Part shown: piece after piece, positions 1-64,000 of the stretch
Position numbering within the stretch: the first letter of the stretch is position 1
How the letters are laid out: the number at the start of each line of letters is the position of its first letter
Source of the DNA: an uncultured Actinomycetes bacterium
GTDB taxonomy: Bacteria > Actinomycetota > Thermoleophilia > UBA2241
Direction: 5' to 3'
Assembly (NCBI GenBank): GCA_963725665.1
Contig: CAVRZA010000001.1
Span: 32,001-96,000 of the forward strand
Length of the DNA stretch: 64,000 nt
Position numbers and translations under genes: made by a program
Notes under the pieces: model-generated
The model's input: the letters and a program-made list of their open reading frames with translations, nothing else
Told to the model about the DNA's origin: nothing
Databases searched by the model: none

Positions 1-854
1 TGATCGAGTACGCCGACATAACGGCACAGGTCAACGCCTTGCTTGGCGGCCAGGTTGAGACGGTCAGCCTCCTTTCGTCCGACGAGATCCCATCACTCGA
101 GAGCCAGGGCAAGAAGGTCGTCATCTCCCCCGGCGGCGGCATGAACCCCTTCACCATGAACACCCAGGTGGCGCCGTTCGACGACGTGCGCGTGCGCCAG
201 GCCATGCGGCTCTTGGTCGACCGCAAGCAGATGCTCGATCTCGTGTTCAAGGGCAACGGCACCATCGGCAACGACGTCACCTCGCGCTGGGACCCCGCCT
301 ACGACACCTCGATCCCGCAGCGCGAACAGGACATCGAGCAAGCCAAGTCGCTGCTCAAGGCCGCGGGCAGGGAGGGCCTCACGGTCGAGCTCGTCACGGC
401 CGACATCGCCATGGGCGTGGTCAACAGCGCGCAGGTCTACGCCCAGCAGGCGCAGGCCGCTGGCGTCACCGTCAAACTGCGGAAGACAACGGTGACCGAC
501 TTCTTCGGGGGGACGTATCTCAATTACCCGTTCGCCTTCGACTACTGGGGCTTCCAGTACTACCTGCCGCAGGTCGCCTCGGAGCTGCTGCCGAACTCGC
601 CGTACAACGAGACGCACTGGGACAATGCGCGTACGCAGAAGCTCTACAAGGAGGCGCTGGCGACGCCCGACGAGGCCAAGCGCGCCGAGATCGCGCACGA
701 GATGCAGAAGATCGACCACGAAGAGGGCGGACTGATCATCCCGTTCTTCCCGCCGGTCATCGACGGCTACAACCCCAACCTGCAGGGCATCGTGCCGAGC
801 AGGATCGGCGCGCCCTGGGACAACTTCCGCTTCATGAACTACTGGCTGAGCTGA
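1..854 (+). CDS. ABC transporter substrate-binding protein, family 5 (peptide/nickel), 5'-truncated by window
   Basis: ORF with PFDDVRVRQAM and NETHW motifs of SBP_bac_5; heads a dppBCDF-like operon. Confidence 0.9.
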   Translation, partial: IEYADITAQVNALLGGQVETVSLLSSDEIPSLESQGKKVVISPGGGMNPFTMNTQVAPFDDVRVRQAMRLLVDRKQMLDLVFKGNGTIGNDVTSRWDPAYDTSIPQREQDIEQAKSLLKAAGREGLTVELVTADIAMGVVNSAQVYAQQAQAAGVTVKLRKTTVTDFFGGTYLNYPFAFDYWGFQYYLPQVASELLPNSPYNETHWDNARTQKLYKEALATPDEAKRAEIAHEMQKIDHEEGGLIIPFFPPVIDGYNPNLQGIVPSRIGAPWDNFRFMNYWLS

Positions 855-876
855 GCCGCCCGGCGAAGCGAAACAG

Positions 877-1899
877 GTGACCGCGGTCCCACAAGCTGCA
901 GCAGGGCCGACGCCGAGGGTGCGGGCGAGGCCGACGCACCACCCGATCCTCAGTCTGGTGGGGCGACGCCTCGCCCTCGGCATCGTCACCCTGTGGCTGG
1001 TCTCGATCGTCATCTTCGCCGCGACGCAAGTGCTGCCCGGCAACGCCGCCTACGCGGTCCTCGGGCAGCACGCCACGCCCGACAGGGTCGCGGCGCTCGA
1101 GAAGCAGCTCCACCTCGACCAGCCGATGGTCGTCCAGTACTGGGAGTGGATCTCCGGCGTGCTCAAGGGCGATCTCGGTACCTCGTTCGCCAATGGAGAC
1201 GCCGTCAGTCATCTCGTGGGGCCCCGGATCATCAACTCCGCCGTCCTGGTGCTGCTCGCCGGCCTCTTCGGCACGGTCATCGGCGTCGCGCTGGGCATCA
1301 TCGCGGCGGCGCGCCGTGACGGCTGGCTCGACAACGTGCTTTCCGTCTTCGCGCTGGCCGTCACGGCGCTGCCCGAGTTCGTGGTCGCGATCGGGCTGGT
1401 GATGCTGTTCGCCTCCCTGGCCCTGCACGTCCTCCCGGGGACATCGTTCATCCCCCCGGGCGTCTCGCCGTGGGCGGACCCCTCGCTGCTGGTTCTCCCG
1501 GTCGCCACGCTGGTCATCGTCATCGTGCCCTACATCTTCCGCATGATGCGCGGGGCGATGATCGAGGCCCTCGAGAGCGACTACGTCGAGATGGCCAAGC
1601 TCAAGGGGGTGTCGCGCTGGCGCGTCATGCTCGTGCACGCCCTGCCCAACTCCATAGCGCCGACCATCCAGGTGATCGGTCTCAACCTCCTGTACCTCGC
1701 CGGCGGCATCGTCGTGGTCGAGTACGTGTTCGCCTATCCGGGGATGGGAGCCGGGCTCGTCGACGGTGTGGCGGCGCGAGACATCCCCACGATCCAGTTC
1801 ATCACCCTGGTGTTGGCCGCCTTCTACGTCTTCATGAACATCCTGACCGACGTGGTGGCGCTGCTGGCTTCGCCCCGGCGCCGGTTGCCGCGCTCGTGA
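877..1899 (+). CDS. Peptide ABC transporter permease (DppB/OppB-like)
   Basis: Hydrophobic ORF, GDLGTS motif, EAA-like loop DYVEMAKLKG. Confidence 0.93.
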   Translation: MTAVPQAAAGPTPRVRARPTHHPILSLVGRRLALGIVTLWLVSIVIFAATQVLPGNAAYAVLGQHATPDRVAALEKQLHLDQPMVVQYWEWISGVLKGDLGTSFANGDAVSHLVGPRIINSAVLVLLAGLFGTVIGVALGIIAAARRDGWLDNVLSVFALAVTALPEFVVAIGLVMLFASLALHVLPGTSFIPPGVSPWADPSLLVLPVATLVIVIVPYIFRMMRGAMIEALESDYVEMAKLKGVSRWRVMLVHALPNSIAPTIQVIGLNLLYLAGGIVVVEYVFAYPGMGAGLVDGVAARDIPTIQFITLVLAAFYVFMNILTDVVALLASPRRRLPRS

Positions 1900-1914
1900 C
1901 GAGGACCGTCGATC

Positions 1915-2874
1915 GTGGCGAGTGAGGGTAAGGCCACGCGAACGCCTACCAACGGCGGGCGGCAGGCCAGGGTGCGCCGACACGAGTGGCTGGCCGTGCT
2001 GCGAGCGGCCGCCCGCAGCCGGCGCGGCAAGATCGGACTGTGCGTGGCGTCCGTCGTGATCGGCATCGCCGTCATCGGTCCCTTCGTGGCGCCGCACTCC
2101 GCCACCGAGTTCGTCAGCTCGACGTTCGATCCGCCAAGCGCCGAGTACTGGCTCGGCACCGACGTTCTGGGACGCGACGTGTTGAGCCGCATCCTCGACG
2201 GCGGCTGGCTGCTGCTCGTGGTTGCGGCGGCCGCTACCGTGCTTGGCGTCGCCGTCGGCGCCTTCGCCGGCATCGCCGCAGCCTACTATCGTGGCTGGAA
2301 AGACGGTCTGATCATGCGCATCGTCGACGTCATCCTGGCGTTTCCGGCCATCGTGTTCGCCCTGCTCCTGGTCAGCATCGCCGGTCCCAAGCTCTGGCTC
2401 GTCGTGGTCGCCGTAGCCGCCACTCACGCGCCGCAGGTCGCGCGCGTCATGCGCGCCTCCGCTCTCGACATCTGCGAGAAGGACTTCGTCAAGGCCATCG
2501 AACTGATCCGGGTGCCATCGCGCAAGATCATTCGCGGGGAGGTCCTGCCCAATCTGGTCACGCCGCTGATGGTCGAGACCGGTCTGCGGATGACCTGGTC
2601 CATCGTCATCATCGCCGGGCTGAGCTTCATCGGCTTCGGCTTGCAGCCACCGGCGCCCAACTGGGGCCTCATGCTCAACGAGAACCGCATCGGGCTGGTC
2701 AGCAACCCCTGGGCGGTCATCGCGCCGGCATTGCTGATCGCCCTGCTCACCGTCGGTCTGAACACGTTCACCGACGCCGTGGCTCGTGTGTCGATAGGGG
2801 TCGAACGTCCCGTCGGCGAGCAGCAGCTCCTCGAGGAGCAGCTCATCGGCCGGCCGCTCGACGCGGTAGGCTGA
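1915..2874 (+). CDS. Peptide ABC transporter permease (DppC/OppC-like)
   Basis: WLGTDVLGRDVLSR and GLQPPAPNWG motifs. Confidence 0.93.
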   Translation: MASEGKATRTPTNGGRQARVRRHEWLAVLRAAARSRRGKIGLCVASVVIGIAVIGPFVAPHSATEFVSSTFDPPSAEYWLGTDVLGRDVLSRILDGGWLLLVVAAAATVLGVAVGAFAGIAAAYYRGWKDGLIMRIVDVILAFPAIVFALLLVSIAGPKLWLVVVAVAATHAPQVARVMRASALDICEKDFVKAIELIRVPSRKIIRGEVLPNLVTPLMVETGLRMTWSIVIIAGLSFIGFGLQPPAPNWGLMLNENRIGLVSNPWAVIAPALLIALLTVGLNTFTDAVARVSIGVERPVGEQQLLEEQLIGRPLDAVG

Positions 2875-2875
2875 C

Positions 2876-4718
2876 ATGGGCGAGGCGCCCTGCCTTGTCG
2901 TAGAGGGCCTGCGCGTCGACCTGGCCAAGTCGACCGTCGACGTCGTCGACGACATCTCACTGACCGTCGACGCCGGCCAGGTCGTGGGCCTTGTGGGCGA
3001 ATCGGGCTCGGGCAAGACCACGGTAGCCCTCGCCCTGCTGGGCCACGCACGGCGCGGACTGAAGGTGGTCGCCGGCACGGTCATCCTCGAAGGCAGGGAT
3101 GTGCTCACGATGTCGCCGCACGAGCTCAAGCGGCTGCGCGGTCGCGGCGTCGCCTACGTGCCTCAAGACCCGGGGAGCGCACTCAACCCCTCGCTCAAGG
3201 TCGGCTACCAGCTCAAGGAGGCGCTGGAGGTGCACGCCGGCGAGGATTCCGGTCTGCCCGACGTCAAGGAACGCATGGCGCAGGTGCTGGCCGAGGTCGA
3301 CCTGACGGCCAGCGCGGAGATCCTCGGCTCGTACCCGCATCAGCTCTCCGGCGGTCAGCAGCAGCGCATCGCCCTCGCCATGGCCTTCTCCTGCCGCCCC
3401 GGGCTCATCGTGCTCGACGAGCCGACCACGGGGCTCGACGTGGCCACCCAGCGTCACGTGCTCGACACGGTACGAGGATTGTGCAGGTCCTACGGCGTGG
3501 CGGCGGTGTACGTGACCCACGACCTGGCGGTCATCGCGGAGATCGCCGATCGGGTGGCGGTGATGTACGCGGGATGGCTCATCGAGCTGGGCTCGACCAA
3601 GGCCGTCTTCGAATCGCCGGCCCACCCCTACACGGCGGGGCTGCTCAAGGCGATCCCCTCTCCTGAGATCTCCCATTCGCTGATCGGGATGGAGGGCCAG
3701 CCTCCCCAGCCGGGCAAAAGACCCCCGGGCTGTCTCTTCGAGCCGCGTTGCCCGCACGCCATCCCCGAGTGCAGCAGGGCGCGTCCCCGGCTGGAGGCGG
3801 TCAACGGCAACGCCCACGAAGCGCGGTGCATCAGGGCGAAGGAGCTCATCCTGACAGCGGCCGGCGTCGAGCAGCTAGCGGCGGAGCGAGCCGACGTAGA
3901 GACGGGGGCCACCAAGCCGCCTCTGTTCGTGGTCAAGGGGCTTGACGGCCACTACGCGGAGAAGCAGATCCTCTACGACGTCTCGCTGGAGATACCGGAG
4001 ACGGCGTGCGTGGCCGTCGTCGGCGAGTCGGGCTCGGGCAAGACGACTCTGGCGCGCTGCCTCACCGGCATGCACGGCAACTGGACCGGCAGCGTCTCCT
4101 TCGCGGGCAAGGAGCTCAAGCCCACGGCGAGGGAGCGCGACCTCGAGGTGCTGCGCTCGGTGCAGTACATCTTCCAGAACCCCTACACCTCGCTCAACCC
4201 GCGCAAGACGATCGGCCAGCTCGTCGAGCAGCCCCTGGCGCACTTCTTCAAGCTCTCGCCGCGCGAGCGCACGGAGCGGGTGGTCGACGACGCTCGAGGC
4301 CGTGGCGCTGAGCGGCGACTTCCTGGGCCGTTACCCGGACCAGCTCAGCGGCGGCGAGCGTCAGCGGGTGGCCATCGCGCGGGCGCTCATCGTGGAGCCG
4401 AGATTGCTGGTGTGCGACGAGGTCACCTCGGCGCTCGACGTGTCCGTGCAGGCGGCGGTCGTGGAACTTCTCCGCCGCCTGCAGCACGAACGCGGCCTGA
4501 GCCTGCTCTTCATCACGCACAACCTCGCCCTCGTGCGCAGCATCGCGCAGGAGGTCGTCGTCTTGCACGAAGGCCGCATCGTCGAGCGCGGGCCGACGGA
4601 CCGGGTGCTCTCGCATCCCGTCGACGACTACACCATTCGCCTCCTTGAAGATGTGCCCAAGCTCACGTCGCTGACCGGTCCGGTCCCCGAGCGCGGCACG
4701 GCCATCGCCTCGACGTGA
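2876..4718 (+). CDS. Fused double ABC ATPase (DppD/F-like), frameshift near 4290
   Basis: Two Walker A motifs GESGSGKT; the second LSGGERQR/DEVT half continues in the 3942..4718 frame. Confidence 0.88.
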
Positions 4719-4758
4719 GGCCAGTCGCCGACGGCCGGCAATGAGATAGGGAGCGGTC

Positions 4759-6189
4759 ATGCCATCACCCCGGGTCTCTCTGCTGCATCCCTCCGATCGC
4801 GATCTCATCCATGAGCGGACGCTGGAGGTGCTCGACCAAGTCGGGGTGCGCTTTCAGAGCGCGAACGCGCGAGAGGTTCTCAAGGATGCTGGATGCAGGG
4901 TCGATCACGAGGGCGGGATCGTGCGCATTCCCGCACAGTTGGTGGAGTGGGCCCTTGACCAACTGCCGAGAGATGTCCTTCTGGCCGGCCGCGACCCCGG
5001 TCGCGACGCGCTCCTCGACGGGTCGAGGACATTCGCGACCGTCGCCGGGATCTGCCCCTATATCGTCGACGTGGACACCGGGCTCTACAGGGCTCCGCGA
5101 CTGCGCGACGTAGAAGACGTGACGCGCATCGCCGATGCCCTCGACGCTTTCGGCATCGTCTGGTACTCCGTCAGCCCGACCGCAGACACCGCGGCGAAGA
5201 TGACCGATCTGGCAGCCACGGCGCGCATGCTCGCAGCCACCAGCAAACACGTGATGGGCCAGGTCACTCGCCCGGCTGAAGTCCCTTATGCCCTCGAGCT
5301 CGTTCGCCTGTGTGCTGCGGACGACGACCGCCCTTTGTTCTCGATCATCTACTGTCCGGTCGCGCCCCTGCAGCACGGCGGTCCGGCGATCGAAGCGGCC
5401 ATGGCTCTGGCCGCCCAACGCGTGCCCATCGACATCTTCAGCCTCGGTCTCGCCGGGGCGACGGCGCCGGTCACCCTTGCCGGCACGATCACGCAGACCA
5501 ACTGCGAGGTGCTGAGTGCCGCCGTGCTCCTCCAGCTCGTCGCCCCCGGCTGCCCCCTCATCTACTCTGCCAACGCCGGCATCATGGACATGCGGACCTC
5601 CCGTTTCGCCGTCTCGACCCCCGAGACGATCCTCATGAACGTCGCTCAGATCGAGCTGGCCCATTCCTACGGCATGCCGGCGCTCAGCGTGGGCTTCGTG
5701 CCCGACACCAGCGAGCTGGGGTTCCGCGGCGGCGTCGAGGACATGGCGTTCGCGCTGCCGACCCGCCTCGCTTGCCCGGACATCATGACCGGCCTGGGGA
5801 CCCTCGAGGCCGGTCAGGCGGTGTCGCTGCCCAAGATGCTGCTCGACGCCGAGATCGTGGCGTACCTGGATCGTGTGATGGAGGGTATCGCGGTGGACGG
5901 AGAGCACATCTCCGTCGAGGCAATCAGGTTGGCCGGCGCCGGCGGGCAGTACCTTTCGCAGAAAGAGACGCGCACGCGCATACGGGCAGGCGAGCACTGG
6001 CTCCCGGACCTGTTCCACAGACGCTCCTATTCGGAGCGACAGGGCGGCGCCCCTGACGAGATACACGGCGCGGCCAAGCGCGCGGCAGAGATCCTAGCCA
6101 CGCACAGGCCCCTTCCACTCCCGCCGGGAGCAGCCGAGCGCGTCGCCGACGTTCTCCTGGCGGCCGAACGCGAGTTGCCCGGCGCATGA
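4759..6189 (+). CDS. Trimethylamine methyltransferase (MttB) family protein, non-pyrrolysine
   Basis: GATAPVTLAGTITQTNCEVL and MDMRT motifs; no in-frame amber codon. Confidence 0.88.
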   Translation: MPSPRVSLLHPSDRDLIHERTLEVLDQVGVRFQSANAREVLKDAGCRVDHEGGIVRIPAQLVEWALDQLPRDVLLAGRDPGRDALLDGSRTFATVAGICPYIVDVDTGLYRAPRLRDVEDVTRIADALDAFGIVWYSVSPTADTAAKMTDLAATARMLAATSKHVMGQVTRPAEVPYALELVRLCAADDDRPLFSIIYCPVAPLQHGGPAIEAAMALAAQRVPIDIFSLGLAGATAPVTLAGTITQTNCEVLSAAVLLQLVAPGCPLIYSANAGIMDMRTSRFAVSTPETILMNVAQIELAHSYGMPALSVGFVPDTSELGFRGGVEDMAFALPTRLACPDIMTGLGTLEAGQAVSLPKMLLDAEIVAYLDRVMEGIAVDGEHISVEAIRLAGAGGQYLSQKETRTRIRAGEHWLPDLFHRRSYSERQGGAPDEIHGAAKRAAEILATHRPLPLPPGAAERVADVLLAAERELPGA

Positions 6190-6203
6190 GCACCAGAAGG
6201 GGC

Positions 6204-6250
6204 CGGTAGCGCATACCGGATTCGAACGGGTGTGGCGGCTGTGAGTGGGC
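6204..6250 (-). repeat. Degenerate 3' duplicate of tRNA-Glu (att-like scar)
   Basis: ggtagcgcataccggattcgaac matches the tRNA-Glu 3' end at 45560 onward; anticodon arm eroded. Confidence 0.85.
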
Positions 6251-6469
6251 ACTGATCAGTCTGCGACGAAGTGTCAGCGAGTGCCTCAGAGAGCCTTCCT
6301 GAGCGTGGAGAACGGGGTCGAGTGCTGCCCGGAGTGACTAAGCGCCACCTGCTGCCGCTGCCGACGTTCCCCCCTACGGTTTGCGCAAGGCGCTCGTCCA
6401 GCACAAAGAGGAGACGAGAACCGAACATCGGCCGGCGAGTCCGGGTTCGCCCCGCCTCAAGGAGACGAC

Positions 6470-6985
6470 ATGAGCACCGCAAGCATCAGCGATGCGCTGC
6501 AGAGGATCAGCAACGTATTCGCCGCCGATCCAGAAAAGGCGCACACGAAGGGCACTCCCGCGACGGCACGCCTAGTGGACGGGCTCCGATTCGAGGTGAC
6601 CGGCCCGACGGGTGAGATCGCTCACACCGACATGCCGGCGGCGCTGGGCGGCGCTGCGAGCGCGCCGGCTCCGGGCTGGCTGCTCCGTGGAGCGATCGCC
6701 TCTTGCACCGCCACCGTCATTGCCATGCGCGCGGCACGGATCGGGGTTCACCTGAAGACGCTTGAGACCACCGTCGAGAGCGAGTCAGATCAACGCGGCC
6801 TGCTCGGTCTGGATGAGAGCGTCTCCGCCGCATTCACCACGATGCGTATACGAGTCAGGATCGGGGCAGACAACGTCGCACCCGATGACTTGCGTGCACT
6901 GGTCACATGGGGCGACGTTCATTCACCCGTCGCATGCACCGTGCGCAAATCTCCGGTGACTTCCGTTGAGGTCGAGATCGTCTGA
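6470..6985 (+). CDS. OsmC family protein
   Basis: TDMPAALGGAASAPAPGWLLRGAIASC and HSPV motifs; aaggag RBS. Confidence 0.85.
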   Translation: MSTASISDALQRISNVFAADPEKAHTKGTPATARLVDGLRFEVTGPTGEIAHTDMPAALGGAASAPAPGWLLRGAIASCTATVIAMRAARIGVHLKTLETTVESESDQRGLLGLDESVSAAFTTMRIRVRIGADNVAPDDLRALVTWGDVHSPVACTVRKSPVTSVEVEIV

Positions 6986-7092
6986 GCATCGTCCACGCCG
7001 ATTCATGGGCACCGATGGTTCACCCAAGATGGGGCGTTTGCATGGCTTGGGCACTTCAACTTCAAGGAGGCCATCGATCTTGAGCGCTATCT

Positions 7093-7174
7093 CGAAGTCG
7101 AGCCCGAGAGACCTTGGTGAGCGTAGAGAGGCGTATCCGCCTCTCCTACGGTGAGCGCAACCGCCCTGCAACCC
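7093..7174 (+). repeat. Partial copy of repeat family R2
   Basis: gtgagcgt, hairpin, then gcaaccgccctgcaaccc; similar to 25164 and 39684 copies. Confidence 0.65.
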
Positions 7175-7276
7175 GACTCTATCTGAGGTCCTTGAGAACG
7201 CGTCCGTGAAGGCCTCCTGCCTTGCCCGTGTAGACTTGCGGCACGCGCACGGGGAGACGGGAACCAAGGAGGAGGT

Positions 7277-7462
7277 ATGGCAGGCAGCAACTACGCGGGT
7301 GGAGCCGGTGGCGGGGCGGTCTACGGCCTCGGCTTCATCGGGGCGCTTGTCTACTACATCCAGAGTGCGACTTCGTTCTGGGATGGGGTCTACGGCGTCT
7401 TTCAGGCAATAGTCTGGCCAGCGTTTCTGGTCTACGGGGCGCTGCACTCCCTGAAGCTGTAG
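7277..7462 (+). CDS. Small (61 aa) membrane protein
   Basis: Strong RBS aaggaggagg; two hydrophobic segments. Confidence 0.75.
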   Translation: MAGSNYAGGAGGGAVYGLGFIGALVYYIQSATSFWDGVYGVFQAIVWPAFLVYGALHSLKL

Positions 7463-7600
7463 TAGTCAGCACTGGGCCTTCCTGGCCGGAGGGCAACTGA
7501 CAGAGCACCTCCCATATCTGCTCCAGTCGTTCCTGCTCTCTCTCGATCCAGGTCTGACTCTAGGATACCGGGTTGGTTGCAGGCAGATCATCGCTGCACG

Positions 7601-9061
7601 TCACCTCGAGGCCTTGACCCACGACCTAGGGTTCTTCGAGATCCGTCGCTTCTGGAGTGACATGGGCATGAGATCGAGGTGCATTCCGGTCGTCCCTCCA
7701 GGGTCGCGGCTGAAGAGGACGCGGGCGGTGCCTATGCCGAACTCGGACAGGTCGATGCGGAACGCATAGGGGTCCATGTCGTCGTCCGGGAGTAGGGGAA
7801 AGCCTCTGTAGAGCGCGGGTAATGGGCTCAGACCTCGAAGCATCAGCTGACCACGCCGAACGAAGACCTCGGCTCCCGCGCCGATCGTTAGCCTCGCACG
7901 TGCATCCGTGAGCCGGGCGGAGAGCCGGTACCAACCGCAGATATCGCCCCATATCTCAGGGCGTTGCGGAACATCGGTCCGGATGACCTCGTCCGGGACG
8001 CCGAGCAGGCGCTTGAGCAGCCCGGCGACCTCACCCGGCAGCCAAAACATCGCACGCCTGGCCCCATTGGTGAAGGCCATCACACCGACTCCGTCGTCGG
8101 GAGCCGCGAAGATCTGAGAGTTGAAGCCAGGGAGAATCCCCCCGTGCTCGACCGCGAGATGGCCGCCAATGATGAACCGGGAGAACGCCAGCCCGATACC
8201 CGGCACTCGGGGATCGGGCCGGTAGTGCGGCTCGAATATGCTGGCAAGCGTCGCCGGTTTGAGCACTGAGCCGTGCTCGTTGGCGCCACCGCCGAGGAGA
8301 GCCGCGACGTAGCGTGCCATGTCCCTCGGAGTCGAGTAGATGGAGGAGGCTCCCGCGGTCACCCACTCGCGGTCGGTGACCGCTTTCGCACCATTGGAGC
8401 GCAGGTTGTAGCCCGTCGCGAGGCGGGACTTGACCAGCTCGGATCGGAGGAGGTCGGTGTCGGCCATGCCGAGGGGCTCGAAGATGTGCTCGCGTAGGTA
8501 GCAGTCGAAGGGCTTCCCGCTCACGTCCTCGACGATCTGGCCGAGAGTGGCGAAGCCGTGGTCGGTGTATATGAACCGGGTGCCCGGTTCGGCCGCCAGG
8601 CGGAGACCGCCGCGGTAGTACTCCGCAAGCGTCGGCAGTGGCTGTCCGAGCTTGAAGCTCTCCCCAAAGTCCGACCTGAACGCGTCGGAGGCGTGCAGCT
8701 CCTCTGGGATTCCGGCCGTGTGGGTCAGCAGATGGCGCACTGTCGCCGGCCGGAAGCTGGCCTTCGCCGGGATCAGCCGATACGCCCGCAGGTAGTCGTT
8801 GGCGGGCGCATCGAGGTCGACCGACCCTTGCTCCCAGAGCTGCATCACGGCGATCGCCGTGAATGTCTTGGTGATGGAGGCGATGCGAAAGACCGTATCC
8901 TCAGTCACGGGTGTGTTCGACGCGATATCTGCGACCCCGTGTCCGAAGAAGAACTCGAGGGATCCGTAGCGGACCACTCCCACCGCCAGTCCGACTGCCG
9001 GCCAGCGGTTGAGGATCTCGCGGACTCTGGCCTTCATCTCGAGCTCATCGACATCAGACAT
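7601..9061 (-). CDS. Serine hydrolase, beta-lactamase family
   Basis: FRIASITK (SxxK), LLTHTAG and HGG motifs. Confidence 0.9.
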   Translation of the reverse strand: MSDVDELEMKARVREILNRWPAVGLAVGVVRYGSLEFFFGHGVADIASNTPVTEDTVFRIASITKTFTAIAVMQLWEQGSVDLDAPANDYLRAYRLIPAKASFRPATVRHLLTHTAGIPEELHASDAFRSDFGESFKLGQPLPTLAEYYRGGLRLAAEPGTRFIYTDHGFATLGQIVEDVSGKPFDCYLREHIFEPLGMADTDLLRSELVKSRLATGYNLRSNGAKAVTDREWVTAGASSIYSTPRDMARYVAALLGGGANEHGSVLKPATLASIFEPHYRPDPRVPGIGLAFSRFIIGGHLAVEHGGILPGFNSQIFAAPDDGVGVMAFTNGARRAMFWLPGEVAGLLKRLLGVPDEVIRTDVPQRPEIWGDICGWYRLSARLTDARARLTIGAGAEVFVRRGQLMLRGLSPLPALYRGFPLLPDDDMDPYAFRIDLSEFGIGTARVLFSRDPGGTTGMHLDLMPMSLQKRRISKNPRSWVKASR

Positions 9062-9163
9062 GGCTCTCCCTTCCTTTCACCCGCCCGCTGAGGGTAGTGA
9101 GCCTGGCTGGCCCTGAGTTCTCTCGTAGACTAATCCATACAGTCTGCAGAACCGTTGTCAGGC

Positions 9164-9670
9164 GTGACTCAAGGAGCTGCGTTGGCTAGGGATGCACGTC
9201 TTGTGGCCGTCCACCGCGGCGGCCTGCTCGACGCGCGCCGGCACCGCCTGCTCGCGCGCTGGGCCGCCGACTGCGCCGAGCACGTCCTTCCGTTGTTCGC
9301 AGACACGTATCCGGGCGACGACCGACCACGCCTCGCGATCGAGACCACACGTGCGTGGTCCCGCGGTGAGGTGACCGTCGGTGAGGCGCGTGCGGCATCC
9401 GTTGAAGCGCACGCAGCTGCAAGAAGCGCCTCTGACGGCGCCGCGACGGCCGCTGCCCGCGCGGCCGGCCACGCGGTCGCGACCGCGCACATGGCTGACC
9501 ACTCGCTGGGCGCTGCCGCCTACGCTGTCAGGGCCCTGAGTCTGGCGCCCCAGACGACCGATGCGAAGATGGCGGTTGACCGCGAACGCCGATGGCAGCG
9601 CGAGCATCTGCCAGAAGCGATCCGTGAACTCGTGGTCTCGGCCCAGGAGCAGCGGTCGATCTTCACCTGA
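9164..9670 (+). CDS. Putative immunity protein (Imm5-like)
   Basis: [10 protein letters not shown]...DDRPR...[13 protein letters not shown] pattern. Confidence 0.75.
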
Positions 9671-9680
9671 GTCACGGTCC

Positions 9681-9742
9681 TGGTAGCGCGTACCGGATCC
9701 GAGGATTCGGACCTCGGTTCCACGATCCAGAGCCGCGTGTCC
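9681..9742 (-). pseudogene. Chimeric tRNA remnant: tRNA-Gln(CTG) anticodon and T arms fused to the tRNA-Glu 3' end
   Basis: 9681-9702 is about 20/22 identical to the tRNA-Glu 3' end; 9699-9740 gives T arm CGAGG/CCTCG and anticodon arm CGCGG-CTCTGGA-TCGTG. Confidence 0.75.
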
Positions 9743-9771
9743 ACCAGCCTCCTATGCTATCCTCGGCCCCC

Positions 9772-11472
9772 GTGGGCATCCAGACACCATCCCCGCCCGA
9801 GCGCGGCGACTTCATCCGCGAGATCGTCGCCGCCGACCTTCGCGAGGGCCGGCACCAGACCGTCGTCACCCGCTTCCCCCCTGAGCCGAACGGTTACCTC
9901 CACATCGGCCACGCGAAGGCGATCTGCCTCAACTTCGGCATCGCCCGGGAGTTCGGCGGCCGCTGCCACCTGCGCTTCGACGACACGAACCCCACCAAGG
10001 AAGAGCAGGAGTACATCGATGCCATCGAGGCCGACGTCCGCTGGCTCGGTTTCGACTGGGGCGAGCACCTGTACTTCGCCTCGGACTACTTCGAGCAGCT
10101 CTACGAGTGGGCCGTCGATCTCATCAGGGCCGCCAAGGCCTACGTGGACGACCTCACCGCCGACGAGATCCGCGAGTACCGCGGCACTCTGACCGAGCCG
10201 GGGCGGGACAGCCCCTGGCGCGACCGGCCGGTCGAGGAGAGCCTCGGCCTCTTCGAGCGCATGCGCGCCGGCGAGTTCCCCAACGGGGCGCGCGTGCTGC
10301 GGGCCAGGATCGACATGGCCTCGCCCAACATCAACCTCCGGGACCCGGTGCTGTACCGGATCGTCCACGCGGCGCATCCGCGCACGGGCGACGCCTGGTG
10401 CGTCTATCCCACCTACGACTTCGCGCACGGGCAATCCGACGCGATCGAGGGCATCACCCACTCGCTCTGCACGCTCGAGTTCGAGCCCCACCGGCCGCTC
10501 TACGACTGGCTCATCGACAACCTCCCGGTGCCGTCTCGACCACGCCAGTACGAGTTCGCGCGACTCAACCTCACGCACACCGTCCTGTCCAAGCGCGTGC
10601 TCCTGCGCCTCGTCAACGAAGGCCACGTGAGCGGATGGGATGACCCGCGGATGCCGACACTGTCGGGCCTGCGCCGGCGCGGCTTCCCCGCCGAGGGGAT
10701 CCGCGACTTCGCGACGATGGTCGGGGTGGCCAAGGCCGACAGCGTCGTCGAGGTCGAGATGCTCTCGCACGCCGTGCGGGACGTGCTCAACCGGAGAGCT
10801 CCCCGCCGCTTCGCGGTCCTCGCCCCCCTCAAGGTCGTCATCGAGGACTACCCCGAGGGGCAGGTCGAGGAGATGGAGGTCCCCAACAACCCCGAGGATC
10901 CCTCCGCCGGGAGCCGCCGGGTGCCCTTCACGCGGGAGCTCTGGATCGAGCGCGACGACTTCATGGAGGAGCCCGCGCGGAAGTTCTTCCGCCTGGCCCC
11001 CGGCCGCGAGGTGCGGCTGCGGTCCGCGTACTTCGTGATCTGCCGCGAGGTCGTGAAGGATGCCGCAGGCAGGATCGTCGAGCTGCGCTGCACGTACGAC
11101 CCCGCCACGCGGGGCGGCGACGCTCCCGACGGCCGCCGCCCCAAAGCGACCCTCCACTGGGTGTCGGCCGCTCACGCCGTGCCCGCGGAGGTACGGCTCT
11201 ACGACCACCTCTTCCTGAGCCCGTACCCCGGGGCCGACGGCCGCGACCTCTTCGAGGACCTCAACCCCGACTCCGAGATAGTGCTCCAGGGCTGCCTCGT
11301 TGAGCCGTCGCTCGCCGGCCTGCCGGTCGGCGAGACCGTGCAATTCGAGCGGCTCGGCTACTTCTGCGCCGATCCCCACTCGGCGCCCGGTGCGCTGGTG
11401 TTCAACCGAACGCTCACTCTCAAGGACACCTGGGCGAAACTACAGGCGCAGGGACGGCACGACACGGCCTGA
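9772..11472 (+). CDS. glnS: Glutamine--tRNA ligase
   Basis: [14 protein letters not shown] (HIGH), VLSKR and QFERLGYF motifs; GTG start 8 nt after an extended -10 (TGcTATCCT). Confidence 0.95.
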
Positions 11473-11621
11473 CTGCCGAGATGGCCGCGCCGGCGGCAGC
11501 CGATGCCAGTCCGCATCTGGAGGCGTCGAGTCCCGTTTCCGGCTGCCCTGACTCCTGTTCCGCTCCAGTGTTGAGGAAGGTGCCGCCGCGCGGTAGACTC
11601 AGGCTGCCCCTCGGGCATCGC

Positions 11622-11697
11622 TGGCGAGTGGCCTAACTGGCAAGGCACCTGACTCTGGATCAGGGGATTGAAGGTTCGAATCCTTCCTCGCCAGCCA
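11622..11697 (+). tRNA. tRNA-Gln(CTG), island copy next to glnS
   Basis: Acceptor TGGCGAG/CTCGCCA, G73, CCA; anticodon arm CCTGA-CTCTGGA-TCAGG; GGTTCGAATCC T arm. Confidence 0.95.
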
Positions 11698-11759
11698 TCT
11701 TCCCTCCCCTTCCTCGATCTCTGTCCCGGCGCCCCCCTGATCCGGTCGGCGAAGACTCG

Positions 11760-12114
11760 GGGGGGCCTCCTGTACCAGCCGCACTATGTGCTCTACGCCC
11801 CCTCCGGCGTTTTGACAACGCACGCCGACATCTCCAGCGTCGCCTCCGACCGCTTCACGTCGGTCGCGACCGACGCCGGCGGTGGCTACCACATGGCCGG
11901 GACGGTGACCATGGTGCCCGGTCATGAGGAGATCCTCACGGTGCGCAGGTCGACGCTGGGCGGCGCCGGATCCTGGACGAACGTGTTCGACGGCGGCGTG
12001 AGCGGCTCGTGCGGCGCGATCGCCGTGCGCGGCTCGACTGCCCCGGTGGTCGGTCTGCGCGACGGCGGCCCGGTCACAGGCCTGGACCAGTTCGTCGAAG
12101 CGTTCGTGTACTGA
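11760..12114 (+). pseudogene. Probable C-terminal gene fragment of unknown function
   Basis: Coding-like frame with no plausible start, beginning just after the tRNA. Confidence 0.4.
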
Positions 12115-12452
12115 GGCCAGCCAGTAGGTGCGGGCTCGCTACCGGTCGTGCTGGGTGCCGCCTCCGTCGTGCGCAGCGGCCTCTCGGGGCGCATGGTGGA
12201 TCGCAAAGGCTCCGGGCGCTGCTAGTCCTCGCGCCTGCCTGACGGCCCCTAATCGGCATCTTCACTCTTCGCCGATCCCGTCTGAAGGCCCTCGTTGCCG
12301 ACATTCTGCCGGCGAAATCGGCCGCGCCCGCAGCCGTTAGGTTCGGGGGTGCAATGGCGACGAGTCGGGGGCTGGTCGGGCTGTCAGGCCGCCCCCTGGC
12401 CCGCCTGGCGCCAAGCGGTCACGAGGACTCCTGAGAAGTCATGTGCTCGGTC

Positions 12453-13091
12453 CTACGCCGACAGCTCAGGCATGCGCCGAGTCAGCTCCGCCCAGTCGTC
12501 GCCGATCGCCCGCTGGATGAGCTGCTTGACTCCCGCGAACGCCTCGGGCGGCAAGACCATCTGCTGGATGCGGGTCATGTTCTCGCGGTCGTCGTCGCCC
12601 AGCAAGGGGTACATCCAAAGGATGAACTCCGGCTGGCGTTCCGGGGGGACCTCTGCGGCCATGATGCCGACCGCCTTGCCCTGGTCGGGCGCTGGGACGC
12701 GCTCCCGGACGATGCGGTACAGGTGCGTATCCTCCTTGAACAGGTGGATGTCGAGATGGAACTTGAAGGCGGCGGCGGCTCGGGCAGTCGCCAGGGCGTC
12801 GCCCGCGGAGACGGCAGCGTTCAAGGCATCGAAGGCGGCGTCAAGGCCGCGATGGTCCTTCTCGTAGGCCTCGGAGACCAAAGGCGCGACCGCTTCGACG
12901 GCGGGGAAGACGGCGATCTCCTCCCCGTGGGCGTGCGCCACCAGTATTTCGTTGAAGAAGCGGAAGCGCTCCAGGGTTGCCGCGAGCCCCGGCGTGCCGC
13001 GCGCGGCGCCGAGCGCCGCGGCGTCGATGGTCTCCATGTCCTTGCGGAACGCGTTGTGGATGGCCAATATCGCATCGATCGGACCCGTCAT
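12453..13091 (-). CDS. Hemerythrin/HHE domain protein
   Basis: H...HAHGEE...H...HLFKED metal-ligand pattern. Confidence 0.85.
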   Translation of the reverse strand: MTGPIDAILAIHNAFRKDMETIDAAALGAARGTPGLAATLERFRFFNEILVAHAHGEEIAVFPAVEAVAPLVSEAYEKDHRGLDAAFDALNAAVSAGDALATARAAAAFKFHLDIHLFKEDTHLYRIVRERVPAPDQGKAVGIMAAEVPPERQPEFILWMYPLLGDDDRENMTRIQQMVLPPEAFAGVKQLIQRAIGDDWAELTRRMPELSA

Positions 13092-13286
13092 GATCGCCCT
13101 CCCCTTTCCACCGGCATGTTCTCAGCGCGCAGGACCGGAGACCAAGCCACTCGTCCCCGGCCCCGGCCTGATAGAGAGCTTAGTACTGCCCAATGAGTCC
13201 GCGACTCACGCCGTTGGCGCGTTAAGGGTGTGCAGGAGCACGAAAAAACGTGCCACCGACGGGCCGCGCCCGCGGCTGACTCCTCT

Positions 13287-13571
13287 TCAGAAGTCCACCG
13301 ACTCGACGTCTTCGAGGGCGAAGGCCCGCACTTCCTCCACCGAGTGCACCCACTCAAATGCCTCGCGGGTCTCGTACTCGGCTATGAACTTCTCCGCGTT
13401 CTCGAGAGTGTCCCACTCGAAGAGCGCGAAGAGATCGTTGGGGCCGACAGTGGAGCGAAGTAGTCGGCCGCCCTGAGAGCCCAGGCGCTTCCGTCGGGCA
13501 GCGTCGAAGTCGAAGACCGAGCGGAACTTGTCGTAGTCGAGGACGTTGTGGTGGATCAGCACATACGGCAT
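13287..13571 (-). CDS. Small ferredoxin-fold (cyclase/ABM-like) protein
   Basis: HHNVLDYDKFRSVFD...LFEWDTLENAEKF; gggagg RBS. Confidence 0.7.
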   Translation of the reverse strand: MPYVLIHHNVLDYDKFRSVFDFDAARRKRLGSQGGRLLRSTVGPNDLFALFEWDTLENAEKFIAEYETREAFEWVHSVEEVRAFALEDVESVDF

Positions 13572-13717
13572 GCCAACCTCCCTGGCCATCGGCGCGTGTC
13601 AGGCTTCCGGCTCGCACAGTACGCCACACATGCCGAGTACCGAGTGACTACCGGCGTTTCTGCAATGGTACTGTCGCCTCGCACACACACGACGCAGATG
13701 CAGACAGAGGAGGCTGA

Positions 13718-14143
13718 ATGGCTACCAAGACGGCTTTCACGTCGGCCGAGTGGCAGACCCTGCAGTGGGCGGTCACCGACACGATGACGTACCTGTCGCT
13801 GGCCGACCCGGGATTCTGGGACATGTTCAAGGAGGCCAACGCGGCGGCCCACTACATCGCCGCGGCCAGGCAGACCAGCGAGAGCGTGCTTGTCCGCGAG
13901 CTAGCGGGGGACATCCGGACGAAGCGCGACAAAGAGGTGTCCGGCAATCCCACCGACGTGTCGGGCGAGGTCATTGAGCGTGTCAACGAAGCCATCAAGA
14001 TCGTCTCGAGCAAGGCACCCGAAGACCTCGAGGGCTTCAAGGCCTTCATCATTGGTGTCGCCAAGGCGACCGCTGAGGCCGCCAAGGGGACCGGCCCGAC
14101 TGAGGCTCAGGCCATCTCGAAGCTAGAGGCTGCGCTGGGTTGA
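13718..14143 (+). CDS. Conserved hypothetical alpha-helical protein
   Basis: gaggagg RBS, strongly biased codons. Confidence 0.75.
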   Translation: MATKTAFTSAEWQTLQWAVTDTMTYLSLADPGFWDMFKEANAAAHYIAAARQTSESVLVRELAGDIRTKRDKEVSGNPTDVSGEVIERVNEAIKIVSSKAPEDLEGFKAFIIGVAKATAEAAKGTGPTEAQAISKLEAALG

Positions 14144-14169
14144 CCGGGCCGCAGACGAGTGCATTCGAA

Positions 14170-14297
14170 AGCCGGGGCGTCTTGGTCGCCACGGCGATGC
14201 TTTCGGTGGCCCACGGAAGGTATCTCCCGAGAAGCTCTCGCACATCGAGGGGGTATTCCGGGCTGCCCCCGGGGTCAGAGAGCGCGGAAAGACAACG
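14170..14297 (+). repeat. Repeat family R1, copy 1 (subtype A)
   Basis: gatgctttcgg-tggccca-cggaaggtatc...gagggggtattccgggc. Confidence 0.8.
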
Positions 14298-14568
14298 GTC
14301 GGCCCCCGTTGGGAGCCGAGATCGTGCCCATCATCGGAAAGCTGAAGACGCCCGTTTGAAGCCAGCGCAGCCGTCGATAGTCCCTTTGCCGTCGGCCTGC
14401 TGAAGCGGCTTGTTCCCCCGTCACGTGGTGGTAACCAGTGCCATGGAACACGCCCGCGCCTGCCGGGCAGGCGACGTCGTCGGCGGGGACCCTTCGTGTG
14501 GAGAGAGGCGCAGCGGCCCCTTCGCCGAGGTTCGCGACCCGGAGTGCTAGTGGCACCAGTCACGGGCT

Positions 14569-14652
14569 GGCCCCAGCAGCTGATATGGTCGCCAGCCGGA
14601 GAGGCCTTCCGCGGCCCACGGAAGGTATCTCCGAGCCACTCCTAGGTATCCG
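14569..14652 (+). repeat. Repeat family R1, copy 2 (subtype B, right part truncated)
   Basis: gaggccttccg-cggccca-cggaaggtatc. Confidence 0.8.
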
Positions 14653-14825
14653 GAGAACATCGTGGCGATCCTGATCATTCCGATCGTTCACTTCTGAGAA
14701 TCGGGCGGCCGCGGGCGGCCACCGGCCGCGGCGGTGCATCGCGAGTGGTTTCGGTCGCGCGGTTCGCGAGCGAGGCAACCCAGACTGTGGACACGATCGA
14801 CGGCTCCCGGGATACTGAGGATGCC

Positions 14826-15809
14826 ATGCCGAACCAGGAGAACGACCCGAACCGCATCAATGACTCCACCTCGCGCAAGCTGATCTCGACGGCGCCGTGG
14901 ACGTTCTTCGGGGTGCCGAGCTGCAGTGACCTGGGCGATCTCGACGCGCAGGTGGCCTTCCTGGGCGTGCCCTTTGACGCCGGGACTCCCCAGCCCGGCA
15001 TTCCCACCGGCCAGGCGGCCGGGCCCAGCGCCGCACGTCTCGCTTCCCGGGACCAGTTCTCCTATGGCGACAGCGGATCGCTGGGGTGGTACGACGTCGA
15101 GACCGACCGCGATCGCCTCATCGGGGTGACGATGGCCGACGTCGGCGATGTCAAGATCCAGGGGGCCCAGCTCGAGTCCAACTTCAGCCGCATGACCGCG
15201 GTCATGCGCCGCATCACCGAGCGCGGTACGCTGCCGGTGGCCGTCGGCGGCGATCATTCGGTCAGCTACCCGCTCGCGCGCGGCATGCAACCGCTAGGCG
15301 AGATCGACGTCGTCTACTTCGACGGGCATGCTGACTTCCTCGACGAGCTCGACGGCTCCCGGTTCAGCGGCGCGAGCGAGATGCGGCGCATCAGCGAGCT
15401 GCCCTTCGTGCGCAGCGTCACGGCGCTCGGCATCCGCAACGTGGAGCGCGACGAGATCGACGCGATGCGCGAGTCGGGCGTGCGCTGGGCGACGACCCTC
15501 GACTTGATCGATCGTGAGAGCGCCGACGTCGTGGCGGAGCTGGTGCCCCGCTCGCGCGCGCTCTACGTCTCGATCGACCTCGACGTCCTCGACATCTCCC
15601 TGACCCCCGGCCATAGCCTCCCGGAGCCGGGAGGGTTGAGCTATCGGCAGCTTCGCGCAGCGCTCGCTCAGGTCGCTCATCGGGGAAGGGTAGTTGGGTT
15701 CGATGTCGCGGAACTCAATCCAGCGCTCGATCCCGGAGGCAGCACGGCTCGCACTGCGACCTGGCTCATCACGCATTTCCTCAGCGAGATCTTCGACCAG
15801 GCGCGCTGA
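14826..15809 (+). CDS. Agmatinase/ureohydrolase family protein
   Basis: GVPFD, GGDHS, FDGHAD and SIDLDVLD motifs. Confidence 0.9.
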   Translation: MPNQENDPNRINDSTSRKLISTAPWTFFGVPSCSDLGDLDAQVAFLGVPFDAGTPQPGIPTGQAAGPSAARLASRDQFSYGDSGSLGWYDVETDRDRLIGVTMADVGDVKIQGAQLESNFSRMTAVMRRITERGTLPVAVGGDHSVSYPLARGMQPLGEIDVVYFDGHADFLDELDGSRFSGASEMRRISELPFVRSVTALGIRNVERDEIDAMRESGVRWATTLDLIDRESADVVAELVPRSRALYVSIDLDVLDISLTPGHSLPEPGGLSYRQLRAALAQVAHRGRVVGFDVAELNPALDPGGSTARTATWLITHFLSEIFDQAR

Positions 15810-15950
15810 ACGCAGGGGGCGGCTTCTACTCCCGGAGAGTTGTCCGCAGGCTGGCACTGGCCCCCCCCGCCGACCTCAAAGGTGAGGACATGTCGGCGCG
15901 ACGATCGCGTCGGTGGCCGCGAAAACCCTGCATATACGTCTGACGAGGGC

Positions 15951-15998
15951 TGGTAGTGCATACCGGATTCGAACCGGTGTTACCGCCGTCAGAGGGCG
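15951..15998 (-). repeat. 3' duplicate of tRNA-Glu (att scar)
   Basis: 46/48 identical to 45559-45606; left flank also resembles 45531-45558. Confidence 0.92.
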
Positions 15999-16116
15999 CC
16001 GATCAGACACCACTGAGCGGTTGCCGCCGTGGGCTCAGGACGGCTGGCGGCACATCGGCGACTGCGACTTTGACTGGTGCCTGCCGGAGCGAGGACCTGC
16101 TGCAGCGCCAGCCTGC

Positions 16117-16533
16117 TCAGCCGACCTTGGCATCGGGGAGATGGAATCCAAAGGCCCCATTGTGGACATACACGAGCTGGCAAGCTTCGATGTATTGGGC
16201 GTCGTGGATTCGGCGTGCGCGGATATATCCGACATCGCCCTTGTCAAAGAAGATCCTCCTTCCATCGGGGACCAACGAGCCCGCTTCCTTGCGGTAGAAC
16301 TGGACCGACATCCTTCCTTCTACGACGACCGTCATATCATCGCCTGGGTGGAAGTGAGGCGGCTCTTCAGTGCCCGCCTGCCAGCGTTCGAGCATCACCT
16401 CGACCCCGTCAGGGTTCGTTGGATAGGTGGTGCGAACCGTGAATCCCTCTGGTGTTCCTGGGGCGGGGACGTGATTGCTCCACACTTCGCTGGTCGCAGA
16501 GGTGACATTCTGAGTTACGTCATCAACAGACAT
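16117..16533 (-). CDS. Cupin domain protein
   Basis: PPHFHPG...VVEG...H cupin motifs; lower GC. Confidence 0.8.
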   Translation of the reverse strand: MSVDDVTQNVTSATSEVWSNHVPAPGTPEGFTVRTTYPTNPDGVEVMLERWQAGTEEPPHFHPGDDMTVVVEGRMSVQFYRKEAGSLVPDGRRIFFDKGDVGYIRARRIHDAQYIEACQLVYVHNGAFGFHLPDAKVG

Positions 16534-16608
16534 CGTCTGCCCCCTCCTGTCTTTGCAGCGGCTTTACCCGAGCATCGTAGACGGGACTCTACTTCGGTGG
16601 CAACTAGA

Positions 16609-16681
16609 ACCATTCTGCGACCCAAATGCGCGGGATGGGGCGGGGTCGACGAGCGCCGTCTGCGACCATTCTGCGACCCAA
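16609..16681 (+). repeat. 17-bp direct repeat accattctgcgacccaa x2
   Basis: Copies at 16609 and 16665; resembles the GCAACC-n-TGCAACC motif of R2. Confidence 0.75.
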
Positions 16682-16739
16682 GTCGCTGTGCCTGCGCAGG
16701 TCGATCCGGCAGTGAAGAAGGCTGCGTGTAACGAAACGA

Positions 16740-16773
16740 GCAGCCGGGGCCGGCTAACGCCGGCCCCGGCCGC
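16740..16773. terminator. GC-rich hairpin downstream of the MMPL gene
   Basis: gccggggccggc-taac-gccggccccggc. Confidence 0.6.
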
Positions 16774-16801
16774 ACAGGGCCTAAGGCCCGGGGGTTCAGC
16801 T

Positions 16802-19156
16802 CTAGCGGGCCGGGGCGGCCCCGTAAGCCGGCGCCCTGAATGCCGGCACGCGCTCGGTCTGCGGTGCCGGCACGCCCTCCGGCTGGCCGTCGTCGCGACC
16901 GTCGCGCGGGGCGCCGGCCGTCCCGGCCGGCACGTGCTCGTCCACGCGCCCCTCGACGCTCACGTTGGGCAGCCACTGCAGCCAGCGCGGCAGGTACCAG
17001 TTCCAGTCACCGAGCAGCGCCATGCCGGCCGGGACGATGATCGTCCGCACGACGGTGGCGTCGAGGAAGATCGCGACGGCGAGGCCGAAGCCCATCTGCT
17101 GGAACATGACCAGCTCGCCAGTCGCCATGCCGCCGAAGACGCAGACCATGATGGCCGCGGCGCCGGTGATGATGCTGGCGGTGCGGCCGATGCCGTGGGC
17201 CACGGCCTCGCGCGTGTCGCCGGTGTGGTCGAAGCGTTCCTTGATGCGCGTGAGCAGGAAGACCTGGTAGTCCATCGAGAGCCCGAACAACAGCGAGAAG
17301 AGGAACAGCGGCACCCAGGCCTCGATGGAGTCGACCTGGGTCAATCCCAGCAGCCCGGCGCCGACGCCTTTCTGGAAGACCAGCACGAGGAGGCCGTAGG
17401 CGGCGCCCACGCTGAGCAGGTTCATGAGGATCGCCTTGGCCGGGATGACGACTGAGCGGAAGGCGACGAGCAGGAGCACGAAGCTCAGACTCAGGACCAC
17501 GGCCAGCGCGATGGGCAGCCAGTGGTCGAAGAAGGCGAGGTAGTCGACGACGCCGGCCGTCGTGCCGGCGATGTACACGTGGGAGGCGGTGGCGCCGAAG
17601 GCGGCCGGCACGACGCTGTCGCGCAGCTGCCTGATGACGTCCTGCGTCGCCTCGCCGGCAGGGTCGCCGGCGAGCGGCACCGAGAGCACGGTGAGGTCGC
17701 GGGCCTTGTTCGCGGCGACCTGCGCCGGGCCGAACCGCCCGTCGGCCTTCAGCGCGGCCTGGAGACGGGCGGTGCCGTCCTTGACGGCCGCGGCGTCCGC
17801 CCGCCCGTCGATGACGATCTGCACGGGATTGGCCTTGCCCAGCGAGAAGTCGCGGTCGAGGATGTCCCAGCCCTGCTTGGCATACCGATCGTCCGGGTAG
17901 TCGGTCGCGGTCTTGCCGGTGCTGCCGGTCTGCATGAACACGATGGGCGATGCGGCCAGGAGGAGGAGGGTGACGGCGGTGGCCAGCCAGATCACCGGCC
18001 GCCGCATGATGCTGTGGGAGAGCTTCTCCCAGACGCCCTCGTGGCCGTTGGCGCGGCGAGTGGCGAAGCGGCTCACGAGCGGCACGTGCAGCGCGTTGAC
18101 GCGGTCGCCGAGCAGGCCCATCAGCGCGGGCAGCAGGATGAGCGAGGTGAGCAGCGTGGTAAAGACGACGAGCATCGCGCCGATGCCCATGCTGATGGTG
18201 AGGTCCAGCGGCACGATGACCATGCCGAGCATTGCGAGCACCACGGTCATGCCGCTGAAGAAGATGGCGCGGTTGGCGGTGGCGCCGGTGGCGGCGACGG
18301 CATCGATCTTCTCGAGGCCGCGCGCGCGCTCCTCCCGGTAGCGGCTGATGATGAACAGGGTGTAGTCGATGCCGACGGCGAGGCCCATCGTAGTGAGGAT
18401 GTTCAGCACGAAGGTGTGCATGGGGTAGAGCTGGCCGATTAGGCCGGTGAGCGTGAGCGCCAGGACGATGCTGAGCACGCTGAGCACCAGCGGCATGAAC
18501 GCGGCCAGCAGGGCGCCGAACACCACGACGAGCACGATGAGCGCGACCGGGACGCCGAAGATCTCGGCCTTCTCCATGTCGCTCTTGGCGAGTTCGTTGC
18601 CCATCTGGTTCAGGCTGGCGGTGCCCGTCTGCTGAAGCGTGAAGTCCCCTCCCTGGCCGGCGGTGACGACCGCGTGCAGCTCGTCGACGTTGTCGATGGC
18701 TGTGTTCAGGTCGCCCGCCATGACCACTTGGATGAGCATGGCGCGGCCGTCCTTCGAGACGAGCGTCGGATCCTTCGCCTGGTAGTAGGTCGCCACGCTC
18801 TCGACGATTCCGTGGCCGAGGCCCGTGATCTCGCCGGCGAGCTCGGTCACGTAGGCCTTATAGGCTGCGTCCTTTGCCGTGTGGGCGGCGGAGCGCACGA
18901 TCACGAACTCAGACATCTTCTGCGGGCCGGTCATGCGGTCCTGGATGAGTTCCAGACCGATCGTGCTGTCGGGCTGCTTGCCGTGCTGTTTTGTCTCCGA
19001 CGTGAGCCCGCTGCTGAGGAGCGAGCTCGTGCCGAGGACGGCGACCACGATGATGGTCACCCAGATCCCCATGGTGCGCCACGGGTGGGTGGCGCTGCTG
19101 CGGGCAAGGCGCTCGGTGAATCCTGTGCTGGTCTTCGGCGAGGTCCTGAGTGACAT
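16802..19156 (-). CDS. MMPL family transporter (paralogue 1)
   Basis: GLAVGIDY and LFGLSMDYQVF motifs; two hydrophobic repeats. Confidence 0.93.
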   Translation of the reverse strand: MSLRTSPKTSTGFTERLARSSATHPWRTMGIWVTIIVVAVLGTSSLLSSGLTSETKQHGKQPDSTIGLELIQDRMTGPQKMSEFVIVRSAAHTAKDAAYKAYVTELAGEITGLGHGIVESVATYYQAKDPTLVSKDGRAMLIQVVMAGDLNTAIDNVDELHAVVTAGQGGDFTLQQTGTASLNQMGNELAKSDMEKAEIFGVPVALIVLVVVFGALLAAFMPLVLSVLSIVLALTLTGLIGQLYPMHTFVLNILTTMGLAVGIDYTLFIISRYREERARGLEKIDAVAATGATANRAIFFSGMTVVLAMLGMVIVPLDLTISMGIGAMLVVFTTLLTSLILLPALMGLLGDRVNALHVPLVSRFATRRANGHEGVWEKLSHSIMRRPVIWLATAVTLLLLAASPIVFMQTGSTGKTATDYPDDRYAKQGWDILDRDFSLGKANPVQIVIDGRADAAAVKDGTARLQAALKADGRFGPAQVAANKARDLTVLSVPLAGDPAGEATQDVIRQLRDSVVPAAFGATASHVYIAGTTAGVVDYLAFFDHWLPIALAVVLSLSFVLLLVAFRSVVIPAKAILMNLLSVGAAYGLLVLVFQKGVGAGLLGLTQVDSIEAWVPLFLFSLLFGLSMDYQVFLLTRIKERFDHTGDTREAVAHGIGRTASIITGAAAIMVCVFGGMATGELVMFQQMGFGLAVAIFLDATVVRTIIVPAGMALLGDWNWYLPRWLQWLPNVSVEGRVDEHVPAGTAGAPRDGRDDGQPEGVPAPQTERVPAFRAPAYGAAPAR

Positions 19157-19318
19157 CGTTCTCCCCTTTGGCATCTGTTGTCCTGTGAGGGCCGTCATGT
19201 ACGTGAGTGGCGTAACGCGCCGGTCTGTGACAACTCCGGCCAGGAATCGTCAACGCCATCCTTCTGCGACCGCGTGCTAGAATCGGCGGCGTCCCGCAAC
19301 ACCGTCGCTGAGGTTCGC

Positions 19319-20041
19319 GTGACGACACTCTCGCAGACGACCCTTGCGCCGCCCCAGCCCGCAGCCGTCGTGGAGCAGTACGGTCGCCTCGTCTCCTCGA
19401 TCTGCTGGCGCATGACGAGCGATCAGGACGCGGCACGCGAAGCGGCGCAGGAGGTGTGGCTCGCCGTCCTGGAGGGCCTGCCGGGCTTCCGCGGCGAGTC
19501 CGCTCTGTCCACCTGGATCTACAGCATCGCGCGGCGCGTCGTGGGCCGCTACGCGCAAGCCCAACGCACCTACAGCGTGCGCTTCCTGAGTGCGTCCTAT
19601 GAAGCCGAAGGTGAACTCGCGCCCCCGGACGTGCCTGATCTGGATCACGACCTGTGGGTACGGGAGATGTGCGACCTATGCCTGTGCGGGACGCTGCAGT
19701 GCCTGGAGCCCGACGCGCGTCTGGCCTACCTCCTGCGCGAGGTCGCGGAACTGGACTACGACGATGTCGCTCTGGTGCTGGAGATCGAGCCGGACGCTGC
19801 CCGTCAGATAGTGTCGCGGGCACGCCGCAAGCTGAATGGCTTCATGAGCGGGCACTGCGCCCTGGCCAACCCGACGGGCGCCTGTCGCTGCCGTATGCGC
19901 CGGCGGGTGCAGGGCATCGACCTGCCCGCGGAATACACGCGGCTGCGCAGGACCGTGCATCGGGTGCGCGTCATCAAGGAATCCGAGCAGGTGCTGCCGC
20001 CCAAGGACTACTGGCTGGAGTTGCCACAGACCGCCGCGTAG
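19319..20041 (+). CDS. ECF sigma-70 factor with Cys-rich C-terminal extension
   Basis: AQEVWL...FRGESALSTWIYSIA region 2, region 4, HCALANPTGACRC. Confidence 0.88.
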   Translation: MTTLSQTTLAPPQPAAVVEQYGRLVSSICWRMTSDQDAAREAAQEVWLAVLEGLPGFRGESALSTWIYSIARRVVGRYAQAQRTYSVRFLSASYEAEGELAPPDVPDLDHDLWVREMCDLCLCGTLQCLEPDARLAYLLREVAELDYDDVALVLEIEPDAARQIVSRARRKLNGFMSGHCALANPTGACRCRMRRRVQGIDLPAEYTRLRRTVHRVRVIKESEQVLPPKDYWLELPQTAA

Positions 20042-20103
20042 GGCCACTCACGTCCGTGAGAGCCCTCACGAAAGAGGGCGCCCGACCGGACTGAGGGGAC
20101 GCA

Positions 20104-20560
20104 TTGGAACCCGCGCAGCACATCCGCACCCTGCAGCTGACCTACGCCTCTCAGCTCGCCGACTCCGTGCGGCAATATGAGAACGCCGGTGTGCTCGAGC
20201 GCATCACGGCGGAGCGCCGCACCGCGCGTCTCGCGAGTGGCACGGCACAGGCCGCTCAGATGGGTATCACGCAGCCGGCCGAAGCCTTCACGAAGTCGGC
20301 CGAGCTGTTCGGCTGCGCCTACTGGACGGTCGCCGCCGACGCGTGTTCGGAAGAGGAGGCGAGCGACAGCCTCTCGAAGATCGCCGAGCGCTTCCACCTG
20401 TCGCTCTCGACGGTCTCGCATCACGTCAAGGAGCTCAGAAACGCGGGCCGTATCACCTGCGAGAAGCGTGGGCAGAAGCTCCACTGCTGGGTTGAACCGG
20501 AGGTCCTGAAAGGCCTCGAGCAGTTCGCCAAAGGGAGTGGGGGTAAGGAGCTGACCCCTT
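20104..20560 (+). pseudogene. Chimera of a hypothetical N-terminus and an ArsR-type HTH fragment
   Basis: LSLSTVSHHVKELRNAGRITCEKRG ArsR helix follows an unrelated N-half; frame runs on over the next gene. Confidence 0.6.
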
Positions 20561-20611
20561 TCTTTGCGCGCGATGGTTCGATCGCTGTCGAAAGTCTGAA
20601 GGAGAACCGGG

Positions 20612-20974
20612 ATGAAACCAACCACTGTCTGGATGGCCATCGTGCTGCTCGCCGTGGGTGCGTGTGGCCTCCTCGACGCCGCCGGCGTCGCCGACTCGAG
20701 CCAGACCATCGGCCAATGGTGGCCGCTTGCCGTGGTCGGCTGGGCGTTGTCGGAGATGCTGGCCACACGACGGCTGACTCTGGGCGGCGTCGTGTGCGCG
20801 GCCGTCGGCCTCGCGTTGCTGGCCGATGAGCAGGGCTGGGCGAGTGGTGTGTTTGTGTGGTCGTCGCTCGCCGTCTTCATCGGCCTCGCGATTCTCGCCG
20901 ATGCCAGCCTCCGGGGCGGTGGCCACAACGGTGATGACGCTCGCTCGGTCGCTGGCGGCGGAGCGGCGTCATGA
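20612..20974 (+). CDS. Small multi-TM protein (LiaF-TM/DUF5668-like)
   Basis: QWWPL motif, four hydrophobic segments; ATGA overlap with next gene. Confidence 0.65.
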   Translation: MKPTTVWMAIVLLAVGACGLLDAAGVADSSQTIGQWWPLAVVGWALSEMLATRRLTLGGVVCAAVGLALLADEQGWASGVFVWSSLAVFIGLAILADASLRGGGHNGDDARSVAGGGAAS

Positions 20975-21411
20975 GCCGCCTGCCTCAGCTGGGTCGACGC
21001 GGCGAGGGATGGGTGGCGCTGCAGATGGTCCTCGTCGTCGCGATCAGCGCCACCGGAGCGCGCGGCAGAAGGTGGCCCTCAGCGCTACGTTCTCTGCGAC
21101 TGGGGGCGGCGGGTGTGAGGGGACTCATGGCCCTGTACCTCTTTGTCGCTGGGGTTGCGGCCCTGGGGCGGCAGATCACGCCCTTCCCCAAGCCGGTTGA
21201 GCAGGGCAGCGTGAAACGAAGCGGGGCCTACGGGCTGGTCCGCCATCCGATGTACGGCGGGGTGCTGCTGCTCACGCTGGCCTGGTCGTTGGTATCGTCG
21301 CCGCTGGCGCTTGGCCGGCGTCTGCGGCCTCGTCAGGGCGGTGAGCTCTCACGATCCGTCCCAACGGTTCGCCGTGCGCCGCACCGGGAAAACTCAGGCG
21401 TCCCCGCATAA
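20971..21411 (+). pseudogene. Isoprenylcysteine carboxyl methyltransferase/PEMT family protein, C-terminally truncated
   Basis: GAYGLVRHPMY motif; sequence diverges after SPLAL. Confidence 0.7.
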
Positions 21412-21428
21412 ATTAGGAGAGCTTGTCC

Positions 21429-21929
21429 ATGCCTACTGTAGAACAGTCCATCGACGTGAACGTCAACGTGACCACTGCGTACGACCAGTGGACCAGGTTC
21501 GAGAGCTTTCCCCAGTGGATGGAGGGAGTCGCGTCGGTCGACCAGATCGACACCAGCCACCTCCACTGGGTCGCCAAGGTCAGGAACGAGTTCGCCACGG
21601 CAAAGAACGAAACCCGTGAGTGGGACGCCCAAATCACAGAGCAGGCCCGTGACCAGCGCATCTCCTGGGAAAGCGTCGGCGGAAAGCCCGATGAGAAGCC
21701 CAACGCGGGGGCGGCCACGTTTGAGCCGCTCGGCGATTCGTCGTGCCGCGTCACCTTTCGGATGGACTGGGAGCCGGAAGGCGCGCTCGAGACGCCGAGC
21801 GAAGTGCTCGACGCGGTGCACCAGGTGGTGGCGGCGGACCTCGCGCGCTTCAAGGACTTCATCGAGGCGAGAGGCGACCAGACCGGCTCATGGCGAGGCG
21901 AGAAGCTTCTGAAGACAAGCGCCGGCTAA
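21429..21929 (+). CDS. SRPBCC (polyketide cyclase-like) protein
   Basis: YDQWTRFESFPQWMEGV...DLARFKDFIE. Confidence 0.88.
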   Translation: MPTVEQSIDVNVNVTTAYDQWTRFESFPQWMEGVASVDQIDTSHLHWVAKVRNEFATAKNETREWDAQITEQARDQRISWESVGGKPDEKPNAGAATFEPLGDSSCRVTFRMDWEPEGALETPSEVLDAVHQVVAADLARFKDFIEARGDQTGSWRGEKLLKTSAG

Positions 21930-21980
21930 GTCAATCGCTCGGCTCGATCAAGAGCCGATTCAGGGAGTTGACCAAGATGA
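21910..21980 (+). repeat. Duplicated gene leader, copy 1
   Basis: aagtcaatcgctcggctcgatcaagagccga..agggagttga..atga. Confidence 0.85.
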
Positions 21981-22708
21981 GCGATGTTTTGGGTTCCCGC
22001 AGAACGTATTCGAGACTGATCGGAGCGCTGTTTCTGTTGGGGTTTGTCACCTACGGAGTGGGCAGCCTCCTCGTGACTCACGTTCTCCGCGGTGCTGACC
22101 TACTTTCGACGATTTCCGCCCAGCAGACCACCCTGGCCCTCGGAGCCTTTCTGCTGTTGTTGAACTCGGTGGCGGATATTGGCAAAGGTGTCCTCTTCTT
22201 CCCAATTCTGGAGAACCACGGCAAGAGAACCGCGCTGGCCTACCTGGCCGCGATGATCGTCGAGGTAGTCCTGTTGGCCGTCGGGGCGCTCGGTGTGCTG
22301 ATGGTCATTCCCTTGAGCCGACACGGTGTTGACGCGGGTGTGGCGAGCGTGGTGGGGGCCAAGGCCCTCGCATCGGTCGCGACCCAGTGGAACACCATGG
22401 CCTACCAGATCGCAGAGATGTCGCTGGCATTCGGCGGCGTGTTCCTCTGTGCGCTGCTGTTCCGGACCTGGCTCATCCCTCGATTCCTCTCGGTGTGGGG
22501 CTTGATCGGCTACGCGCTCCTCATGGCGGGAGCCATCGCTGAGATCTTCGGGGTCCACATCGGCCTCGTGCTCTCGATCCCCGGTGGAGGCTTCGAAGTG
22601 GTGTTGGCCTTCTGGCTCATCATCAAGGGCTTCCAGCCGGAGGCCTACGGCCGTGATTCGAAGTCGCCGCTCGTGGGGCCGGCGGCAGAGCTGGACGCGG
22701 CAGCTTAG
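21977..22708 (+). CDS. DUF4386 family membrane protein
   Basis: LIPRFLSVWGLIGY...FEVVLAFWLIIKGF. Confidence 0.85.
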   Translation: MSDVLGSRRTYSRLIGALFLLGFVTYGVGSLLVTHVLRGADLLSTISAQQTTLALGAFLLLLNSVADIGKGVLFFPILENHGKRTALAYLAAMIVEVVLLAVGALGVLMVIPLSRHGVDAGVASVVGAKALASVATQWNTMAYQIAEMSLAFGGVFLCALLFRTWLIPRFLSVWGLIGYALLMAGAIAEIFGVHIGLVLSIPGGGFEVVLAFWLIIKGFQPEAYGRDSKSPLVGPAAELDAAA

Positions 22709-22771
22709 GGCCATGTGACGGGACCGCTGGACGCTGTCGAGTGGTCCCGTAACGGCCTGTGCGTTTCCCCT

Positions 22772-22843
22772 CAGAAACAAAGCACTGGCCAAGTCAATCG
22801 CTCGGCTCGATCAAGAGCCGACCTAGGGAGTTGATCGACATGA
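22772..22843 (+). repeat. Duplicated gene leader, copy 2
   Basis: Near-identical to 21910-21980. Confidence 0.85.
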
Positions 22844-23844
22844 AGGCGATAGTGCAGGACAGGTACGGGTCGTTCGCGGCCCTGGAAAGCAGGGACATCG
22901 CCAAGCCCGAGATCGGTGAGCACGAGGTGCTGGTGCGGGTGGCTGCCGCGGGCCTCCACATCGGCGACTGCTTCGGCGTGAAGGGCGCGCCGCTGCTCAT
23001 GCGTCTGGAGAGCGGCCTGCTGCGACCGAAGAACGGCGTGCCGGGATACGACTTCGCGGGGCGGGTCGAGGCGGTCGGACCCGGCGTGGCTGCGTTCCAG
23101 CCCGGCGATGAGGTGTTCGGCGCGACCAAGGGCACCTGTGCCGAGTATGTGCCCGTTGCCGAAGACAAGCTCGCCCTAAAGCCGGCCAACCTCTCCTACG
23201 AGCAGGCGGCCGCCTTGCCCACGTCGGCCCTCGCGGCGTTGCACGGCCTGCGTGACGCCGGCAAGCTGCAGCCCGGTCAGAAGGTCCTCATCAACGGCGC
23301 CTCGGGCGGCGTCGGCAGCTTCGCCGTGCAGATCGCCAAGGCCTTCGGGGCGGAGGTGACCGGCGTGACAAGCACGAACAACGTGGAGATGGTGCGCTCG
23401 CTCGGCGCCGACCACGTGATCGACTACACGCGGGAGGACTTCACCACGGGCGGGCCGCGCTACGACCTCATCTTCGACAACGTGGAGAACCGCTCGCTGC
23501 GCGACTGCCGGCGGGCGCTCACGCCCGACGGCACTCTCGTTCTAAACAGTGGCACGGGGGCCCACGGGCTCGCCATGCTGGTGCGCCTTCTCCGGCCACT
23601 GGTGCTGTCGCCGTTCCTGCATCAGAATCTGCGCCGCTATCTCTCGCACCCGAATCGCACCGACCTGAACGTCCTGAAGGCGCTCGCGGAAGAGGGGAAG
23701 CTCAGGCCGGTCATCGATCGCACCTACCCGCTCGGGGATACCGCTACGGCGCTTCGCCACATCGAGGCGGGACACACTCGCGGGAAGGTCGTCGTCAGCG
23801 TGTCAGACGCCGTCGCCCGCGAGGATCAACGGAAGACAGCCTGA
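22840..23844 (+). CDS. NAD(P)-dependent medium-chain oxidoreductase (MDR family)
   Basis: PGYDFAGRV, INGASGGVG and LGADHVIDY motifs. Confidence 0.9.
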   Translation: MKAIVQDRYGSFAALESRDIAKPEIGEHEVLVRVAAAGLHIGDCFGVKGAPLLMRLESGLLRPKNGVPGYDFAGRVEAVGPGVAAFQPGDEVFGATKGTCAEYVPVAEDKLALKPANLSYEQAAALPTSALAALHGLRDAGKLQPGQKVLINGASGGVGSFAVQIAKAFGAEVTGVTSTNNVEMVRSLGADHVIDYTREDFTTGGPRYDLIFDNVENRSLRDCRRALTPDGTLVLNSGTGAHGLAMLVRLLRPLVLSPFLHQNLRRYLSHPNRTDLNVLKALAEEGKLRPVIDRTYPLGDTATALRHIEAGHTRGKVVVSVSDAVAREDQRKTA

Positions 23845-24036
23845 AAGGGCAGGAGCCGCCGCCCCAGGAGCCGTTTCTGGCGCAACCACGCAACTATCCA
23901 GCCTCAACAATTGGCGCCACCATTGGGGGCGGAGGTCAGAGCACGACGGAGCGGCGCCGGCGGTCCGACAAAGCGTCGCCTTAAACAGGCCCGGGAAAGC
24001 AGTCATTGCGGGACTTGCCGACAGGAAGGAGAGCAC

Positions 24037-24450
24037 GTGGCAGCCCAACCAGAACCCACGCCAATGCCGGATATGCGACTTGAGCTGGTACCCGTGCCAG
24101 TGTCGGACGTGGATCGCGCCAAGGCCTTCTATCAGAAGATCGGGTTCGGCAACGTGCATGACACGCAGGTGACCGACACCATGAGGGTGGTGCAGTTCAC
24201 CCCACCCGGCTCTTCGTGCGCCATCGTCTTCGGCACCGGCATGGGGCCAATCACCGACATGCAACCCGGATCCGTCAAGGGTCTGCATCTCGTCGTGAAG
24301 GACATCGACGAGGCTCGCGAGGCGCTCATTGAGCGAGGTGCCGATGTCGGCGAGGTCAATGACATTGGAGGCGTCAAGTACGCCTGGTTCAGCGATCCCG
24401 ACGGCAATCTCTGGGGCCTGCAGCAATGGCCCGAGGGCTATGAAGGTTAG
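24037..24450 (+). CDS. VOC/glyoxalase family protein
   Basis: VPVSDVDRAKAFY...FSDPDGN. Confidence 0.88.
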   Translation: MAAQPEPTPMPDMRLELVPVPVSDVDRAKAFYQKIGFGNVHDTQVTDTMRVVQFTPPGSSCAIVFGTGMGPITDMQPGSVKGLHLVVKDIDEAREALIERGADVGEVNDIGGVKYAWFSDPDGNLWGLQQWPEGYEG

Positions 24451-24525
24451 TGGAAACGCCAGCCGGACGATCAGCTTCTGACGTCACTTAGCTAAAGCGG
24501 GGACCCGATCGAAAGGACACGAGAG

Positions 24526-25137
24526 ATGAGAAAGCTGATCGTGAGCACCTTCTTGACCCTCGACGGGGTCATGCAGGCCCCGGGCGGACCTGGAGAGGAC
24601 GACAGCGGCGGCTTCGCGCACGGTGGCTGGTCGGTGAACTATTGGGACGAGCAGATGGGTCAGGTCATGGGCGAGGCGATGAGCGCGCCGTTCGACCTCC
24701 TTCTCGGACGCAAGACCTACGACATCTTCGCCGCATATTGGCCACGCGCCTCAGACGATGCCGGCGCCAAGCCATCGAACGACGCCACCAAGTACGTCGC
24801 CTCGCGGGGTCATCCCACGCTGCAGTGGAGCAGCTCGGTCCTGATCGAGGGTGACGCCGCCGAAGGCATCGCGGCGCTCAAGAAGGGAGATGGACCAGAG
24901 CTGCAGGTGCATGGCAGCGGGAATCTGATCCAGACGCTCTTGCGCCACCACCTTGTCGACCAGTACCGCCTGTGGGTCTTCCCCCTCGTCATCGGGTCGG
25001 GCAAACGCCTGTTCTCCGACGGCACCATCCCCTCCGGGCTGAAACTCGTCGACAGCAAGGTCTCCACCACCGGAGTCGTGATCGGTATCTACGAGCCGGC
25101 AGGCGAGATCGTCACAGGATCGTTCGCGCTGGACTGA
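24526..25137 (+). CDS. Dihydrofolate reductase/RibD C-terminal family protein
   Basis: TLDGVMQAPG, LLGRKTY, GSGKRLF. Confidence 0.9.
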   Translation: MRKLIVSTFLTLDGVMQAPGGPGEDDSGGFAHGGWSVNYWDEQMGQVMGEAMSAPFDLLLGRKTYDIFAAYWPRASDDAGAKPSNDATKYVASRGHPTLQWSSSVLIEGDAAEGIAALKKGDGPELQVHGSGNLIQTLLRHHLVDQYRLWVFPLVIGSGKRLFSDGTIPSGLKLVDSKVSTTGVVIGIYEPAGEIVTGSFALD

Positions 25138-25163
25138 CCGCGCTCGGAAACACTCACCGAGCA

Positions 25164-25274
25164 TGAACCGCCTTAATGGGGCGGTAACGAAATGGCCTTC
25201 GAGACGCCTCGGTGAGCGTGGAGGGAGGGGAGTAATCCCCTCTCCCATGGCCACGCGCAACCACCCTGCAACCC
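25164..25274 (+). repeat. Repeat family R2, full copy
   Basis: ccgcc-N7-ggcggtaac core, tgagcgtgga, hairpin, gcaaccaccctgcaaccc. Confidence 0.85.
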
Positions 25275-25452
25275 TTTGACTCCAGGGAGCCCCCTCCACA
25301 CGCACGTTGGGCCGGCATTTTGGAGGGAAGGGAGGGGGCTCTTGGGGGTCGGCTTGGGTTGCCAGCGTGCCGCCGGTCGCTCGCCACTGGCACGGCGGCA
25401 GCGGCGACGAACCCGGGAGAGATCCCTCGCCCCTACCCTCCGCTGGCCACAA

Positions 25453-25548
25453 GCCCCAGAACATGTCGGCACGGCGATGGCTTCCGTGGCCTACGGAAGG
25501 CATCTCCGTCGCGCTTTCAGATATCGAGGGGTATTCCGGGCCGCCTCC
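25453..25548 (+). repeat. Repeat family R1, copy 3 (subtype A)
   Basis: gatggcttccg-tggccta-cggaaggcatc...gaggggtattccgggccgcctc. Confidence 0.85.
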
Positions 25549-25699
25549 GCGCTCACCGATGGGCGACCACCCCGAGAGCGGCGGCCATCGGGGTGGTCGC
25601 ATTGGCTTCGACCCGGTCGTGTCGTCGTGTCGGTGAGCAGAGCAAGCACCGGTACGGACACTTAGCAGGACAGTGCTCCCCCGCTCTGCCCCGCGATGG

Positions 25700-26077
25700 C
25701 TACTGCGCCGGCCGCAGCCGAAACGCTGACCAGGTGTCGTCGATGCCCACGAGACCCAGCGGCCGCATCTCCATCCTCTCGGCGATCGCCCAGATGCTGT
25801 CGCGGTTCATGTCGAGGCCTGCCGCCTTCGACCCCTTGCGGTAGAAGACCCAGATCGCAGCCCCGGGAGCCAGCCGCTCGACTACTGGTGGCAGCTGCGA
25901 TTCGAGCTCCGCGCGAGTGTTCACGAACAGGAACACGAGCTGGGCATCGGCGGGCTCGACGAACGTGACGTCCTCAGGCAGCCCCAACGACTCGACGACG
26001 CCGGGGACCCGGTGCAGGACGGCGATCCTGGTCCCTGGCTTGATGCGCGCCTTCTCGGCGACGCTCCTCTCGCTCAC
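25700..26077 (-). CDS. DUF3052-like conserved protein
   Basis: IWVFYRKGSK...LNRD-like...IDDTWSAFRLR; aaggagg RBS. Confidence 0.75.
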   Translation of the reverse strand: MSERSVAEKARIKPGTRIAVLHRVPGVVESLGLPEDVTFVEPADAQLVFLFVNTRAELESQLPPVVERLAPGAAIWVFYRKGSKAAGLDMNRDSIWAIAERMEMRPLGLVGIDDTWSAFRLRPAQ

Positions 26078-26212
26078 ATTGCCTCCTTCGAGGGTGATGA
26101 GGGTGGGCGAATCACAATCGATGTACCCGATTGACGTATGCAATCCCACCCCGACAGGTTCGTCGATGGGGTTGGCGGAATCGGGTAGTTCTCACGGAGG
26201 TTGACGAGCGTC

Positions 26213-26320
26213 GGCCCCGGCCGTGGCTGATCTGGTCTGCGCGCAGAGAGGCCTTCCCTGGCCCAAGGAAGGTATCTCGGAGACGCTCTGAGATATCGAG
26301 GGGGTATTCTGGGCCGCCTC
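26213..26320 (+). repeat. Repeat family R1, copy 4 (subtype B)
   Basis: gaggccttccc-tggccca-aggaaggtatc...gagggggtattctgggccgcctc. Confidence 0.85.
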
Positions 26321-26895
26321 GAGGCCCAGGGCGCGACAGCCGAAGCCTTAGAGAGCACTGTAGCCCATGCATCTCCGCAGCGCGTTCGTACAACCTGCTT
26401 CAAACGATAAACCGGGTGCTTCGTCGGCAAGACATCCCACCACGGACGTCGACGTGACGGCCTTCGGAAATGGCTGTGCGGCGAGCGGACGTTGGCGGCA
26501 TGAGTGCAGTCCTGCCACTCCTGCTGCTCCCCGTTGTCTGAAATGGTTACAGCAGGCCGTGTTCCGAGGGAGACTAGGGAGGCACGCTACGCCCTCCCGT
26601 GCGTGGTGCGTGCAGGGCCGCCGAGGTGCGGGAACTCGGTGACCGTTCTGTGCTGGAGGGAAGCGGGCCGCGACTGTCTTCCCGCTCGTCAGCGCCAGCG
26701 TAGCCGCTGCCCTCACGGGTGGCGGGCCTTCTGCTGCCCCGTCAGACGGCGAGCGCCGCGCCTCGCTCACGTCCGCCAGTGGCGCCGCGGAGATAGAAGC
26801 GGCCAAGACCTGACGCGCCCCGGGCGGTGTCGCCGCAGAACGACACCGCCCGGTCTTGACCACCGCCTACGTGCGGCGGCCGTCTCTGCTCTTGT

Positions 26896-27531
26896 TCAGG
26901 CAGCGCTGCACAGCGGGTCTTCGGGGTGCTGTGCGCAGTAGGTCGCCGACGCGAGCGCGCCGGGCCGCCGGCGACGGCGAGCCAGTGCCCACGCGGCGAT
27001 GACGACGATGAGCGCGGCCGCGGCCGAGCCGGCAACGATCCAGGTGGTCGTGGAAGACGTGCCCGACGAGGCAGGGGCCTGCGCGGCCGCAATCGTGCCG
27101 CTCCCTGCGACGGTGTTCGACACGTTGTTGAAGTGGTGCCGGTGCAGGATCAGGGCCTGCGCGGCCGCCTCGCGTAACGCGGTCGCCACGCTCGTGGACG
27201 ACCCGCCGGGGACGTAGTTGGCGCCCCAGGCCCACCCGGTCGGCAGCTGCGCGGTCGCCACGCTCGTGGACGACCCGCCGGGGACGTAGTTGGCGCCCCA
27301 GGCCCACCCGGTCGGCAGCTGCGCGGTCGCCACACGGGGCGCGTACGGCCCGATGCCCTGATGCTGTTGGACCTGAGCCAGCGTCGGCAGCTGCAGGGTG
27401 TTGAACGTGCTCGTGCCCGACCCCGTCCCCTGTGCAGCCTGCGCGGCCTGGACGCCCAGCGAGACCACGAGCAGCGACAACAGGAGCACGCCCGAAAAAC
27501 GCACGAGCCGTTTCTGTGCTGAAGTGTGCAT
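26896..27531 (-). CDS. Secreted/membrane-anchored protein with 24-aa tandem duplication
   Basis: Signal peptide ending AQA, C-terminal TM plus RRRR, Cys-containing tail. Confidence 0.75.
   Translation of the reverse strand: MHTSAQKRLVRFSGVLLLSLLVVSLGVQAAQAAQGTGSGTSTFNTLQLPTLAQVQQHQGIGPYAPRVATAQLPTGWAWGANYVPGGSSTSVATAQLPTGWAWGANYVPGGSSTSVATALREAAAQALILHRHHFNNVSNTVAGSGTIAAAQAPASSGTSSTTTWIVAGSAAAALIVVIAAWALARRRRRPGALASATYCAQHPEDPLCSAA
27179..27333. repeat. Perfect 72-bp tandem repeat (two copies plus 11 bp)
   Basis: Units start at 27179, 27251 and 27323. Confidence 0.92.
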
Positions 27532-27933
27532 ATCCTCACCTCCCGGAAGCCGACGCTGCCGTCGCGGCAGGGCCAGCGACCCCTTTGAGACGGGAAACCC
27601 GACCAACAGGGGTTTCTGGCCCCCGATAGGCCCCAGATAAACCCTATCTCCGCAGGGTTAACATTTCGGTGACCGACCTCGCCCGTGCCAACTCATCGTC
27701 AGCCCTTGCAGCTTGACCGGGGCGTGCCCTACGGTCGCACCTGACCGGACGATCTGTGCGTGTGGGCGAAGTCTCGGCTCAGCACTGAGCAGGGCAGGCG
27801 GGCGTGAAGGCAATAGGGGCGCGACCGTCTACCCGAACGTCAGCGCCAGCGTGGCCGGCCCCGGTCGGTTAGCGCAAGCGGGCGCGCTGGCGGGTGGCCG
27901 CCAAGCAACATGACAATGGGCACTCAGCTCGGC

Positions 27934-28383
27934 CTAGGCTCTTGACCCAGTGCGCACATCCTCGAGCAGGCCGCTAATGGTCAAGCGAAGGCCCTCTTTA
28001 TGGACCTCGTCCGGGTACGCGAACGCGAAGGCGTGCCGGTACAACCGGACGTTGGGTCGCTCTTCCTTGTGGGCTTGAAAACGGAAGGCCTTCTCGGCTG
28101 CCGCGACGTATTCGTGTGGCTGGCCCGTGCGCTCCGCCTCCTGCTTCTCGTCCATGCTCAGTGGCGCAAACGCGCCGATTCTCCGGAGCATGACCATGTC
28201 CGTCGGCTCGCTCCAGCCAAACACCGTGGGGTTCGTGGCCATGGCGCGTTGAAACTCGAAGATCTCGTCGCCGAGAAACAGCACTTCCTTCTCCCTCCTG
28301 GCCAACAGCGTCGCCAGGTCGGCTCCTTCTTCGGCGCCTGGCAGGCGCCAGTCGGGTTTCTGCTGCTGCTGCTCACCGTTCAC
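27934..28383 (-). CDS. Hypothetical protein
   Basis: 149-aa ORF with gagggggag RBS before GTG. Confidence 0.6.
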   Translation of the reverse strand: MNGEQQQQKPDWRLPGAEEGADLATLLARREKEVLFLGDEIFEFQRAMATNPTVFGWSEPTDMVMLRRIGAFAPLSMDEKQEAERTGQPHEYVAAAEKAFRFQAHKEERPNVRLYRHAFAFAYPDEVHKEGLRLTISGLLEDVRTGSRA

Positions 28384-28775
28384 GACTCCCCCTCTCCGGT
28401 GTGTGCGGGATTCACGCGGAAGCTAGTAGGGGGCCGACCGAGGCGCTTATGGCGACCGCAGACGGGTCTCGCGGCCGGCCCGGGGAAAGCGTACGTCGGC
28501 GCGCTGGCGGGCGCCAGGGTGACAACAGGCCATTGATTGCCTCGAGGTAGGGGGGTGTCTATCCTCTTCCCAGCATAAGGCCCGCCGGGTGTTGGCGTGG
28601 CGTAGAGGAAAGAGGAAGCTCAGTCTCACCCGGACGTCACCCCGGGCCAAGCCTGAGCTATGCCTCGCCTGGCTCGCCACGCTCCGTACTCCGGCGGGCC
28701 ACTGAATACTATCGCCTTCCAGCACCCGTTGCCCAGTGAGACAACAACCGCTTGCGCAGGGCAGGTGTTTCGAGC

Positions 28776-28823
28776 TGGTAGCGCATACCGGATTCGAACC
28801 GGTGTTACCGCCGTGAGAGGGCG
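28776..28823 (-). repeat. Perfect 48-bp 3' duplicate of tRNA-Glu (att)
   Basis: Identical to 45559-45606, spanning CCA end through the anticodon arm. Confidence 0.95.
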
Positions 28824-29177
28824 CCTATCAGTCTGCTAATGGGTGCTACCGAGTGCTTCTGAGAGCCATCCTGAGCGTGGAAAATCGGAGTCGAGTGCCA
28901 GTTAGAGGTACTGAGAGCCAACCAGTGCCGCTGAGTCTGGTTGCAGACGGGTTGCGGACGGGACCGTGCAAGCTCTGCCTTGAGACCGGCCCCTCCACTT
29001 GTAGTAGTTGAAAGCAAGCGCTGTGCGGTGAGGTGGCAGACAAGTCGGTCGAGCTTCCCTCCTCCGGCCGCCGATGCCAAGGTGACACGGCAGGCGGTAG
29101 GTCAAAAGGCGTATCCTATGGGGGTTTCGAGAGTGTTTAGGGGGAGTCCTGGGGTTTTGAGCGGTGCAAGAGAGACA

Positions 29178-29819
29178 GTGACGGGTGAGGGTCCTATCCG
29201 CGTCATGATCGTGGACGACCACGCCGTCGTCAGAAGCGGCCTCTCCGCCTTCCTGTTCGCATTCGATGACCTCGAATGCGTGGGAGAGGCCACGGGGGGT
29301 GCGGACGCGGTCCGCAAGTGCGTCTTGCTCAAACCCGACGTCATCCTCATGGACCTCGTCATGCCTGACGTGGACGGCGCCGAAGCCACCCGCCGCATCA
29401 AGGAGACATGCCCCGACGTCCAGGTGATCGCCCTCACCAGCTACAAGGAGGACGATCTGGTCCAGGGGGCGCTCAAGGCCGGTGCCATCAGCTATCTGCT
29501 GAAGAACGTCTCCGCCGACGAGCTCGCCAACGCGATCCGGGCGGCGCACGCGGGTCGCTCCACGCTGGCGCCTGAGGCAGCCCAAGTATTGATCAAGGCG
29601 GCGACCGAGCCGCCGGCTGCCGAGGAGGGGCTCACGAGCAGGGAGCTCGACATTCTCAGGCTGATGGTGGCCGGCGAGAGCAACCCCGACATCGCGGCCA
29701 AGCTCTTCGTGAGCCGGTCCACGGTCAAGTTCCATGTGAGCAACATCCTGATGAAGCTGGGAGCTACCAGCCGCACCGAGGCGGTCGCCATGGCCCTGCA
29801 GAAGAAGCTGGTGGAATGA
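29178..29819 (+). CDS. NarL/LuxR family response regulator
   Basis: VDDHAVVR, MDLVMP, LTSRELDIL and TVKFHVSNI motifs. Confidence 0.93.
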   Translation: MTGEGPIRVMIVDDHAVVRSGLSAFLFAFDDLECVGEATGGADAVRKCVLLKPDVILMDLVMPDVDGAEATRRIKETCPDVQVIALTSYKEDDLVQGALKAGAISYLLKNVSADELANAIRAAHAGRSTLAPEAAQVLIKAATEPPAAEEGLTSRELDILRLMVAGESNPDIAAKLFVSRSTVKFHVSNILMKLGATSRTEAVAMALQKKLVE

Positions 29820-31201
29820 GGCACCTCACGCTCCGCGGCCGGATCGAACCGCGGCTCGGTGCCCGCGGGTCGGTTCTCGCCCTGATCCTCCGTCTTGCCT
29901 GTGGTGGTCTGGCCATCGCCCTGGTGGCAGGGTGCAGTGGTGGCGTAGTCCCGAAGACCTCCCCGAGCACAGGGAGAGTCCAGCTCGTGTACCAGGATTG
30001 GCGCACGGAGTGGTTCCCTCCCATGGCGCAAGAGGAGCTGGCCAAATTCCAGTCCCAGCACCCCAACCTGAGCGTCTTCTATACACCTGACCCGGAGAAC
30101 CTCGCCGACCAGATGCCAATCGACATGCAAGCCGGAAACGCTGCCGACGTGTTTCAAGGATGCTGCGGCTTCTTCCCGGCCTGGGCGCAAAAAGGTTATG
30201 TGCTCGATCTCAGCGGGTTCGTGAAGGCCGACTATGACAAGTTGCTGGTGGCCGACTGGGACCCGGCCCAGTACAAGGCTTTCTTTGACGCCGACGGACA
30301 CCAGTTCGGGGTGCCCAAGTACCAGGGCACGCTCGTCCTCTACTACAACAAGGACATCTTCGACAGGTACAAGGTCGCCTACCCGGACGCGTCCTGGACT
30401 CACGACGACTACCTTGCGGCCATGAAGAAGCTGACGCGGGACACGAACGGAGACGGCAGCACCGACATCTGGGGCAGCATGATCGACATCGGCTGGGACC
30501 GGCTGCAGGTGCACATCAACGACTGGGGCGGTCACATCGTGGACCCCAAGGACCCAACGAAGTGCGACATCGACAGCCCTGAAGCGCTCGCGGCGCTCGA
30601 GTGGGTGCGCGCGCGGATGTGGGACGACAAGGTGATGGCCACGGCCACCGATGTGAACAACGTGGGGACCCGGGTGGCCTTCTCTGAGGGCAAGCTCGCC
30701 ATGGTGGAGGACGGCTCCTGGGCTCTCAAGGACATTCTCGAACACTCGCACTTCCGCATCGGGGTGGCGCCGATACCTGCCGGCCCGGTTAGGCGGGTCA
30801 CCCTGAGCACGACCGACGGGTTCGGCATCTACTCCAGGACCCTGCACCCCCGGGAGGCATGGGAGCTGGTGAAGTTCCTCGTGAGCAGGGAGTACGGGCT
30901 GGCGATGGCCAGGGCGAACCTGCTGCAGCCGGCGCGGCTATCTCTCGTGGCGGACTGGGAGCGATTCGTGAAGCAGCAGTACCCGCGGCAGGCCAGGGGC
31001 ATGGATCTCGACGTGTTCGCGGCCCCGCACCGCGAGAGCTACTCGGTCGTTCAGGAGGTGTTCCCGCGGAACATGGATGAGGCTGCTCGCCTGCTCGACG
31101 ACGCTTTCGCCAAGATCTTCACCCTCGGCCAGGCGAAGGTCGACATTCTGCACGCCGTGAGCCGGCAGATCGAAGCGGCTCAGACGCGCAGCGGCCCCTG
31201 A
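29816..31201 (+). CDS. Sugar-type solute-binding lipoprotein (family 1)
   Basis: Lipobox LVAGC, LYYNKDIF motif; ATGA overlap with regulator. Confidence 0.88.
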   Translation: MRHLTLRGRIEPRLGARGSVLALILRLACGGLAIALVAGCSGGVVPKTSPSTGRVQLVYQDWRTEWFPPMAQEELAKFQSQHPNLSVFYTPDPENLADQMPIDMQAGNAADVFQGCCGFFPAWAQKGYVLDLSGFVKADYDKLLVADWDPAQYKAFFDADGHQFGVPKYQGTLVLYYNKDIFDRYKVAYPDASWTHDDYLAAMKKLTRDTNGDGSTDIWGSMIDIGWDRLQVHINDWGGHIVDPKDPTKCDIDSPEALAALEWVRARMWDDKVMATATDVNNVGTRVAFSEGKLAMVEDGSWALKDILEHSHFRIGVAPIPAGPVRRVTLSTTDGFGIYSRTLHPREAWELVKFLVSREYGLAMARANLLQPARLSLVADWERFVKQQYPRQARGMDLDVFAAPHRESYSVVQEVFPRNMDEAARLLDDAFAKIFTLGQAKVDILHAVSRQIEAAQTRSGP

Positions 31202-31221
31202 GGCCGGGTCGGGTCGCGGCG

Positions 31222-33513
31222 ATGCGGGGGGTCTTCACGCATGTTCGCCTGCGGACGCGTATCCTGGCATGGTCGTTCGTCCCCACGGCCGTCATCCTCT
31301 TCGCGGTGGCGGTCGTCGCCGTCTACGCCTACGCGCGGGTGACGGAGCAGGAAGCGGTCCAGAAAGACCAGGAGCTCGCCCGCCTCTCAGCCGCCAACCT
31401 GGCTGCCGAGATCAACCAGTTCTCATTGGATCTCGGCGGCCTCACGCGGCAGTCCGATATCGCCGGAGGCCAGGCCCAACGCCAGCAAGCGGCCCTTGCC
31501 GCCTCCTCGAACAAGCTGTCGGTCTTCGACGCAGGGACTGTGATACTCGACGCCCACGGGGCCTTCGCCGCCGCATGGCCGGAGCGTCCCGCCGATGTGG
31601 GCGAGGACTGGTCGTCGCGTCCCTACTTCATCCAGCTCATTCGCTCCTCACGACCCGTCTTCTCCGACATAACGAGCGATGGTGTCGGCGGTGCCACGGT
31701 GATCACAGTCGCCGTCCCTATCACCGGACCGCGGGGCGAGTTCAACGGCGTCCTCGCCGGCATGTTCCGGCTGGGGGCAACCTCGGTCAGCGCCCTCTAC
31801 GGCGACATCGCAAAGCTGCGCGTGGGAGTAAGCGGCGACGTGTACGTCGTCGACGGCAGCGGCCGTGTCATCGCGCACCCCGATGCGAAGCTCGTGGGGA
31901 TGGACTTGACGTCCCAGAACGTGGTCCGCCGGGTCGTGTCCGGCCAGACCGGGGCCGTACGCACCCGCGATCTCAACCACAGGGACGTCGTCGCCGGCTA
32001 CGCTCCCGTGCCCGGGACTCGTTGGGGCTTGATCGCCGTCGAGAACTGGTCGACGCTGATTAGGCCGTTTCAAAGATATCGCACCTTCCTGCTGGTCCTC
32101 CTCGTCCTCGGCCTGCTGATCCCTTCGCTGGTGGTGCTGCTGGGCGTTCGCCGCCTGACGCGGCCCGTATCCGCCCTCTCGGAGGCGGCCCGGCGGGTGG
32201 CCAAAGGCGACTTCGAGCACTCGGTCACCATCAAGACCCACGATGAGCTCCAGGAACTAGCCGAGCAGTTCAACGACATGTCCGCGCAGCTTCGCGACTC
32301 CTACGCTGAGCTCGACAAGCGGGTGGCCTCCCGCACACAGGAGCTCGCCACCCTCAACGCCGTGGCGGCCGTGGTGAGCCAGTCGTTGAACCTGGAACGG
32401 ATACTCGCCGATGCCCTGGCGAAGATCATCACGGAGCTGGGCTTCGAGGCAGGAGTGGCCTTCATCATTCCCGAGAGCGACAGCCCAGAAGGGGGGGTGA
32501 GGCTGGTGACCTCGAGGAACATCTCCGCGGAGGTGATGCCCGTTCTCAGAAGCGAAGCCTCCACGGGCCTTGGGCAGCGCTTGCGAGCTCTCGGGGGGCA
32601 GGCCCAGGCACTGCCGCTCGGCAGACTGTTCTCTAGCGACCTCGCGACTTCTCTCGGCTCCGCCGGCTGGGAGTCTGCCGTGCTGATCCCGGTCACCGCC
32701 AAGGCAACGGCGTTCGGTGGCCTGGTGCTCTTTGCCGCTCAGACGCCTGAGTTGACTCCCGAGCAACTCACCTCGCTCTCGGGCCTGGGGAACCAGATAG
32801 GGATGGCGGTGGACAACGCACGCCTCTATGAGCAGGCAGAGGAGTCCGCGGCGGCGATAGAAAGGAACCGGTTGGCCCGCGACCTTCACGACGCGGTGAG
32901 CCAGACCTTGTTTTCAGCTTCGGTCATCGCCGAGGTGCTTCCCAGGATCTACGAGCGTGACCCGGAGCAGGGCAAGCAGAGGTTGGAGGAACTGCAGCAG
33001 CTGACCCGAGGGGCGCTGGCGGAGATGCGCACGCTGCTTCTCGAGCTGCGACCTGCCGCCCTTGCCGAGGCGAACCTCCCCGATCTGCTTCGGCAACTGG
33101 GCGAAGCGGTGGCGGGACGCTCGCGAATCCCCGTCGACGTGCAGGTAGACGCTGCTGTGGGCCTCCCGGCCGAGGTCGGCGTGGCGCTGTACAGGATCGC
33201 GCAAGAGGCGCTCAACAACGTGGCCAAGCACTCGGGGGCCGAGCACGGGCAGGTGAGGTTGCACGAGTGCGGCGACGACGAGCGCCCGGCGCTCGAGCTC
33301 GTCGTCGCCGACGACGGTTGCGGCTTCGACCCCGATGTCGTCCGGCCCGGCAGCCTCGGTCTCGGCATCATGACCGAACGGGCGGAGGCGATAGGCGCCC
33401 GACTCCAGGTGGAGTCGGTCCCCGGGGAAGGCACGCGCATCCGGGTCGTCTGGCGTCACGATCCCTTGCCCCGCTCCCCCCGCGTCGAGAGCTCTCTTCA
33501 GACAGCCGACTGA
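31222..33513 (+). CDS. Sensor histidine kinase (Cache-HAMP-GAF-HisKA_3-HATPase)
   Basis: ERNRLARDLHDAVSQ, QEALNNVAKH, DDGCGF, GLGIM; two TMs. Confidence 0.93.
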   Translation: MRGVFTHVRLRTRILAWSFVPTAVILFAVAVVAVYAYARVTEQEAVQKDQELARLSAANLAAEINQFSLDLGGLTRQSDIAGGQAQRQQAALAASSNKLSVFDAGTVILDAHGAFAAAWPERPADVGEDWSSRPYFIQLIRSSRPVFSDITSDGVGGATVITVAVPITGPRGEFNGVLAGMFRLGATSVSALYGDIAKLRVGVSGDVYVVDGSGRVIAHPDAKLVGMDLTSQNVVRRVVSGQTGAVRTRDLNHRDVVAGYAPVPGTRWGLIAVENWSTLIRPFQRYRTFLLVLLVLGLLIPSLVVLLGVRRLTRPVSALSEAARRVAKGDFEHSVTIKTHDELQELAEQFNDMSAQLRDSYAELDKRVASRTQELATLNAVAAVVSQSLNLERILADALAKIITELGFEAGVAFIIPESDSPEGGVRLVTSRNISAEVMPVLRSEASTGLGQRLRALGGQAQALPLGRLFSSDLATSLGSAGWESAVLIPVTAKATAFGGLVLFAAQTPELTPEQLTSLSGLGNQIGMAVDNARLYEQAEESAAAIERNRLARDLHDAVSQTLFSASVIAEVLPRIYERDPEQGKQRLEELQQLTRGALAEMRTLLLELRPAALAEANLPDLLRQLGEAVAGRSRIPVDVQVDAAVGLPAEVGVALYRIAQEALNNVAKHSGAEHGQVRLHECGDDERPALELVVADDGCGFDPDVVRPGSLGLGIMTERAEAIGARLQVESVPGEGTRIRVVWRHDPLPRSPRVESSLQTAD

Positions 33514-33515
33514 CA

Positions 33516-33533
33516 ACTGGCCAGCTGGCCAGG
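33516..33533 (+). promoter_or_regulatory. Candidate 7-4-7 operator
   Basis: actggcc-agct-ggccagg, resembling boxes at 34174 and 37039. Confidence 0.5.
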
Positions 33534-33647
33534 ACGAGAACCCGCCAAGTGCCGATGGCCCAGGTCGCGTGGTTGCTCCAGACTCGCAAAGGAGAGACCC
33601 AGCGGCCCCTCCCGCAGCAGGTAGGGAACGACGACCGGAGGCGACGA

Positions 33648-34031
33648 ATGCGCATCGTGCTGGCAGACGACGAGCAGAAGGTCCGCTCGGCCCTGCGCCT
33701 GCTGCTCGAGGAGCTGACAAAGGAGTGGGTCGGCTCCCTGTGCGAGCACCGCTGCCATGTCGTGGAGGCACCCTGCGCCGAGGTGGTCGTTCGAGAACTC
33801 AAGAAAGAAGCGGCCGATCTCCTGTTGCTCGATTGGGAGCTTCCCGGCATGGCCGCCGGCGAGCTGGTCGACGAGGTCCGCGAGCTCTCGCCGGGCTGTG
33901 TCATCGTGGCGATGAGCGGTCGCCCTGAGGCCGCGCGTGCTGCAGCCGATCGGGGTGCCGACGCCTTCGTCAGCAAGAACGAGCCTCCCGACAGGTTGGT
34001 GAGCACCCTGCTGCACCAAGTCGCGGTCTGA
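33648..34031 (+). CDS. Single-domain response regulator
   Basis: VLADD, LLDWELPG, FVSK; no output domain. Confidence 0.85.
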   Translation: MRIVLADDEQKVRSALRLLLEELTKEWVGSLCEHRCHVVEAPCAEVVVRELKKEAADLLLLDWELPGMAAGELVDEVRELSPGCVIVAMSGRPEAARAAADRGADAFVSKNEPPDRLVSTLLHQVAV

Positions 34032-34173
34032 CTCCGCAGCAGAAGGTCGTTGAGCTGGGGCACGTCCGTCAGGACGTGCCCGTTCAGTCTTGCCGGGCGC
34101 CGATGAAGGATAGCGGCCTGGACGGTCTCACAGGGGCACGAGAGCCTGCCGACGCGGCGCGACCACAGCGTCA

Positions 34174-34270
34174 CCTAGTCGAGTGACCAGGCCAAAGACT
34201 GTCCCCCTCGCCAGTGCCGATTCCCCCCGCCCGGCGGGCGTGGTGCGCCCGCCCTCGCCGTTACTCTGAC
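34174..34270 (+). promoter_or_regulatory. Promoter with 7-4-7 operator, duplicated at 37039
   Basis: cctagtc-gagt-gaccagg, gactgtcccc, putative -10 tactct. Confidence 0.65.
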
Positions 34271-34318
34271 ATGCAAGCAGACCGGGCACGAGTGAACAGA
34301 GCCAAGAGGGGGTGTGTC

Positions 34319-34570
34319 ATGAAGCAGGCCGAGGTCTCCAGGGTTCATCGGAGACGCCAGGGCCGCGAGGAGTACAGGGCTCAGGTGACGCGTCCGCAGA
34401 ACGACATCAACGAGCGGCTCGATGCGGTGGTCCGGCGCTTTCTTGAGCGCTCCTCGCAGCGGGGGTTCGATCAGCCGGCGGACGAGGACTACGCGATGCG
34501 CTGGGCCATCGCCCGCCACCTCAGGATCCAAGCAAGGTCGGTGAAGGGGGAGCATCATGTCGCAGCGTAG
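34319..34570 (+). CDS. Small hypothetical protein (83 aa) overlapping the MMPL start
   Basis: gaggggg RBS; C-terminus similar to 37179..37364. Confidence 0.55.
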   Translation: MKQAEVSRVHRRRQGREEYRAQVTRPQNDINERLDAVVRRFLERSSQRGFDQPADEDYAMRWAIARHLRIQARSVKGEHHVAA

Positions 34571-36950
34571 GAGCGCGCGCAGGCACTCGGACGAGAAGAA
34601 GAGGCGGGTCGCCGGCTTCACCGAGCGCCTCGCCAGAGGGAGCGCCACCCATCCCTGGCGCACAATCGGCATCTGGGGGGCGCTCATCGCGGTCGCCTTT
34701 CTCGCCGTCGGCTCGCTCCTTGGCAGCGGGCTGACCTCAGAGATGAAGTTCCGCGGCAGCGAGCCCGGCAGCGTGACCGCCGACCGTCTCATCCAGGAGC
34801 GTCTCAGCGGACCGCACAAGGTCACCGACTTTGTCATCGTCAAGTCGGCCACCCGCACCGTCGACGACCCCGTCTTCAAGGGCTACGTCATAGGTCTCGC
34901 GACGAAGATCGAGGCCCTCGGGCCGGGGGTGGTCGCCGACGCCTCCAGCTTCTACCTCACCAAGGATCCCACGCTGGTCTCCAAGGACAAGCGCTCGACG
35001 CTCATCCCTGTGACCATGGCCGGCGGCATCGACGATGCCCTGAAGAACGTCGACAAGGTGCATGAGACGGCGGTCGCCGCGCAGGCCGACGGGTTTACCA
35101 CCGCGCAGGCGGGCGAGGCCAGTCTCAACGAGATGTTCACCAAGCTGGCGGAGTCCGACCTGCAGCGCGGGGAGATCTTCGGCATCCCCGCCGCACTGAT
35201 CGTGCTGGTCGTCGTGTTCGGCGCCGTGCTGGCGGCATGCATGCCCATCGTGTTGAGCCTGATCAGTATCGCCCTGGCTCTCGCGCTCACGGCTGTCATT
35301 GGCCAGGTCTACCCGATGAACACCTTTGTCCTGAACATCCTCACCATGATGGGTCTGGCGGTGGGCATCGACTACTCGCTCTTCGTCATCAGCCGCTACC
35401 GTGAGGAGCGCGCCCGCGGCCTGGAGAAGATCGACGCCATCGCCGCCACCGGCGCCACCGCCAACCGCGCCATCTTCTTCAGTGGCATGACCGTGGTTCT
35501 GGCCATGATCGGCATGGTCATCGTGCCGCTCGACATCATGATCAGCATGGGTGTCGGCGTGATGCTCGTGGTCTTCACGACCCTGCTCACCGCGCTCATC
35601 GCGCTGCCCGCCGTCATGAGCGTGCTGGGCGACCGCATCAACGCTCTGCGCGTGCCCTTCCTCGGGCGCGCGGCCGCCAAGCGTGCCAACGGGGACGGCG
35701 GCGTCTGGGAGCGTCTCGCCCACAGCATCATGCGCCGCCCCGTGGCGTGGCTGAGCGTGGCCGTCACGGCCCTGCTGGTGCTCGCCTCCCCGGTCCTCAT
35801 GATGAACACAGGGAGCAACACCCAAAGCGCCGCTCACCTGCCCGACTCCCACTACGCCAAGCAGGGCTGGGACATCCTCGGTCGTGACTTCTCGCTCGGC
35901 AAGGCCAACCCGCTGATGATCGTCGTCGACGGCCCCGCCGCTTCGGCGCAGGTCAAGCAGAGCATCGCCCGTCTCGAGGCCGCCATGAAGAGCGACGGGC
36001 GCTTCGCTCCCGTCCAGGTGACCGTCAACAAGGCTGGCGACCTGACATTGCTGACCACCGCCTTGGCCGGTGATCCCGTGGCCGACTCCACACAGGCGCT
36101 CGTGAAGCACCTGCGCAGCGACATGATCCCCGCGGCGTTCGCCGGCAGTCCCGCCCAGGTGTACGTCACCGGCACCACGGCGGGCGTGGTCGACTACCTG
36201 GGGTTCTTCGACACCTGGCTGCCGATCGTGCTTCTCGTCGTCCTCTCGCTGAGCTTCATACTGCTTCTGGTGGCCTTCCGGTCGATCGTGGTGCCGGCAC
36301 AGGCCATCGCCATGAACCTGCTCAGCGTGGGCGCCTCCTACGGCCTGCTGGTGCTCGTGTTCCAGAAGGGCGTCGGCGCCAAGCTCCTCGGCCTGACGCA
36401 GGTCGAGACCATCGAGGCCTGGGTGCCCCTGTTCCTCTTCGCCCTGCTCTTCGGCCTCTCGATGGACTACCAGGTCTTCCTGCTTAGCCGCATCAAGGAG
36501 CGCTTCGACCGCACGGGTGACACGCGCGAGGCAGTCGGGTACGGCGTCGGGCGGACCGCCGGCATCATCACCGGCGCGGCCGCCATCATGGTCTGCGTCT
36601 TCGGCGGCATGGCGACCGGTCAGCTGGTGATGTTCCAGCAGATGGGCTTTGGCCTGGCCGTCGCGGTCTTCATCGACGCCACCATCGTGCGCACGATCAT
36701 CGTCCCCAGCGCCATGGCCATTCTGGGCGAGCGCAACTGGTACCTGCCGCGCTGGCTAGCGTGGCTCCCGAACGTGAGCGTCGAAGGTCACGCCTACGAG
36801 CCCGATGGCGAGGTCCCGCAGACGGAGGCTCCCGAGCGCGCGCCGTCGGCCGAGCCGCAGCGGCGTCCGGGAACGGGTCCGGTCCCGGCTCTCCGCCCGG
36901 CTCCCGACGTCGCCATGCGACGGGCTCCGCGTCCCGACCTAGAGCACTAG
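34557..36950 (+). CDS. MMPL family transporter (paralogue 2)
   Basis: Same motifs as, and clearly similar to, 16802..19156. Confidence 0.93.
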   Translation: MSQRRSARRHSDEKKRRVAGFTERLARGSATHPWRTIGIWGALIAVAFLAVGSLLGSGLTSEMKFRGSEPGSVTADRLIQERLSGPHKVTDFVIVKSATRTVDDPVFKGYVIGLATKIEALGPGVVADASSFYLTKDPTLVSKDKRSTLIPVTMAGGIDDALKNVDKVHETAVAAQADGFTTAQAGEASLNEMFTKLAESDLQRGEIFGIPAALIVLVVVFGAVLAACMPIVLSLISIALALALTAVIGQVYPMNTFVLNILTMMGLAVGIDYSLFVISRYREERARGLEKIDAIAATGATANRAIFFSGMTVVLAMIGMVIVPLDIMISMGVGVMLVVFTTLLTALIALPAVMSVLGDRINALRVPFLGRAAAKRANGDGGVWERLAHSIMRRPVAWLSVAVTALLVLASPVLMMNTGSNTQSAAHLPDSHYAKQGWDILGRDFSLGKANPLMIVVDGPAASAQVKQSIARLEAAMKSDGRFAPVQVTVNKAGDLTLLTTALAGDPVADSTQALVKHLRSDMIPAAFAGSPAQVYVTGTTAGVVDYLGFFDTWLPIVLLVVLSLSFILLLVAFRSIVVPAQAIAMNLLSVGASYGLLVLVFQKGVGAKLLGLTQVETIEAWVPLFLFALLFGLSMDYQVFLLSRIKERFDRTGDTREAVGYGVGRTAGIITGAAAIMVCVFGGMATGQLVMFQQMGFGLAVAVFIDATIVRTIIVPSAMAILGERNWYLPRWLAWLPNVSVEGHAYEPDGEVPQTEAPERAPSAEPQRRPGTGPVPALRPAPDVAMRRAPRPDLEH

Positions 36951-37038
36951 TTCCCCCGCCCCCGGCCGGGGCGGCCATCTGGCCGCCCCGGCCTCCCCGC
37001 GCCGGTAGTGGATCCAGATAAGCCCTCTGCTGGCCCCG

Positions 37039-37135
37039 CCCAGTCGACTGACTAGGTGAAGGACTGTCCCCCCTGCCAGCTCAAAGTCTCCCCACTAGGC
37101 GGGCGCGCTGAGACAGGTCAAGCCTCTACCCTGAC
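37039..37135 (+). promoter_or_regulatory. Promoter with 7-4-7 operator
   Basis: cccagtc-gact-gactagg, gactgtcccc, putative -10 taccct. Confidence 0.65.
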
Positions 37136-37178
37136 AGTGCAGACGAAGCAAACGAAGGCACGAGAGAGGGAGTCCGTC

Positions 37179-37364
37179 ATGTCGCCGCTCGACACACACC
37201 GCAGGGCGATCTGGTCCTCGTCCATCGATGGGCCAGCTCAGCGCAAGCACACGACTCGCCCTCGACGCCCAGACTTCAACGAACTGGCCGCTGAGGAGTA
37301 TCGGCGCGCGCTGCGTTCCCTGCTCCAGGCCAAGGGCGAGCACCAGTACAGGCTGGCGGCGTGA
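37179..37364 (+). CDS. Small hypothetical protein (61 aa) ending YRLAA
   Basis: gagggag RBS; similar to 34319..34570. Confidence 0.55.
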   Translation: MSPLDTHRRAIWSSSIDGPAQRKHTTRPRRPDFNELAAEEYRRALRSLLQAKGEHQYRLAA

Positions 37365-37398
37365 TGGCGTGGAAGAGCCCCGCAAGGTTGGGGCAGTG

Positions 37399-38043
37399 AT
37401 GGAAGCGGTCTTGGAAGCAAGCCTGCATGCCGATGCCCCTGCTGCGCAATCAGCAAGGAAGCACGGCCCGCTCAGTCTTTGCCTGGCCGTCAGCATTCTC
37501 GCCACGGTGGCGCTGGTGGCGCTCTTGGCCACCGGCGCGCTCAACGCCTTCAGCGGAGTCGATCAGCTGGCGCGTGCATCGATCCCTGGCGTTGTCAGCG
37601 TGAACGCCCCGCGAGCGGCCGAGATGGTCGTCTACCACGAGGGTGGCGTCCCCGCGAGCCTCAACGAGCTCGGGCTCCGCGTGCGCGGGCCCGACGGAGT
37701 CACCGTGGCAACCAAACCCTACGGCCTCGATCTCCGCTATCAGCACGACCACCAGGTTGGGACGGCCGTGGCGAGCTTCACAGCTCCAGCCGCCGGACGC
37801 TATCTCATCTCAACGACAGCGGCCGAGCTCGGAGCGCGACTTGCCGTGGGGGGCGACCTCGGCGCGGCGATAATGCTCACCGATTTGGCCACTGTCGGCG
37901 TCGGTCTCGCGGCACTCACCGCTATCGCCGTCGTCGTGGCCCTCGCGCTGCGGCGCTCGAACGGGAGCTCGAGACGGCGACATGCCGACGATCTTGGAGG
38001 GAGATTCCGGAGGGCGACACCGCCGTTCTCCTTCGCGGACTAG
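37399..38043 (+). CDS. Hypothetical two-TM membrane protein
   Basis: Two hydrophobic segments flanking a beta-rich domain. Confidence 0.65.
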   Translation: MEAVLEASLHADAPAAQSARKHGPLSLCLAVSILATVALVALLATGALNAFSGVDQLARASIPGVVSVNAPRAAEMVVYHEGGVPASLNELGLRVRGPDGVTVATKPYGLDLRYQHDHQVGTAVASFTAPAAGRYLISTTAAELGARLAVGGDLGAAIMLTDLATVGVGLAALTAIAVVVALALRRSNGSSRRRHADDLGGRFRRATPPFSFAD

Positions 38044-38209
38044 ACGGGGTGGATGGAGCGAACAATGACTGGTCTCGCCAAGGCAACGGCATCCGCGACT
38101 GTAAATACGCGGTGCCGAGGCAGGGAATGGACTCATATAGGAAGACTGCCGTGGCAGTGGGAGTGCTGAGCGCCGCGGTGCCGTGAGGGCCGACAAGTGG
38201 GAGGGCAAC

Positions 38210-38963
38210 ATGGACGCAGTCATCACCAGAGAGAGGCCTCGCGCGAGGACGCGAGGCGAACGAGCGCCGGCGGCCGACGCCGCCCTGCGGCGTCGCAAGG
38301 CCGCAATCACGGTGGGCGCGCTGTTCATCATCGGGGACATCGCCGGCGTCCTGAGCTACGTCGTGACCGGAGGTCTGCTGGACGGGCCGGACGCCCTCAC
38401 CAAGATCGCCGCGAACCAGAGCCACCTGGCGCTGGGGGCGCTCCTGGTGCTGACCATGGGCCTGGCGCTGGCCATGATCCCGGTCGTGATGTATCCGATC
38501 TTCAAGAAGTACAACGAGGTCCTGGCGCTCGGGACCGTCGTCTTCCGGGGCGCGCTCGAGACCGTCGCCTACACGGCCAGCGCAGGCTATCTGGCTGGTG
38601 CTCCTCGAACTCAGCCGGGAGCACCGGGCGGTGGCGTCTGCCGGCGCTCCGCACGTCCAGACACTCAGCGGGCTCCTCGTGGCGACGCAAGGGTCGGTCG
38701 CCACCTGGCTCACTTCCATCGTCTTCAGCCTCGGCGCCCTGATGTTCTACTACCTCTTCTACCAGTCGCGGCTCATCCCCCGCTGGCTGTCGGTCTGGGG
38801 TCTCGCCGGTGCCGCCCTGTACCTGGCCACGCCGTTGCTGGACATGTTCGGCCACGGGTTCGGCGTCCTGATGGCCCCCCTGGCGGTGGCGGAGATCGTC
38901 CTGGCCGTCTGGCTGATCGTCAAAGGGCTGGCCTCACCGGGCCCTGAGGAGGCGGCTGCCTGA
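38210..38963 (+). CDS. DUF4386 family membrane protein, frameshift near 38580
   Basis: N-half in the 38183 frame, C-half (SRLIPRWLSVWG...WLIVKG) in the 38598 frame. Confidence 0.82.
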
Positions 38964-39050
38964 CCGATTGTTCGAGCTGATGCAGATAGCCGACGGGCCA
39001 AGGGCACGATTGGAAGTACGTTGGCCCGCCATCTAGACGAAGGGGAAGGA

Positions 39051-39500
39051 ATGAACACAAGCAAGAAGACCACTGGAATGGAAGATATGAAAGCAAGACT
39101 CTCAACACTCTGGGTTGTGGTCATGTTCAACATGGTCTTCGCGGACATTCTCACCTTCATCAAGCCTGGAGCGCTGCAGGAATTGTGGGCCGGACAAGCG
39201 GGCGTGCAAATCACCCAGGGGCTTCTGCTGGTGTTCGCGCTACTCCTGGAGATCCCGATTGCGATGATCTTCGTGTCTCGCATCCTGAAGCCCGGGCCCA
39301 ACCGCTGGGCGAACACCGTTGCAGCGGCAATCACCACGGCGTTCGTGGTAGGCGGCGGGTCGCTGACTCCTCACTACGTGTTCTTCGCGACCGTAGAAAT
39401 CGCGTGCATGGCGCTGATCGTCCGGTCCGTGTGGACGTGCCGCCGCTCAGAGACCGTCGCCGAGCGTCGGGACGAGGTGCCTGCGCCGGTCGCCTGGTAG
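39051..39500 (+). CDS. DUF6326-like membrane protein
   Basis: LSTLWVVVMFNMVFADI...EIPIAMIFVSRIL...NRWAN. Confidence 0.78.
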   Translation: MNTSKKTTGMEDMKARLSTLWVVVMFNMVFADILTFIKPGALQELWAGQAGVQITQGLLLVFALLLEIPIAMIFVSRILKPGPNRWANTVAAAITTAFVVGGGSLTPHYVFFATVEIACMALIVRSVWTCRRSETVAERRDEVPAPVAW

Positions 39501-39527
39501 TCGGGACAGTCCCGATCCTGAAGGACT

Positions 39528-39562
39528 CGAGGGGGCGGTCGACTGCTCGACGGCCCCCTCGT
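39528..39562 (+). terminator. Hairpin after the DUF6326-like gene
   Basis: cgagggggcggtcga-ctgc-tcgacggccccctcg. Confidence 0.55.
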
Positions 39563-39683
39563 CGTCTTGGCGGACGCACGATGGTCGGGAAGCCCGCGAG
39601 TTGCTGAGAGGTTGCCGAATCTGCGGGAAGCCGCAGGCTCACCCCTCGAAGCGGCGACCCGGCGAGCGCCCCCGAACAGACCT

Positions 39684-39795
39684 GTTGCCGCCTCTCAAGG
39701 GCGGTAACGAAGTAGTTCTCCAGATGGCTCCGTGAGCGTGGAGGGAGGGAGTGGGCTCACTCTCCCTACCCGTCGCTGCAACCACCGTGCAACCC
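39684..39795 (+). repeat. Repeat family R2, full copy
   Basis: gttgccgcc-tctcaag-ggcggtaac core, tgagcgtgga, hairpin, gcaaccaccgtgcaaccc. Confidence 0.85.
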
Positions 39796-40018
39796 CCTGG
39801 TGCCTGTACCGGCTCCTTCGAAGGGCTGCTCGAGTCTGCGGGTATGCGGGCACGGGCGGGTACGTGGGGAAGCCCGATCGACGAATCGTCACGTCGATTC
39901 GAGTCCGCGTGCCGAAAGCGCTTAGCGTCGGACCGGCTCTCAGAGACACCCGCACCTCCCCGCATACCCGCAGCTCCTGACCGCCTGAAGTGTCTTCACG
40001 GGCAGGCCTCGATGCGGG

Positions 40019-40117
40019 GAGGTCTTCCGCGGCCCACGAAAGGTTCTCCTTCGCACTCTCGGATACCGAGGCGTATTCGGGGCCGTCTGCGGGCTCAGAG
40101 GATGCGGGAAGGCAACC
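40019..40117 (+). repeat. Repeat family R1, copy 5
   Basis: gaggtcttccg-cggccca-cgaaaggttct...gtattcggggccg...ctcagag. Confidence 0.78.
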
Positions 40118-40279
40118 GAGACGCCAGGCGTGACGGGAGGGGGTGCTCTCACGGAGCGTGCGGCGGCCGGTGGTCTTCGGCTCCGGTCGCCCGTTCTTCG
40201 CCACCGGCGGCCTGGCCGAGCCGCTGCGGCCAGAGAACCCGACCAGGATCGTGCCAGGCGACCGGGTCACCCACTTGGT

Positions 40280-40876
40280 CTACGAGGTGTGCACGGGATA
40301 GCGCAGATGCGTGACACCCACACCGGTGACGACTGTCGGATTCCCGAGGACGACCGGTGTGTTCGCGAGGTGGTCGAACAGCCGCACTCCTGCGCCTAGC
40401 AACACGGCAGCCAGATCGATGTGGATCTCGTCGAGCAGCCCGGCGTCCAGGCACTGCTGGATCGTTTGGGCGCCGTGCACTCCCACGGACTTCGGGCCAG
40501 CAGCCGATTTCGCTCGAGCAACGGCGCTTTCGATGCCGTCGGTGACGAATTGGACAGTCGAGTTGGGTCGCGGCCATCCGGCGGGGATGTGGTGGGTAAG
40601 TACGAATGCTGGTCCCCAAGCGTGATTTCCACCCCAGCCTTGGGCGACGTCGAAAGTGCGTCGACCGGTGAGCACGGCACCAAGTCCGGACGTGAGACCG
40701 CGAAGGTGCTCGGCGCTCGGCCCGGACACCTTGAACGTCATGGGGTCCGACCCTCCGGTGTGGATTTCGACGTCCCCCGAGGTGAAGTACCAGTCGAACA
40801 CTTCGGCCACGCCATCGTTGAGGTCGGCGATGTAGCCGTCGAGCGACATGGACATGATTGCGACAACCTTCGACAT
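40280..40876 (-). CDS. Dihydrofolate reductase/RibD C-terminal family protein (cassette-like)
   Basis: SMSLDGYI, TGRRTF, LLGAGVRLF; follows the R' box of an attC. Confidence 0.9.
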   Translation of the reverse strand: MSKVVAIMSMSLDGYIADLNDGVAEVFDWYFTSGDVEIHTGGSDPMTFKVSGPSAEHLRGLTSGLGAVLTGRRTFDVAQGWGGNHAWGPAFVLTHHIPAGWPRPNSTVQFVTDGIESAVARAKSAAGPKSVGVHGAQTIQQCLDAGLLDEIHIDLAAVLLGAGVRLFDHLANTPVVLGNPTVVTGVGVTHLRYPVHTS

Positions 40877-40943
40877 TGCGATGTTCCTTTCGAGGGGTGG
40901 AGACTGCGTTCAGGGGATCGCGCGCTGTCCTCCCGGATCGTCC

Positions 40944-41030
40944 GCCCAACGTGTCGCGCATAACCTGCGCGGGCCGCGGCTGGACTCTCCTACAGACCTT
41001 GGCCGCGTCAGGTTGACGCGCTTGTTGGGC
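40944..41030 (-). mobile_element. Integron attC site (87 bp)
   Basis: Minus strand GCCCAAC-AAGCG-CGTCAACCTGAC...GCAGGTTATGCG-CGACAC-GTTGGGC; unpaired G and T six bases apart on the bottom strand. Confidence 0.88.
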
Positions 41031-41057
41031 GTCACCGCGAACCTGTGCGATGCCCCG

Positions 41058-41501
41058 TCACGACTTGCCCCAGCCGGGCAACTGACTGGCTTGCTTCACC
41101 CATGCGGCGAACTGCTCCTCGTCGAACTGGTCGTCCTCGTAGATGTTGAGGTAGCGCACGTTCTCGTCTTTGGACTCGCCCGGCGGGACAGGGTCCAGCG
41201 ACGTACCGTTGAAGAAGGCCACTTTCACGTACTTCGCGAAGCAATGGAAGTTGAGGAACCAGCCCTGCCCCTCCATGCCGTAGAAGGGCGAATTCCAGCG
41301 CACCGCCTTCTTCACGTCCGGGACGGTGCGCACGATGATCGAGTCCAGGCGACGTCCGACGTCGCTCTTCCAGCCCGGCATGGCGGCGATGTAGGCCTGT
41401 ACGGGAGCGTCGCCGTCGGCCTTCGCGATCTGAGGATTGCCGCCGGAGAGGAGGACCGGCTCCGCTGCCTCTCCGGACTTCTTGGTCACCTTGTCCGCCA
41501 T
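41058..41501 (-). CDS. DUF1801 (YdhG-like) protein in a gene cassette
   Basis: LLSGGNPQIAKADG...KAVRWNSPFYG; bracketed by two attC sites. Confidence 0.88.
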   Translation of the reverse strand: MADKVTKKSGEAAEPVLLSGGNPQIAKADGDAPVQAYIAAMPGWKSDVGRRLDSIIVRTVPDVKKAVRWNSPFYGMEGQGWFLNFHCFAKYVKVAFFNGTSLDPVPPGESKDENVRYLNIYEDDQFDEEQFAAWVKQASQLPGWGKS

Positions 41502-41567
41502 TGCTCACACTCCCGACCCGTAGGCTCACCGACAACGTGATGATTCCCCTGGCGGATGCGTCAGTAC

Positions 41568-41672
41568 GCCCGACGGTGTGGCGCATCAGCTGCAATGCGC
41601 CGCTGCTCGCCGTCTTCAAGCCCGAGACTAGCGTGTCCGCGGCGTATTGTCTGCTCGATGCGCTTGTTGGGC
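41568..41672 (-). mobile_element. Integron attC site (105 bp, R' variant GTCGGGC)
   Basis: Minus strand GCCCAAC-AAGCG-CATCGAGCAGAC-AATACGCCG...CGGCGCATT-GCAGCTGATGCG-CCACACC-GTCGGGC. Confidence 0.83.
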
Positions 41673-42130
41673 GGGCGCCGTAGCAGGCCAGACCGTAGGA
41701 CCCGGGAAGCTACGAATCGGGCGAGCATGACCGTGCGCGGGCCCAGCCCCCCTCGAGCTGGAGACGGTGCAGGTCGGCACTCGAGGGCGGGTAGCTGAGA
41801 GGCGAGCTGGTTCAGGGCCCGTGTGTCGGAGGCTGTGATTGGGGGGAGCCGGTCATCTTCAACGCGACGATGATCAGCCACGTCGCCAGCATCCCCGCTG
41901 TCAGCAACTCCTGAATCGCGACTTCAGGCCAGGGCCACACCGACCACTGATTGACGACCCCAGACCAAGGCCACGTCGTAACCCAGATAATGCGTTAAGG
42001 AGCCCGAAGACCAGCGCCATGGAGCCGACACGGCGAGAGCCGAGCGCCCACGACAAGAATCCGTATGCAAGCATCGTGATGGGGATCATGAGGAATAGCA
42101 CGCCAGAAACCACGCGGTGGACTGCTTCTG

Positions 42131-43288
42131 CTATGACCGCGTCCTGAATCGGAAGTCACGCTTCGGTTCTGGAGTGGGGCGGAGGAGATGCTTCTCCGCA
42201 AGCAGGCGATCCATCGCCGGATCGGGTCGCCAGGGGAAGTCGAGGAATGCCCAGTCTATCTCGATCTCTTCTTCACCCACTCGAGATACCGCCAGTCCCA
42301 CCTGACGCTGCAGTCCCCAGTCGTACTTGGCCGCCAGCGTGTAGTTGCGGAGGGCACTCACCCGAGTTTCATACTTGTCCCGGGGCACTGGAACCACGCA
42401 GAAGCCGGTTTTGCGCCGCGGCACGAGCATGCGCGCCGGCAGCTGGAGGTACTCCCCTCCAGCGCTTTTCGAGGGCCCAGTCGAGCAATCCACGAAAACC
42501 GCGCATGTGCACCCGGTTCATGTACGCAAACTCGTCGAGTATCCGGTATAGGAAGTCGCCTGTTGTCGCCGTCGATGTAGAAGACCTTCTCGCCGTACTT
42601 GTTCAGCATGTCCCAAGGTCGAACGACTCGACGTCGTGCAGGGCGTCATCCAGAAGGACCCTGACGGCGTCGTCATCGAGAGTTCCCGAGGGATCTTCGG
42701 CGATGAAGGCGGCCAAGAGGCGCGCTTCATGGTGCTGCCAGGGCGTACCCTGAAGAAGGACCTGCTCGCGGAAGGCGAAGTAGTCTGCGATCTCGGAAGG
42801 CAGAGCCAGGATACGGCAGACCTCAAAGAAGTCTCGGATGTGCAGGAGGTGCACAAAACCGGCCTTGCTGCTCTGTCTGTGACTGGTGCGAGCAAGCAGG
42901 CGGGGCGGGGTTCTGCCGCATGAGTAGAGCGCAACCGGAACGATCGGCGCCTCGGGGCCGGCAAGGTCTCGAATGTGGCCGCGCTGGTTCGGATCCTCAG
43001 ATCTGGCTCGCGCTCGAAGAAGCTCTTGGTGTCGGCGAGTTGCCTGCACGCTTCCTTGAGGACCTCGTGCTTGAACCACCGCTCAATGGCGGCATCGGAG
43101 CCGTCAGCGCGTATGTCGCGCTCCTTCGCCTGAAAGGCCAAGATCGCTTCCGGCAAGAGAGCGATATGGTCCGCGAGCTCGTACTCTTGGCCGGAGGTGG
43201 ACCGGAACTGGTTGCCTGCAAAGGTGAACTCCCGGAGGAAGATGTTCCCGCCGATCTCCGCAAGCAAAGCCTCAAGGTCTGTGCCCAA
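42131..43288 (-). pseudogene. Frameshifted hypothetical protein with PD-(D/E)xK/NERD-like N-terminus
   Basis: Pieces in several frames; ELADH...FQAKER resembles a nuclease motif; TTG start with ggag RBS. Confidence 0.55.
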
Positions 43289-43306
43289 AGCTCTCCGACT
43301 CTTTCC

Positions 43307-43366
43307 ACCTAACGTCAGGCGCGTGAGGTCATGGCCCACTGACCTTCTGGCCGAAGGTCATGGGCC
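43307..43366 (-). mobile_element. attC remnant (terminal hairpin, L' and R' only)
   Basis: Minus strand hairpin GGCCCA..TGGGCC, then ATGACCTCACGCG-CCTGAC-GTTAGGT, then RBS and start. Confidence 0.6.
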
Positions 43367-43838
43367 GACAGCGCCAGTCGTCACTTGAGGTCCGACGCTC
43401 GAGCAGTCGACTGCCGTCGTTCGTGACTATGTACACGGCGTCGATGATCGTGTCAGCATGGCCGGAATCGTCGGACAAGCTGGAGCCTTCCTCTTTGAAC
43501 GTCAGGTAGCCGAACTCAACGAGGTGATTGACGAGAAAGGGCATGGCCACGACCCGACCATGGCGGTAGGCCTCCTTGAGGGCGTTTAGGCCCGGTCTTG
43601 TCAAAGTCTTGACGACGAGCCGACGCTTCATGTCGCGGAGAAGGTCATTGCTCGCTCCCTTGCCGTTGTGATGGGAGACATGGCAGTTGTGGCACAGCAA
43701 GATCTTGTTGTCGTAGGCCTCGCTCGTCGGCTTGGTTTGCTGGAGATGATGCACTGTCAGCACGCGGCTATCACGCAGGCCGCAGAGCGCGCAACTGCCA
43801 TCGGTCTCGAGGTACAGGAGTTCATCCGTAGTCGCCAT
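43329..43838 (-). CDS. HNH endonuclease domain protein (true stop may be near 43381)
   Basis: CALC...VHH...N...LCHNCH zinc-HNH motif. Confidence 0.82.
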   Translation of the reverse strand: MATTDELLYLETDGSCALCGLRDSRVLTVHHLQQTKPTSEAYDNKILLCHNCHVSHHNGKGASNDLLRDMKRRLVVKTLTRPGLNALKEAYRHGRVVAMPFLVNHLVEFGYLTFKEEGSSLSDDSGHADTIIDAVYIVTNDGSRLLERRTSSDDWRCRPMTFGQKVSGP

Positions 43839-43877
43839 GGAGCCTCCGATCCGGAGCCAACGTCGACGGTATCAGGG

Positions 43878-45257
43878 CTACGCTAGGCGCTGTTCGCCCG
43901 GATGTCGTTGTTGGCCTGTCACCCAGGGCACAAGCACCTCGTCTTCGCCCTTCCACCCCTTCCAAGCGCGCCGTGCGTAGTGGCCGGTGTGACCACATGC
44001 GGCGAGAATAGCCAAGTCCAGGTACTGCAAGGCTAGCTGCGAGCACTCGTACCACGTCATCCCGTTGAGCGAGCCAATGACGGTTCGGTTATCTTCTGTG
44101 GCGTGGACGATCGCGTTGCGCACGCGTGCAATGACTCCCGGCCCGTCGAAGGCGTCGCCTTGGCACAAGCCCGATAGACTGGTCATGTAGTCGGGCACCA
44201 TCGCCGGGACGCCGATGTGCTGCAGAAGCACGCGTATCCGGCCTGCTGCTGACAAACGCCTGAAGTCGGTCCGGGTGTGCAGTCGGCTCAGTCTCGACAA
44301 GCAGCACCCAGGCCAGCATGTCGAGTGCGACCTGCGAGAGGACCACCGTGGCCTCTAGGCCGAGCGCTGGTGAATTGGCTTCGACAAGCCAGTGGACGGA
44401 GGAGTTGAGTGGACCCCTCCACGCTGGGTCGTTCCACTTCTTCACGAAACCGGCGAAGAGATTGGAAAGCTCCAGCCGTTTCTGCTCGGGCATCCATGTC
44501 GTGACCGGGCGGCTTTCGTCAATGTCCCACGAGCCGTACTCGCGCCAGGCGACTTCGTCATCGGTGAGGCGGCAAGCGGGAATAGGGGGCCCGCCCACGC
44601 GCCGCGCAGAAACCCGAACCACAGGAAAAGCATGTTGAGGGTCTCATGAGCCTCAGCGATAGTCATTTCGCTCATCGCGGGACGCCATTCACCGACGTGG
44701 GTGATGACGAATCCCGAGTCGCGCTTTGCGGCATTACTAAGCTCACGCGCCTCAGGGATCACGTCCAAGATGCATTCGCCTGAGTCCGCTGCAACTCGCA
44801 TTCGACCGGACATGCTTCCACGCGACCCATGCATCTCATAGGACACGCCTTCACCAATGTAGCTCGGGAAATTGGCGAGACAGAACCGCAACGTCTGAAT
44901 CGGAGGCTTGCCGAAACTGATCGGCTCCGCGACAACGCCTTGGACATTGGGCTCGGTCCCAAGAGCCATACTCGTTACGAGCACCGGTGCCTCAAAGTGA
45001 GGTTCCTCGCACTTGAGGGACCAGCCAGATTGGGAGTCCAGTCTCGCCGCCTGCGAGTAGGCGCCGCCAAAGACAAGCGCCGCGGATGGCAGCCAGCGAA
45101 AGATGAGGTCCGAATCGACAAAGCCCGCGGTGTCACCGATCAGCTCAAATGGCCCAGGCAGAGCTCTAATTGGTTCGTTGAGCGCACGCATTTCGACGTG
45201 CGGCTTCAGTCGTTCAGGCGGGCTATCCGGTGGGTCGGTCACCGTCCACTCCTCCAC
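43878..45257 (-). pseudogene. HEPN-domain protein (ApeA/YopA-like), two frameshifts
   Basis: Three consecutive minus-strand ORF pieces; C-terminal RNAIVH (Rx4H); lower GC. Confidence 0.65.
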
Positions 45258-45558
45258 TCAACCAAGCTAACATCGATTCTGCAGTCTCCATATGGCGATG
45301 ACGCCACCGTCCGCCGTCTTTGGCACGACCGCTGCAACTCTACTGGAGTCAGGAGCCTGGCACGGGCGAAACTCTCGCTCTCCCGAGCGACTTGTCCAAG
45401 TGCGCACTCCAACACCCGTGAGTGCACGCGAGTGCCACCTTGTACTATCACGTCACGCTGAGTTCGGTTGCAGGAGGGTTGCAGACGGGTTGTGGAGGGG
45501 TCCTCGGCGAGGGTCTCGACGACGACGCAAAATCCCTGCATCTACGCCTGAAGAGGGC

Positions 45559-45634
45559 TGGTAGCGCATACCGGATTCGAACCGGTGTTACCGCCGTGAG
45601 AGGGCGGCGTCCTAGGCCCCTAGACGAATGCGCC
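45559..45634 (-). tRNA. tRNA-Glu(CTC)
   Basis: Cloverleaf, anticodon arm CCGCC-CTCTCAC-GGCGG, GGTTCGAATCC, CCA. Confidence 0.96.
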
Positions 45635-45650
45635 ACGCGAGGCTGTCTAC

Positions 45651-45724
45651 TGGCTGCGGGACAAGGATTCGAACGTCGATACCGTGGTCCAGAACCACGT
45701 GTCCTACCATTAGACGATCCCGCA
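45651..45724 (-). tRNA. tRNA-Gln(CTG) with a T-stem mismatch
   Basis: Acceptor TGCGGGA/TCCCGCA, anticodon arm CGTGG-TTCTGGA-CCACG; T-stem CGACG/CCTTG. Confidence 0.9.
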
Positions 45725-45818
45725 GCGGAACGGCGCAACAGGATAGCACGGTGTCCCTCGGTCAGTGAAGTCGCGCGAGCCTCGGCACCGGCGGCGGCAC
45801 TTCGGGTACGCTTTCCCT

Positions 45819-46199
45819 GTGTCCCACGCAGACGAGCACATCACCGACCCCCGCGTCTTCCGCCTGAGCGTCTCGAGCGGTCCGGGCTACGTGCTCTTCG
45901 GTTGGGACTATCCGGGCTCGACGCTGCTCGAGGTGAGGGTCGTCCGATCGACTGAGGCGTTCGCCTCAGACTCGGACGACCCCGCCCGCCCGGTCGGTCA
46001 GCGCATCGTCTTCCAGGGTGTCGCGGGCTCGTTCCGCGACACCGACGTCGTCGACGGGGAGCGCTACTTCTACACTGTCTTCGCCCGCCGTCCGGAGGAC
46101 CTCGAGTGGACGCGGTGGGGCCGGCACAAAGTAGTCGCCGGCCGGCCCCATAGGCCGGGGCTCGTCGCACGGTGGCTGGCGCGCCTGCGCCGCGGGTAG
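45819..46199 (+). CDS. Small FN3-like beta protein, paralogue 1
   Basis: W...VVRS...F.G....DTDV...YFYTVF pattern; TACGCT 6 nt before GTG. Confidence 0.7.
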   Translation: MSHADEHITDPRVFRLSVSSGPGYVLFGWDYPGSTLLEVRVVRSTEAFASDSDDPARPVGQRIVFQGVAGSFRDTDVVDGERYFYTVFARRPEDLEWTRWGRHKVVAGRPHRPGLVARWLARLRRG

Positions 46200-46289
46200 T
46201 GCTCGGCGTCGCTGAGGCTGGGTGCTGACGAGTCGCCGGCGCCGGAGCGGCTGAGGCTCGCTCCGGTCCTTCCTTCCTGCGGTTCTGGC

Positions 46290-46560
46290 CTACCCGACGT
46301 GCAGCAGCCTGCCGACGAGGCCGCTGCGCCACACGAGGCGCACCAGCAGGGCCCACGCCACGGCAGCCCCACACACGACGGCCCATTCCCATGTCGTCAT
46401 CGTCGAGAGTTCGAAGAGGTGTCGCCCGAGGGGCAGCGCGCAGATGCCGGCGAAGAGGGCCAAGAGTCCGACGGCGGTCAGGGTGGGCCGCCAGTCCCCG
46501 CGCAGAGGCGCGCCGCCGGTGAACCACGCGGTCGCAGCGGCCCTCCTCTGGTCGCCGCTC
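46290..46560 (-). pseudogene. Hydrophobic C-terminal gene fragment, possibly from a P-type ATPase
   Basis: LPLGRHLFEL plus TM segments, no convincing start. Confidence 0.4.
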
Positions 46561-46693
46561 AGTCTACAGGCCGCTTCCACGTGTTGCCGGAGCAGCGGGG
46601 TGAACGAGTGAACGCACCGCACCGGGCGTGGCCCCTGTCCCTGCTGTAGGCTACGCGCAGGTCACTCAGCGCAAGGACGCAAAGGAGCGGGCG

Positions 46694-47098
46694 ATGGGTC
46701 TCTTCCATCACGAGGGTCACATGATGAAGCACTTCCACGCCAAGCACGGGGACGGCTGGGTGGTGCTCAAGTGGCAGGCGCACGACGCGCTCGAGGAGTG
46801 GAAGGTGCTGCGCTCGCGTGGCGAGTTCGCGCAGACGGTCGAGGAGGCCGACGACCCGGTCGAGACCGGACAGCGCCTCGTGTACGAGGGCAAGGACACC
46901 GACATCCAGGACACCGACGTCGAGGACGAGGTGCAGTACTACTACACGGTCTTCGGGCGCGAGCCGGAGGGCGAGTGGATCGGTCAGGCCGAGGTCAAGG
47001 TGACGCCGAACGGCGAGGCGACGTGGTCGCACTCGGAGGCCGAGCATGCCGAAGGCAAACGGCTCGGCCTCTCGGCCATCGGGCCACACCTGACGTAG
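46694..47098 (+). CDS. Small FN3-like beta protein, paralogue 2
   Basis: VVLKW...VLRS...VYEG...DTDV...YYYTVF; aaggag RBS. Confidence 0.78.
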   Translation: MGLFHHEGHMMKHFHAKHGDGWVVLKWQAHDALEEWKVLRSRGEFAQTVEEADDPVETGQRLVYEGKDTDIQDTDVEDEVQYYYTVFGREPEGEWIGQAEVKVTPNGEATWSHSEAEHAEGKRLGLSAIGPHLT

Positions 47099-47280
47099 CA
47101 AGGCAAGCTGCAGCTCCGGCCGATCGCGCTTTGAGCCAGTGAGGAACCACGCCGCAGCGAGGGGTTCCCGACGAGTCCTATCGGGTACGATGCCTTCCGG
47201 ATGAGATGCGGCATGCGTCGCTCGAGCTTCGTCTCGGCGCACATGCCGCATCTCCTTCCGCGACAGCGAGAGGAGGCTCG

Positions 47281-47685
47281 ATGAGTCTGTTGCGATCCGG
47301 GAGAAACGGGCATCGTCTGCGTCGTTTTCGAGCCAGGCGCGGCTGCGGCTGGGTGGTGCTGAAGTGGCGAGCCCACGAGTCGCTCGCCGACTGGCGCGTC
47401 CTACGGTCCCAGGTCGGTTTCGCCGGAACGGCGCACGAGGCGGCGAAGCCCGGTCTGCTCAGCTACTCGTCTACGAAGGCTCCGACGAGCGAGGTGCAGG
47501 ATCGGGACGTCATCGGAGGACATGCCACTACTACTACACCGTCTTCGGGCGAGAGCCGGGCGGCGAGTGGCTCGGCCAAGCGGATGTGAAGGTCACGCCC
47601 AAGTGCGAGATCTCGTACACAGCGCGAGAACCCGGCCGAGGGCGAACGACTGAGTCTCTCAGGGATCGGGCCGCACCTGACGTAG
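47281..47685 (+). pseudogene. Small FN3-like beta protein, paralogue 3, frameshifted
   Basis: GWVVLKW...YYYTVFGREP...IGPHLT* spread over several frames. Confidence 0.7.
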
Positions 47686-48139
47686 AGTGGCGGCGGGTCG
47701 CGCCGCAGGCGCGACCCGCCGAAGACGCCTCGCGAGCTCCGCCGGCTCCTCGACCGTCCAGTCGCCGCTCGATCAGCTCGATCCAGTTGCCGTCGGGGTC
47801 GGCCACGAAGGCGATGCGCGGTCCCTCGCCCTGCAGGGGCGCCGGCGGCCGCCCGACCTCCTGCCCGCCACCCTCGATGACGCGCTTGTAGGTGCCGTCG
47901 AGATCGTCGACGTGGAAGGCGAAGTGGCCGAAGCGCTCGCCGCCGTCGTAGGGCGTGTCCTTGCCCCAGTTGTAGACCAGCTCGATGGCGAAGTTGCCCT
48001 CGGGCGGCTCGACGAACACGAGGGTCGCCTTGTTCTTGGTCAGCTCGCTGCGGCGCGACTCACGCATGCCGAGGAGCTCGTAGAAGCGGACCGCCGCCTC
48101 GGGGTCTTTGGTGCGCGTCGCTACGTGTACGAACTCCAT
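47534..48139 (-). CDS. Lactoylglutathione lyase-like VOC protein (homology ends near 47760)
   Basis: IELVYNWG, FGHFAF, ADPDGNWIEL. Confidence 0.85.
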   Translation of the reverse strand: MEFVHVATRTKDPEAAVRFYELLGMRESRRSELTKNKATLVFVEPPEGNFAIELVYNWGKDTPYDGGERFGHFAFHVDDLDGTYKRVIEGGGQEVGRPPAPLQGEGPRIAFVADPDGNWIELIERRLDGRGAGGAREASSAGRACGATRRHSTSGAARSLRDSVVRPRPGSRAVYEISHLGVTFTSAWPSHSPPGSRPKTV

Positions 48140-48393
48140 GTCGTCTCCATCCTGTCGCCGCCGGCTGAGTAGGTTCTTCGTACCCACCCTTGCTGTCCTC
48201 TATCCCGGTCGCGTGCGTGGCGTCCCGCAGGGTAGTTGGCCAGGACGGGGCTGAGCGGCAAGGCGGGAGCACGATCGCTGTTCTCGATGGTTGGCTTCTG
48301 CAACTACCTAGAACACCGCAACCCTACCCGGGAGGACCCGATCGGCTCGCCGATCGCGGGCTGCGAGTCCGTCTGGGGCGATATACTCGCCGC

Positions 48394-48921
48394 GTGCCAC
48401 TGATCGCTTACGGGGACAGGACGCCGCGCGTCGCCAGGGACGTCTTCATATGGCCGGAGGCGGTCGTGATCGGCGACGTGGTGCTCGAGGAGGGCGTCAA
48501 CATCTGGCCGGGGGCCGTGCTGCGCGGCGACGTCGAGCGCATCACGATCCGCCGGCAGACGAGCTTCCAGGACAACTCGGTCGCCCACAGCGACCCCGGC
48601 TGTCCCGTAGACATCGGCCCGGACTGCATCGTCGGGCACCTCGTGATCGTGCACGGGGCGCGCGTCGGCGCGGGCTGCCTCATCGGCATGGGCAGCACCC
48701 TGCTCAACGGCTCGGTGATCGGCGCCGGCAGCATCGTCGGCGCCAACGCGCTCGTGACCCAGGGCAAGGAGTTCCCGCCGCGCAGTCTCATCATGGGAGC
48801 GCCGGCCAAGGTCGTGCGCGAGGTGACCGACGAAGACATCGCGGTGCGGCTCGCCCTCAGCGAGCGCTACGCGCGGCGCTCGGCCGAGTACCTGCGCATG
48901 GGGCTCGGGCTCCAACTCTGA
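48394..48921 (+). CDS. Gamma carbonic anhydrase family protein
   Basis: Hexapeptide repeats, VLRGD, QDN..H, GH..HG; TATACT 6 nt before GTG. Confidence 0.92.
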   Translation: MPLIAYGDRTPRVARDVFIWPEAVVIGDVVLEEGVNIWPGAVLRGDVERITIRRQTSFQDNSVAHSDPGCPVDIGPDCIVGHLVIVHGARVGAGCLIGMGSTLLNGSVIGAGSIVGANALVTQGKEFPPRSLIMGAPAKVVREVTDEDIAVRLALSERYARRSAEYLRMGLGLQL

Positions 48922-48946
48922 GGGAGGCGCTCCGCCCGCGGCACCG

Positions 48947-50153
48947 ATGGACCTCTACGAACACCAGGGCAAGCAGCTCTTCGCCGAGTTCGGCATCCCG
49001 GTGCTGCCCTCGGAGCTCGTGCGCAATGTCGAGGAGGGGCGGCGAGCGGCCGGCCGTCTCGGCCGGCCGCTCGCCGTCAAGGCGCAGGTGCTGCGCGGCG
49101 GCCGGGGCAAGGCCGGCGGCGTGCGCATCGTGCGCGACGGCGACGAGCTCGAGCAGGCGCTCGACGCGCTGCTCGGCATGACGATCGGCGGGCAGCGCGT
49201 CGAGAGCGTGCTGCTCGAGCAGGGCGTCGCCGTCGCCCGCGAGTTCTACCTCGCCGTCGCCCTTGACCGCGGCGCCAAGAGGCCCCTGCTGCTCTTCTCG
49301 ACGCAGGGGCGGCATCGACATCGAGCAGGTGGCGCGCGAGGAGCCCGAGGCGCTGCGTCGCCTGCACATAGACCCGCTCACGGGGCTGCAGGAGTTCCAG
49401 GTGCGCGACCTGGCGCTTCTGGGCCGGCTTCTCGGCCGACGAGCGGCGCGCGTTCGCACACATCGCGCGCGCCGCCTGGGACCTCTATCGCGCCAAGGAC
49501 GCGACCCTGGTCGAGATCAACCCGCTCTGCCAAGAGGAGTCGGGGCGCTTCGTGCCCCTCGACGCCAAGGTGACGATCGACAGCAACGCGCTCTACCGTC
49601 ACCCGGAGCTCGAGCGTCTGCCCGGTTTCTCGCCGCTGCAAGGAGTCGACGACCCGCGCGAGCTGCGTGCGCGAGAGGCCGGCGTGACCTACGTGGGGCT
49701 TGACGGCGACATCGGCATCCTTTCCAACGGGGCGGGGATGGTCATGAGCGTCCTCGACCAGGTCGTCGCCGGCGGCGGCAGGCCGGCGGACTTCCTCGAC
49801 TTGGGCGGCGGCGCGCGCGTACCGCAGATCGCCGCCGCCCTCGACGTGATCCTCTCCGACGCGCGCGTGCGCGTCATCCTCGTGACGATCTTCGGCGGCA
49901 TCACGCGCTGTGACGAGGTCGCCCGCGGTCTGCTCGCGGCGCTCGAGCAGTCACGGCGCGCGGGTCCCGGTGGTCGTGCGCCTCGTGGGGACCAACGCCG
50001 AGGAGGGTCGAGCTCTGCTGGAGGCGGCGGGGCGAGCCGACTTGCACCCGATGGCGACGCTCACCGAGGCCGTCGCGAAGGCGGTCGCGGTGGCGAAGGA
50101 GAGGGAGCGGGTCGACGGTGACCCCAAGGTCCGCGCGCGAGACCGCGCCGTGA
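48947..50153 (+). CDS. sucC: Succinyl-CoA synthetase beta subunit, several frameshifts
   Basis: [41 protein letters not shown] across frames. Confidence 0.9.
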
Positions 50154-51057
50154 GCATCCTCGTCGATTCCTCAAGCAGGGTCGTCGTCCAAGGCATCACC
50201 GGGCGCGAGGGGAGCTTCCACGCGGCGCGCATGGCCGCGGCCGGCACGACGGTCGTCGCGGGGACCTCGCCGGGCAAGGGAGGGCAGCGCGTCGCCGTCG
50301 GGTCCGCCGCGGACGGCTCGCCCGCAACCATCCCCGTCTTCGACACGCTCGCCCAGGCCGTCGCTGCGACGGGCGCCGACGTCTCGGTGGTGTTCGTCCC
50401 GGCCCCGGCGGCGAAAGACGCCCTCTTCGAGGCGGCCGACGCCGGCATTGGTCTCGTCGTCTGCGTGACCGAAGGCATCCCCGTGCGCGACACGGTCGAG
50501 ATCGTGGCCCAGCTCGAGCGTCGCGGCGTGACGCTCATCGGACCCAACTGCCCCGGTGTCGTCTCGGTCGGCGCGTGCAACGTCGGCATCACGCCCGACG
50601 ACATCTTTACCCCCGGGACCGGTGGGGGTCGTGTCGCGCAGCGGCACGCTCATGTACCGGATGGTCCTCGACCTCACGCAGGCGGGTCTCGGGCAGACGA
50701 CCTGCGTCGGCATGGGCGGCGACCCCGTGCACGGCGTCGGCTTCATCGAGTGCCTGGAGCTCGTTCGAACGTGACCCGGCGACGAAGGCCGTCGTCATGA
50801 TCGGCGAGATCGGTGGCGACGACGAGGAGCGCGCGGCGGCTTACGTGCGCGAGCGCGTGACCAAGCCGGTGGTCGCCCACCTCGTCGGCTTCACCGCCCC
50901 GCCCGGCAAGCAGATGGGACACGCCGGCGCCATCATCTTCGGCGGCGCCGGCACGGCGGCGGCCAAGGCCGAGGCTCTGGAGGCGGCCGGCATCCCGGTC
51001 GCTCGCGCTCCCTACGACGTGCCGGCCCTGGTGCGGGCCGCGCTGTCGGGTTCGTAG
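50150..51057 (+). CDS. sucD: Succinyl-CoA synthetase alpha subunit, frameshifts near 50615 and 50760
   Basis: VQGITG, IGPNCPG, SRSGTL, GEIGG, MGHAGA. Confidence 0.9.
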
Positions 51058-51067
51058 AACGGAGGCC

Positions 51068-51484
51068 GTGAGCGTGTCGCGGCCGGCGCGTCGCACGGGG
51101 CGGGCCGTTGCGGCGGCGCCGCTCGCGGCCGGCGCCATCCTGGCGATCCTCTTCATTGGCTTGCTGCTCGTGCTGCTCGTGTCGGGGTCGGTGGGCTCGG
51201 CGGGCTGGTCGGTCGCCGACAGTCCCTTCGTCCTCGCCTTCACGTTGTTCCTGCTGGAGGCAATCGCGGCGGCCACGGGCATCGCGGCCGTGCTGGCCAT
51301 CCGGAGTGGAGGCACGCGCAGGACCTGGATCGTACTCGGCGCCGCCGGCGGGTTGCTCGCCGTCATCCCTCTCGTGTGGTTCGCCGATCTCGGCCGCGCG
51401 CTGGTGCTCGCGGCGCCTTGCGCGTACCTTGCGGTCTACGCCGCCGTCACGGTGTGGAGGGCCGGGAGGCGCGCACCGCGATGA
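51068..51484 (+). CDS. Hypothetical membrane protein
   Basis: ggagg RBS, four hydrophobic segments. Confidence 0.65.
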   Translation: MSVSRPARRTGRAVAAAPLAAGAILAILFIGLLLVLLVSGSVGSAGWSVADSPFVLAFTLFLLEAIAAATGIAAVLAIRSGGTRRTWIVLGAAGGLLAVIPLVWFADLGRALVLAAPCAYLAVYAAVTVWRAGRRAPR

Positions 51485-51651
51485 GCGATGCGTCGCGGCG
51501 ACCACCCGACGGCCCTCTTCTTGTCCAAAAGGTGCAGACCGGCGCTCATGCCGCGCTTGCTCGTCCTCTTCATGCGCGTGTGCGCGTGTGCTAGTTTCAT
51601 GAGACGCCAAAACGCCGGGCTTCTGCCGCCGACGATCGAAGGAGAGTCCTC

Positions 51652-53340
51652 ATGCCCGACCAGGAACACCAGCCCACAGTCGAGGAGCTCAAGGCGAAGG
51701 CCTACCAGCCCATGGAAGACGCGATGAAGCTCCACCCCTTCTACCGGGGCAAGATCGAGACCACGCTGAAGTGCTGCGTGCGCGACTTCAACGACTTCGG
51801 CATCTGGTACACGCCGGGCGTCTCCAAGCCTTGTCTCGAGATCAAGGACGACCCCGAGAAGGCCTACGAGCACACCAACAAGTGGAACACGGTGGCCGTG
51901 ATCAGCGACGGCACGCGCGTGCTCGGTATGGGCGACATCGGCCCCAAGGCCGGCCTGCCGGTCATGGAGGGCAAGAGCCTGCTCTTCAGGTACCTCGGCG
52001 GCGTCGACGGCTTCCCGCTCATGGTCGACACCAAGGACCCCGACAGGTTCATCGAGTTCGTCAAGCTGGTGCAGCCGGGGCTGGGCGGCGTCAACCTCGA
52101 GGACATCGCCCAGCCGAAGTGCTTCCGCATCCTCGACACGCTGCGCGAGGAATGCGAGATCCCGGTCTGGCACGACGACCAGCAGGGCACGGCCTGTGTG
52201 ACCCTCGCGGGCCTGGTCAACGCCCTCAAGGTCGTGGGACGCAGGATCGACGAGGTGAGCATCGCCTTCATCGGCTCGGGGGCGAGCAACGTCGCCATCA
52301 GCCGCCTGATCTTCGCCTACGGCGCCGACCCCGAGAAGTGCCGCATCGTCGATTCGAAGGGCATCCTGCACAGGGGCCGCGACGACATCAAGAAGGTCAA
52401 AGACGAGTGGCGCGACAAATGGAAGTACTGTCAGATCACCAACGCCGAGCAGCGCACCGGCGGCATCGCCGACGCGCTGAAGGGCGCCGACGTCTGCATC
52501 GCACTTTCGAAGCCGGGTCCCGACACGATCGAGAAGGACTGGATCAAGGCGATGGCGGCGGATCCGATCGTGTTCATCTGCGCCAACCCCATCCCTGAGA
52601 TGTGGCCCTGGGACGCCAAGGAGGCCGGTGCGGCGGTAGTCGCCACCGGCCGCAGCGACTTCCCCAACCAGGTCAACAACTCGGTCGGCTTCCCGGGCAT
52701 CTTCCGCGGCACGCTCGACGTGCGCGCCAAGACGATCACCGACGAGATGTGCATCGCGGCGGCCGAGGAGCTCGCCAAGGTAGCCGAGGACAAGGGACTC
52801 TCGGCCGACTCCATCATGCCGACGATGGACGACTGGGAGGTCTTCCCGCGCGAGGCCGCGGCCGTGGCGATGAAGGCCATCGAGCAGGGCATCGCTCTGC
52901 GCAAGGACCTCACCTACGAGCAGGAGATCGCCGAGGCGACGGCCATCATCGCCCGCGCCCGCGGCCTCGTGCAGGACGCCGAGGCCCTGGGCTACATCAA
53001 GATGCCCGAGGGTAGCCACGCGCCGGCGCCGACGATGCAGGCGCTCAAGGCGGTCGCTCGCGGGGCCGGCGATATCGCTGCCGACCTCGCCGGAAAGGCC
53101 GCGGACCGCGCCCGCCCGACGGTGCAGAAGGCGACCGACCGCGTAGGGCCGACGGTGCAGAAGGCGACCGAGCAGGTCCGGCCTACGGTGCAGAAGGCGA
53201 CCGAGCGGGCGCAGCCGACCGTGCAGAAGGCGACCGAGAGGATCGAGCCGGCGGTGCAGAAGGCCATCGACGCCACCCGCAAGGCGGCCAACGACGCCCT
53301 CGAGGCGATCCGCAAGGCGACCGAGCGCAAGAAGGACTAG
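51652..53340 (+). CDS. NAD(P)-dependent malic enzyme with C-terminal repeat tail
   Basis: YTPGV, PVMEGK, NLEDI, HDDQQGT, TGRSDFPNQVNN. Confidence 0.95.
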   Translation: MPDQEHQPTVEELKAKAYQPMEDAMKLHPFYRGKIETTLKCCVRDFNDFGIWYTPGVSKPCLEIKDDPEKAYEHTNKWNTVAVISDGTRVLGMGDIGPKAGLPVMEGKSLLFRYLGGVDGFPLMVDTKDPDRFIEFVKLVQPGLGGVNLEDIAQPKCFRILDTLREECEIPVWHDDQQGTACVTLAGLVNALKVVGRRIDEVSIAFIGSGASNVAISRLIFAYGADPEKCRIVDSKGILHRGRDDIKKVKDEWRDKWKYCQITNAEQRTGGIADALKGADVCIALSKPGPDTIEKDWIKAMAADPIVFICANPIPEMWPWDAKEAGAAVVATGRSDFPNQVNNSVGFPGIFRGTLDVRAKTITDEMCIAAAEELAKVAEDKGLSADSIMPTMDDWEVFPREAAAVAMKAIEQGIALRKDLTYEQEIAEATAIIARARGLVQDAEALGYIKMPEGSHAPAPTMQALKAVARGAGDIAADLAGKAADRARPTVQKATDRVGPTVQKATEQVRPTVQKATERAQPTVQKATERIEPAVQKAIDATRKAANDALEAIRKATERKKD

Positions 53341-53349
53341 CGGAGAGGG

Positions 53350-53400
53350 GCGGGGGTGCGGCGGCGACGCGGCGCTGCCGCGCCGCCGCCGCACCCCCGC
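53350..53400. terminator. Long GC hairpin after the malic enzyme gene
   Basis: gcgggggtgcggcggcg...cgccgccgcacccccgc. Confidence 0.65.
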
Positions 53401-53458
53401 CGCCGAGTCTGTTCGACCGGCCGGCGCGAGGTCCGGGCGGTGGGCTGAAGGGAGCGGC

Positions 53459-53965
53459 ATGACCCTCTGGGCGCGCATCCGCCGCACTCCGAGCTGGTGG
53501 ATCCCCATCGTCCTCGTCGTCATCGTCTGCGTCGCGATCCTCGTACAGGTCATCGCGTGGGGCTCCGAGGAACCGGGTCCGAGAGCGACAATGAGTCCGA
53601 GCGCGGCGACGACCAGGAGCCACTCGTACCAGTCGGGGCCGGAGAGCTTCGTGCAGCAGCTCCGTGCGGGCCGCGTGGACATGGTGGTCATCGACGACCT
53701 GTCCGAGACGATAGACGTGACGCCGAAGGGACCGGTCGTCGAGCACTATCGCGTGAGCTATCCTAGCCTTGAGGAGCTGATCACGCTGCTGGCCGAGCGC
53801 TCGGGCGTCGCGGTGCGCACGAAGGAGCCGCCCTTGTGGACCGGCCTCCTTGCCTATCTGTTGCCGTTGGCCCTGGTCGCCGTCGCCGGTGGCACACTGG
53901 GTTACGTGCTGGGACGCCGTCGCGGCCGTCGAGAGGCGATCGCAGCAGCCGGCTCACCTGAGTGA
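53459..53965 (+). CDS. Two-TM protein resembling the FtsH N-terminal extracellular region
   Basis: TM, then SFVQQLRAGRV..VVI, then W..LL.YLLP TM. Confidence 0.6.
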   Translation: MTLWARIRRTPSWWIPIVLVVIVCVAILVQVIAWGSEEPGPRATMSPSAATTRSHSYQSGPESFVQQLRAGRVDMVVIDDLSETIDVTPKGPVVEHYRVSYPSLEELITLLAERSGVAVRTKEPPLWTGLLAYLLPLALVAVAGGTLGYVLGRRRGRREAIAAAGSPE

Positions 53966-53978
53966 GGGGGAAAGGACC

Positions 53979-54842
53979 ATGCCCACGTCTGCCGCAGTCC
54001 GCGAGCTCGATGTGAGCGTCATCACCGACGCCGTCCGCGAGCTCTGCATGGAGGCCAACTACGACCTCCCCGACGACGTCTACGCCGCCTTGCAGGCCGG
54101 CAAGGAGGCCGAGGAGTCGCCGGTCGGCAGAGCCGTCTTCGACCAGCTCGTCGAGAACGCCGACATCGCCCGCCGCGACCGCGTGCCGATCTGCCAGGAC
54201 ACCGGCTTCGCCGTCTTCTTCGTGAAGCTCGGTCAAGACCTGCACCTCGTCGGCGGTGACTTCGCTGCGGCGGTCAACGAGGGCGTGCGTCAAGGCTACG
54301 TCGAGGGCTACTTGCGCAAGTCGATCGCCGAGGAGCCGGCGCAGTCACGGCGCAACACCAAGGACAACACGCCGGCCGTGATCCACACCGAGATTGTGTC
54401 CGGCGATGCGGTCGAGATCTGGATGATGGCCAAGGGCGGCGGCGCCGAGAACATGTCGAGCCTCAACATGCTCAAGCCTTCGCAGGGCTGGCAGGGCATG
54501 GTCGGTGCGGTCGTCGACACGGTCTCACGCGCCGGCTCCAACCCGTGTCCGCCGGTCGTCATCGGTGTGGGCATCGGCGGCACCATCGACATGGTCACCG
54601 TGCTGGCAAAGAAGGCGCTCTTGCGCGATGTCGGCTCCGTCCACCCCGACGAGCGCATCGCGGCGATGGAGGCCGAGCTTCTCGAGAAGATCAACGCCCT
54701 CGGCATCGGGCCACAGGGGCTGGGCGGCACGCAGACCTGTCTGGGCGTCTTCATCGAGGAGATGCCCTGCCACATCGCCAGCATGCCGCTGGCCGTCAAC
54801 GTGCAGTGCCACGCCCAGCGCCACAAACACGTCGTGTTGTAG
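53979..54842 (+). CDS. Fe-S fumarate hydratase (two-subunit class I), alpha subunit
   Basis: PICQDTG, YLRKS, KGGGAEN, NPCPP, CHIAS, QCHA. Confidence 0.93.
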   Translation: MPTSAAVRELDVSVITDAVRELCMEANYDLPDDVYAALQAGKEAEESPVGRAVFDQLVENADIARRDRVPICQDTGFAVFFVKLGQDLHLVGGDFAAAVNEGVRQGYVEGYLRKSIAEEPAQSRRNTKDNTPAVIHTEIVSGDAVEIWMMAKGGGAENMSSLNMLKPSQGWQGMVGAVVDTVSRAGSNPCPPVVIGVGIGGTIDMVTVLAKKALLRDVGSVHPDERIAAMEAELLEKINALGIGPQGLGGTQTCLGVFIEEMPCHIASMPLAVNVQCHAQRHKHVVL

Positions 54843-54857
54843 GGAGGGGAGAAGCAC

Positions 54858-55413
54858 ATGGCCGTCAAGGAGATCAGGACCCCCCTCACAGACGAGGTCG
54901 TCGAAGGTCTGCATGCCGGCGACGAGGTCGCCATCACCGGCGTGGTCTACCAGGCGCGCGACGCCGCCCACAAACGGCTCGTCGAGCTTCTCGAGACGGG
55001 CGAAGCGATGCCGTTCAACCTGCAAGGAGCCGTCGTCTACTACATGGGACCGTCGCCGGCGAAGCCGGGCAACGTCATCGGCTCCGCCGGGCCCACGACT
55101 AGCGGGCGCATGGACGCCTACGCGCCCAAGCTGATGGCGAAGGGTCTCAAGGGGATGATCGGCAAGGGCCTGCGCACGCCCGAGGTCAAGGAGGCCATGA
55201 AGCAGCACAAGGCCGTCTACTTCGCGGCCACCGGCGGCGCCGGGGCAGCTGCTCGCGCAGCGCATCGTCGCCAACGAGATCATCGCCTGGCCCGAGCTCG
55301 GCGCCGAGGCCGTCGCCCGCCTCGAGGTGAAGGACTTTCCCGCCATCGTCGTGAACGACTGCCACGGCGGCGACCTCTACGAGGAGGGACGCGCGAAGTA
55401 CGCCAAGGTCTAA
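54858..55413 (+). CDS. Fe-S fumarate hydratase beta subunit, frameshift near 55245
   Basis: ARDAAH, GPTTSGRMD, MIGKG; ELGAEA C-terminus in the shifted frame. Confidence 0.9.
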
Positions 55414-55425
55414 CGCGCAGAAGAC

Positions 55426-55460
55426 GGGCGCGGGCGGGGGCCGCCCCCGCCCGCGTCCGC
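55426..55460. terminator. Hairpin between convergent genes
   Basis: gcgggcggggg-ccg-cccccgcccgc. Confidence 0.6.
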
Positions 55461-55472
55461 GCCGAGACGCGG

Positions 55473-56735
55473 CTAGCGCACGTATGCCGCCAGGAACTCG
55501 TCCCAGTGCGTCTGGGCGGCGAAAGCGAGCTTGGTGCGGTAGTAGACCCAGTCGTTGCCCGGGTTCCAGGAGGGGTCGAGCTGCTTGCGCGTCTTCGGCC
55601 ACCAGATGGCGAGCCCCTGGCAGCGGTCGTAGGTGAAGCCGTCGATCCGCCCGATACGGAACCAGTCGTAGGTGACATCGGCGAGGACCGCGTCCATCAC
55701 CGCCGTGCAACTCGCTTTGAGCGCGGGGCTCTTCACGCGCGCGCGGATCTGGCGTGCGGCGTTGAAGAGATCGCGCTCCCCGTCGCCGTAGTAGAAGCGC
55801 TGGCTGGCCGCCCGCGCGGCGTCGTAGGCGCGGCGGTTGGCGCGTAGTCCGCTCTTGAGAGCGATCGCCCAGCGATCGACTGCGGCGACGAGATCGTCGA
55901 AGCGGACGTCGAGGGCGATCGACGAGAAGGTGAGGCTGTCGCCGCGCGCGGTGGCGGCCATGTTCGTGCCGAGTTGCTCGGGCGTCCACCAGGGGTAGCG
56001 CTCCAGATTGGCGACGAACTTGTCGTACTGCAGACCCTCCCAGTTCGTGTACTCCTCGGAGCCGACCATCACCTGCGCGTATGGTCTGACCGTCGCGGCC
56101 GCCTCGACAAGCTGCATGTTGCAGCAGTCCCAGCCGATGACGCCCACGGGTCCGCACGTCTGCAGAGCGGCCGCCAGTTCGTCCTGGTTGAGGGCGTTCT
56201 TCGAGGTCCTGTCCCACATGGTCTGGCCTCTGAACCACATGTAGCCGTGGTCCCAGAAGACGAGGGCGTAGTTCGCGGCGGGGTAGTTGGTCTTGGCCCA
56301 GGTGACGAAGTCGATCACCGTCTGCGGATCGCCCATGTCGCGCTCGCCCCAGTCGGCCACGGCGTCGGTGGGCGTGGCGGTGATGCCCTGCATGCAGTAG
56401 AAGAGCTTGGTGCCGGTCCAGTCGCCTCGGGACTTGTCGTAGCCGGGCGTGCGGTCGGCGACGCAGACGACGTTGACGTCGGCGTTGGAGCCTGGTTCAC
56501 ACAGCTCGCGCTCGATGTCGAGCGTGACGTACTTCTCGAGATCGTTGTCGCCGTCGATGTAGACCATGATCGTCCAGGCCTTCTGCGGCAATGGCGTGCC
56601 CAAGGTGATGGCCGAGGCGGCGGAGGAGACGGTTGCTGCCGAGGCGCTCGAGGCCGACGCGAAGCATATGCTGATGGCCACAACGCAGGCGAGCAGAAGA
56701 AGGGTGTGTGGCCGACGACTGCGGACGACGTTCAT
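55473..56735 (-). CDS. Secreted clostripain-family (C11) cysteine peptidase
   Basis: WTIMVYIDGDNDLE, WDHG, WDCCNM, GSEE; signal peptide. Confidence 0.88.
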   Translation of the reverse strand: MNVVRSRRPHTLLLLACVVAISICFASASSASAATVSSAASAITLGTPLPQKAWTIMVYIDGDNDLEKYVTLDIERELCEPGSNADVNVVCVADRTPGYDKSRGDWTGTKLFYCMQGITATPTDAVADWGERDMGDPQTVIDFVTWAKTNYPAANYALVFWDHGYMWFRGQTMWDRTSKNALNQDELAAALQTCGPVGVIGWDCCNMQLVEAAATVRPYAQVMVGSEEYTNWEGLQYDKFVANLERYPWWTPEQLGTNMAATARGDSLTFSSIALDVRFDDLVAAVDRWAIALKSGLRANRRAYDAARAASQRFYYGDGERDLFNAARQIRARVKSPALKASCTAVMDAVLADVTYDWFRIGRIDGFTYDRCQGLAIWWPKTRKQLDPSWNPGNDWVYYRTKLAFAAQTHWDEFLAAYVR

Positions 56736-56933
56736 GACGTGCCCCCCTGCTCTTGGCCGAGGCGAGCGGTGTATCCAGTACAATCGTAGTCGGAGACGAC
56801 GCGGGCGGCAATGCGACGAGTCGCGGTGGGATGCGTGATTGACCCCCCGCGACCGGCCCAGGGCCGGCCTTCGTGCGGCTTCCACGCGCCTGTAGCGTTC
56901 GCGCCAACATCGATCGTCCACAGGGGGGAGACT

Positions 56934-58565
56934 ATGGCTACATTAGCGGCCGCTCCGAGGAAATCCAGGCGTCCCCGATCAGTGCCGGCGGCGATCATCG
57001 GCCCGAGCGCCGCGCGGACGTGGCCTCGGTTCGTCGCCCCTCTGCTGCTGCTCGGTCTCTGTTCGCTCCTGCTCATGGCGCCGGGAGGCGGCGCTTTTGG
57101 CGCGACTAAGCGTGCTGTGCCTGCGGTCCCCGTGCAGCTCAAGGTGATGGCCTTCAACATCGAGGTGGGCGGCACTCTCGTCAGCTTCGACAAGGTCGTC
57201 GAGGCCATCCAGGCGAGTGGTGCCGATGTGGTCGGTATCGAGGAGGCGCAGGGCCACATGGCCGCGCTCGCGCGCGAGCTCGGCTGGCCCTACTTCAGCG
57301 CGCGCCTACAGATCGTCTCGAAGTATCCGCTCATCGATCCGCCGGGGAGCCAGGGCCTCTACACTTTCGTCCAGTTGGCCCCCGGAGCGGTCGTGGCCAT
57401 CGAGAACGTCCACCTGCCCTCCGACCCGTACGGTCCCTACTGGGTGCGAGACGGCAAGACGGTCAAGCAGGTCGTCGCGATGGAGAAAAGGGTCCGCCTG
57501 CCAGCGATCCAGGCGCAGCTGGGCCTGCTGCCTTCGTTGCTGGGCGGGGGGATCCCGGTGTTTCTGACGGGCGACTTCAACGCTCCCTCGTGGCGCGACT
57601 GGACCGCCGCCATGGTGGGCGAGCGGTTCCAGATCAAGTACCCCGTCGCGTGGCCGGTGAGCTTGGCCGTCGAGGCGGCGGGTTTCCATGACTCGTTCCG
57701 CGATGTCCATCCCGACCCGGTCACGGATCCGGGTCTGACGTGGTGGGCGAAGAAGCCCAAGGTGGCCGTCTCCGGCGAGAACTTCGGCAGCCGCGATCCG
57801 CGGGACCGTATCGACCTCGTCTACGCCGCTGGTGCGGCGGCGACGACGGCGAGCCAGATCGTCGCCGAGGCGAGCGACCCAGAGGCGAGCTTCACGGTGA
57901 CGCCCTGGCCCTCGGATCACCGCGGCGTGGTCTCCACGTTCGACGTGACTCCCGCTGCGCCCCCGGTGCTGGTCGCCGTCGATCGGCGACTCGTGAAGGT
58001 CGGCGTCCCGCTCAACGTGACCTTCCACTCCCCGGGCGGGCCCGGTGAGTCGGTGGCCATCGTGGCGGCGGGTGGAGATCCCGCGGCGCCCGCGGCCGAG
58101 CAGGCGACGGGCGCCGGCGCCCCGACCGACGGCACGCTTTCGTTCGCGACCGCTGACCTGGCGCCCGGCGCCTACGCTGCCGTCCTCCTCGACTCCAACG
58201 ACGCCGTCCTCTCGCGCAGCAAGTTCTGGGTCAAGACGAGCACGGCTCTTCCGCACGTCTGGACGGCAAAGGGTGTCTATCGCGTGGGCGAGCCCATCAC
58301 CGTCCGCTGGAAGCAGGCCCCCGGCAACCGCTGGGACTGGGTCGGCGTCTACCAGCGCGGCGCCAACCCTAACGTCGCCTGGTACATGCTGTGGGGCTAC
58401 ACGAGGGCATCGATCGCCGGACAGGCGATCCTCGATCGCACGCCGCCCTCCTTCGGCTACGGTCTCCAGCCGTGGCCCCTGGCGGCGGGCAACTACAGCG
58501 TCTACCTGCTGCGGGACGACGGCTACCACGTCCTCGCACGGAACGTCTTCCGGGTGATCCGCTGA
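56934..58565 (+). CDS. Secreted EEP (endonuclease/exonuclease/phosphatase) family protein with C-terminal beta domains
   Basis: MAFNI, GDFN, RIDLV and PSDH motifs. Confidence 0.88.
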   Translation: MATLAAAPRKSRRPRSVPAAIIGPSAARTWPRFVAPLLLLGLCSLLLMAPGGGAFGATKRAVPAVPVQLKVMAFNIEVGGTLVSFDKVVEAIQASGADVVGIEEAQGHMAALARELGWPYFSARLQIVSKYPLIDPPGSQGLYTFVQLAPGAVVAIENVHLPSDPYGPYWVRDGKTVKQVVAMEKRVRLPAIQAQLGLLPSLLGGGIPVFLTGDFNAPSWRDWTAAMVGERFQIKYPVAWPVSLAVEAAGFHDSFRDVHPDPVTDPGLTWWAKKPKVAVSGENFGSRDPRDRIDLVYAAGAAATTASQIVAEASDPEASFTVTPWPSDHRGVVSTFDVTPAAPPVLVAVDRRLVKVGVPLNVTFHSPGGPGESVAIVAAGGDPAAPAAEQATGAGAPTDGTLSFATADLAPGAYAAVLLDSNDAVLSRSKFWVKTSTALPHVWTAKGVYRVGEPITVRWKQAPGNRWDWVGVYQRGANPNVAWYMLWGYTRASIAGQAILDRTPPSFGYGLQPWPLAAGNYSVYLLRDDGYHVLARNVFRVIR

Positions 58566-58578
58566 TGGAGCTCGCGCG

Positions 58579-60006
58579 ATGAGAGGTCGTCTCTTCATTG
58601 CCGTCGCGGTGCTGGCGCTGGCGTCGCGCTGCTCCCGAGCGGTCGCCTTGGCAGCGGGTGCGCTACCTCCGGGCGGTTCGGCCGTCAGGCACGTGACCGC
58701 GGGATCGGGGCAGCTCGCGACGCAGCGCGTCGCCGCCGCAGCGACGCCCGCGGGGGCCTCGATGCTGGCCGCCCCGCGCCTCGGCATCGTCACGAACGGG
58801 CCTTGTACCGTCTCGGGCGTCGTCCAGGACTTGTCGGGGGCGCCGGTCGTAGATGCGACCGTGGAGTGGGGCTACTACGACGCGCAGGGGGACTGGGTCT
58901 TCGGCAACGAGGTCAAGTCGCAGGCCGACGGCTCTTTCAGCTTCGACGGGGTGCTCGCCACGACCGACGGCGAGCTCGACGTGTATCTGTCCGGTGAGGC
59001 CGGCTACCAGGCTTCGAGCCTAACCTTCAGTGCCCCTCCCGCGGAGAACGACTTCGTGCTGCGGCCCGGCGTCGTGCCCTTCACCACGACGCGTGCGAGC
59101 AGTTCGCTCTGGAACTACTGGGACGGCGTCGTCGTCGGGACGCTGGGGTCACGGGGTGGCGCCACGACGACCCTCGGGGAGACGGGCAGTGCCTACGTGA
59201 TGCCGCCCGACTACGACCGCGCCGTGGTCTACTACTTCGCCAACCAGGCGGTCGAGTGGGTCGGCGGCTCCCTGATACCCGTGGCCGCGGGGGGTACAGG
59301 CGGGACTCCGATCGACGTCTCCCAGGACGAGGCGCAGTCGGTCCTCATCACGAAGCCATACTGGGCGTCCGGCAGGCCGGGCAAGTCGATCAGGCTACGT
59401 ATGGGCAACTGGCCGGCGGGCTGGCAGGCCGCGTTCTACGGCTACTCGGAGTACCCCGACTCGCATCCCGAGAAGGTGTTCGGCGCGACCTACAGGTCGA
59501 GCGGAGCGGCGGCCGTGGTCTCTCTCCACATCCCGGCCGACGCGACACCAGGCTACGACTTCCAGGTCCACGCCAACCGCTCCGACACCGCGGACTCGGC
59601 CCTCGACATCAACGACTTCTTCCAGGTGTGCACGCTGAAGTCGAGCCGGACATCCGTGCGCTCCGGCGCCGCGATCCGGCTCAGCGGTCGGGTGCCGCTC
59701 GCAGGGCATTGGGGGAGCAAGCTCGCCCCCTCCGGCAAACGAGTGACCATCTTCAGTCGGACGACGGCCCCGTCGGGGCAGCCGACGAACTGGACGTTTC
59801 CGAAGGGCTGGACCAAGGTGGCGACGGTCTGGACCACTCGCTCCGGCGCCTACCACTCGGCCTACCTGCATCCCAAGCGCTCCACCTGGTACATCGTGCG
59901 CTACCCGGCGTCCTCGAACGCCGCGATGAGGCAGTGGTATTGGAAGGCCTTCACCTCATACCTGAAGGTGCGCGTCTACCAGGGCGGCGCGGTCCTTCCG
60001 AGGTGA
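58579..60006 (+). CDS. Secreted beta-rich hypothetical protein (carboxypeptidase-regulatory-like domain)
   Basis: Signal peptide; VSGVVQD.SGAPV.DATV. Confidence 0.7.
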   Translation: MRGRLFIAVAVLALASRCSRAVALAAGALPPGGSAVRHVTAGSGQLATQRVAAAATPAGASMLAAPRLGIVTNGPCTVSGVVQDLSGAPVVDATVEWGYYDAQGDWVFGNEVKSQADGSFSFDGVLATTDGELDVYLSGEAGYQASSLTFSAPPAENDFVLRPGVVPFTTTRASSSLWNYWDGVVVGTLGSRGGATTTLGETGSAYVMPPDYDRAVVYYFANQAVEWVGGSLIPVAAGGTGGTPIDVSQDEAQSVLITKPYWASGRPGKSIRLRMGNWPAGWQAAFYGYSEYPDSHPEKVFGATYRSSGAAAVVSLHIPADATPGYDFQVHANRSDTADSALDINDFFQVCTLKSSRTSVRSGAAIRLSGRVPLAGHWGSKLAPSGKRVTIFSRTTAPSGQPTNWTFPKGWTKVATVWTTRSGAYHSAYLHPKRSTWYIVRYPASSNAAMRQWYWKAFTSYLKVRVYQGGAVLPR

Positions 60007-60019
60007 GAGCGGCGTGAGG

Positions 60020-60063
60020 CGCGGGCGGCTCGGCGCCTAGGCCTAGGCGCCGAGCCGCCCGCG
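60020..60063. repeat. Perfect 44-bp spacerless palindrome
   Basis: cgcgggcggctcggcgcctagg|cctaggcgccgagccgcccgcg. Confidence 0.9.
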
Positions 60064-60240
60064 GATCCGACTACGCGGCCCGTCGCACCGCCCGCGGGCC
60101 GCCCTGCGCGGGCGCGGCGCCCGCCCCCCGCTCCTCTTGCCCGTCGTCTTTCACCCATCGCTTGCGCCTGCTATCGTTGTGCACCAGTCCGGGCGGCCCC
60201 GTGCCGCCGTTTGTTTGCAGGAGCAGGGTAAAGCTCTCAA

Positions 60241-61917
60241 TTGATCGAGCACGACCTCCTCATCGTCGGGGCCGGCCTCGCCGGTATGCGCGCCGCCATC
60301 GCGGCCACCGACGCCGGTGTCGACGTCGGCGTGCTCACCAAGGTGTATCCGGTGCGCAGCCACACCTGCTGCGCCCAGGGCGGCATCAACGCGGCGCTGG
60401 GCGACGACGACTCCTGGGAAGCCCACCTGTTCGACACGGTCAAGGGTTCCGACTACCTCGGCGACCAGGACGCCATCGAAGCCCTGTGCAAGGACGGACC
60501 GCGCGACGTGATCGACCTCGAGCACATGGGTTGCCCCTTCTCGCGCACCGACGACGGTCGCATCGCACAGCGGCCCTTCGGCGGCGCCGGCTACCCGCGC
60601 ACCGCATACGCCGCCGACATCAGCGGCTTCGTGATCCTGCACACGCTGCACCAGCAGTGCCTGAAGCGTGGCGTGCGGTTCTACGAGGAGTGGTTCGTCA
60701 CCCGCCTGGTGATGAACGAAGGCAAGGCGGCCGGCGTGGTGGCCATCGAGGTGCGCAGCGGCCGGCTGCGGGAGCTGCGCGCCAAGGCCGTGCTCTTCGC
60801 CGCCGGTCCTTCGAGCCGCGTCTATGAGAACTCCTCGAACTCGGTGGACTGCACCGGCGACGGCGTGGCGATCGCCTACCGCGCCGGGCTGCCGATCATG
60901 GACGTGGAGTTCGTGCAGTTCCACCCCACCGGCCTGCGCAACGGCGTGCTCGTCACGGAGGGCGCTCGGGGCGAGGGAGGGATCCTTCTGAACGCGCTCG
61001 GCGAGCGCTTCATGAAGAAATACGCGCCGACCAAGATGGACCTCGCCTCGCGCGACGTCGTCTCGCGCGCCGAGGCGCAGGAGATCGCCGAGGGACGCGG
61101 CTTTCCGGGGGGCTTCATCCACCTCGACCTGCGCCCGATCGGCGCCGAGAAGATCAAGCACGATCTCTTCCAGGTGCGCGAGCTCTCGATGGAGATCGCC
61201 GGTGTGGACCCCTGCGAAGAGCCGATCCCGATCAAGCCCACGCCGCACTACTTCATGGGGGGCATCAAGGTCGACGTCGACGGAGCGGCGCCGGGCACCG
61301 AGGGTTTCTTCGCCGCCGGCGAGGTGGCCTGCGTGAGCGTGCACGGTGCGAACCGTCTCGGCGGCAACAGCCTGCTCGAGGGGCTCGTGTTCGGCAGGCG
61401 CGCGGGCGAGGCCGCGGCGGCCTTCGCGGCCGGCCTCGCCCGCGCGCCCGAGTTCCCCTCGTCGGCCCTGCCCGAGGTCGAGGCCGAGATCACGACCCTC
61501 GTCGCGCGCGACGACGGCGAGCGTCAGGCGCCCATCCGCGCCGCTCTGCAGGCGCTCATGAGCGAGAAAGCCGGCATCTACCGCTCGGAGGAGTCTCTCC
61601 GTGAGGCGCTCGAGGGCGTACGCGACCTCAAGGAGCGCTATGCGCAGGTGCGCTGCGACGACAAGCGGCGCTTGTTCAACACTGACCTGTTGCAGATCCT
61701 CGAGACGGGCCACCTGCTCGACATCGCCGAGTGCATCTGTGTCGGGGCGCTCGCCCGCGAGGAGAGCCGCGGCAGCCACGCGCGCACCGACTTCCCCGAA
61801 CGCGACGACGTCGCTTGGCTCAAGCACAGCCTGTACCGGCACACGCCCGATGGTCCCCGTCTCGACTACGCTCCGGTGACCATCACCAGGCACGCTCCCG
61901 AGACCAGGGCCTACTGA
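60241..61917 (+). CDS. sdhA: Succinate dehydrogenase/fumarate reductase flavoprotein
   Basis: [36 protein letters not shown]. Confidence 0.95.
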
Positions 61918-61954
61918 TGGTCAGGGGCGTCCGCGACGTGAAGGTCACCTACTG

Positions 61955-62938
61955 ATGGTGCAGGCGACGCTCGAGATCGGGCGCTTCGACCCCGGCCGTG
62001 ACCCGCAGCCCTACACCCAGCGCTTCACGGTCGAGCTCGCCGACGGCTCGACCGTGCTCGAGGCGTTGATGGCCGTGCAGGAGAACCAGGACGGCAGCCT
62101 GGCCTTTCGCCGCGCCTGCCGGCACGGCATCTGCGGCGCTTGCGCGATGCGCATCAACGGCTGCGCGCGCCTCGCCTGCAACACCCAGCTCGCGGACGTC
62201 GTGAAGCAGGCGGCGCTGATCTCGGAGCGGAGGGCTGAGGACGGTGCCGCCGTCATCGTCGCGCCGCTGGCGAACATGCCGGTCGTCAAGGACCTCGTGA
62301 CCGATCTGGAGGTGTTCTGGCGCAAGATCCGTCGCGTGCGGCCTTGGCTCGCGCCGCCCGGGGCGCCGGCCGATCCCGACCGCGAGCGGCTCATGACCCC
62401 GAGCGAGTGGGACGAGGTCGCCCAGGCCGTGTTGTGCCTAGAGTGCGGCGCCTGCTACTCGGCGTGCGAGTCGCTCACCGCGAGCCCGGAGTTCATCGGC
62501 CCGACCGCCCTCACCCAGGCCCATCGCTTCGTCGCCGACCCGCGCGACGGCGCGGCCCGCGAGCGCCTAGCCGATCTCTCCGACGAGCACGGCCTGTGGG
62601 AGTGCACGCGCTGCTTCGCGTGCACGGAGCGCTGTCCCAAGCACATCCGCGTGCGCGAGCTCATCGCCGAGCTCGGCGGCCTCGCCTACGGCGACCGCCT
62701 GCGCGACGACCCGGCCGTGCGCCACGCGGAGGCGTTCGTCGCCTCGCTGAGGGAGAGCGGGCGGCTGAACGAGGCGACGCTCGGCGTGAGGTCGCAGGGG
62801 GTGGCCTGGACGGTCCGTCACGCGGCGCAGATCGCTCGCCAGGCGCGGGCCGGCAAGCTCGCTTCGCCGCGGCCCGCGCCCATCGACGAGCACGAGACGC
62901 TCAGAGAGATCATGCAGCGCGCGGAGGACTCGCGGTGA
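61955..62938 (+). CDS. sdhB: Succinate dehydrogenase/fumarate reductase iron-sulfur subunit with C-terminal extension
   Basis: [20 protein letters not shown] and [12 protein letters not shown] motifs. Confidence 0.93.
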
Positions 62939-63822
62939 GCGCGTCGAGCTACGCCTACTACCCGGGGTGCTATCCCAAAGGGAGCACGCGCGAGCTCGAC
63001 GTCGCCACGCGGCTCACGTGCGAGGCCTTGGGGATCGTCCTGCACGAGATGACCGCCGCACCCTGTTGCGGCGCCGGCGACGTGCAAGAGATCGACGCGC
63101 CGCTGAACGCGGCGGTCAACGCGCTTACGCTGGCGCAGGCCGAGCGCGCCGCCGAAGACATCCTGACCATCTGCAACGTCTGCAACCTGAACCTGCGCCA
63201 GGTCAACGCCGAGCTCCGCGACGACCCCGGCGAGCTGGCGCGCGTCAACAAGGTCCTGGCGACGGTCGGCTACGGCTACCGGGGCACGGTCGAGGTGCGG
63301 CACCTCCTCTGGGTGCTGGCCCGCGACGTCGGCCCCGAGCGCCTCACCGCCGCGGTCAGGCGGCCGCTGCAGGGCCTGCGCGTGGCGCCCTTCTACGGCT
63401 GCCAGGTGCTGCGCCCGAGCGCCATCAACGACTTCGAGGACCCCGACGACCCGCGTTCGCTGGAGACGATCGTCGCAGCGTGCGGCGGAGTGCCGGTCGA
63501 CCACGAGCGCAGGACGGCGTGCTGCGGCTGGCCCGTCGTCATGGCGCGCGAGGACGGCGCTGTATGGATGGCGGCGCAGGTGCTGGCGAGCGCCAGGGAG
63601 GCCGGTGCCGACTTGATCGTCACGCCGTGTCCGCTCTGTCACGTCTCGCTCGACGGCTACCAGGCGAGCGCCGAGAAGATGCTGGCCGACGAGCTGCGGC
63701 TCCCGGTAGTGCACCTGCCGCAGCTCGTCGGCCTCGCTCTCGGCGCCTCGCCGCGTGAGCTGCGCCTCGACAAGCACGTGGTGCCCACGGCGCCGGCGTT
63801 GCGCAGGCTCGCCCCGCGCTAG
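62935..63822 (+). CDS. HdrB-like CCG-domain subunit (SdhE-type anchor)
   Basis: YYPGC, CCG twice, FYGC, PCPLC; GTGA overlap with sdhB. Confidence 0.9.
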
Positions 63823-63866
63823 GGGCTCGCCGAGGGGGCTCGCCCCGCGCTGGCCGATCTCTCCTC

Positions 63867-64000
63867 CTACCCCGCCCGCGGCCTGAAGACGTAGAGGCGC
63901 ATGTAGGCCGCGACGACGATGGCGTGGTCCGTCGCCGAGACCGGGGCGTAACGCCCCTCGGAGAAGCGCCAGCGGACGCGGCCCGTGCGTGCGTCGAGGC
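63867..64000 (-). CDS. C-terminus of a probable PQQ-like beta-propeller protein (partial)
   Basis: LDARTGRVRWRF repeat motif; TAG at 63867-63869. Confidence 0.6.
   Translation of the reverse strand, partial: LDARTGRVRWRFSEGRYAPVSATDHAIVVAAYMRLYVFRPRAG

Follow-up and report, generated by a model that had tools for sequence, protein, structure and literature searches.

The window, i.e., the whole analysed stretch of DNA with a length of 64,000 nucleotides, contains several copies of a short repeat (R1), which raises the question of whether these copies are sites of a cassette system that moves genes or have another role. An earlier note had proposed a cassette system on the basis of five co-oriented intergenic cores, and the analysis described below bears on both the cores and the proposal.

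The R1 repeat family and its hairpins

The dyad pattern, an nhmmer profile and a covariance model agreed on the five co-oriented cores. With up to three mismatches, the dyad pattern matched the + strand of the window at positions 14199, 14604, 25479, 26251 and 40022, and each match was mirrored on the − strand by the palindrome. Overall, the window had 15 matches versus 5.1 ± 2.6 expected, and none of 100 shuffles reached 15. The profile built from the five copies recovered them with E-values of 1e-24 to 3e-28. According to the covariance model, all copies are on the + strand: copy 1 (14192-14300; 89 bits) has an A-type 5′ end, CGGCGATG, and a full right part; copy 2 (14597-14698; 55 bits, also seen in alignments) has a B-type 5′ end and a perfect hairpin, and its similarity to the family fades on the right side after ~60 nt; copy 3 (25472-25577; 90 bits) is A-type; copy 4 (26244-26344; 96 bits) is B-type; and copy 5 (40015-40120; 97.5 bits) is a single B-type copy. 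A weak sixth copy claimed near 7474 was detected by neither model, and only a short GCCTTCC-TGGCC-GGAGGGC hairpin is present there. The copies are intergenic, as had been claimed: genes were called using our own heuristic based on third-position G+C, and this value was 0.64-0.73 in the open reading frames overlapping the copies versus 0.80-0.94 in real genes.

The 3.73-Mb genome that contains the window (G000, with contigs labelled C1, C6 etc.) carries eight R1 copies according to nhmmer, and the covariance model gave the same eight. The further loci are C6:244363-244469 (− strand), C1:123421-123516 (− strand) and C1:479909-479969 (+ strand). The length of R1 is ~105 nt. Identity among the copies in G000 is 55-80% (median 71%), which indicates no recent movement. 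Among the other 88 genomes of this Thermoleophilia family, the covariance model revealed R1 in 12, which brings the total with G000 to 13/89 (g2, 7/12; g9, 1/1; g10, 4/54; seven other genera, 0/21). The comparison with Rfam yielded no matching family even at E ≤ 10, and pattern scans of other bacteria yielded no true match. R1 is thus a repeat restricted to a single lineage, a family of uncultured soil actinobacteria.

The consensus given earlier, including the downstream GATATCGAGGGGTATTCYGGGCCGCC, was correct in alignments. R1 consists of a 37-nt hairpin followed by about 70 nt of conserved non-palindromic sequence. The 3′ arm and the following 12 nt are nearly invariant and form the block CGGAAGGTATCTCCGTCGCGCTC. 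Further downstream, repeated TATCT-type motifs are found, with TATCT recurring 31 nt apart, as well as a TATCTC-N11-GAGATA palindrome. In this genus, R1 has the loop GGCCCA and the motif GATATCGAGGGGTATTC; relatives have AGGCCG and GATGGTCGGGGCTATCT, and such lineage-specific forms would be expected of mobile or co-evolving sites. The two left-flank subtypes proved real: copies 1 and 3 are A-type (...CACGGCGATG) and copies 2 and 4 are B-type (GGCTGATNTGGTC...GAGAGG), so that the order A...B occurs twice in the window. A third such pair is present on the metagenome contig L009, and A precedes B in 3/3 pairs of this genus; the A and B types do not generalise to relatives. Conservation begins abruptly at the 5′ arm, subfamilies excepted, and no conserved promoter was found upstream of it; in one g2 subfamily (8/27 listed copies of relatives), three TGCGGGY repeats with a phase of ~10 nt lie just upstream. 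A scan of R1 for promoter-like or terminator-like sites found none, and no consistent 4-5-nt target adjoins the left end.

The two arms of the dyad show the compensation expected of a hairpin: the halves of each copy pair at a mean of -15.2 kcal/mol versus -13.5 kcal/mol for swapped halves, and 0/2000 permutations reached the observed value. The dyad had been likened to a tyrosine-recombinase core. Its arms are unequally conserved and contain compensating changes, which suggests that it folds as a hairpin and is not a duplex core in which a recombinase binds two equal arms. A second hairpin (H1b, CGGAAG..GUAU..CUUCCG, with an invariant GGUAU in the loop) is mutually exclusive with the first (H1) and is also compensated (12/5000 permutations; 4/5000 for relatives alone).

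Islands, neighbouring genes and homology breakpoints

The intact tRNA-Glu(CTC) gene (45559-45634, − strand; ARAGORN and Rfam) is the point from whose 3′ end the islands extend leftwards, and synteny with relatives exists only to the right of this gene. Island boundaries are marked by tRNA-Glu 3′-half fragments at 28776-28823 (48 nt at 100%) and 15951-15998 (48 nt at 96%; repeat family D2), and the outermost boundary by a 3′ end fragment at 6205-6233 (29 nt at 97%; blastn against the genome's own tRNAs), all on the − strand. All five R1 copies in the window point towards the intact gene. In G000, 8/8 copies are located in DNA of islands bounded by tRNA fragments, which occupies 215.5 kb or 5.8% of the genome; for four independent loci, the chance of this is ~1e-5. 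Instead of an even spread through the core genome like that of REPs, confinement to gene-variable islands was therefore found. The islands share no other backbone besides R1.

Polarity was also evident. Of the eight G000 copies, seven are directed towards the 3′ end of the tRNA or tRNA fragment of their island. In relatives, R1 and the tRNA-Glu attachment region agree in relative strand on 7/8 contigs holding both. R1 is again clustered in relatives and co-oriented on every contig, and several clusters adjoin tRNA-Glu as in G000. The counts are 5/5 in the window and in G047:C28, 4/4 in G044:C11, 3/3 in G008:C122, G046:C38 and G042:C8, and 2/2 in G047:C149, G001:C129 and L009. The chance of this co-orientation would be 2^-20 if the copies were independent; independence does not hold between the clusters that share the tRNA-Glu locus.

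Copy 1 begins 49 nt past the stop codon of a 141-aa gene (13718-14143), and an arginase-family gene (Pfam) starts at 14745, to the right of copy 2. As had been claimed, the second A...B pair encloses exactly one gene: copies 3 and 4 have a single coding-like ORF between them (25700-26149, − strand; 149 aa; third-position G+C 0.85), which is antisense to R1. No Pfam family was found for it. Its DNA homology to relatives spans 25699-26129, and homologues occur in 22/88 family genomes, with R1 nearby in 0/11 fetched loci. Genes that adjoin R1 are found in other genomes without R1 beside them. In several genomes, one or two genes lie between paired R1 copies, and these genes are of unrelated kinds and may point either way; most island genes are unflanked, and copy spacing ranges from 0.4 to 14 kb. 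The orientation of R1 does not track the neighbouring genes: the gene 5′ of R1 is on the same strand in 22/35 cases versus a background of 148/246.

In the one informative comparison, homology with the genome G060 stops exactly at 14192, the first base of copy 1, and the sequence to the left is host 3′-UTR up to the base before R1. The earlier note had asked whether gene content changes at the spacer; synteny ends at R1, but at its left edge and not at the 7-bp spacer. Gene edges that lack R1 show equally sharp homology breaks, and the breakpoint at 14192 therefore counts for little as evidence.

Search for an enzyme and comparison with known systems

The earlier note had suggested looking for a linked recombinase. 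No match to PF00589 was found in the window or within 15 kb of R1 on the R1 contigs of five relatives (G047, G044, G008, G046 and G042). Only two of the eight G000 copies lie near an integrase, at ~0.5-1.3 kb and 5 kb. The one class of recombinase found in G000 is an island tyrosine integrase; PF07282 and PF00239 were not detected in this genome. A search of public reads for a circle or for a deletion junction of R1 found neither, and no empty site was found either. The scheme in which circles carrying a B site integrate at A sites does not fit the single copies, which are B-type. The cassette idea itself is no more than plausible: co-orientation, island location and pairs around genes speak for it, and the lack of a linked recombinase and the many unflanked genes speak against it.

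In integrons, co-oriented attC sites of ~60-140 nt lie between small accessory genes, and CALINs are such arrays without an integrase. R1 is similar in orientation, length, location between mostly small accessory genes of a variable region, lineage-specific consensus, compensated hairpin and arrays without an adjacent integrase. Unlike attC, R1 is not one long imperfect palindrome, owing to its long non-palindromic part, and no RYYYAAC/GTTRRRY-like ends were seen in the copies; its arrays differ in their irregular spacing, unflanked genes and enclosed genes that may be antisense. To our knowledge, integrons have not been reported in the host phylum. IS200/IS605 elements have ends in direct orientation and subterminal hairpins with conserved flanking bases, and PATEs are their gene-less derivatives. 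R1 shares with them direct ends, a hairpin and the lack of obvious terminal inverted repeats or target duplications; the polarity of these elements is linked to strand and replication, and their short non-autonomous copies can carry passenger DNA. In contrast to them, R1 has no consistent target next to its left end, no TnpB (PF07282) in G000 and no Y1 transposase (PF01797) in six R1-bearing genomes (G000 and five R1-rich relatives).

REP/BIME, ERIC, Correia and similar repeats are spread through the core genome in both orientations. Like R1, they are short, multi-copy, lineage-specific intergenic hairpin repeats, often at gene 3′ ends, but R1 is island-confined, strictly co-oriented and without a RAYT (PF01797). 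Attachment sites of the lambda type combine core inverted repeats around a 6-8-bp overlap with phased arm-type direct repeats. R1 resembles them in its dyad with a conserved 7-nt spacer, co-oriented copy pairs flanking inserted DNA, phased upstream repeats (TGCGGGY x3 in one subfamily; GCAACC x2 in the companion repeat R2), repeated downstream motifs and a total footprint of 150-400 bp. It differs in arms compensated like those of a folded hairpin, in having no adjacent integrase, in single copies whose type (B) is not the one that a simple attB/attP scheme would require and in the one observed breakpoint, which is at the element edge instead of the spacer. As for the setting of R1, cis-mobilisable elements are one comparable type of tRNA-targeting island. 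Tycheposons are another, with successive integrations at one tRNA, partial tRNAs, decayed elements and cargo genes (10.1101/2020.12.28.424599). The tycheposon literature explains the tRNA fragments and not R1, and the word "hairpin" does not occur in the main text of that preprint.

Possible roles of R1 and the companion repeat

The explanation that we prefer, tentatively and at somewhat less than even chances, is that R1 is a DNA site that forms ends or junctions of small gene-carrying units and is served by an enzyme encoded elsewhere. The islands are tandem integrated elements bounded by tRNA 3′-half fragments, with the integrase since lost from most of them. R1 would act in cis and be recognised in trans as DNA through its hairpin or dyad, the CGGAAGGTATCTCCGTCGCGCTC block and the TATCT-type motifs, together with the phased upstream direct repeats in some subfamilies. 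Units with zero to two genes would be inserted or exchanged with fixed polarity; in this genus, the A-type would mark the left-hand end or junction of a unit and the B-type the right-hand one, and a tyrosine integrase is the candidate enzyme class.

It is fairly unlikely that R1 is instead a structured RNA element carried on island DNA (a switch-like leader, 3′-UTR element, insulator or small RNA), in which alternative hairpins sharing the invariant CGGAAGG would bind a protein or exert some control in cis. Two mutually exclusive compensated hairpins are more typical of an RNA switch, a chain of pairings is possible (b':b, b:c, c:c', c':c2), and 31/39 copies abut at least one gene 3′ end. The whole-element fold is more stable on the + strand (29 copies versus 9, Wilcoxon p = 2e-4), but this may reflect G-richness, and the hairpin region has no strand preference (15 versus 24). 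The background-level orientation towards the upstream gene argues against such an element, as do a co-oriented downstream gene in only 14/33 copies, the absence of a conserved upstream promoter, a promoter- or terminator-like site, a conserved downstream ORF or an Rfam match, and lineage-wide homogenisation with strict co-orientation over tens of kb, which is unexpected for independent RNA loci. A passive or trans-used backbone site of integrative elements, at which DNA is not cut or joined (for example, a transfer, packaging or replication site, or integrase arm sequences), with each island bringing its own copy, is improbable. Tandem integration at tRNA genes would explain the polarity and the island confinement, the window, G046 and G042 have roughly one or two copies per island, and two copies are 25-35 nt from a tRNA fragment (C6:244285-244328 and G001:C174); for tycheposons, islands arranged in tandem at a tRNA, with decayed elements and partial tRNAs, have been described (10.1101/2020.12.28.424599). 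However, R1 lies anywhere between 1.25 and 5.6 kb from the boundary on the tRNA side, no other backbone is common to the islands, and clusters such as those in G008 and G047, with 3-5 copies spaced at 0.85-2 kb, exceed one per element. Genes for transfer or replication were not found in G000, where a single FtsK-type gene is present; the PF13814 search carries no weight here, since its control matched nothing anywhere. Two scans of viral contigs gave no true match, and a 23-nt block conserved across genera needs ongoing selection. R1 is possibly an inert remnant of the island backbone. It is very unlikely that R1 serves as a double-stranded operator or regulatory module to which a protein binds and which has been copied from one intergenic region to another. 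The helical phasing of the short motifs (TATCT, TATCTC-N11-GAGATA and TGCGGGY) is in its favour, as is another repeat, D14 (21908-21980 and 22771-22843), which precedes two start codons. R1 has no consistent position relative to gene starts (8/39 in purely divergent spacers, most at gene 3′ ends), a regulatory role gives no reason for copies to be co-oriented over tens of kb, and compensating hairpin changes are unexpected for a duplex operator.

The companion repeat R2 consists of a hairpin followed by TAACGAAR..GTGAGCGTGGAGGGAGGG..CTCTCC..GCAACCACCCTGCAACCC and has GCAACC-N5-GCAACC at its end. Using nhmmer, it was found on the + strand at 25181-25288 (E 1.6e-26) and 39701-39806 (E 3.8e-25), ~190 nt to the left of R1 copy 3 and ~210 nt to the left of copy 5, respectively. 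A further R2 (7086-7199, + strand; E 6.4e-25, also seen in an alignment) is located ~300 nt to the left of the R1-like hairpin near 7474. The 94% paralogy of the RibD_C gene upstream of the R2 at 25181-25288 ends at 25164.

Copies, fold and distribution of R1

R1, a hairpin-forming repeat of about 105 nt, occurs in the window as copies 1 to 5, located on the plus strand at 14192–14300, 14597–14698, 25472–25577, 26244–26344 and 40015–40120. The five sites named in an earlier note on this DNA were all recovered when the dyad pattern was searched for with at most 3 mismatches (matches at 14199, 14604, 25479, 26251 and 40022 of the plus strand), and each match has a palindromic echo on the minus strand. 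The pattern gave 15 matches in the window versus 5.1 ± 2.6 in shuffled sequences, and 15 or more were found in 0 of 100 shuffles. The likeness between copies reaches well past the dyad, and a profile built from the five copies re-found all of them with E-values from 1e-24 to 3e-28. A profile search of the whole genome of origin (G000; 3.73 Mb, 12 contigs) revealed three further loci, namely C6:244363–244469 (minus), C1:123421–123516 (minus) and C1:479909–479969 (plus). The model scan that the note had proposed bore this out: a covariance model made from 11 copies agreed on the same eight forward matches and also yielded reverse-strand echoes and one weak match at E 0.2. The pairwise identity of the G000 copies is 55–80% (median 71%). 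A weak sixth copy suspected near 7474 was missed by both models and is a degenerate hairpin at most. The intergenic placement stood, as judged with our own gene calls, which rely on a third-position G+C heuristic in a genome of 68% G+C: the ORFs overlapping R1 copies lack the third-position G+C typical of real genes.

Conservation in R1 is highest in the dyad's 3′ arm and the following 12 nt. The 5′ arm differs by lineage yet still pairs, with bulges, and upstream conservation ends at this arm, save in subfamilies. A motif TGCGGGY repeated three times upstream with a phase of about 10 nt was found in 8 of the 27 relatives' copies listed, all of them from genus g2. RNAalifold gave 0 pairs with a mixed MAFFT alignment of 39 sequences, owing to 5′ arms that do not line up across subfamilies, and per-sequence folding with swap controls was used instead. 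For the dyad hairpin (H1), the mean energy was −15.2 kcal/mol with a copy's own halves versus −13.5 kcal/mol with swapped ones, and 0 of 2000 permutations were as good. In an alternative hairpin (H1b), the same CGGAAG segment pairs with a downstream CUCCG and the invariant GGUAU lies in the loop. This hairpin is compensated as well: only 12 of 5000 permutations equalled its observed value (4 of 5000 with the relatives alone), and changes on both sides were seen in copies such as L036:8189 and L034:15056. A third hairpin (H2, GAGAUNG/CUAUCUC) is common, and its swap test was not significant, with 912 of 5000 permutations doing at least as well as the real pairing. No strand preference was found in the energy of the hairpin region (15 versus 24), and an early impression of G–U wobbles on the plus strand was dropped for this reason. 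The whole element folds better on the plus strand, which may reflect its G-richness.

According to the covariance model, R1 is present in 13 of the 89 genomes of one Thermoleophilia family, including G000: 7 of 12 in g2, the single genome of genus g9 and 4 of 54 in genus g10; it was found in none of the 21 genomes of seven other genera. A blastn search of 40 relatives with one copy gave a 32-nt match only. In the alignments, homology across relatives is clear, with CGGAAGGTATCTCCGTCGCGCTC at its centre. Two more contigs, with three copies, came from a pattern scan of JGI metagenomes. Two pattern scans of the genomes of 185,579 species revealed no true match outside Thermoleophilia-family MAGs. 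The first gave 0 matches and the second 37 stretches, five of which are R1-locus contigs of the same family; the model confirmed one of the 32 others (L052, also of this family), the stretch L048 of a Thermoleophilia MAG has, by eye, what looks like a divergent copy, and the remaining inspected stretches are chance matches within coding sequence. Viral contigs gave 1 chance match and 0 matches in two scans and no true R1. The comparison with Rfam suggested in the note produced no match to R1 even at E ≤ 10. At gathering thresholds only three tRNAs were found in the whole window, and at E ≤ 10 the segment 25300–26500 gave four noise matches of 9–16 bits versus gathering scores of 50–100. Among the papers listed by a literature search, none dealt with such repeats. 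R1 is a genuine lineage-restricted repeat without an Rfam description, with a strict polarity and a selected fold, found exclusively in tRNA-linked accessory islands.

tRNA-linked islands and the orientation of R1

The intact tRNA-Glu gene of the window (45559–45634) is accompanied by three partial copies of its 3′ half in the same orientation (6205–6233, 15951–15998 and 28776–28823), which is a signature of successive integrations at one tRNA. Successive integration of this kind is among the features described for tycheposons (10.1101/2020.12.28.424599). Throughout the genome, 25 tRNA fragment matches lie outside annotated tRNA genes, at about 23 places. These partial 3′ halves derive from the Glu, Ala, Arg, Lys, Met, Cys, Phe, Pro and Pyl tRNAs, often with several per tRNA, and their number indicates many tandem integrations. 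One of them is a partial copy (C6:342470–342501) of a tRNA-Pyl(CTA) gene found with ARAGORN at C6:343702–343774.

All eight G000 copies of R1 sit in DNA bounded by tRNA fragments: five in the tRNA-Glu array, one in a tRNA-Arg array, one on C1 at 3 kb from a tRNA-Ala and one on C6 at 25–35 nt from a tRNA-Ala fragment. Since the islands constitute only 5.8% of the genome, the probability that four independent loci all fall inside them is low (p ~1e-5). The tRNA fragments and R1 are separate repeat classes, and R1 was rejected as an attachment repeat of the islands, having no likeness to any of the 52 tRNAs. Synteny with two relatives was found to the right of the window tRNA-Glu, with nothing common to the left of it. 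The island cargo in the window includes RibD_C, glyoxalase, SRPBCC, DUF4386, DUF1801, DUF6326 and MMPL proteins, an ECF sigma factor and a two-component system. The two MMPL transporter genes (16933–19123 and 34614–36804) are 76% identical, inverted and located in different tRNA-Glu segments, and a DUF4386 gene (38183–38947 and 38598–38963) is split over two frames. The outermost tRNA-Glu-bounded segment also holds a glutaminyl-tRNA synthetase gene (9754–11472) and a tRNA-Gln(CTG) gene (11622–11697); a second tRNA-Gln(CTG) gene (45651–45724) adjoins the intact tRNA-Glu.

The co-orientation of the copies, reported for the window in the note, proved to be general: every contig with more than one copy, here and in relatives, has all of them on one strand (window 5/5, G047:C28 5/5, G044:C11 4/4, G008:C122 3/3, G046:C38 3/3, G042:C8 3/3, and 2/2 each on G047:C149, G001:C129 and L009). 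If the copies were independent, the probability would be 2^-20, a value that does not allow for the mutual dependence of arrays at the shared tRNA-Glu locus. G046 and G042 repeat the arrangement of the window exactly, with their arrays left of a tRNA-Glu on the minus strand. On 7 of the 8 relatives' contigs that hold both R1 and the conserved tRNA-Glu attachment region, the strand relation is the same, and 7 of the 8 G000 copies aim at the 3′ end of the tRNA of their island. The same proportion (7/8) lies on the G-rich strand of the contig; in the relatives' pieces the skew was inconsistent or near zero. The polarity of R1 is independent of the genes around it: 22 of 35 copies share a strand with their 5′ neighbour, compared with 148 of 246 for the background; the gene on the 3′ side is convergent in 19 of 33 cases, and purely divergent spacers hold 8 of 39 copies. 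The spacing of R1 is 405, 10875, 772 and 13771 nt in the window and ranges from 0.85 kb to more than 10 kb in relatives.

Gene modules, breakpoints and enzymes

The genes adjoining R1 are not tied to it. Homologues of the 149-aa gene flanked by copies 3 and 4 were found in 22 of the 88 other family genomes and those of the 141-aa gene before copy 1 in 36 of 88, and none of the 22 homologue loci fetched for the two genes contains R1. The DNA homology to these loci covers the gene and little else. In the closest of them (G060, 87%), homology passes the stop codon by 49 nt and stops where copy 1 begins, at 14192. The RibD_C gene has a 94% paralogue; homology between the two stops at 25164, and R2, a companion repeat of R1, starts at 25168. 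From such comparisons, R1 and R2 behave as separate modules within a mosaic of single-gene modules. The evidence from breakpoints is weak because equally sharp breaks were found on the other side of the genes, where there is no repeat. The earlier note had predicted that synteny would break at the core of R1. The only break mapped lies at the edge of R1, about 15 nt to the left of the spacer and not at the core.

Shared single-gene modules with sharp edges are exemplified by window 24498–25164 with C4:360860–361527 and by window 13648–14192 with G060:C82; such edges lie 28–70 nt before the start codon and 27–49 nt after the stop codon, and the sequences beyond are unrelated. A module of 1.07 kb (window 26823–27895) is repeated at C8:237415–238415 (97–100%) and C6:438519–439401 (80%), each copy being close to a tRNA fragment (Glu, Pro, Met). 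Its product of about 212 aa has a signal-like N-terminus and a C-terminal membrane anchor, and the window copy contains a perfect 72-bp tandem duplication (27178–27321) that the C8 copy lacks. Two non-coding pairs repeated upstream of genes (21908–21980 with 22771–22843, and 34174–34271 with 37039–37136) look like re-used regulatory modules; each segment of the first pair runs into a ribosome-binding site and ATG, ahead of the DUF4386 and the zinc-dehydrogenase gene, respectively.

R2 precedes R1 by 50–300 nt at four places in G000, and two others have R2 alone. It consists of a hairpin followed by a conserved block ending in GCAACC-N5-GCAACC. It was not found in the R1 loci of relatives, so the R2–R1 pairing is specific to the genus of G000.

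The left flanks of R1 fall into subtypes A (copies 1 and 3) and B (copies 2, 4 and 5). The A-then-B order described in the note was confirmed in all three pairs of the genus, namely window copies 1–2, window copies 3–4 and the L009 pair, the first member having GATG and the second GAGG at positions 5–8. Two findings speak against the idea that circles with a B site enter A sites: all single copies are B-like, and the two types do not extend to relatives. Copy 1 has host 3′-UTR sequence on its left, and family similarity is lost on the right of copy 2; this pattern fits two-ended units or attL/attR-like scars.

Of the words sampled from 20001–29900, no more than 0.13 are present in any of 13 public read runs. 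The comparison of Logan contigs of runs X1, X2, X3 and X5 with 13001–30000 gave short pieces from related organisms only. Low-confidence joints with sides below 30 nt, such as 25543 to 28926 (X3) and 14635 to 25520 (X5), are most simply cross-mapping between repeat copies, and these data speak neither for nor against circles or deletions. A search for empty sites in g2 with 6.5-kb and 16-kb queries revealed no contiguous flank pair, and its matches were single-gene modules spread over many contigs. The integron-like logic advanced in the note is neither shown nor excluded; the reads and comparative searches revealed no excision product and no empty site.

The linked recombinase that the note had asked for did not turn up: PF00589 is absent from the window, including its islands and the three tRNA-Glu-bounded segments, and from the vicinity of the R1 arrays of five relatives (G047, G044, G008, G046 and G042), in which no integrase lies within 15 kb of any copy. 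The G000 genome has 18 tyrosine-recombinase (PF00589) matches, all outside the window. Two R1 copies are near an integrase: the gene at C1:478230–479392, which like the DUF4386 gene is split over two frames in a way consistent with single-base indel errors of the assembly, starts about 0.5 kb from an R2–R1 unit, and a 585-aa integrase (C6:237401–239158) is encoded 5 kb from the C6 copy. A search for the Y1 HUH transposase (PF01797), which found the domain in 6 of 14 known genomes as a control, gave 0 matches in G000 (97.5% complete) and in 0 of the same five relatives. Neither TnpB nor a serine recombinase was found in G000, and its only FtsK is the chromosomal one.

Possible roles of R1 and further features

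Compared with known systems, R1 shares traits with several of them. Integron arrays are contiguous, with one site per cassette at one-gene spacing, whereas R1 spacing is irregular. In attC, a single long imperfect palindrome makes up the whole site and bears conserved R″/R′ ends, while the hairpin of R1 occupies only its first 37–45 nt, the other ~70 nt being conserved and not complementary to it; ends of the R″/R′ type were not seen by eye in R1 copies. As in lox, FRT and dif cores, which have inverted arms around a 6–8-bp spacer, the dyad is found in all copies, with YGGCCCA kept as the spacer in the genus of G000 and AGGCCG in relatives. However, those sites have a cognate recombinase and exchange at the spacer, while R1 has no linked recombinase and its mapped break is at the edge of the element. 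The direct-orientation ends with subterminal hairpins of IS200/IS605 elements and PATEs resemble the co-oriented A-then-B pairs (3/3), but such elements depend on a Y1 HUH transposase in the genome, which the R1-bearing genomes searched lack. A classical MITE was rejected, since R1 has no terminal inverted repeats (only a 7-nt GCCTTCC/GGAAGGC links the 5′ arm and 3′ tail) and shows no flank duplication at copy 1, whose ancestral flank is known. REP/BIME-type repeats were rejected as well, because they are dispersed in the core genome in mixed orientation, whereas R1 lies in islands in 8 of 8 cases with all clusters co-oriented.

The accessory genes beside tRNAs are a mosaic of single-gene modules, and R1 is its one conserved non-coding feature. 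The best reading, held tentatively, is that R1 could be a DNA site on which an enzyme encoded elsewhere acts, and that it would make up the ends or the junctions of small units with genes as cargo; the A-then-B pairs and the flanks of copies 1 and 2 are consistent with this. A structured RNA is a less probable role: the H1 and H1b swap tests argue for it, and the hairpin energies indifferent to strand, a promoter and terminator scan of 13500–27000 that gave nothing at R1, and the finding of no downstream ORF or leader peptide common to the copies do not. Somewhat more doubtful is a backbone site of integrating elements, to which the confinement to islands and the polarity relative to the tRNA point, and with which the clusters of several copies have to be reconciled. 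A duplex operator seems quite unlikely; the short motifs repeated at helical phase would suit it, and the co-orientation of distant copies, the small share of copies in divergent spacers and the compensated hairpin speak against it.

The DNA-site reading can be extended to an improbable but consequential form, a new gene-capture system of Actinomycetota in which a trans-acting island integrase moves one- or two-gene units. Co-oriented structured sites of ~105 nt, unrelated to attC, would lie inside integrase-less tRNA islands, and the integrase would insert and excise such units at R1. If so, an integron-like cassette economy would operate on top of tandem tRNA-site integration. Thermoleophilia abound in soil and have hardly been brought into culture, and integrons are not known to occur in Actinomycetota. 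If R1 joins modules, this phylum would have a novel type of recombination site, and R1 would serve as a sequence handle for mobile cassettes in metagenomes. If R1 is an RNA, it would represent a new multi-copy structured RNA class linked to mobile DNA.

Some further features were observed. A segment of about 400 nt with a 162-aa ORF (L038 7348–7731, in G046:C38) is repeated dozens of times across all 12 g2 genomes, partly in tandem at a spacing of about 600 nt (e.g., G042:C5:636002–637561). The window contains an MttB-family methyltransferase gene at 4759–6189, and five tandem 33-nt units were found within a coding region at 53062–53270.

Follow-up and report, generated by a model that had tools for sequence, protein, structure and literature searches.

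At the attP of Cluster K mycobacteriophages, as described in PMC3203893, 11-bp arm sites occur in pairs and the core is separated from one of these pairs by a stem-loop terminator, while the Cluster K/L5-type integrases carry an N-terminal arm-binding domain. For some actinobacteriophages, the account in PMC10865867 gives attP sites that share only ~10 bp with the anticodon-loop region of a tRNA, and secondary attB sites that can be used. Integrase-less islands have been described to accrete in tandem at tRNA/tmRNA genes, where displaced fragments mark them, in work on cis-mobilisable elements (PMC5704250), on the ssrA islands of Dehalococcoides (PMC3146451) and on Islander (PMC4383910). Here we describe R2, a short DNA repeat with seven copies in the genome of an uncultured soil actinobacterium, three of them inside the window (i.e., the 64,000-nucleotide stretch that was analysed). 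R2 shares motifs, their order and their spacing with the att sites at tRNA-Glu(CTC), both in this genome and in its relatives. It looks like a tRNA-free version of a tRNA-Glu docking site and is therefore most likely an old island junction, not a new RNA gene.

Copies and modules of R2

A whole-genome nhmmer search with a profile made from R2 copies found six copies at E <= 1.4e-17 and a weaker seventh at E 2.4e-5 (C6:9807-9882, - strand). The first-pass annotation had placed copies at 25164-25274 and 39684-39795 and a partial one at 7093-7174; all three were recovered there, together with four elsewhere in the genome, i.e., C1:479770-479885, C6:243137-243252 (- strand), C2:402346-402458 and the weaker seventh. 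The copies are spread over three contigs, have BLAST identities of 72-80% to one another and are flanked on both sides by unrelated sequence; homology among them begins at the core and stops 0-41 nt past the arm pair. Each copy has up to four modules, namely an inverted repeat, a TGAGCGTGGA block, a hairpin and a tail. Their conservation is uneven, with tail and core near-invariant and the remainder at ~60%. The features in the window, including the neighbouring copies of R1, are as follows.

25164..25280, +, R2 copy a, full (nhmmer E 1.1e-26; covariance model 114.5 bits)
25168..25188, +, core of copy a, CCGCC, 7 nt, GGCGG plus TAAC (one of three genome-wide matches; stem invariant)
25213..25222, +, TGAGCGTGGA block of copy a
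25217..25249, +, central hairpin of copy a (5' arm purine-rich, 3' arm pyrimidine-rich)
25257..25274, +, arm pair of copy a, 11-bp direct repeats GCAACC-N4-TGCAACCC
25454..25570, +, R1 copy downstream of copy a (separate repeat family, neighbour only)
39684..39801, +, R2 copy b, full (nhmmer, covariance model and motif matches)
39688-39708, +, core of copy b
39733-39742, +, TGAGCGTGGA block of copy b
39778-39795, +, arm pair of copy b
40000..40110, +, R1 copy downstream of copy b (neighbour only)
7073..7178, +, R2 copy c, partial, core decayed (nhmmer, tail motif and folding)
7118-7127, +, variant TGAGCGTGGA block of copy c
7122-7150, +, central hairpin of copy c
7157-7174, +, arm pair of copy c

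Six of the seven copies sit 8-190 nt past the stop of a co-oriented ORF. Copy a starts ~30 nt after a RibD_C-family gene (24526-25137) ends, copy b lies ~190 nt past the stop codon of a DUF6326 gene (39021-39500) and copy c ~90 nt past an OsmC gene (6470-6985). R1, said in the first-pass annotation to follow both full copies by about 200 bp where genes converge, was measured at +198 and +211 nt, and the flanking genes do converge there. We also noticed paralogous genes (RibD_C, DUF4386 and MMPL) near R2 copies.

The first module is the inverted repeat CCGCC-N7-GGCGG followed by TAAC. The bare CCGCC-N7-GGCGG is not enriched genome-wide (152 observed vs ~178 expected), and the 21-nt core CCGCC-N7-GGCGGTAAC has three matches in 3.7 Mb, i.e., two R2 copies and the anticodon arm of tRNA-Glu, against 0-1 per shuffle in shuffled sequence. 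The match to the tRNA runs in tRNA-sense orientation and includes the TAAC after the anticodon stem. CCGCC and GGC(G/A)G are found in four of the seven copies, always 7 nt apart, and are decayed or absent in the other three, which corrects the earlier description of the family. Four of the five stem pairs are invariant and none covaries while the spacer varies, with all 7-bp spacers differing among the copies and from the tRNA-Glu loop. The genome-wide counts bear out the earlier claim that the core reuses the tRNA half-site with different 7-bp spacers; the description of it as a symmetrised mimic of the anticodon arm suits the copy at 39684, which has 9-bp arms, and none of the remaining copies. 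Such a pair of inverted core-type half-sites, set around an overlap of 6-8 bp, is what an att site should have. The 3' part of the tRNA is absent from it: non-tRNA sequence follows GGCGGTAAC, and ARAGORN and Rfam detect no tRNA. A displaced tRNA-fragment scar was rejected as the identity of R2, which is without the 3' part of a target tRNA from the crossover to the CCA end.

The tail, GCAACC-N4-TGCAACCC, is nearly invariant and unpaired, and its 18 nt are the best-conserved part of R2. With up to two mismatches, it has four matches in the window vs 0.11 expected; the fourth, at 45465-45482 on the - strand, lies on the 3' side of the real tRNA-Glu at a distance of 77 nt. The strict pair GCAACC-N4-TGCAACC has nine matches in the genome (five in R2, four in att arms) and none in 10 shuffles, and GCAACC-N4-(T/C)GCAACC is found in all seven R2 copies. 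At least two direct repeats of ~10-11 bp away from the core and common to the partner att sites, as expected of arm-type sites, are therefore present in R2. The GCAACC motif may resemble the arm consensus of L5. The TGAGCGTGGA block has 15 genome matches vs ~8 expected, six of which are in R2 or beside tRNA-Glu scars. Its reported presence beside the scars at 6300 and 28872 was verified by a pattern scan, and there, as at C2:393665, it sits between arm pair and core.

tRNA-Glu(CTC) sites in the window and in relatives

The window contains the following tRNA-Glu(CTC) features.

45559..45634, -, intact tRNA-Glu(CTC)
45587-45607, -, tRNA-Glu anticodon arm plus TAAC, the sequence copied by the R2 core
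45466..45493, -, three tandem 11-bp GCAACC-type repeats, island-side arm of attL, 66-93 nt 3' of tRNA-Glu
28743..28960, -, attR-type scar (tRNA-Glu 3' half at 28743-28826; arm pair at 28939-28955)
28872-28881, +, TGAGCGTGGA block within the attR-type scar
6171..6330, -, older scar (degenerate tRNA-Glu 3' half at 6171-6254; TGAGCGTGGA block at 6300-6309)
15918..16001, -, third tRNA-Glu 3'-half fragment (90% identity to the real gene's 3' part plus flank)

The three tandem units, and a pair found ~115 nt away on the 5' side of the displaced tRNA fragment, are direct repeats placed where arm-type sites would be expected. Core, TGAGCGTGGA block and arm repeats are common to R2, the tRNA-Glu attL/attR of this genome and tRNA-Glu att sites of relatives, with the arm motif on both arms of these sites; the hairpin is not shared. 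It should be noted that this likeness is at the level of motifs: a profile of the att P arm gives no alignment to R2, and the orientation of the block relative to the arm pair differs between R2 and the att P arm.

A covariance model built from six R2 copies only was searched over 89 family genomes. Outside genome G000, all 11 of the best loci overlapped an intact tRNA-Glu(CTC) (E 2e-4 to 1.2e-3); they reached from its anticodon arm as far as a GCAACC pair or triple downstream, spaced much as in R2. The 16 weaker matches that were fetched comprised eight tRNA-Glu genes or fragments, two tRNA-Ala-like sequences (by eye), one other tRNA-like 3' end, three lone arm pairs and two R2-like sites (L100 in G085 and L110 in G072), each a tRNA-less core followed by filler and an arm pair. 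Both G085 and G072 are genera-level relatives, and the G072 site matches the copy at 39684 at 16 of 17 core and 17 of 18 arm-pair positions. Among 88 family genomes, six have homologues of the att arm; the tRNA-Glu 3' half is retained at three of the sites, and at three non-tRNA DNA follows the core. The five cases of R2 seen near arrays (three in G000 and one apiece in G085 and G072) all have the orientation opposite to that of the tRNA, and the tRNA-Glu fragment array of G085 is far longer than that of the window. In comparisons aimed at empty sites, the neighbours of two R2-adjacent genes showed no synteny in relatives.

A PF00589 search of the window found no integrase. The only integrase near an R2 copy is frameshifted and ~400 bp from the copy at C1:479.8 kb, with an HTH ORF between them. 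Its family has Phage_integrase and SAM_3 domains and weak Arm-DNA-bind_4 matches that do not reach the curated cut-off (E 0.0016 and 0.0046); the members that were opened are frameshifted or fragmentary, except one 377-aa ORF, whose N-terminal matches are out of frame. At other integrases of this genome that adjoin a tRNA, direct repeats with 11-bp spacing were seen by eye in the stretch from the int stop to the tRNA. A search of the 60 kb around each R2 copy gave no partner that combines the same spacer (at most 3 mismatches in 17 nt) with att features. A complete attL/attR pair cannot be drawn, and the overlap region of R2 recurs at no partner site. Given the differing 7-bp spacers, present-day recombination among the copies is unlikely, unless the enzyme tolerates mismatches. 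No public sequencing run contained more than 8% of the words sampled from 38000-46000 of the window. The first-pass annotation had taken R2 for a secondary or attP-like site of the tRNA-Glu integrase family, used to swap or invert cargo. The shared motifs uphold membership in the att system; with differing spacers, no partner within 60 kb, a window without an integrase and only a frameshifted integrase near a copy, a present use for cargo is not supported.

A proposed half attachment site and its alternatives

With moderate confidence, we read R2 as an element that acts as DNA and is one half of an att site for heterobivalent (lambda/L5-type) tyrosine integrases, of the family whose islands would have accumulated in this lineage at tRNA-Glu(CTC). 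An invariant core stem, a varying spacer and an unpaired, conserved tail make up a pattern that fits protein-binding DNA. The CCGCC and GGCGG (plus TAAC) half-sites are putative core-type sites that the catalytic and core-binding domains would contact, and strand exchange would take place in the 7 bp that separate them, in an arrangement that mirrors the tRNA-Glu anticodon arm. The GCAACC-N4-TGCAACCC pair, ~70 nt from the core, would be bound by the N-terminal arm-binding domain of the integrase, and the hairpin between core and arm pair may serve as a terminator or insulator in the + strand RNA. Every R2 copy, probably left at an island junction, would have a resident gene on its core side, with the stop codon abutting the core, and DNA delivered by the island on its arm side. 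Such junctions may have originated by integration at an anticodon-arm-like pseudo-site or from an attP variant that had lost the tRNA 3' half, and most copies would now be inactive relics.

The changes in the central hairpin and the co-oriented upstream ORFs are also compatible with an RNA or terminator role. As had been claimed, the hairpin sequence changes while pairing is kept, with double changes at 4 of 17 pairs among six R2 sequences, and pairing in the hairpin reaches 76.8%, vs 52-63% with slid partners. There are 16 G-U cells on the + strand vs 4 on the - strand, a comparison biased by an R2 structure taken from the + strand fold, and + strand folds have lower z-scores in five of six copies. 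R2 could be a 3' UTR RNA element in which the ORF that precedes six of the seven copies has its transcript terminated or stabilised by two hairpins, a C-rich tail binds protein or RNA, and the likeness to an anticodon arm is incidental or an exaptation. We consider this unlikely, since R2 matches no Rfam family, whether at the gathering threshold or with E <= 5, covariation is absent from the first stem, the 18 nt that are best conserved do not pair and have their motif in common with the att arms, and what the covariance model picks up in relatives are att sites of tRNA-Glu rather than 3' UTRs. Nor did scans find a canonical terminator, with 0 hairpin-plus-T-run sites in 24400-26500 and 39000-40900, a scan that detects the T-run type only; terminators without a T-run are common in actinobacteria. 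The structured-RNA alternative of the first-pass annotation has some backing in the central hairpin alone, through its double changes and more numerous + strand G-U pairs; of the most conserved parts, the tail is unpaired and the core paired but invariant. An RNA role limited to the hairpins is possible.

Still less likely is a non-autonomous mini att site of ~110-150 bp, copied or moved in trans by a resident integrase, much as a MITE or cis-mobilisable element would be. Seven dispersed copies on three contigs with unrelated flanks would agree with it, as would identities resembling those of an old copying burst and a C2:402 kb copy only ~285 nt from a tRNA-Arg gene, where any 'island' would be tiny. 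However, no second core for excision was found, the lack of near-identical copies speaks against recent movement, and terminal inverted repeats and target duplications were not seen by eye at the pairwise-alignment boundaries; a MITE was rejected on the last ground. It is improbable that the GCAACC repeats are the operator of a transcription factor binding tandem 11-bp sites, with R2 as promoter or regulatory module of the downstream gene. An 11-bp periodicity, as in these repeats, is typical of tandem-binding regulators, and at three copies co-oriented ORFs begin 87-214 nt past the tail (at 7277, a membrane ORF of 61 aa that has a strong ribosome-binding site; at C1:479967, DUF4389; at C6:9593, a 222-aa ORF). 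Against this, the next gene or tRNA converges at three of the seven copies (both full window copies and C2:402 kb), the co-oriented ORF at C6:243 kb starts only at +356, scans found no promoter-like hexamers, and the repeats occur on both tRNA-Glu att arms without a common downstream gene, the genes differing in six relatives. That R2 is the leftover of a segmental duplication of one intergenic region, functionless past and present, is highly improbable: low inter-copy identity and the paralogy of nearby RibD_C, DUF4386 and MMPL genes would suit it, but the flanks are unrelated, and the uneven conservation, together with R2-like sites in two genera-level relatives, argues strongly against it.

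Comparison with known systems

Compared with the att sites of CrimD (Cluster K) and L5, as presented in PMC3203893, R2 likewise has a tRNA-type stem-loop at the core, paired arm-type repeats of ~11 bp and a hairpin placed between core and arm pair. R2 has only one arm, however, and is therefore a half site; it also lacks the tRNA 3' half and an adjacent intact integrase, lies behind protein-coding genes and forms a dispersed family of seven copies. The phages of 'tRNA-dependent lysogeny' (Fionnbharth, Cluster L), as PMC10865867 describes them, resemble R2 in that their attP shares the anticodon-loop region only and the tRNA is not rebuilt, and in having non-tRNA secondary sites with imperfect cores and arm-type pairs around the core. 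These are live phages with proven integration (PMC10865867), whereas R2 copies would be chromosomal relics; they have no phage genes, and their spacers have next to nothing in common with the tRNA loop.

As in island accretion, the window combines an intact tRNA-Glu with three co-oriented 3'-half fragments (28.8, 16.0 and 6.2 kb) and no integrase; unlike accretion scars, R2 is without the defining tRNA fragment and is inverted relative to the tRNA near arrays. R2 resembles the integron attC in its position just after a gene, in conserving structure over sequence and in the tie to a tyrosine recombinase, but it is not found in co-oriented cassette arrays, has no attC-type motif (by eye) and carries arm-type repeats, which attC does not. 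Like REP/MITE repeats, R2 is short, dispersed, hairpin-bearing and intergenic, often behind genes; in contrast to them, it has no terminal inverted repeats or target duplications (by eye), is low in copy number and shows specific motif identity with integrase att sites.

The R2 repeat family

All three window copies of the R2 repeat listed in the first-pass annotation were found, and a whole-genome search with a profile of the copies brought the family to seven in this 3.73-Mb assembly (68% G+C, 12 contigs), of which the window is C1:32001-96000.

Copies of R2 recovered by the profile search (bare positions are those of the window)
25164-25280: R2 copy
39684-39801: R2 copy
7073-7178: R2 copy
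C1:479770-479885: R2 copy
C6:243137-243252, - strand: R2 copy
C2:402346-402458: R2 copy
C6:9807-9882, - strand: weaker R2 copy (E 2.4e-5)

Alignment of the copies revealed that a full copy consists, from 5' to 3', of CCGCC, 7 nt, GGCGG and TAAC, followed by about 25 nt, the block TGAGCGTGGAG, a hairpin of 9-14 bp and a tail of the form GCAACC-N4-TGCAACCC, often with GACTC next. The first inverted repeat is present in four copies and decayed or missing in the other three. Homology among the copies starts at this inverted repeat and stops 0-41 nt past the tail, and their flanking DNA is unrelated. Six of the seven copies lie 8-190 nt past the stop codon of a co-oriented ORF. No ORF was judged to be shared by the downstream regions, in which tblastx matches were weak (E 1e-3 to 1e-2).

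R2 exceeds chance expectation. Its tail pattern has four matches in the window at ≤2 mismatches, compared to 0.11 expected. Genome-wide, CCGCC-N7-GGCGGTAAC occurs three times, in two R2 copies and in the anticodon arm of tRNA-Glu(CTC), and the strict pair of GCAACC arm units occurs nine times, five of them in R2 and four beside scars (i.e., displaced tRNA-Glu 3'-half fragments), with none in ten shuffles. The element TGAGCGTGGA was found 15 times, compared to about 8 expected, and six of these are in R2 or next to scars. The bare CCGCC-N7-GGCGG is not enriched genome-wide (152 vs. about 178 expected). Thus, the signal of R2 resides in the combination of its motifs and the flanking TAAC.

Two other kinds of repeats lie near copies of R2. 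The R1 family has eight copies; in each, a 14-bp inverted repeat encloses 7 nt of conserved spacer (YGGCCCA-like), and the 3' extension is conserved too.

Copies of R1 (bare positions are those of the window)
14170-14290: R1 copy
14579-14690: R1 copy
25454-25570: R1 copy
26226-26340: R1 copy
40000-40110: R1 copy
C6:244364-244472: R1 copy
C1:123419-123519: R1 copy
C1:479908-479970: R1 copy

Two direct R1 copies flank the gene at 25700-26149 (- strand), two flank a 290-nt segment at 14.2-14.6 kb, and the C6 copy adjoins a tRNA-Ala(TGC)-like 3' fragment. R1 could be another recombination core or arm. Just past the R2 copy at 39684, TACCCGCA-like iterons form inverted clusters at 39836-39883 and 39926-39973 (pair I5), and similar CCCGCA-type iterons adjoin an arm triple in the relative G085 (L051:16800-16950). 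The iterons after the 39684 copy may be a further set of arm sites, or may mark an origin or a site of transfer.

Relationship of R2 to tRNA-Glu attachment sites

The window contains an intact tRNA-Glu(CTC) and three partial copies of it that start in the anticodon arm.

tRNA-Glu features of the window
45559-45634, - strand: tRNA-Glu(CTC)
28743-28826: tRNA-Glu 3'-half copy (repeat family D2)
15918-16001: tRNA-Glu 3'-half copy (repeat family D2)
6171-6254: tRNA-Glu 3'-half copy (repeat family D2)

Such 3'-half copies are the signature of successive islands at one tRNA with crossover in the anticodon loop, and the genes between them are accessory (a two-component system, MMPL, DUF4386, RibD_C, ADH and others). 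Read in the sense direction of the tRNA, the intact tRNA-Glu is followed at 66-93 nt by 11-bp GCAACC units, three in tandem. A GCAACC pair is found about 115 nt before the 28.8-kb fragment, and TGAGCGTGGA stands in reverse complement in the interval separating the two. These positions are those expected for arm-type integrase sites in attL and attR. Further sites with the arm of the 28.8-kb fragment are at 6300 in the window and at C2:393.7 kb, C1:123.3 kb, C1:144.4 kb and C1:156.2 kb. No integrase was found among the ORFs of at least 100 aa at 5-46.5 kb or by a six-frame search for PF00589, and the ORFs beside the tRNA-Glu arm (44445-45458) had no Pfam match at E ≤ 0.5.

Several other features were noticed in and around this array. 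A class I glutaminyl-tRNA synthetase gene followed by tRNA-Gln(CTG) lies at 9754-11697, in the island segment bounded by the scars at 6.2 and 16.0 kb, which is the oldest, and a second tRNA-Gln(CTG) at 45651-45724 adjoins tRNA-Glu. A perfect 72-bp tandem duplication (27178-27321, 2 x 72 nt, 100% identical) lies within the ORF at 26896-27606 (- strand). A 73-nt repeat (82% identical; 21908-21980 and 22771-22843), ending at the ATG of the successive DUF4386 and zinc-type dehydrogenase genes, looks like a shared leader or operator. Five in-frame tandem 33-nt repeats lie in a gene at 53062-53270 and are 64-83% identical to a reference 77-nt unit (family D1). Elsewhere in the genome, ARAGORN reported an unusually long tRNA-Glu(CTC) of 102 nt (C3:15504-15605), which may be a copy with an intron or a disruption, or else a spurious call.

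Direct searches for R2 elsewhere did not recover it: BLAST against 40 relatives gave one 22-nt chance match, and the exact pattern of hairpin start plus tail gave one match lacking R2 features in a genome contig collection and five in metagenome contigs, none of them R2-like. In viral contigs, the tail alone had 14 matches with only the 18-mer in common, and the 17-mer of the att arm had none. Within the family, six of the 88 genomes have homologues of the att arm; three of these sites retain the tRNA-Glu 3' half after the core, and three have non-tRNA DNA there. A profile of this arm (the P arm) detected additional P arms at C1:144358 and C1:156152 but did not recover R2, to which it does not align.

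A covariance model built from only six R2 copies and searched over 89 family genomes is what we regard as the decisive evidence for the tie between R2 and tRNA-Glu attachment sites. All 11 top loci outside the genome under study overlap an intact tRNA-Glu(CTC), and each match spans the anticodon arm, T arm and CCA and reaches GCAACC units downstream, present as a pair or a triple. At nine of the 11, these units form a pair close in sequence to the R2 tail. Therefore, R2 reproduces both ends and roughly the spacing of the tRNA-Glu attL, and in place of the tRNA 3' half it has some 70 nt of different sequence, the hairpin included. Of the 16 weaker matches that were retrieved and classified, two, in the relatives G085 and G072, are tRNA-less R2-type sites, and the G072 site is identical to the copy at 39684 at 16 of 17 core and 17 of 18 arm-pair positions. 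The remaining 14 comprise three intact tRNA-Glu, five tRNA-Glu fragments, two tRNA-Ala-like ends (assigned by eye), one other tRNA-like end and three lone arm pairs. The earlier proposal that R2 belongs with the tRNA-Glu integrase system is supported by a shared core and arm pair and by what the model recovers. The genes downstream of the arm pair vary among the relatives' genomes, which fits the expectation for island cargo.

In G085, an intact tRNA-Glu is followed by about 150 kb (C8 ~1,074,000-1,223,000; L051, L101, L102 and L116) in which there are many co-oriented tRNA-Glu fragments and GCAACC arm pairs or triples, an array far longer than that of the window.

A probable half-attachment-site mechanism and its alternatives

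The motifs of R2, their order and their association are observed directly, and in the most likely mechanism R2 represents half of an attachment site. The half-sites CCGCC and GGCGG(TAAC) would be bound by the core-binding and catalytic domains of the integrase, with exchange taking place in the 7 bp that separate them; the N-terminal arm domain would bind the GCAACC pair, and the hairpin may act as a transcription insulator. R2 ends sharply on the left at its core, past which the resident genes are unrelated, and its right side is conserved; both fit a junction of resident and incoming island DNA. Such junctions might have arisen by integration at pseudo-sites resembling the anticodon arm or from an attP variant without the tRNA 3' half. 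We infer that R2 binds protein, originated as a junction and is inactive at present.

An HTH ORF separates the copy at C1:479.8 kb from a frameshifted integrase that starts about 400 bp away. Members of this integrase family have Phage_integrase and SAM_3 domains and weak Arm-DNA-bind_4 matches under the curated cut-off. Those inspected are mostly broken or fragmentary; a 377-aa ORF (L068) is fairly intact, but its N-terminal matches are out of frame. The integrase close to att arms in G085 (L051:14864-16400) may be broken as well. Downstream of tRNA-Arg(CCT) (C1:468624-468699), the region C1 ~473-550 kb carries some 25 partial copies from one integrase gene family, all in the same orientation and comprising just the final 20-80 codons (e.g., C1:473083, 476897, 498198, 510155, 526768 and 531833). 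In all of them nucleotide homology stops within the last few int codons and unrelated DNA follows, so that the region looks like a large accretion or cassette array with its recombination point at the integrase 3' end.

A structured RNA had been offered as the alternative, and R2 does resemble a structured-RNA candidate in its long convergent intergenic region, covarying hairpin and conserved tail. Four of the 17 pairs of the central hairpin have changes on both sides, 76.8% of it is paired, compared to 52-63% with slid partners, and its covariation score was reached by none of 500 shuffles. G-U cells number 16 on the + strand vs. 4 on the - strand, and the fold z-score is lower on the + strand in five of six copies, a comparison of six related sequences with a structure derived from the + strand fold. 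These results fit a hairpin that works in RNA transcribed in the direction of the upstream gene, which is only suggestive. Only for this hairpin does the RNA proposal retain some support; the rest of the repeat behaves otherwise. Four of the five pairs of the first stem are invariant and none covary while its loop varies, and the tail, the best-conserved stretch, is unpaired, a pattern that has the appearance of protein-binding DNA. Rfam yielded only three tRNAs in the window at the gathering threshold and no relevant match at six R2 loci at E ≤ 5, and scans of 24400-26500 and 39000-40900 for promoter and canonical-terminator consensus gave no sites. R2 is better explained as the trace that site-specific recombination leaves in DNA, and candidates of this kind from GC-rich genomes accordingly call for the same check.

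The suggestion that R2 serves to swap or invert cargo is not supported: all the 7-bp spacers differ and no partner with the same spacer was found within 60 kb. The relative orientation of block and arm pair also differs between R2 and the P arm and between the R2-type sites of G085 and those of the genome under study. None of the 24 public sequencing runs listed contained the locus, the best having 0.08 of the words sampled from 38000-46000. All five R2-type sites in or near tRNA-Glu island arrays (three in the genome under study, one each in G085 and G072) are inverted relative to the tRNA, which leaves the idea alive at low probability; we do not consider this orientation significant, since R2 is oriented with the genes, and these mostly run that way in the islands. 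The copy at C2:402 kb is located exactly at a break of synteny with most of 13 relatives inspected: in those relatives a convergent endonuclease-III-like (nth-like) gene follows the P-type ATPase gene found here beside R2 (C2:402340), while in this genome it lies 50 kb from the ATPase gene on the same strand (C2:351787-352449). An inversion or rearrangement of 50 kb, one of whose ends is precisely at R2, would fit this arrangement; no att-like site was found at the other breakpoint. The neighbors of the 222-aa gene beside the copy at C6:9.8 kb are not conserved in relatives, and the two empty-site comparisons are uninformative because synteny is not kept.

A more ambitious and improbable extension is that R2, perhaps with R1 and the integrase 3'-end array, belongs to an integron-like capture system that functions in Thermoleophilia. 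Anticodon-arm mimics behind genes would then be tolerant secondary sites for heterobivalent tyrosine integrases, and cargo modules of one to a few genes would be stitched, inverted or exchanged in tRNA-Glu arrays. The all-inverted placement would then have the appearance expected of a dedicated inversion or "other-end" site.

Significance and comparison with known systems

Read as a half-attachment site, R2 would show how tRNA-Glu has gathered islands in an uncultured actinobacterial family. The 11-bp arm motif and the anticodon-arm core, conserved across genera, make up a putative recognition code that is directly testable. Because half sites that lack the tRNA occur in three genomes, one may ask whether gene-terminal hairpins serve these integrases as secondary targets; if so, the target range of tRNA-specific integrases would be wider.

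Attachment sites, arm-type repeats, tRNA anticodon-loop cores, secondary sites and tandem accretion are already known. A literature search for the GCAACC arm motif returned no relevant paper. What is unusual is a repeat family of seven dispersed half sites without the tRNA that retains the anticodon-arm core together with the TAAC after it, the placement of these sites behind protein-coding genes and their counterparts in two other genomes of the family. The route from an attP without the tRNA 3' half would parallel the phages with 10-bp cores and secondary attB sites described in one account (PMC10865867). In the Cluster K mycobacteriophage attP, as it is described, the core is separated from a pair of 11-bp arm sites by a stem-loop terminator (PMC3203893). 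R2 likewise has a stem-loop between its core and an 11-bp arm pair.

Follow-up and report, generated by a model that had tools for sequence, protein, structure and literature searches.

An attC cassette array without an integrase in an uncultured Actinomycetota lineage, probably left over from a chromosomal integron

Do the minus-strand genes and hairpins at 40280-45300 of the stretch of DNA analysed here (the window, 64,000 nucleotides) belong to an integron, and if so, what became of its integrase? In a working integron, the integrase IntI folds the bottom strand of an attC site into a hairpin and reads the R box together with the flipped-out G16 and T23. [quoted passage not shown] An earlier note on this DNA had described an IntI-type cassette array lacking an integrase gene, captured in a tRNA-Glu island of an Actinomycetota host, a phylum in which integrons were considered rare or absent. 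That host assignment agrees with the titles of same-family records. Rarity in the phylum is borne out in the available text of two studies: a survey of complete genomes in RefSeq recorded for Actinobacteria a single In0 and no more than "a few CALIN", without any complete integron (PMC9024848), and a 2026 metagenome study speaks of a "virtual absence" of integrons in Actinomycetota, its authors suspecting that unknown attC types make integrons get missed (PMC13323075). As argued below, 40280-45300 is very likely the remnant of a chromosomal integron whose integrase gene was co-oriented with the cassettes, the integrase having been lost and the array being now frozen and decaying.

Two minus-strand attC sites are the firm features of the array: site 1 at 40944..41030 (87 nt) and site 2, partly degenerate, at 41568..41672 (105 nt), 537 nt apart, with the plus strand as the predicted recombining bottom strand. 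Folded as single-stranded DNA, the plus strand gave -30.2 kcal/mol at site 1 (z -3.07; 2/200 dinucleotide shuffles as good) and -36.4 kcal/mol at site 2 (z -3.98; 0/200 as good). The canonical attC bottom strand carries R boxes RYYYAAC/GTTRRRY and G16 and T23 with a 6-bp stem, according to the available part of PMC5027507. On the plus strand, site 1 runs from an intact GCCCAAC (R', 40944-40950; the predicted cut lies between 40949 and 40950) to GTTGGGC (41024-41030), and site 2 from GCCCGAC (R', 41568-41574) to GTTGGGC (41666-41672), its AAC triplet being mutated to GAC; the orthologous junction in a relative's locus (L044) retains the GTT. Counted from the plus-strand 3' end, G16 and T23 of site 1 are 41015 and 41008, and the 6-nt stem between them, CAGGTT/AACCTG, has 6/6 pairs, in line with the two unpaired bases six apart that the earlier note had reported. 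Those of site 2 are 41657 and 41650, with 4/6 pairs of the intervening stem retained when read by hand. At both sites the two bases are extrahelical, on the arm opposite AAC and with the 6-nt stem between them. The central spacer has about 2 unpaired nt on the R''-L'' (3') arm and about 4-5 on the other (5'), positions 10-15 being paired.

Scoring was done with two covariance models, R2 from 57 sites in four relatives, every one co-oriented with an IntI gene and downstream of it, and R3 from 32 sites in 16 non-Actinomycetota loci, 32/32 of which are downstream of IntI on the same relative strand. R2 gave site 1 87.6 bits (E 6.6e-21) on the plus strand versus 18.6 bits on the minus strand and site 2 52.7 bits (E 1e-11), and R3 gave 66.7 and 42.4 bits, scores that are not fully independent since these surrogate models descend from sites of the same genome (R1 to R2 to R3). 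In the relatives' sites, aligned so as to fit the structure of the model (alignment A2), 22 pairs were 90.1% paired versus 27-35% when slid, compensatory cells numbered 142 versus 48.6 +/- 5.4 in shuffles (0/500 as high), and helix 3 was 97.2% paired. G16 and A15 are each present in 57/57 of these sites, position 23 is T in 37/57 and C in 12/57, and the G-U pair at the AAC-mutated position of site 2 recurs in 2/57. A search of Rfam returned no match here besides tRNAs.

As GC-rich imperfect palindromes after stop codons, the hairpins might be taken for ordinary intergenic palindromes, REP-like or terminators, with no integron link. That explanation deserves next to no credence: the terminator scan gives no site at either hairpin, both relatives and other phyla carry this type of element in arrays adjoining IntI, invariably on one strand, the unpaired G16 and T23 are conserved, and conserved ends enclose variable centres. 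With copies clustering beside IntI in relatives, an intrinsic terminator or REP element was rejected. Judged by sequence and predicted fold, both hairpins (40944-41030 and 41568-41672) are true attC sites of the integron type, and they lie at the coordinates first given for them.

The gene that the two sites bracket encodes, as had been proposed, a DUF1801 protein (41058..41501, minus strand; Pfam E 3.7e-16), within a cassette of 624 bp (40950-41573). Its counterpart in L044, 86% identical over 590 nt (92% and 81% at the amino acid level in two tblastn pieces), lies between attC matches at 8990-9087 and 9625-9733, downstream of an IntI gene at 6001-6957. The DUF1801 cassette is common to this predicted complete integron of another genus. 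The last, distal cassette gene belongs to the RibD_C family (40280..40876, minus strand; Pfam PF01872, E 8.3e-9) and has no terminal attC, with no R2 match below 40280. A homologue, 26% identical, is found between two attC matches in the array of another relative (G027; L036 10161-10589).

At the opposite end of the array, on the minus strand at 45267..45284, CTGCAGAATCGATGTTAG forms a candidate attI-type junction, 45269-45271 being the GTT that joins it to the first cassette; the intI gene is absent from the locus. The core pattern CTGNNNAATNNNTGTTRG, which was derived from an alignment that included the window's own copy, has one match in the window and none in 100 shuffles; genome-wide it has 3 matches versus 0.13 expected. 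Seven other loci (L023, L033, L037, L042, L043, L045 and L046) have the same core some 100-200 nt past the stop of IntI. The core region does not fold (z +0.81) and has no hairpin. Each of the genome's two other copies of the core heads an attC array (C11 and C4), and upstream of the C11 core further conserved stretches, identified by eye, are common with the attI region of L042. A pair of attC sites elsewhere in the genome (C2) showed no attI core.

That last pair would suit a history in which cassettes were inserted singly by a trans-acting IntI at non-classical, attG-type sites of the genome and no resident platform ever existed, and such insertion is reported in a paper cited as reference 71 in PMC13323075. 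We consider it very unlikely, since the arrays of the window, C11 and C4 each start with the core that follows IntI in relatives, and the region upstream of the C11 core resembles the attI region of L042 by eye.

The putative platform has a tRNA gene as its neighbour. A tRNA-Glu(CTC) gene (45559..45634, minus strand) lies 275 nt from the attI-type core, co-oriented with the array, and its 3' half has a perfect 50-nt direct repeat at 28774-28823. The array is at the tRNA-Glu end of the segment bounded by the tRNA gene and this repeat, an arrangement consistent with island integration at tRNA-Glu that bears out the proposed location. GC content is 0.60-0.64 over the array versus 0.65-0.74 in the flanks.

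Between the core and site 2, two genes are broken and two attC sites are reduced to relics. The attI-proximal cassette gene (43878..45257, minus strand) is split into three overlapping frames (44442-45257, 44089-44622 and 43878-44300), and a 66%-identical homologue is found in a 447-aa open frame of a relative (G008), next to which lie an attC in the same orientation (44.3 bits) and two weak matches. It is followed on the minus strand by a weak short attC relic (43851..43920) that ends in GCCAAC/GTTGGC and has A15, G16 and T23 in register, located exactly between two co-oriented genes; it scores 18.0 bits with R2 (E 0.013) and 14 bits with R3 (E 0.23), with a fold z of only -1.77. The next cassette gene (43329..43838, minus strand) encodes an HNH endonuclease domain (Pfam HNH E 1.2e-4) and in NCBIfam matches the HNH stretch of IscB only, at 29 bits versus a cut-off of 175. 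Overlapping its last codons is a second minus-strand relic (43304..43402), which keeps the R'-L' half (ACCTAAC, 43307-43313) and the inner hairpin and has lost R''. Within it, 43304-43327 gives the third-best nhmmer match in the window (model positions 2-25, E 0.12; R'-L' half only) and the fold of 43300-43410 reaches -26.4 kcal/mol (z -3.08), with no match to the covariance model R2. A probable decayed cassette (41574..43312, minus strand) completes this part, comprising a broken gene (ORFs 42518-43339 and 42131-42493) and a small ORF (41901-42113), with no Pfam, NCBIfam or PADLOC family. The sole family homologue of the broken gene, in a search of 80 other genomes, lies within a 446-aa open frame (G014), a frame that is split here.

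The earlier note had seen GTT boxes ahead of three of these genes. The letters are present; the box at 43855 belongs to a weak relic and that at 43307, with weak support, to a half-site relic, while the one at 45265-45271 gives no attC score and lies within the attI-type core instead. AGCCAAC (43855) and AGCTAAC (45265) are outside the RYYYAAC consensus. The plus strand of the window has 34 strict RYYYAAC matches (0.53 per kb), and R-box 7-mers alone are therefore no better than chance. For the attI-proximal part of the array the evidence is weak, consisting of low scores (18 bits; E 0.12) and a short core pattern. With relic scores so marginal (18 and 14 bits, E 0.12, fold z -1.77), R-box 7-mers this frequent and the window's copy in the alignment that defined the core, one could hold that only 40280-41672 is integron-derived and that 41.7-45.3 kb is unrelated island cargo with core and relics arising by chance. 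This is unlikely, since the relics are the best non-trivial matches in the 64 kb, on the right strand and exactly in gaps between co-oriented genes, the core pattern is absent from 100 shuffles and its two other genomic copies head attC arrays, and the homologue of the attI-proximal gene adjoins attC sites in G008.

The genome was searched for IntI, as the earlier note had proposed. The best TIGR02249 match reached 85.9 bits versus a cut-off of 265, tblastn with a relative's IntI had no match below E 0.24 in the window, and between the core and the tRNA gene (45285-45560) tblastn found no IntI remnant at E <= 100. No intI gene over the TIGR02249 cut-off stands beside the attI-type core and cassettes; attC sites in cassette spacing number at least two, and no IntI is nearby. 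The proposed IntI cassette architecture and CALIN status thus hold, two attC sites being firm and IntI being absent from window and genome, and the array is an attI-bearing CALIN. With 12 contigs, 97.5% completeness and 5% contamination, the assembly could have left an intI gene unassembled. An integrase encoded elsewhere, as the earlier note had suggested, would keep the array active, with IntI from an unassembled or unbinned part or from a plasmid serving the genome's small arrays in trans; site 1 is intact, the assembly leaves some room at 97.5% completeness in 12 contigs, and some relatives (e.g. G012 and G003) keep one IntI with several separate arrays. Such continued activity is decidedly unlikely, and the suggestion is not upheld: neither HMM nor tblastn found IntI, 0/9 nhmmer attC matches of the genome are near a contig end, the attI-proximal genes are frameshifted, AAC is lost in site 2, and attC-like sites number only about 10-12 in the genome versus up to 44 in a relative.

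The preferred reading is that of an integron remnant, and because the genome is without IntI, the array is probably frozen and would be decaying. Signs of decay are the frameshifted genes, the eroded attC sites and the change from AAC to GAC in site 2. In the proposed layout, on the minus strand, the attI-type core beside tRNA-Glu would head about five cassettes, namely the broken gene of about 450 aa, the HNH gene, the broken gene of the 446-aa type, DUF1801 and RibD_C. The attC sites would lie between cassettes, two intact or nearly so and two relics, and the strand to be folded by IntI would be the plus strand. The integrase gene is missing, and the platform would have lost it after the array was assembled.

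The same type of integron is widespread in the host's relatives. A strong IntI match (E <= 1e-40) was found in 44/79 sampled same-family genomes, and IntI exceeded the curated cut-off in 53/401 genomes of the class. The same attC type, homogeneous within the family and with conserved ends and variable centres, occurs in 31/36 same-family genomes versus 1/24 genomes from the class's other families. The IntI genes of relatives share the strand of the cassettes, and attI follows directly after the IntI stop; 57/57 sites in four relatives and 32/32 in 16 loci of other phyla belong to arrays adjoining IntI. The nearest IntI proteins include those of Chlorobiota, Planctomycetota, Spirochaetota and Thermodesulfobacteriota, and the family's IntI form a clade of their own (10/11 family rows and five rows titled Thermoleophilia; FastTree support 95). 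Predicted complete integrons are common in this uncultured Actinomycetota lineage, and the rarity claimed for the phylum, which stands in the literature, does not extend to it; no description of the lineage's integrons was found in the literature searched. It is quite possible, if still short of probable, that over half of the genomes in this Actinomycetota family (records titled Thermoleophilia or Actinomycetes) harbour resident chromosomal integrons, maintained largely by vertical descent and with an attC type of their own that has canonical G16/T23 geometry, all of which is undescribed in the literature searched, and that the present genome is an end state in which three attI-headed arrays, one at the tRNA-Glu end of the island, outlive the integrase.

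Together with its relatives, the locus is a counter-example to the absence of integrons from Actinomycetota, in a family of a Gram-positive phylum with IntI in 44 of the 79 genomes sampled. It also offers a covariation-backed attC family, a cassette common to genera and arrays that keep attI without an integrase. Cassettes in metagenomes from soil and sediment could be sought with a family-specific attC model, and the locus provides a natural case for the study of array decay after integrase loss.

Treponema, Chlorobi and Planctomycetes provide examples of "inverted integrase" integrons. Those of the relatives are alike in having IntI on the cassette strand, attI after its stop and attC sites homogeneous within the family, and differ in that the window is without an integrase and the family's IntI proteins form a separate clade. 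Inverted-integrase integrons are sedentary chromosomal ones with the integrase co-oriented with the cassettes, in the available text of PMC13323075. The window's attC sites resemble those of class 1 integrons, as far as the available part of PMC5027507 describes them (attCaadA7), in their R boxes, in G16 and T23 with a 6-bp stem opposite AAC, in the variable terminal structure and in their length of 87-105 nt, inside the range of 57-141 bp; unlike class 1 sites they are GC-rich and leave only about 2 and about 4-5 nt of the spacer unpaired versus 5-6 nt per arm. By the IntegronFinder definition, as given in the accessible text of PMC4889954 and PMC9024848, the locus resembles a CALIN in having at least two attC sites, co-oriented with genes and in cassette spacing, with no IntI nearby or in the genome. 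The window itself is an ordinary CALIN, of a kind already known. In comparison with the CALIN as defined in these sources, the host is an uncultured lineage of Actinomycetota, for which PMC9024848 reports few CALINs, and the locus keeps an attI-type core at its head and looks like a complete platform minus intI only.

The window covers positions 32001-96000 of contig C1, and its genome is assembled in 12 contigs (3.73 Mb, 68% GC, 97.5% complete, 5% contamination). Co-oriented genes, all on the minus strand, occur within 40280-45257, where GC content is 0.60-0.64 compared with 0.65-0.74 in the surroundings. Pfam identified a RibD_C gene (40280-40876, minus strand), a DUF1801 gene (41058-41501, minus strand) and an HNH-domain gene (43329-43838, minus strand). 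The two larger genes, at 43878-45257 and in the region of 42131-43339, are broken up into overlapping frames and have no family in Pfam, NCBIfam or PADLOC; NCBIfam and PADLOC searches of the unknown cassette genes returned just matches in the HNH stretch, far under the cut-offs. Homologues of the two split genes are scarce, occurring in 2 and 1, respectively, of 80 other family genomes, and because each lies in an open frame (about 447 and 446 aa), both window copies are disrupted. The homologue of the 43878-45257 gene, in the relative G008, adjoins a co-oriented attC scoring 44 bits. A promoter scan of 40000-46000 gave no sites. On the plus strand at 40133-40301, the C-terminal end of a second RibD_C-like gene survives, with a stop ahead of it, and converges on the RibD_C cassette gene at the place expected for a terminal attC. 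Of the words sampled from 40200-43200, 20 sequencing runs from 13 studies contain a fraction of only 0.17-0.19, a result of no evidential weight.

The two candidate attC sites, 40944-41030 (site 1) and 41568-41672 (site 2), were scored with three covariance models, R1, R2 and R3. R1, built from five copies in the window's genome, found seven good copies there, in small clusters on contigs C1, C11 and C2, and matched 31 of 36 same-family genomes versus 1 of 24 genomes of other families in the class. Many of the matches in relatives form tandem arrays with a spacing of 0.5-1 kb, and in four relatives a gene for the integron integrase (IntI) directly adjoins the array. All 57 R1 matches in these four loci lie downstream of IntI on one strand, so that IntI is co-oriented with the cassettes. 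The earlier note was right on the IntI cassette architecture. R2, built solely from these 57 sites, gave 87.6 bits for site 1 and 52.7 bits for site 2 (rough E-values of 6.6e-21 and 1e-11), and just 18.6 bits for the reverse strand of site 1. On 52 IntI loci of other phyla, R2 matched 32 sites in 16 loci, whose record titles name Bacillota, Myxococcota, Acidobacteriota, Chloroflexota, Bacteroidota, Spirochaetota, Nitrospirota, Fibrobacterota and Thermodesulfobacteriota; again, all 32 were downstream of IntI on the identical relative strand. R3, built from these 32 sites, scored site 1 at 66.7 bits and site 2 at 42.4 bits. The three models descend one from another and alignment A2 was fitted to model structure; what counts as independent evidence for attC identity is where the hits lie, and on which strand, with respect to IntI. 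A hand-written structure of 22 pairs (R box, L box, 6-bp stem and two pairs past T23) was also applied to the relatives' 57 sites, across which it is 90.1% paired, versus 27-35% when slid. Compensatory-change cells numbered 142 versus 48.6 ± 5.4 in shuffles (none of 500 as high), and 14 of the pairs show changes on both sides. G16 and A15 are each present in 57 of 57 sites; at position 23, 37 sites have T and 12 have C.

Given the predicted A/C cleavage in the bottom-strand triplet, the DUF1801 cassette spans 40950-41573 (624 bp). It recurs with 86% identity over 590 nt in L044, a locus from another genus of the family, between attC matches at 8990-9087 and 9625-9733 and downstream of IntI at 6001-6957. 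At the protein level, tblastn aligned two pieces, mutually one base out of frame, with 92% and 81% identity. Nucleotide similarity runs from the conserved L'-R' boxes of the site upstream to the R''-L'' part of the site downstream; the downstream sites have different centres. The orthologous upstream junction reads GTT in L044 and GTC in the window; since L044 keeps GTT, the lost triplet of site 2 is a point change in the window's genome. A distant RibD_C homologue is also a cassette, in the relative G027.

The earlier note had further placed three gene starts right after GTT boxes at 43307, 43855 and 45265. As 7-mers these boxes mean little, since strict RYYYAAC matches the window's plus strand 34 times and two of the three do not fit it. 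The boxes at 43307 and 43855 fall in sequences that can be read as relic attC sites. The stretch at 43851-43920 scores 18.0 bits with R2 (E 0.013), ranking next below the true sites and the reverse strand of site 1, and is the third R3 match (14 bits, E 0.23); A15, G16 and T23 are in register and the fold is weak (z -1.77). The window's third-best nhmmer match to the relatives' profile, at 43304-43327 (E 0.12), covers the R'-L' half only; adjoining sequence still folds into a hairpin (z -3.08), with R'' lost. The third box, 45265-45271, has no attC score, and falls in an attI-type core, CTGCAGAATCGATGTTAG, on the minus strand at 45267-45284. In complete integrons a like core lies approximately 100-200 nt past the IntI stop, both within the family (L023, L033, L037, L042 and L045) and in other phyla (L043, Desulfarculus; L046, Omnitrophota). 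The derived core pattern matched once in the window, never in 100 shuffles, and three times in the genome versus 0.13 expected from composition, evidence that is supportive rather than decisive because the source alignment included the window's own copy.

Both other genomic cores, C11:457777 and C4:339802, head small attC arrays without IntI. The C11 array (456012-457790; L009 8013-9790) consists of the core and three attC sites (R2 56, 33 and 88 bits), with genes for a membrane protein, a TPR-like protein and a GNAT protein; by eye, a Doc/Fic-type gene adjoins it and conserved stretches upstream of the core are common to the attI region of L042. In the C4 array (339786-342931; L118 7786-10931) a GNAT gene comes next to the core, then an ORF with matches to both IS110 transposase and dioxygenase domains, and then a gene for a methyltransferase, with three weak attC matches (23-29 bits) and no IntI upstream of the core. 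An attC pair at C2:227243-228065 (R2 44.7 and 54.5 bits) has no attI core, and a lone attC-like match lies outside the window at C1:545238-545322 (nhmmer E 2e-4).

No IntI was found in the window's genome by TIGR02249, whose best match was 85.9 bits against a curated cut-off of 265 bits, or by tblastn; the best matches are probably Xer-type recombinases on contig C3. The idea that an integrase encoded elsewhere serves the array gained no support. With two attC sites and no IntI, the locus itself is a CALIN, as had been proposed, and of an already known kind; the lineage-level picture around it is the more interesting lead. TIGR02249 matched 44 of 79 sampled family genomes at E ≤ 1e-40 and exceeded the curated cut-off in 53 of 401 class genomes, with full-length matches scoring up to 489 bits; no control genome matched at that threshold. 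Since integrons are common in the family, the claim of their rarity was too strong. Among the 80 closest IntI loci, 28 are in Actinomycetota-titled records (14 Coriobacteriia, 7 Thermoleophilia, 5 Actinomycetes and 2 unclassified, by record title). A FastTree phylogeny, poorly supported in its backbone, joined 10 of 11 family IntI rows with five Thermoleophilia-titled rows and one Coriobacteriaceae-titled row (support 95), and this grouping speaks for an IntI resident in the lineage and against a scatter of recent imports. The IntI of the family member L035 (G003:C5) groups outside the family clade with Anaerosomatales- and Coriobacteriia-titled IntI (support 97), a placement that hints at exchange of the whole platform. 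By eye, the first gene past IntI in L034 and L035 resembles an AbrB/SpoVT-type antitoxin behind palindromic sequence, and both loci lack, just after IntI, the attI core of other family members.

The WhiB domain is a hallmark of Actinomycetota. PF02467 was found in none of 61 genomes of the class sample, the window's own and 60 relatives, with a positive Corynebacterium control, which is odd for this phylum. A lineage outside Actinomycetota was considered on this account and dropped, since genomes of the same family stand in records titled Thermoleophilia or Actinomycetes. PMC4889954 (2016) agrees with PMC9024848 in reporting no complete integron from Actinobacteria, PMC8618304 places Actinobacteriota among the phyla with integrons detected, and PMC13323075 (2026) describes a virtual absence of integrons in Actinomycetota. 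The partly covered literature, whose supplements may list Actinomycetota integrons, gave no account of Thermoleophilia or Coriobacteriia integrons, and among titles and abstract openings on integrons and Thermoleophilia none concerned integron structure.

Just upstream of the array lie tRNA-Glu(CTC) (45559-45634, minus strand) and tRNA-Gln (45651-45724, minus strand). The 3' half of the tRNA-Glu is directly repeated at 28774-28823 (50 nt, 100% identical), 15935-15998 (94%) and 6200-6233 (94%), a further weak repeat occurs at 9680-9698, and there are no other copies in the genome. Sequences behind the three stronger repeats resemble one another by eye, and these repeats resemble the scars that three integrations in succession at tRNA-Glu would leave. 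The array occupies the tRNA-proximal end of the innermost segment, in agreement with the proposed tRNA-Glu island, and the rest of that segment encodes an MMPL transporter, a solute-binding protein and a two-component system. None of the segments bounded by these repeats showed an integrase gene. A tRNA scan of 13 integron loci from relatives found just one unrelated tRNA-Ala, in L045; since relatives' integrons are not beside tRNA-Glu, this context is particular to the window's genome. Just past the tRNAs, at 46033-47685, direct repeats of families D1-D3 (51-84 nt, 77-82% identity) recur at a spacing of 590-870 nt, which suggests a tandem row of small paralogous genes.

Rfam searches, at the gathering cut-off and at E ≤ 10, returned only tRNAs in the region and so give no test of attC. 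As plus-strand ssDNA, site 1 (87 nt) and site 2 (105 nt) fold with z of -3.07 and -3.98 relative to shuffles; their ends are conserved and common to both and their centres differ. The plus-strand 5' boxes are of RYYYAAC type (GCCCAAC in site 1, GCCCGAC in site 2), and both sites end in GTTGGGC. According to Nivina et al. (PMC5027507), the canonical attC bottom strand carries AAC in R', and its other arm has two extrahelical bases, a G at position 16 and a T at position 23 or 24, separated by a 6-bp stem. Counted from the plus-strand 3' end, G16 of site 1 falls at 41015 and its T23 at 41008, and the CAGGTT between them pairs with AACCTG. In site 2, G16 falls at 41657 and T23 at 41650, and four of the six stem pairs are kept. 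For these two attC sites the earlier note's observation is correct, and far beyond chance. Because the AAC/G16/T23 layout matches the canonical rule, the plus strand is the bottom strand and the genes are on the top strand, the same layout as in a normally oriented integron cassette. The window sites differ from canonical attC in that positions 10-15 are paired, which leaves a central spacer shorter than the canonical 5-6 unpaired bases.
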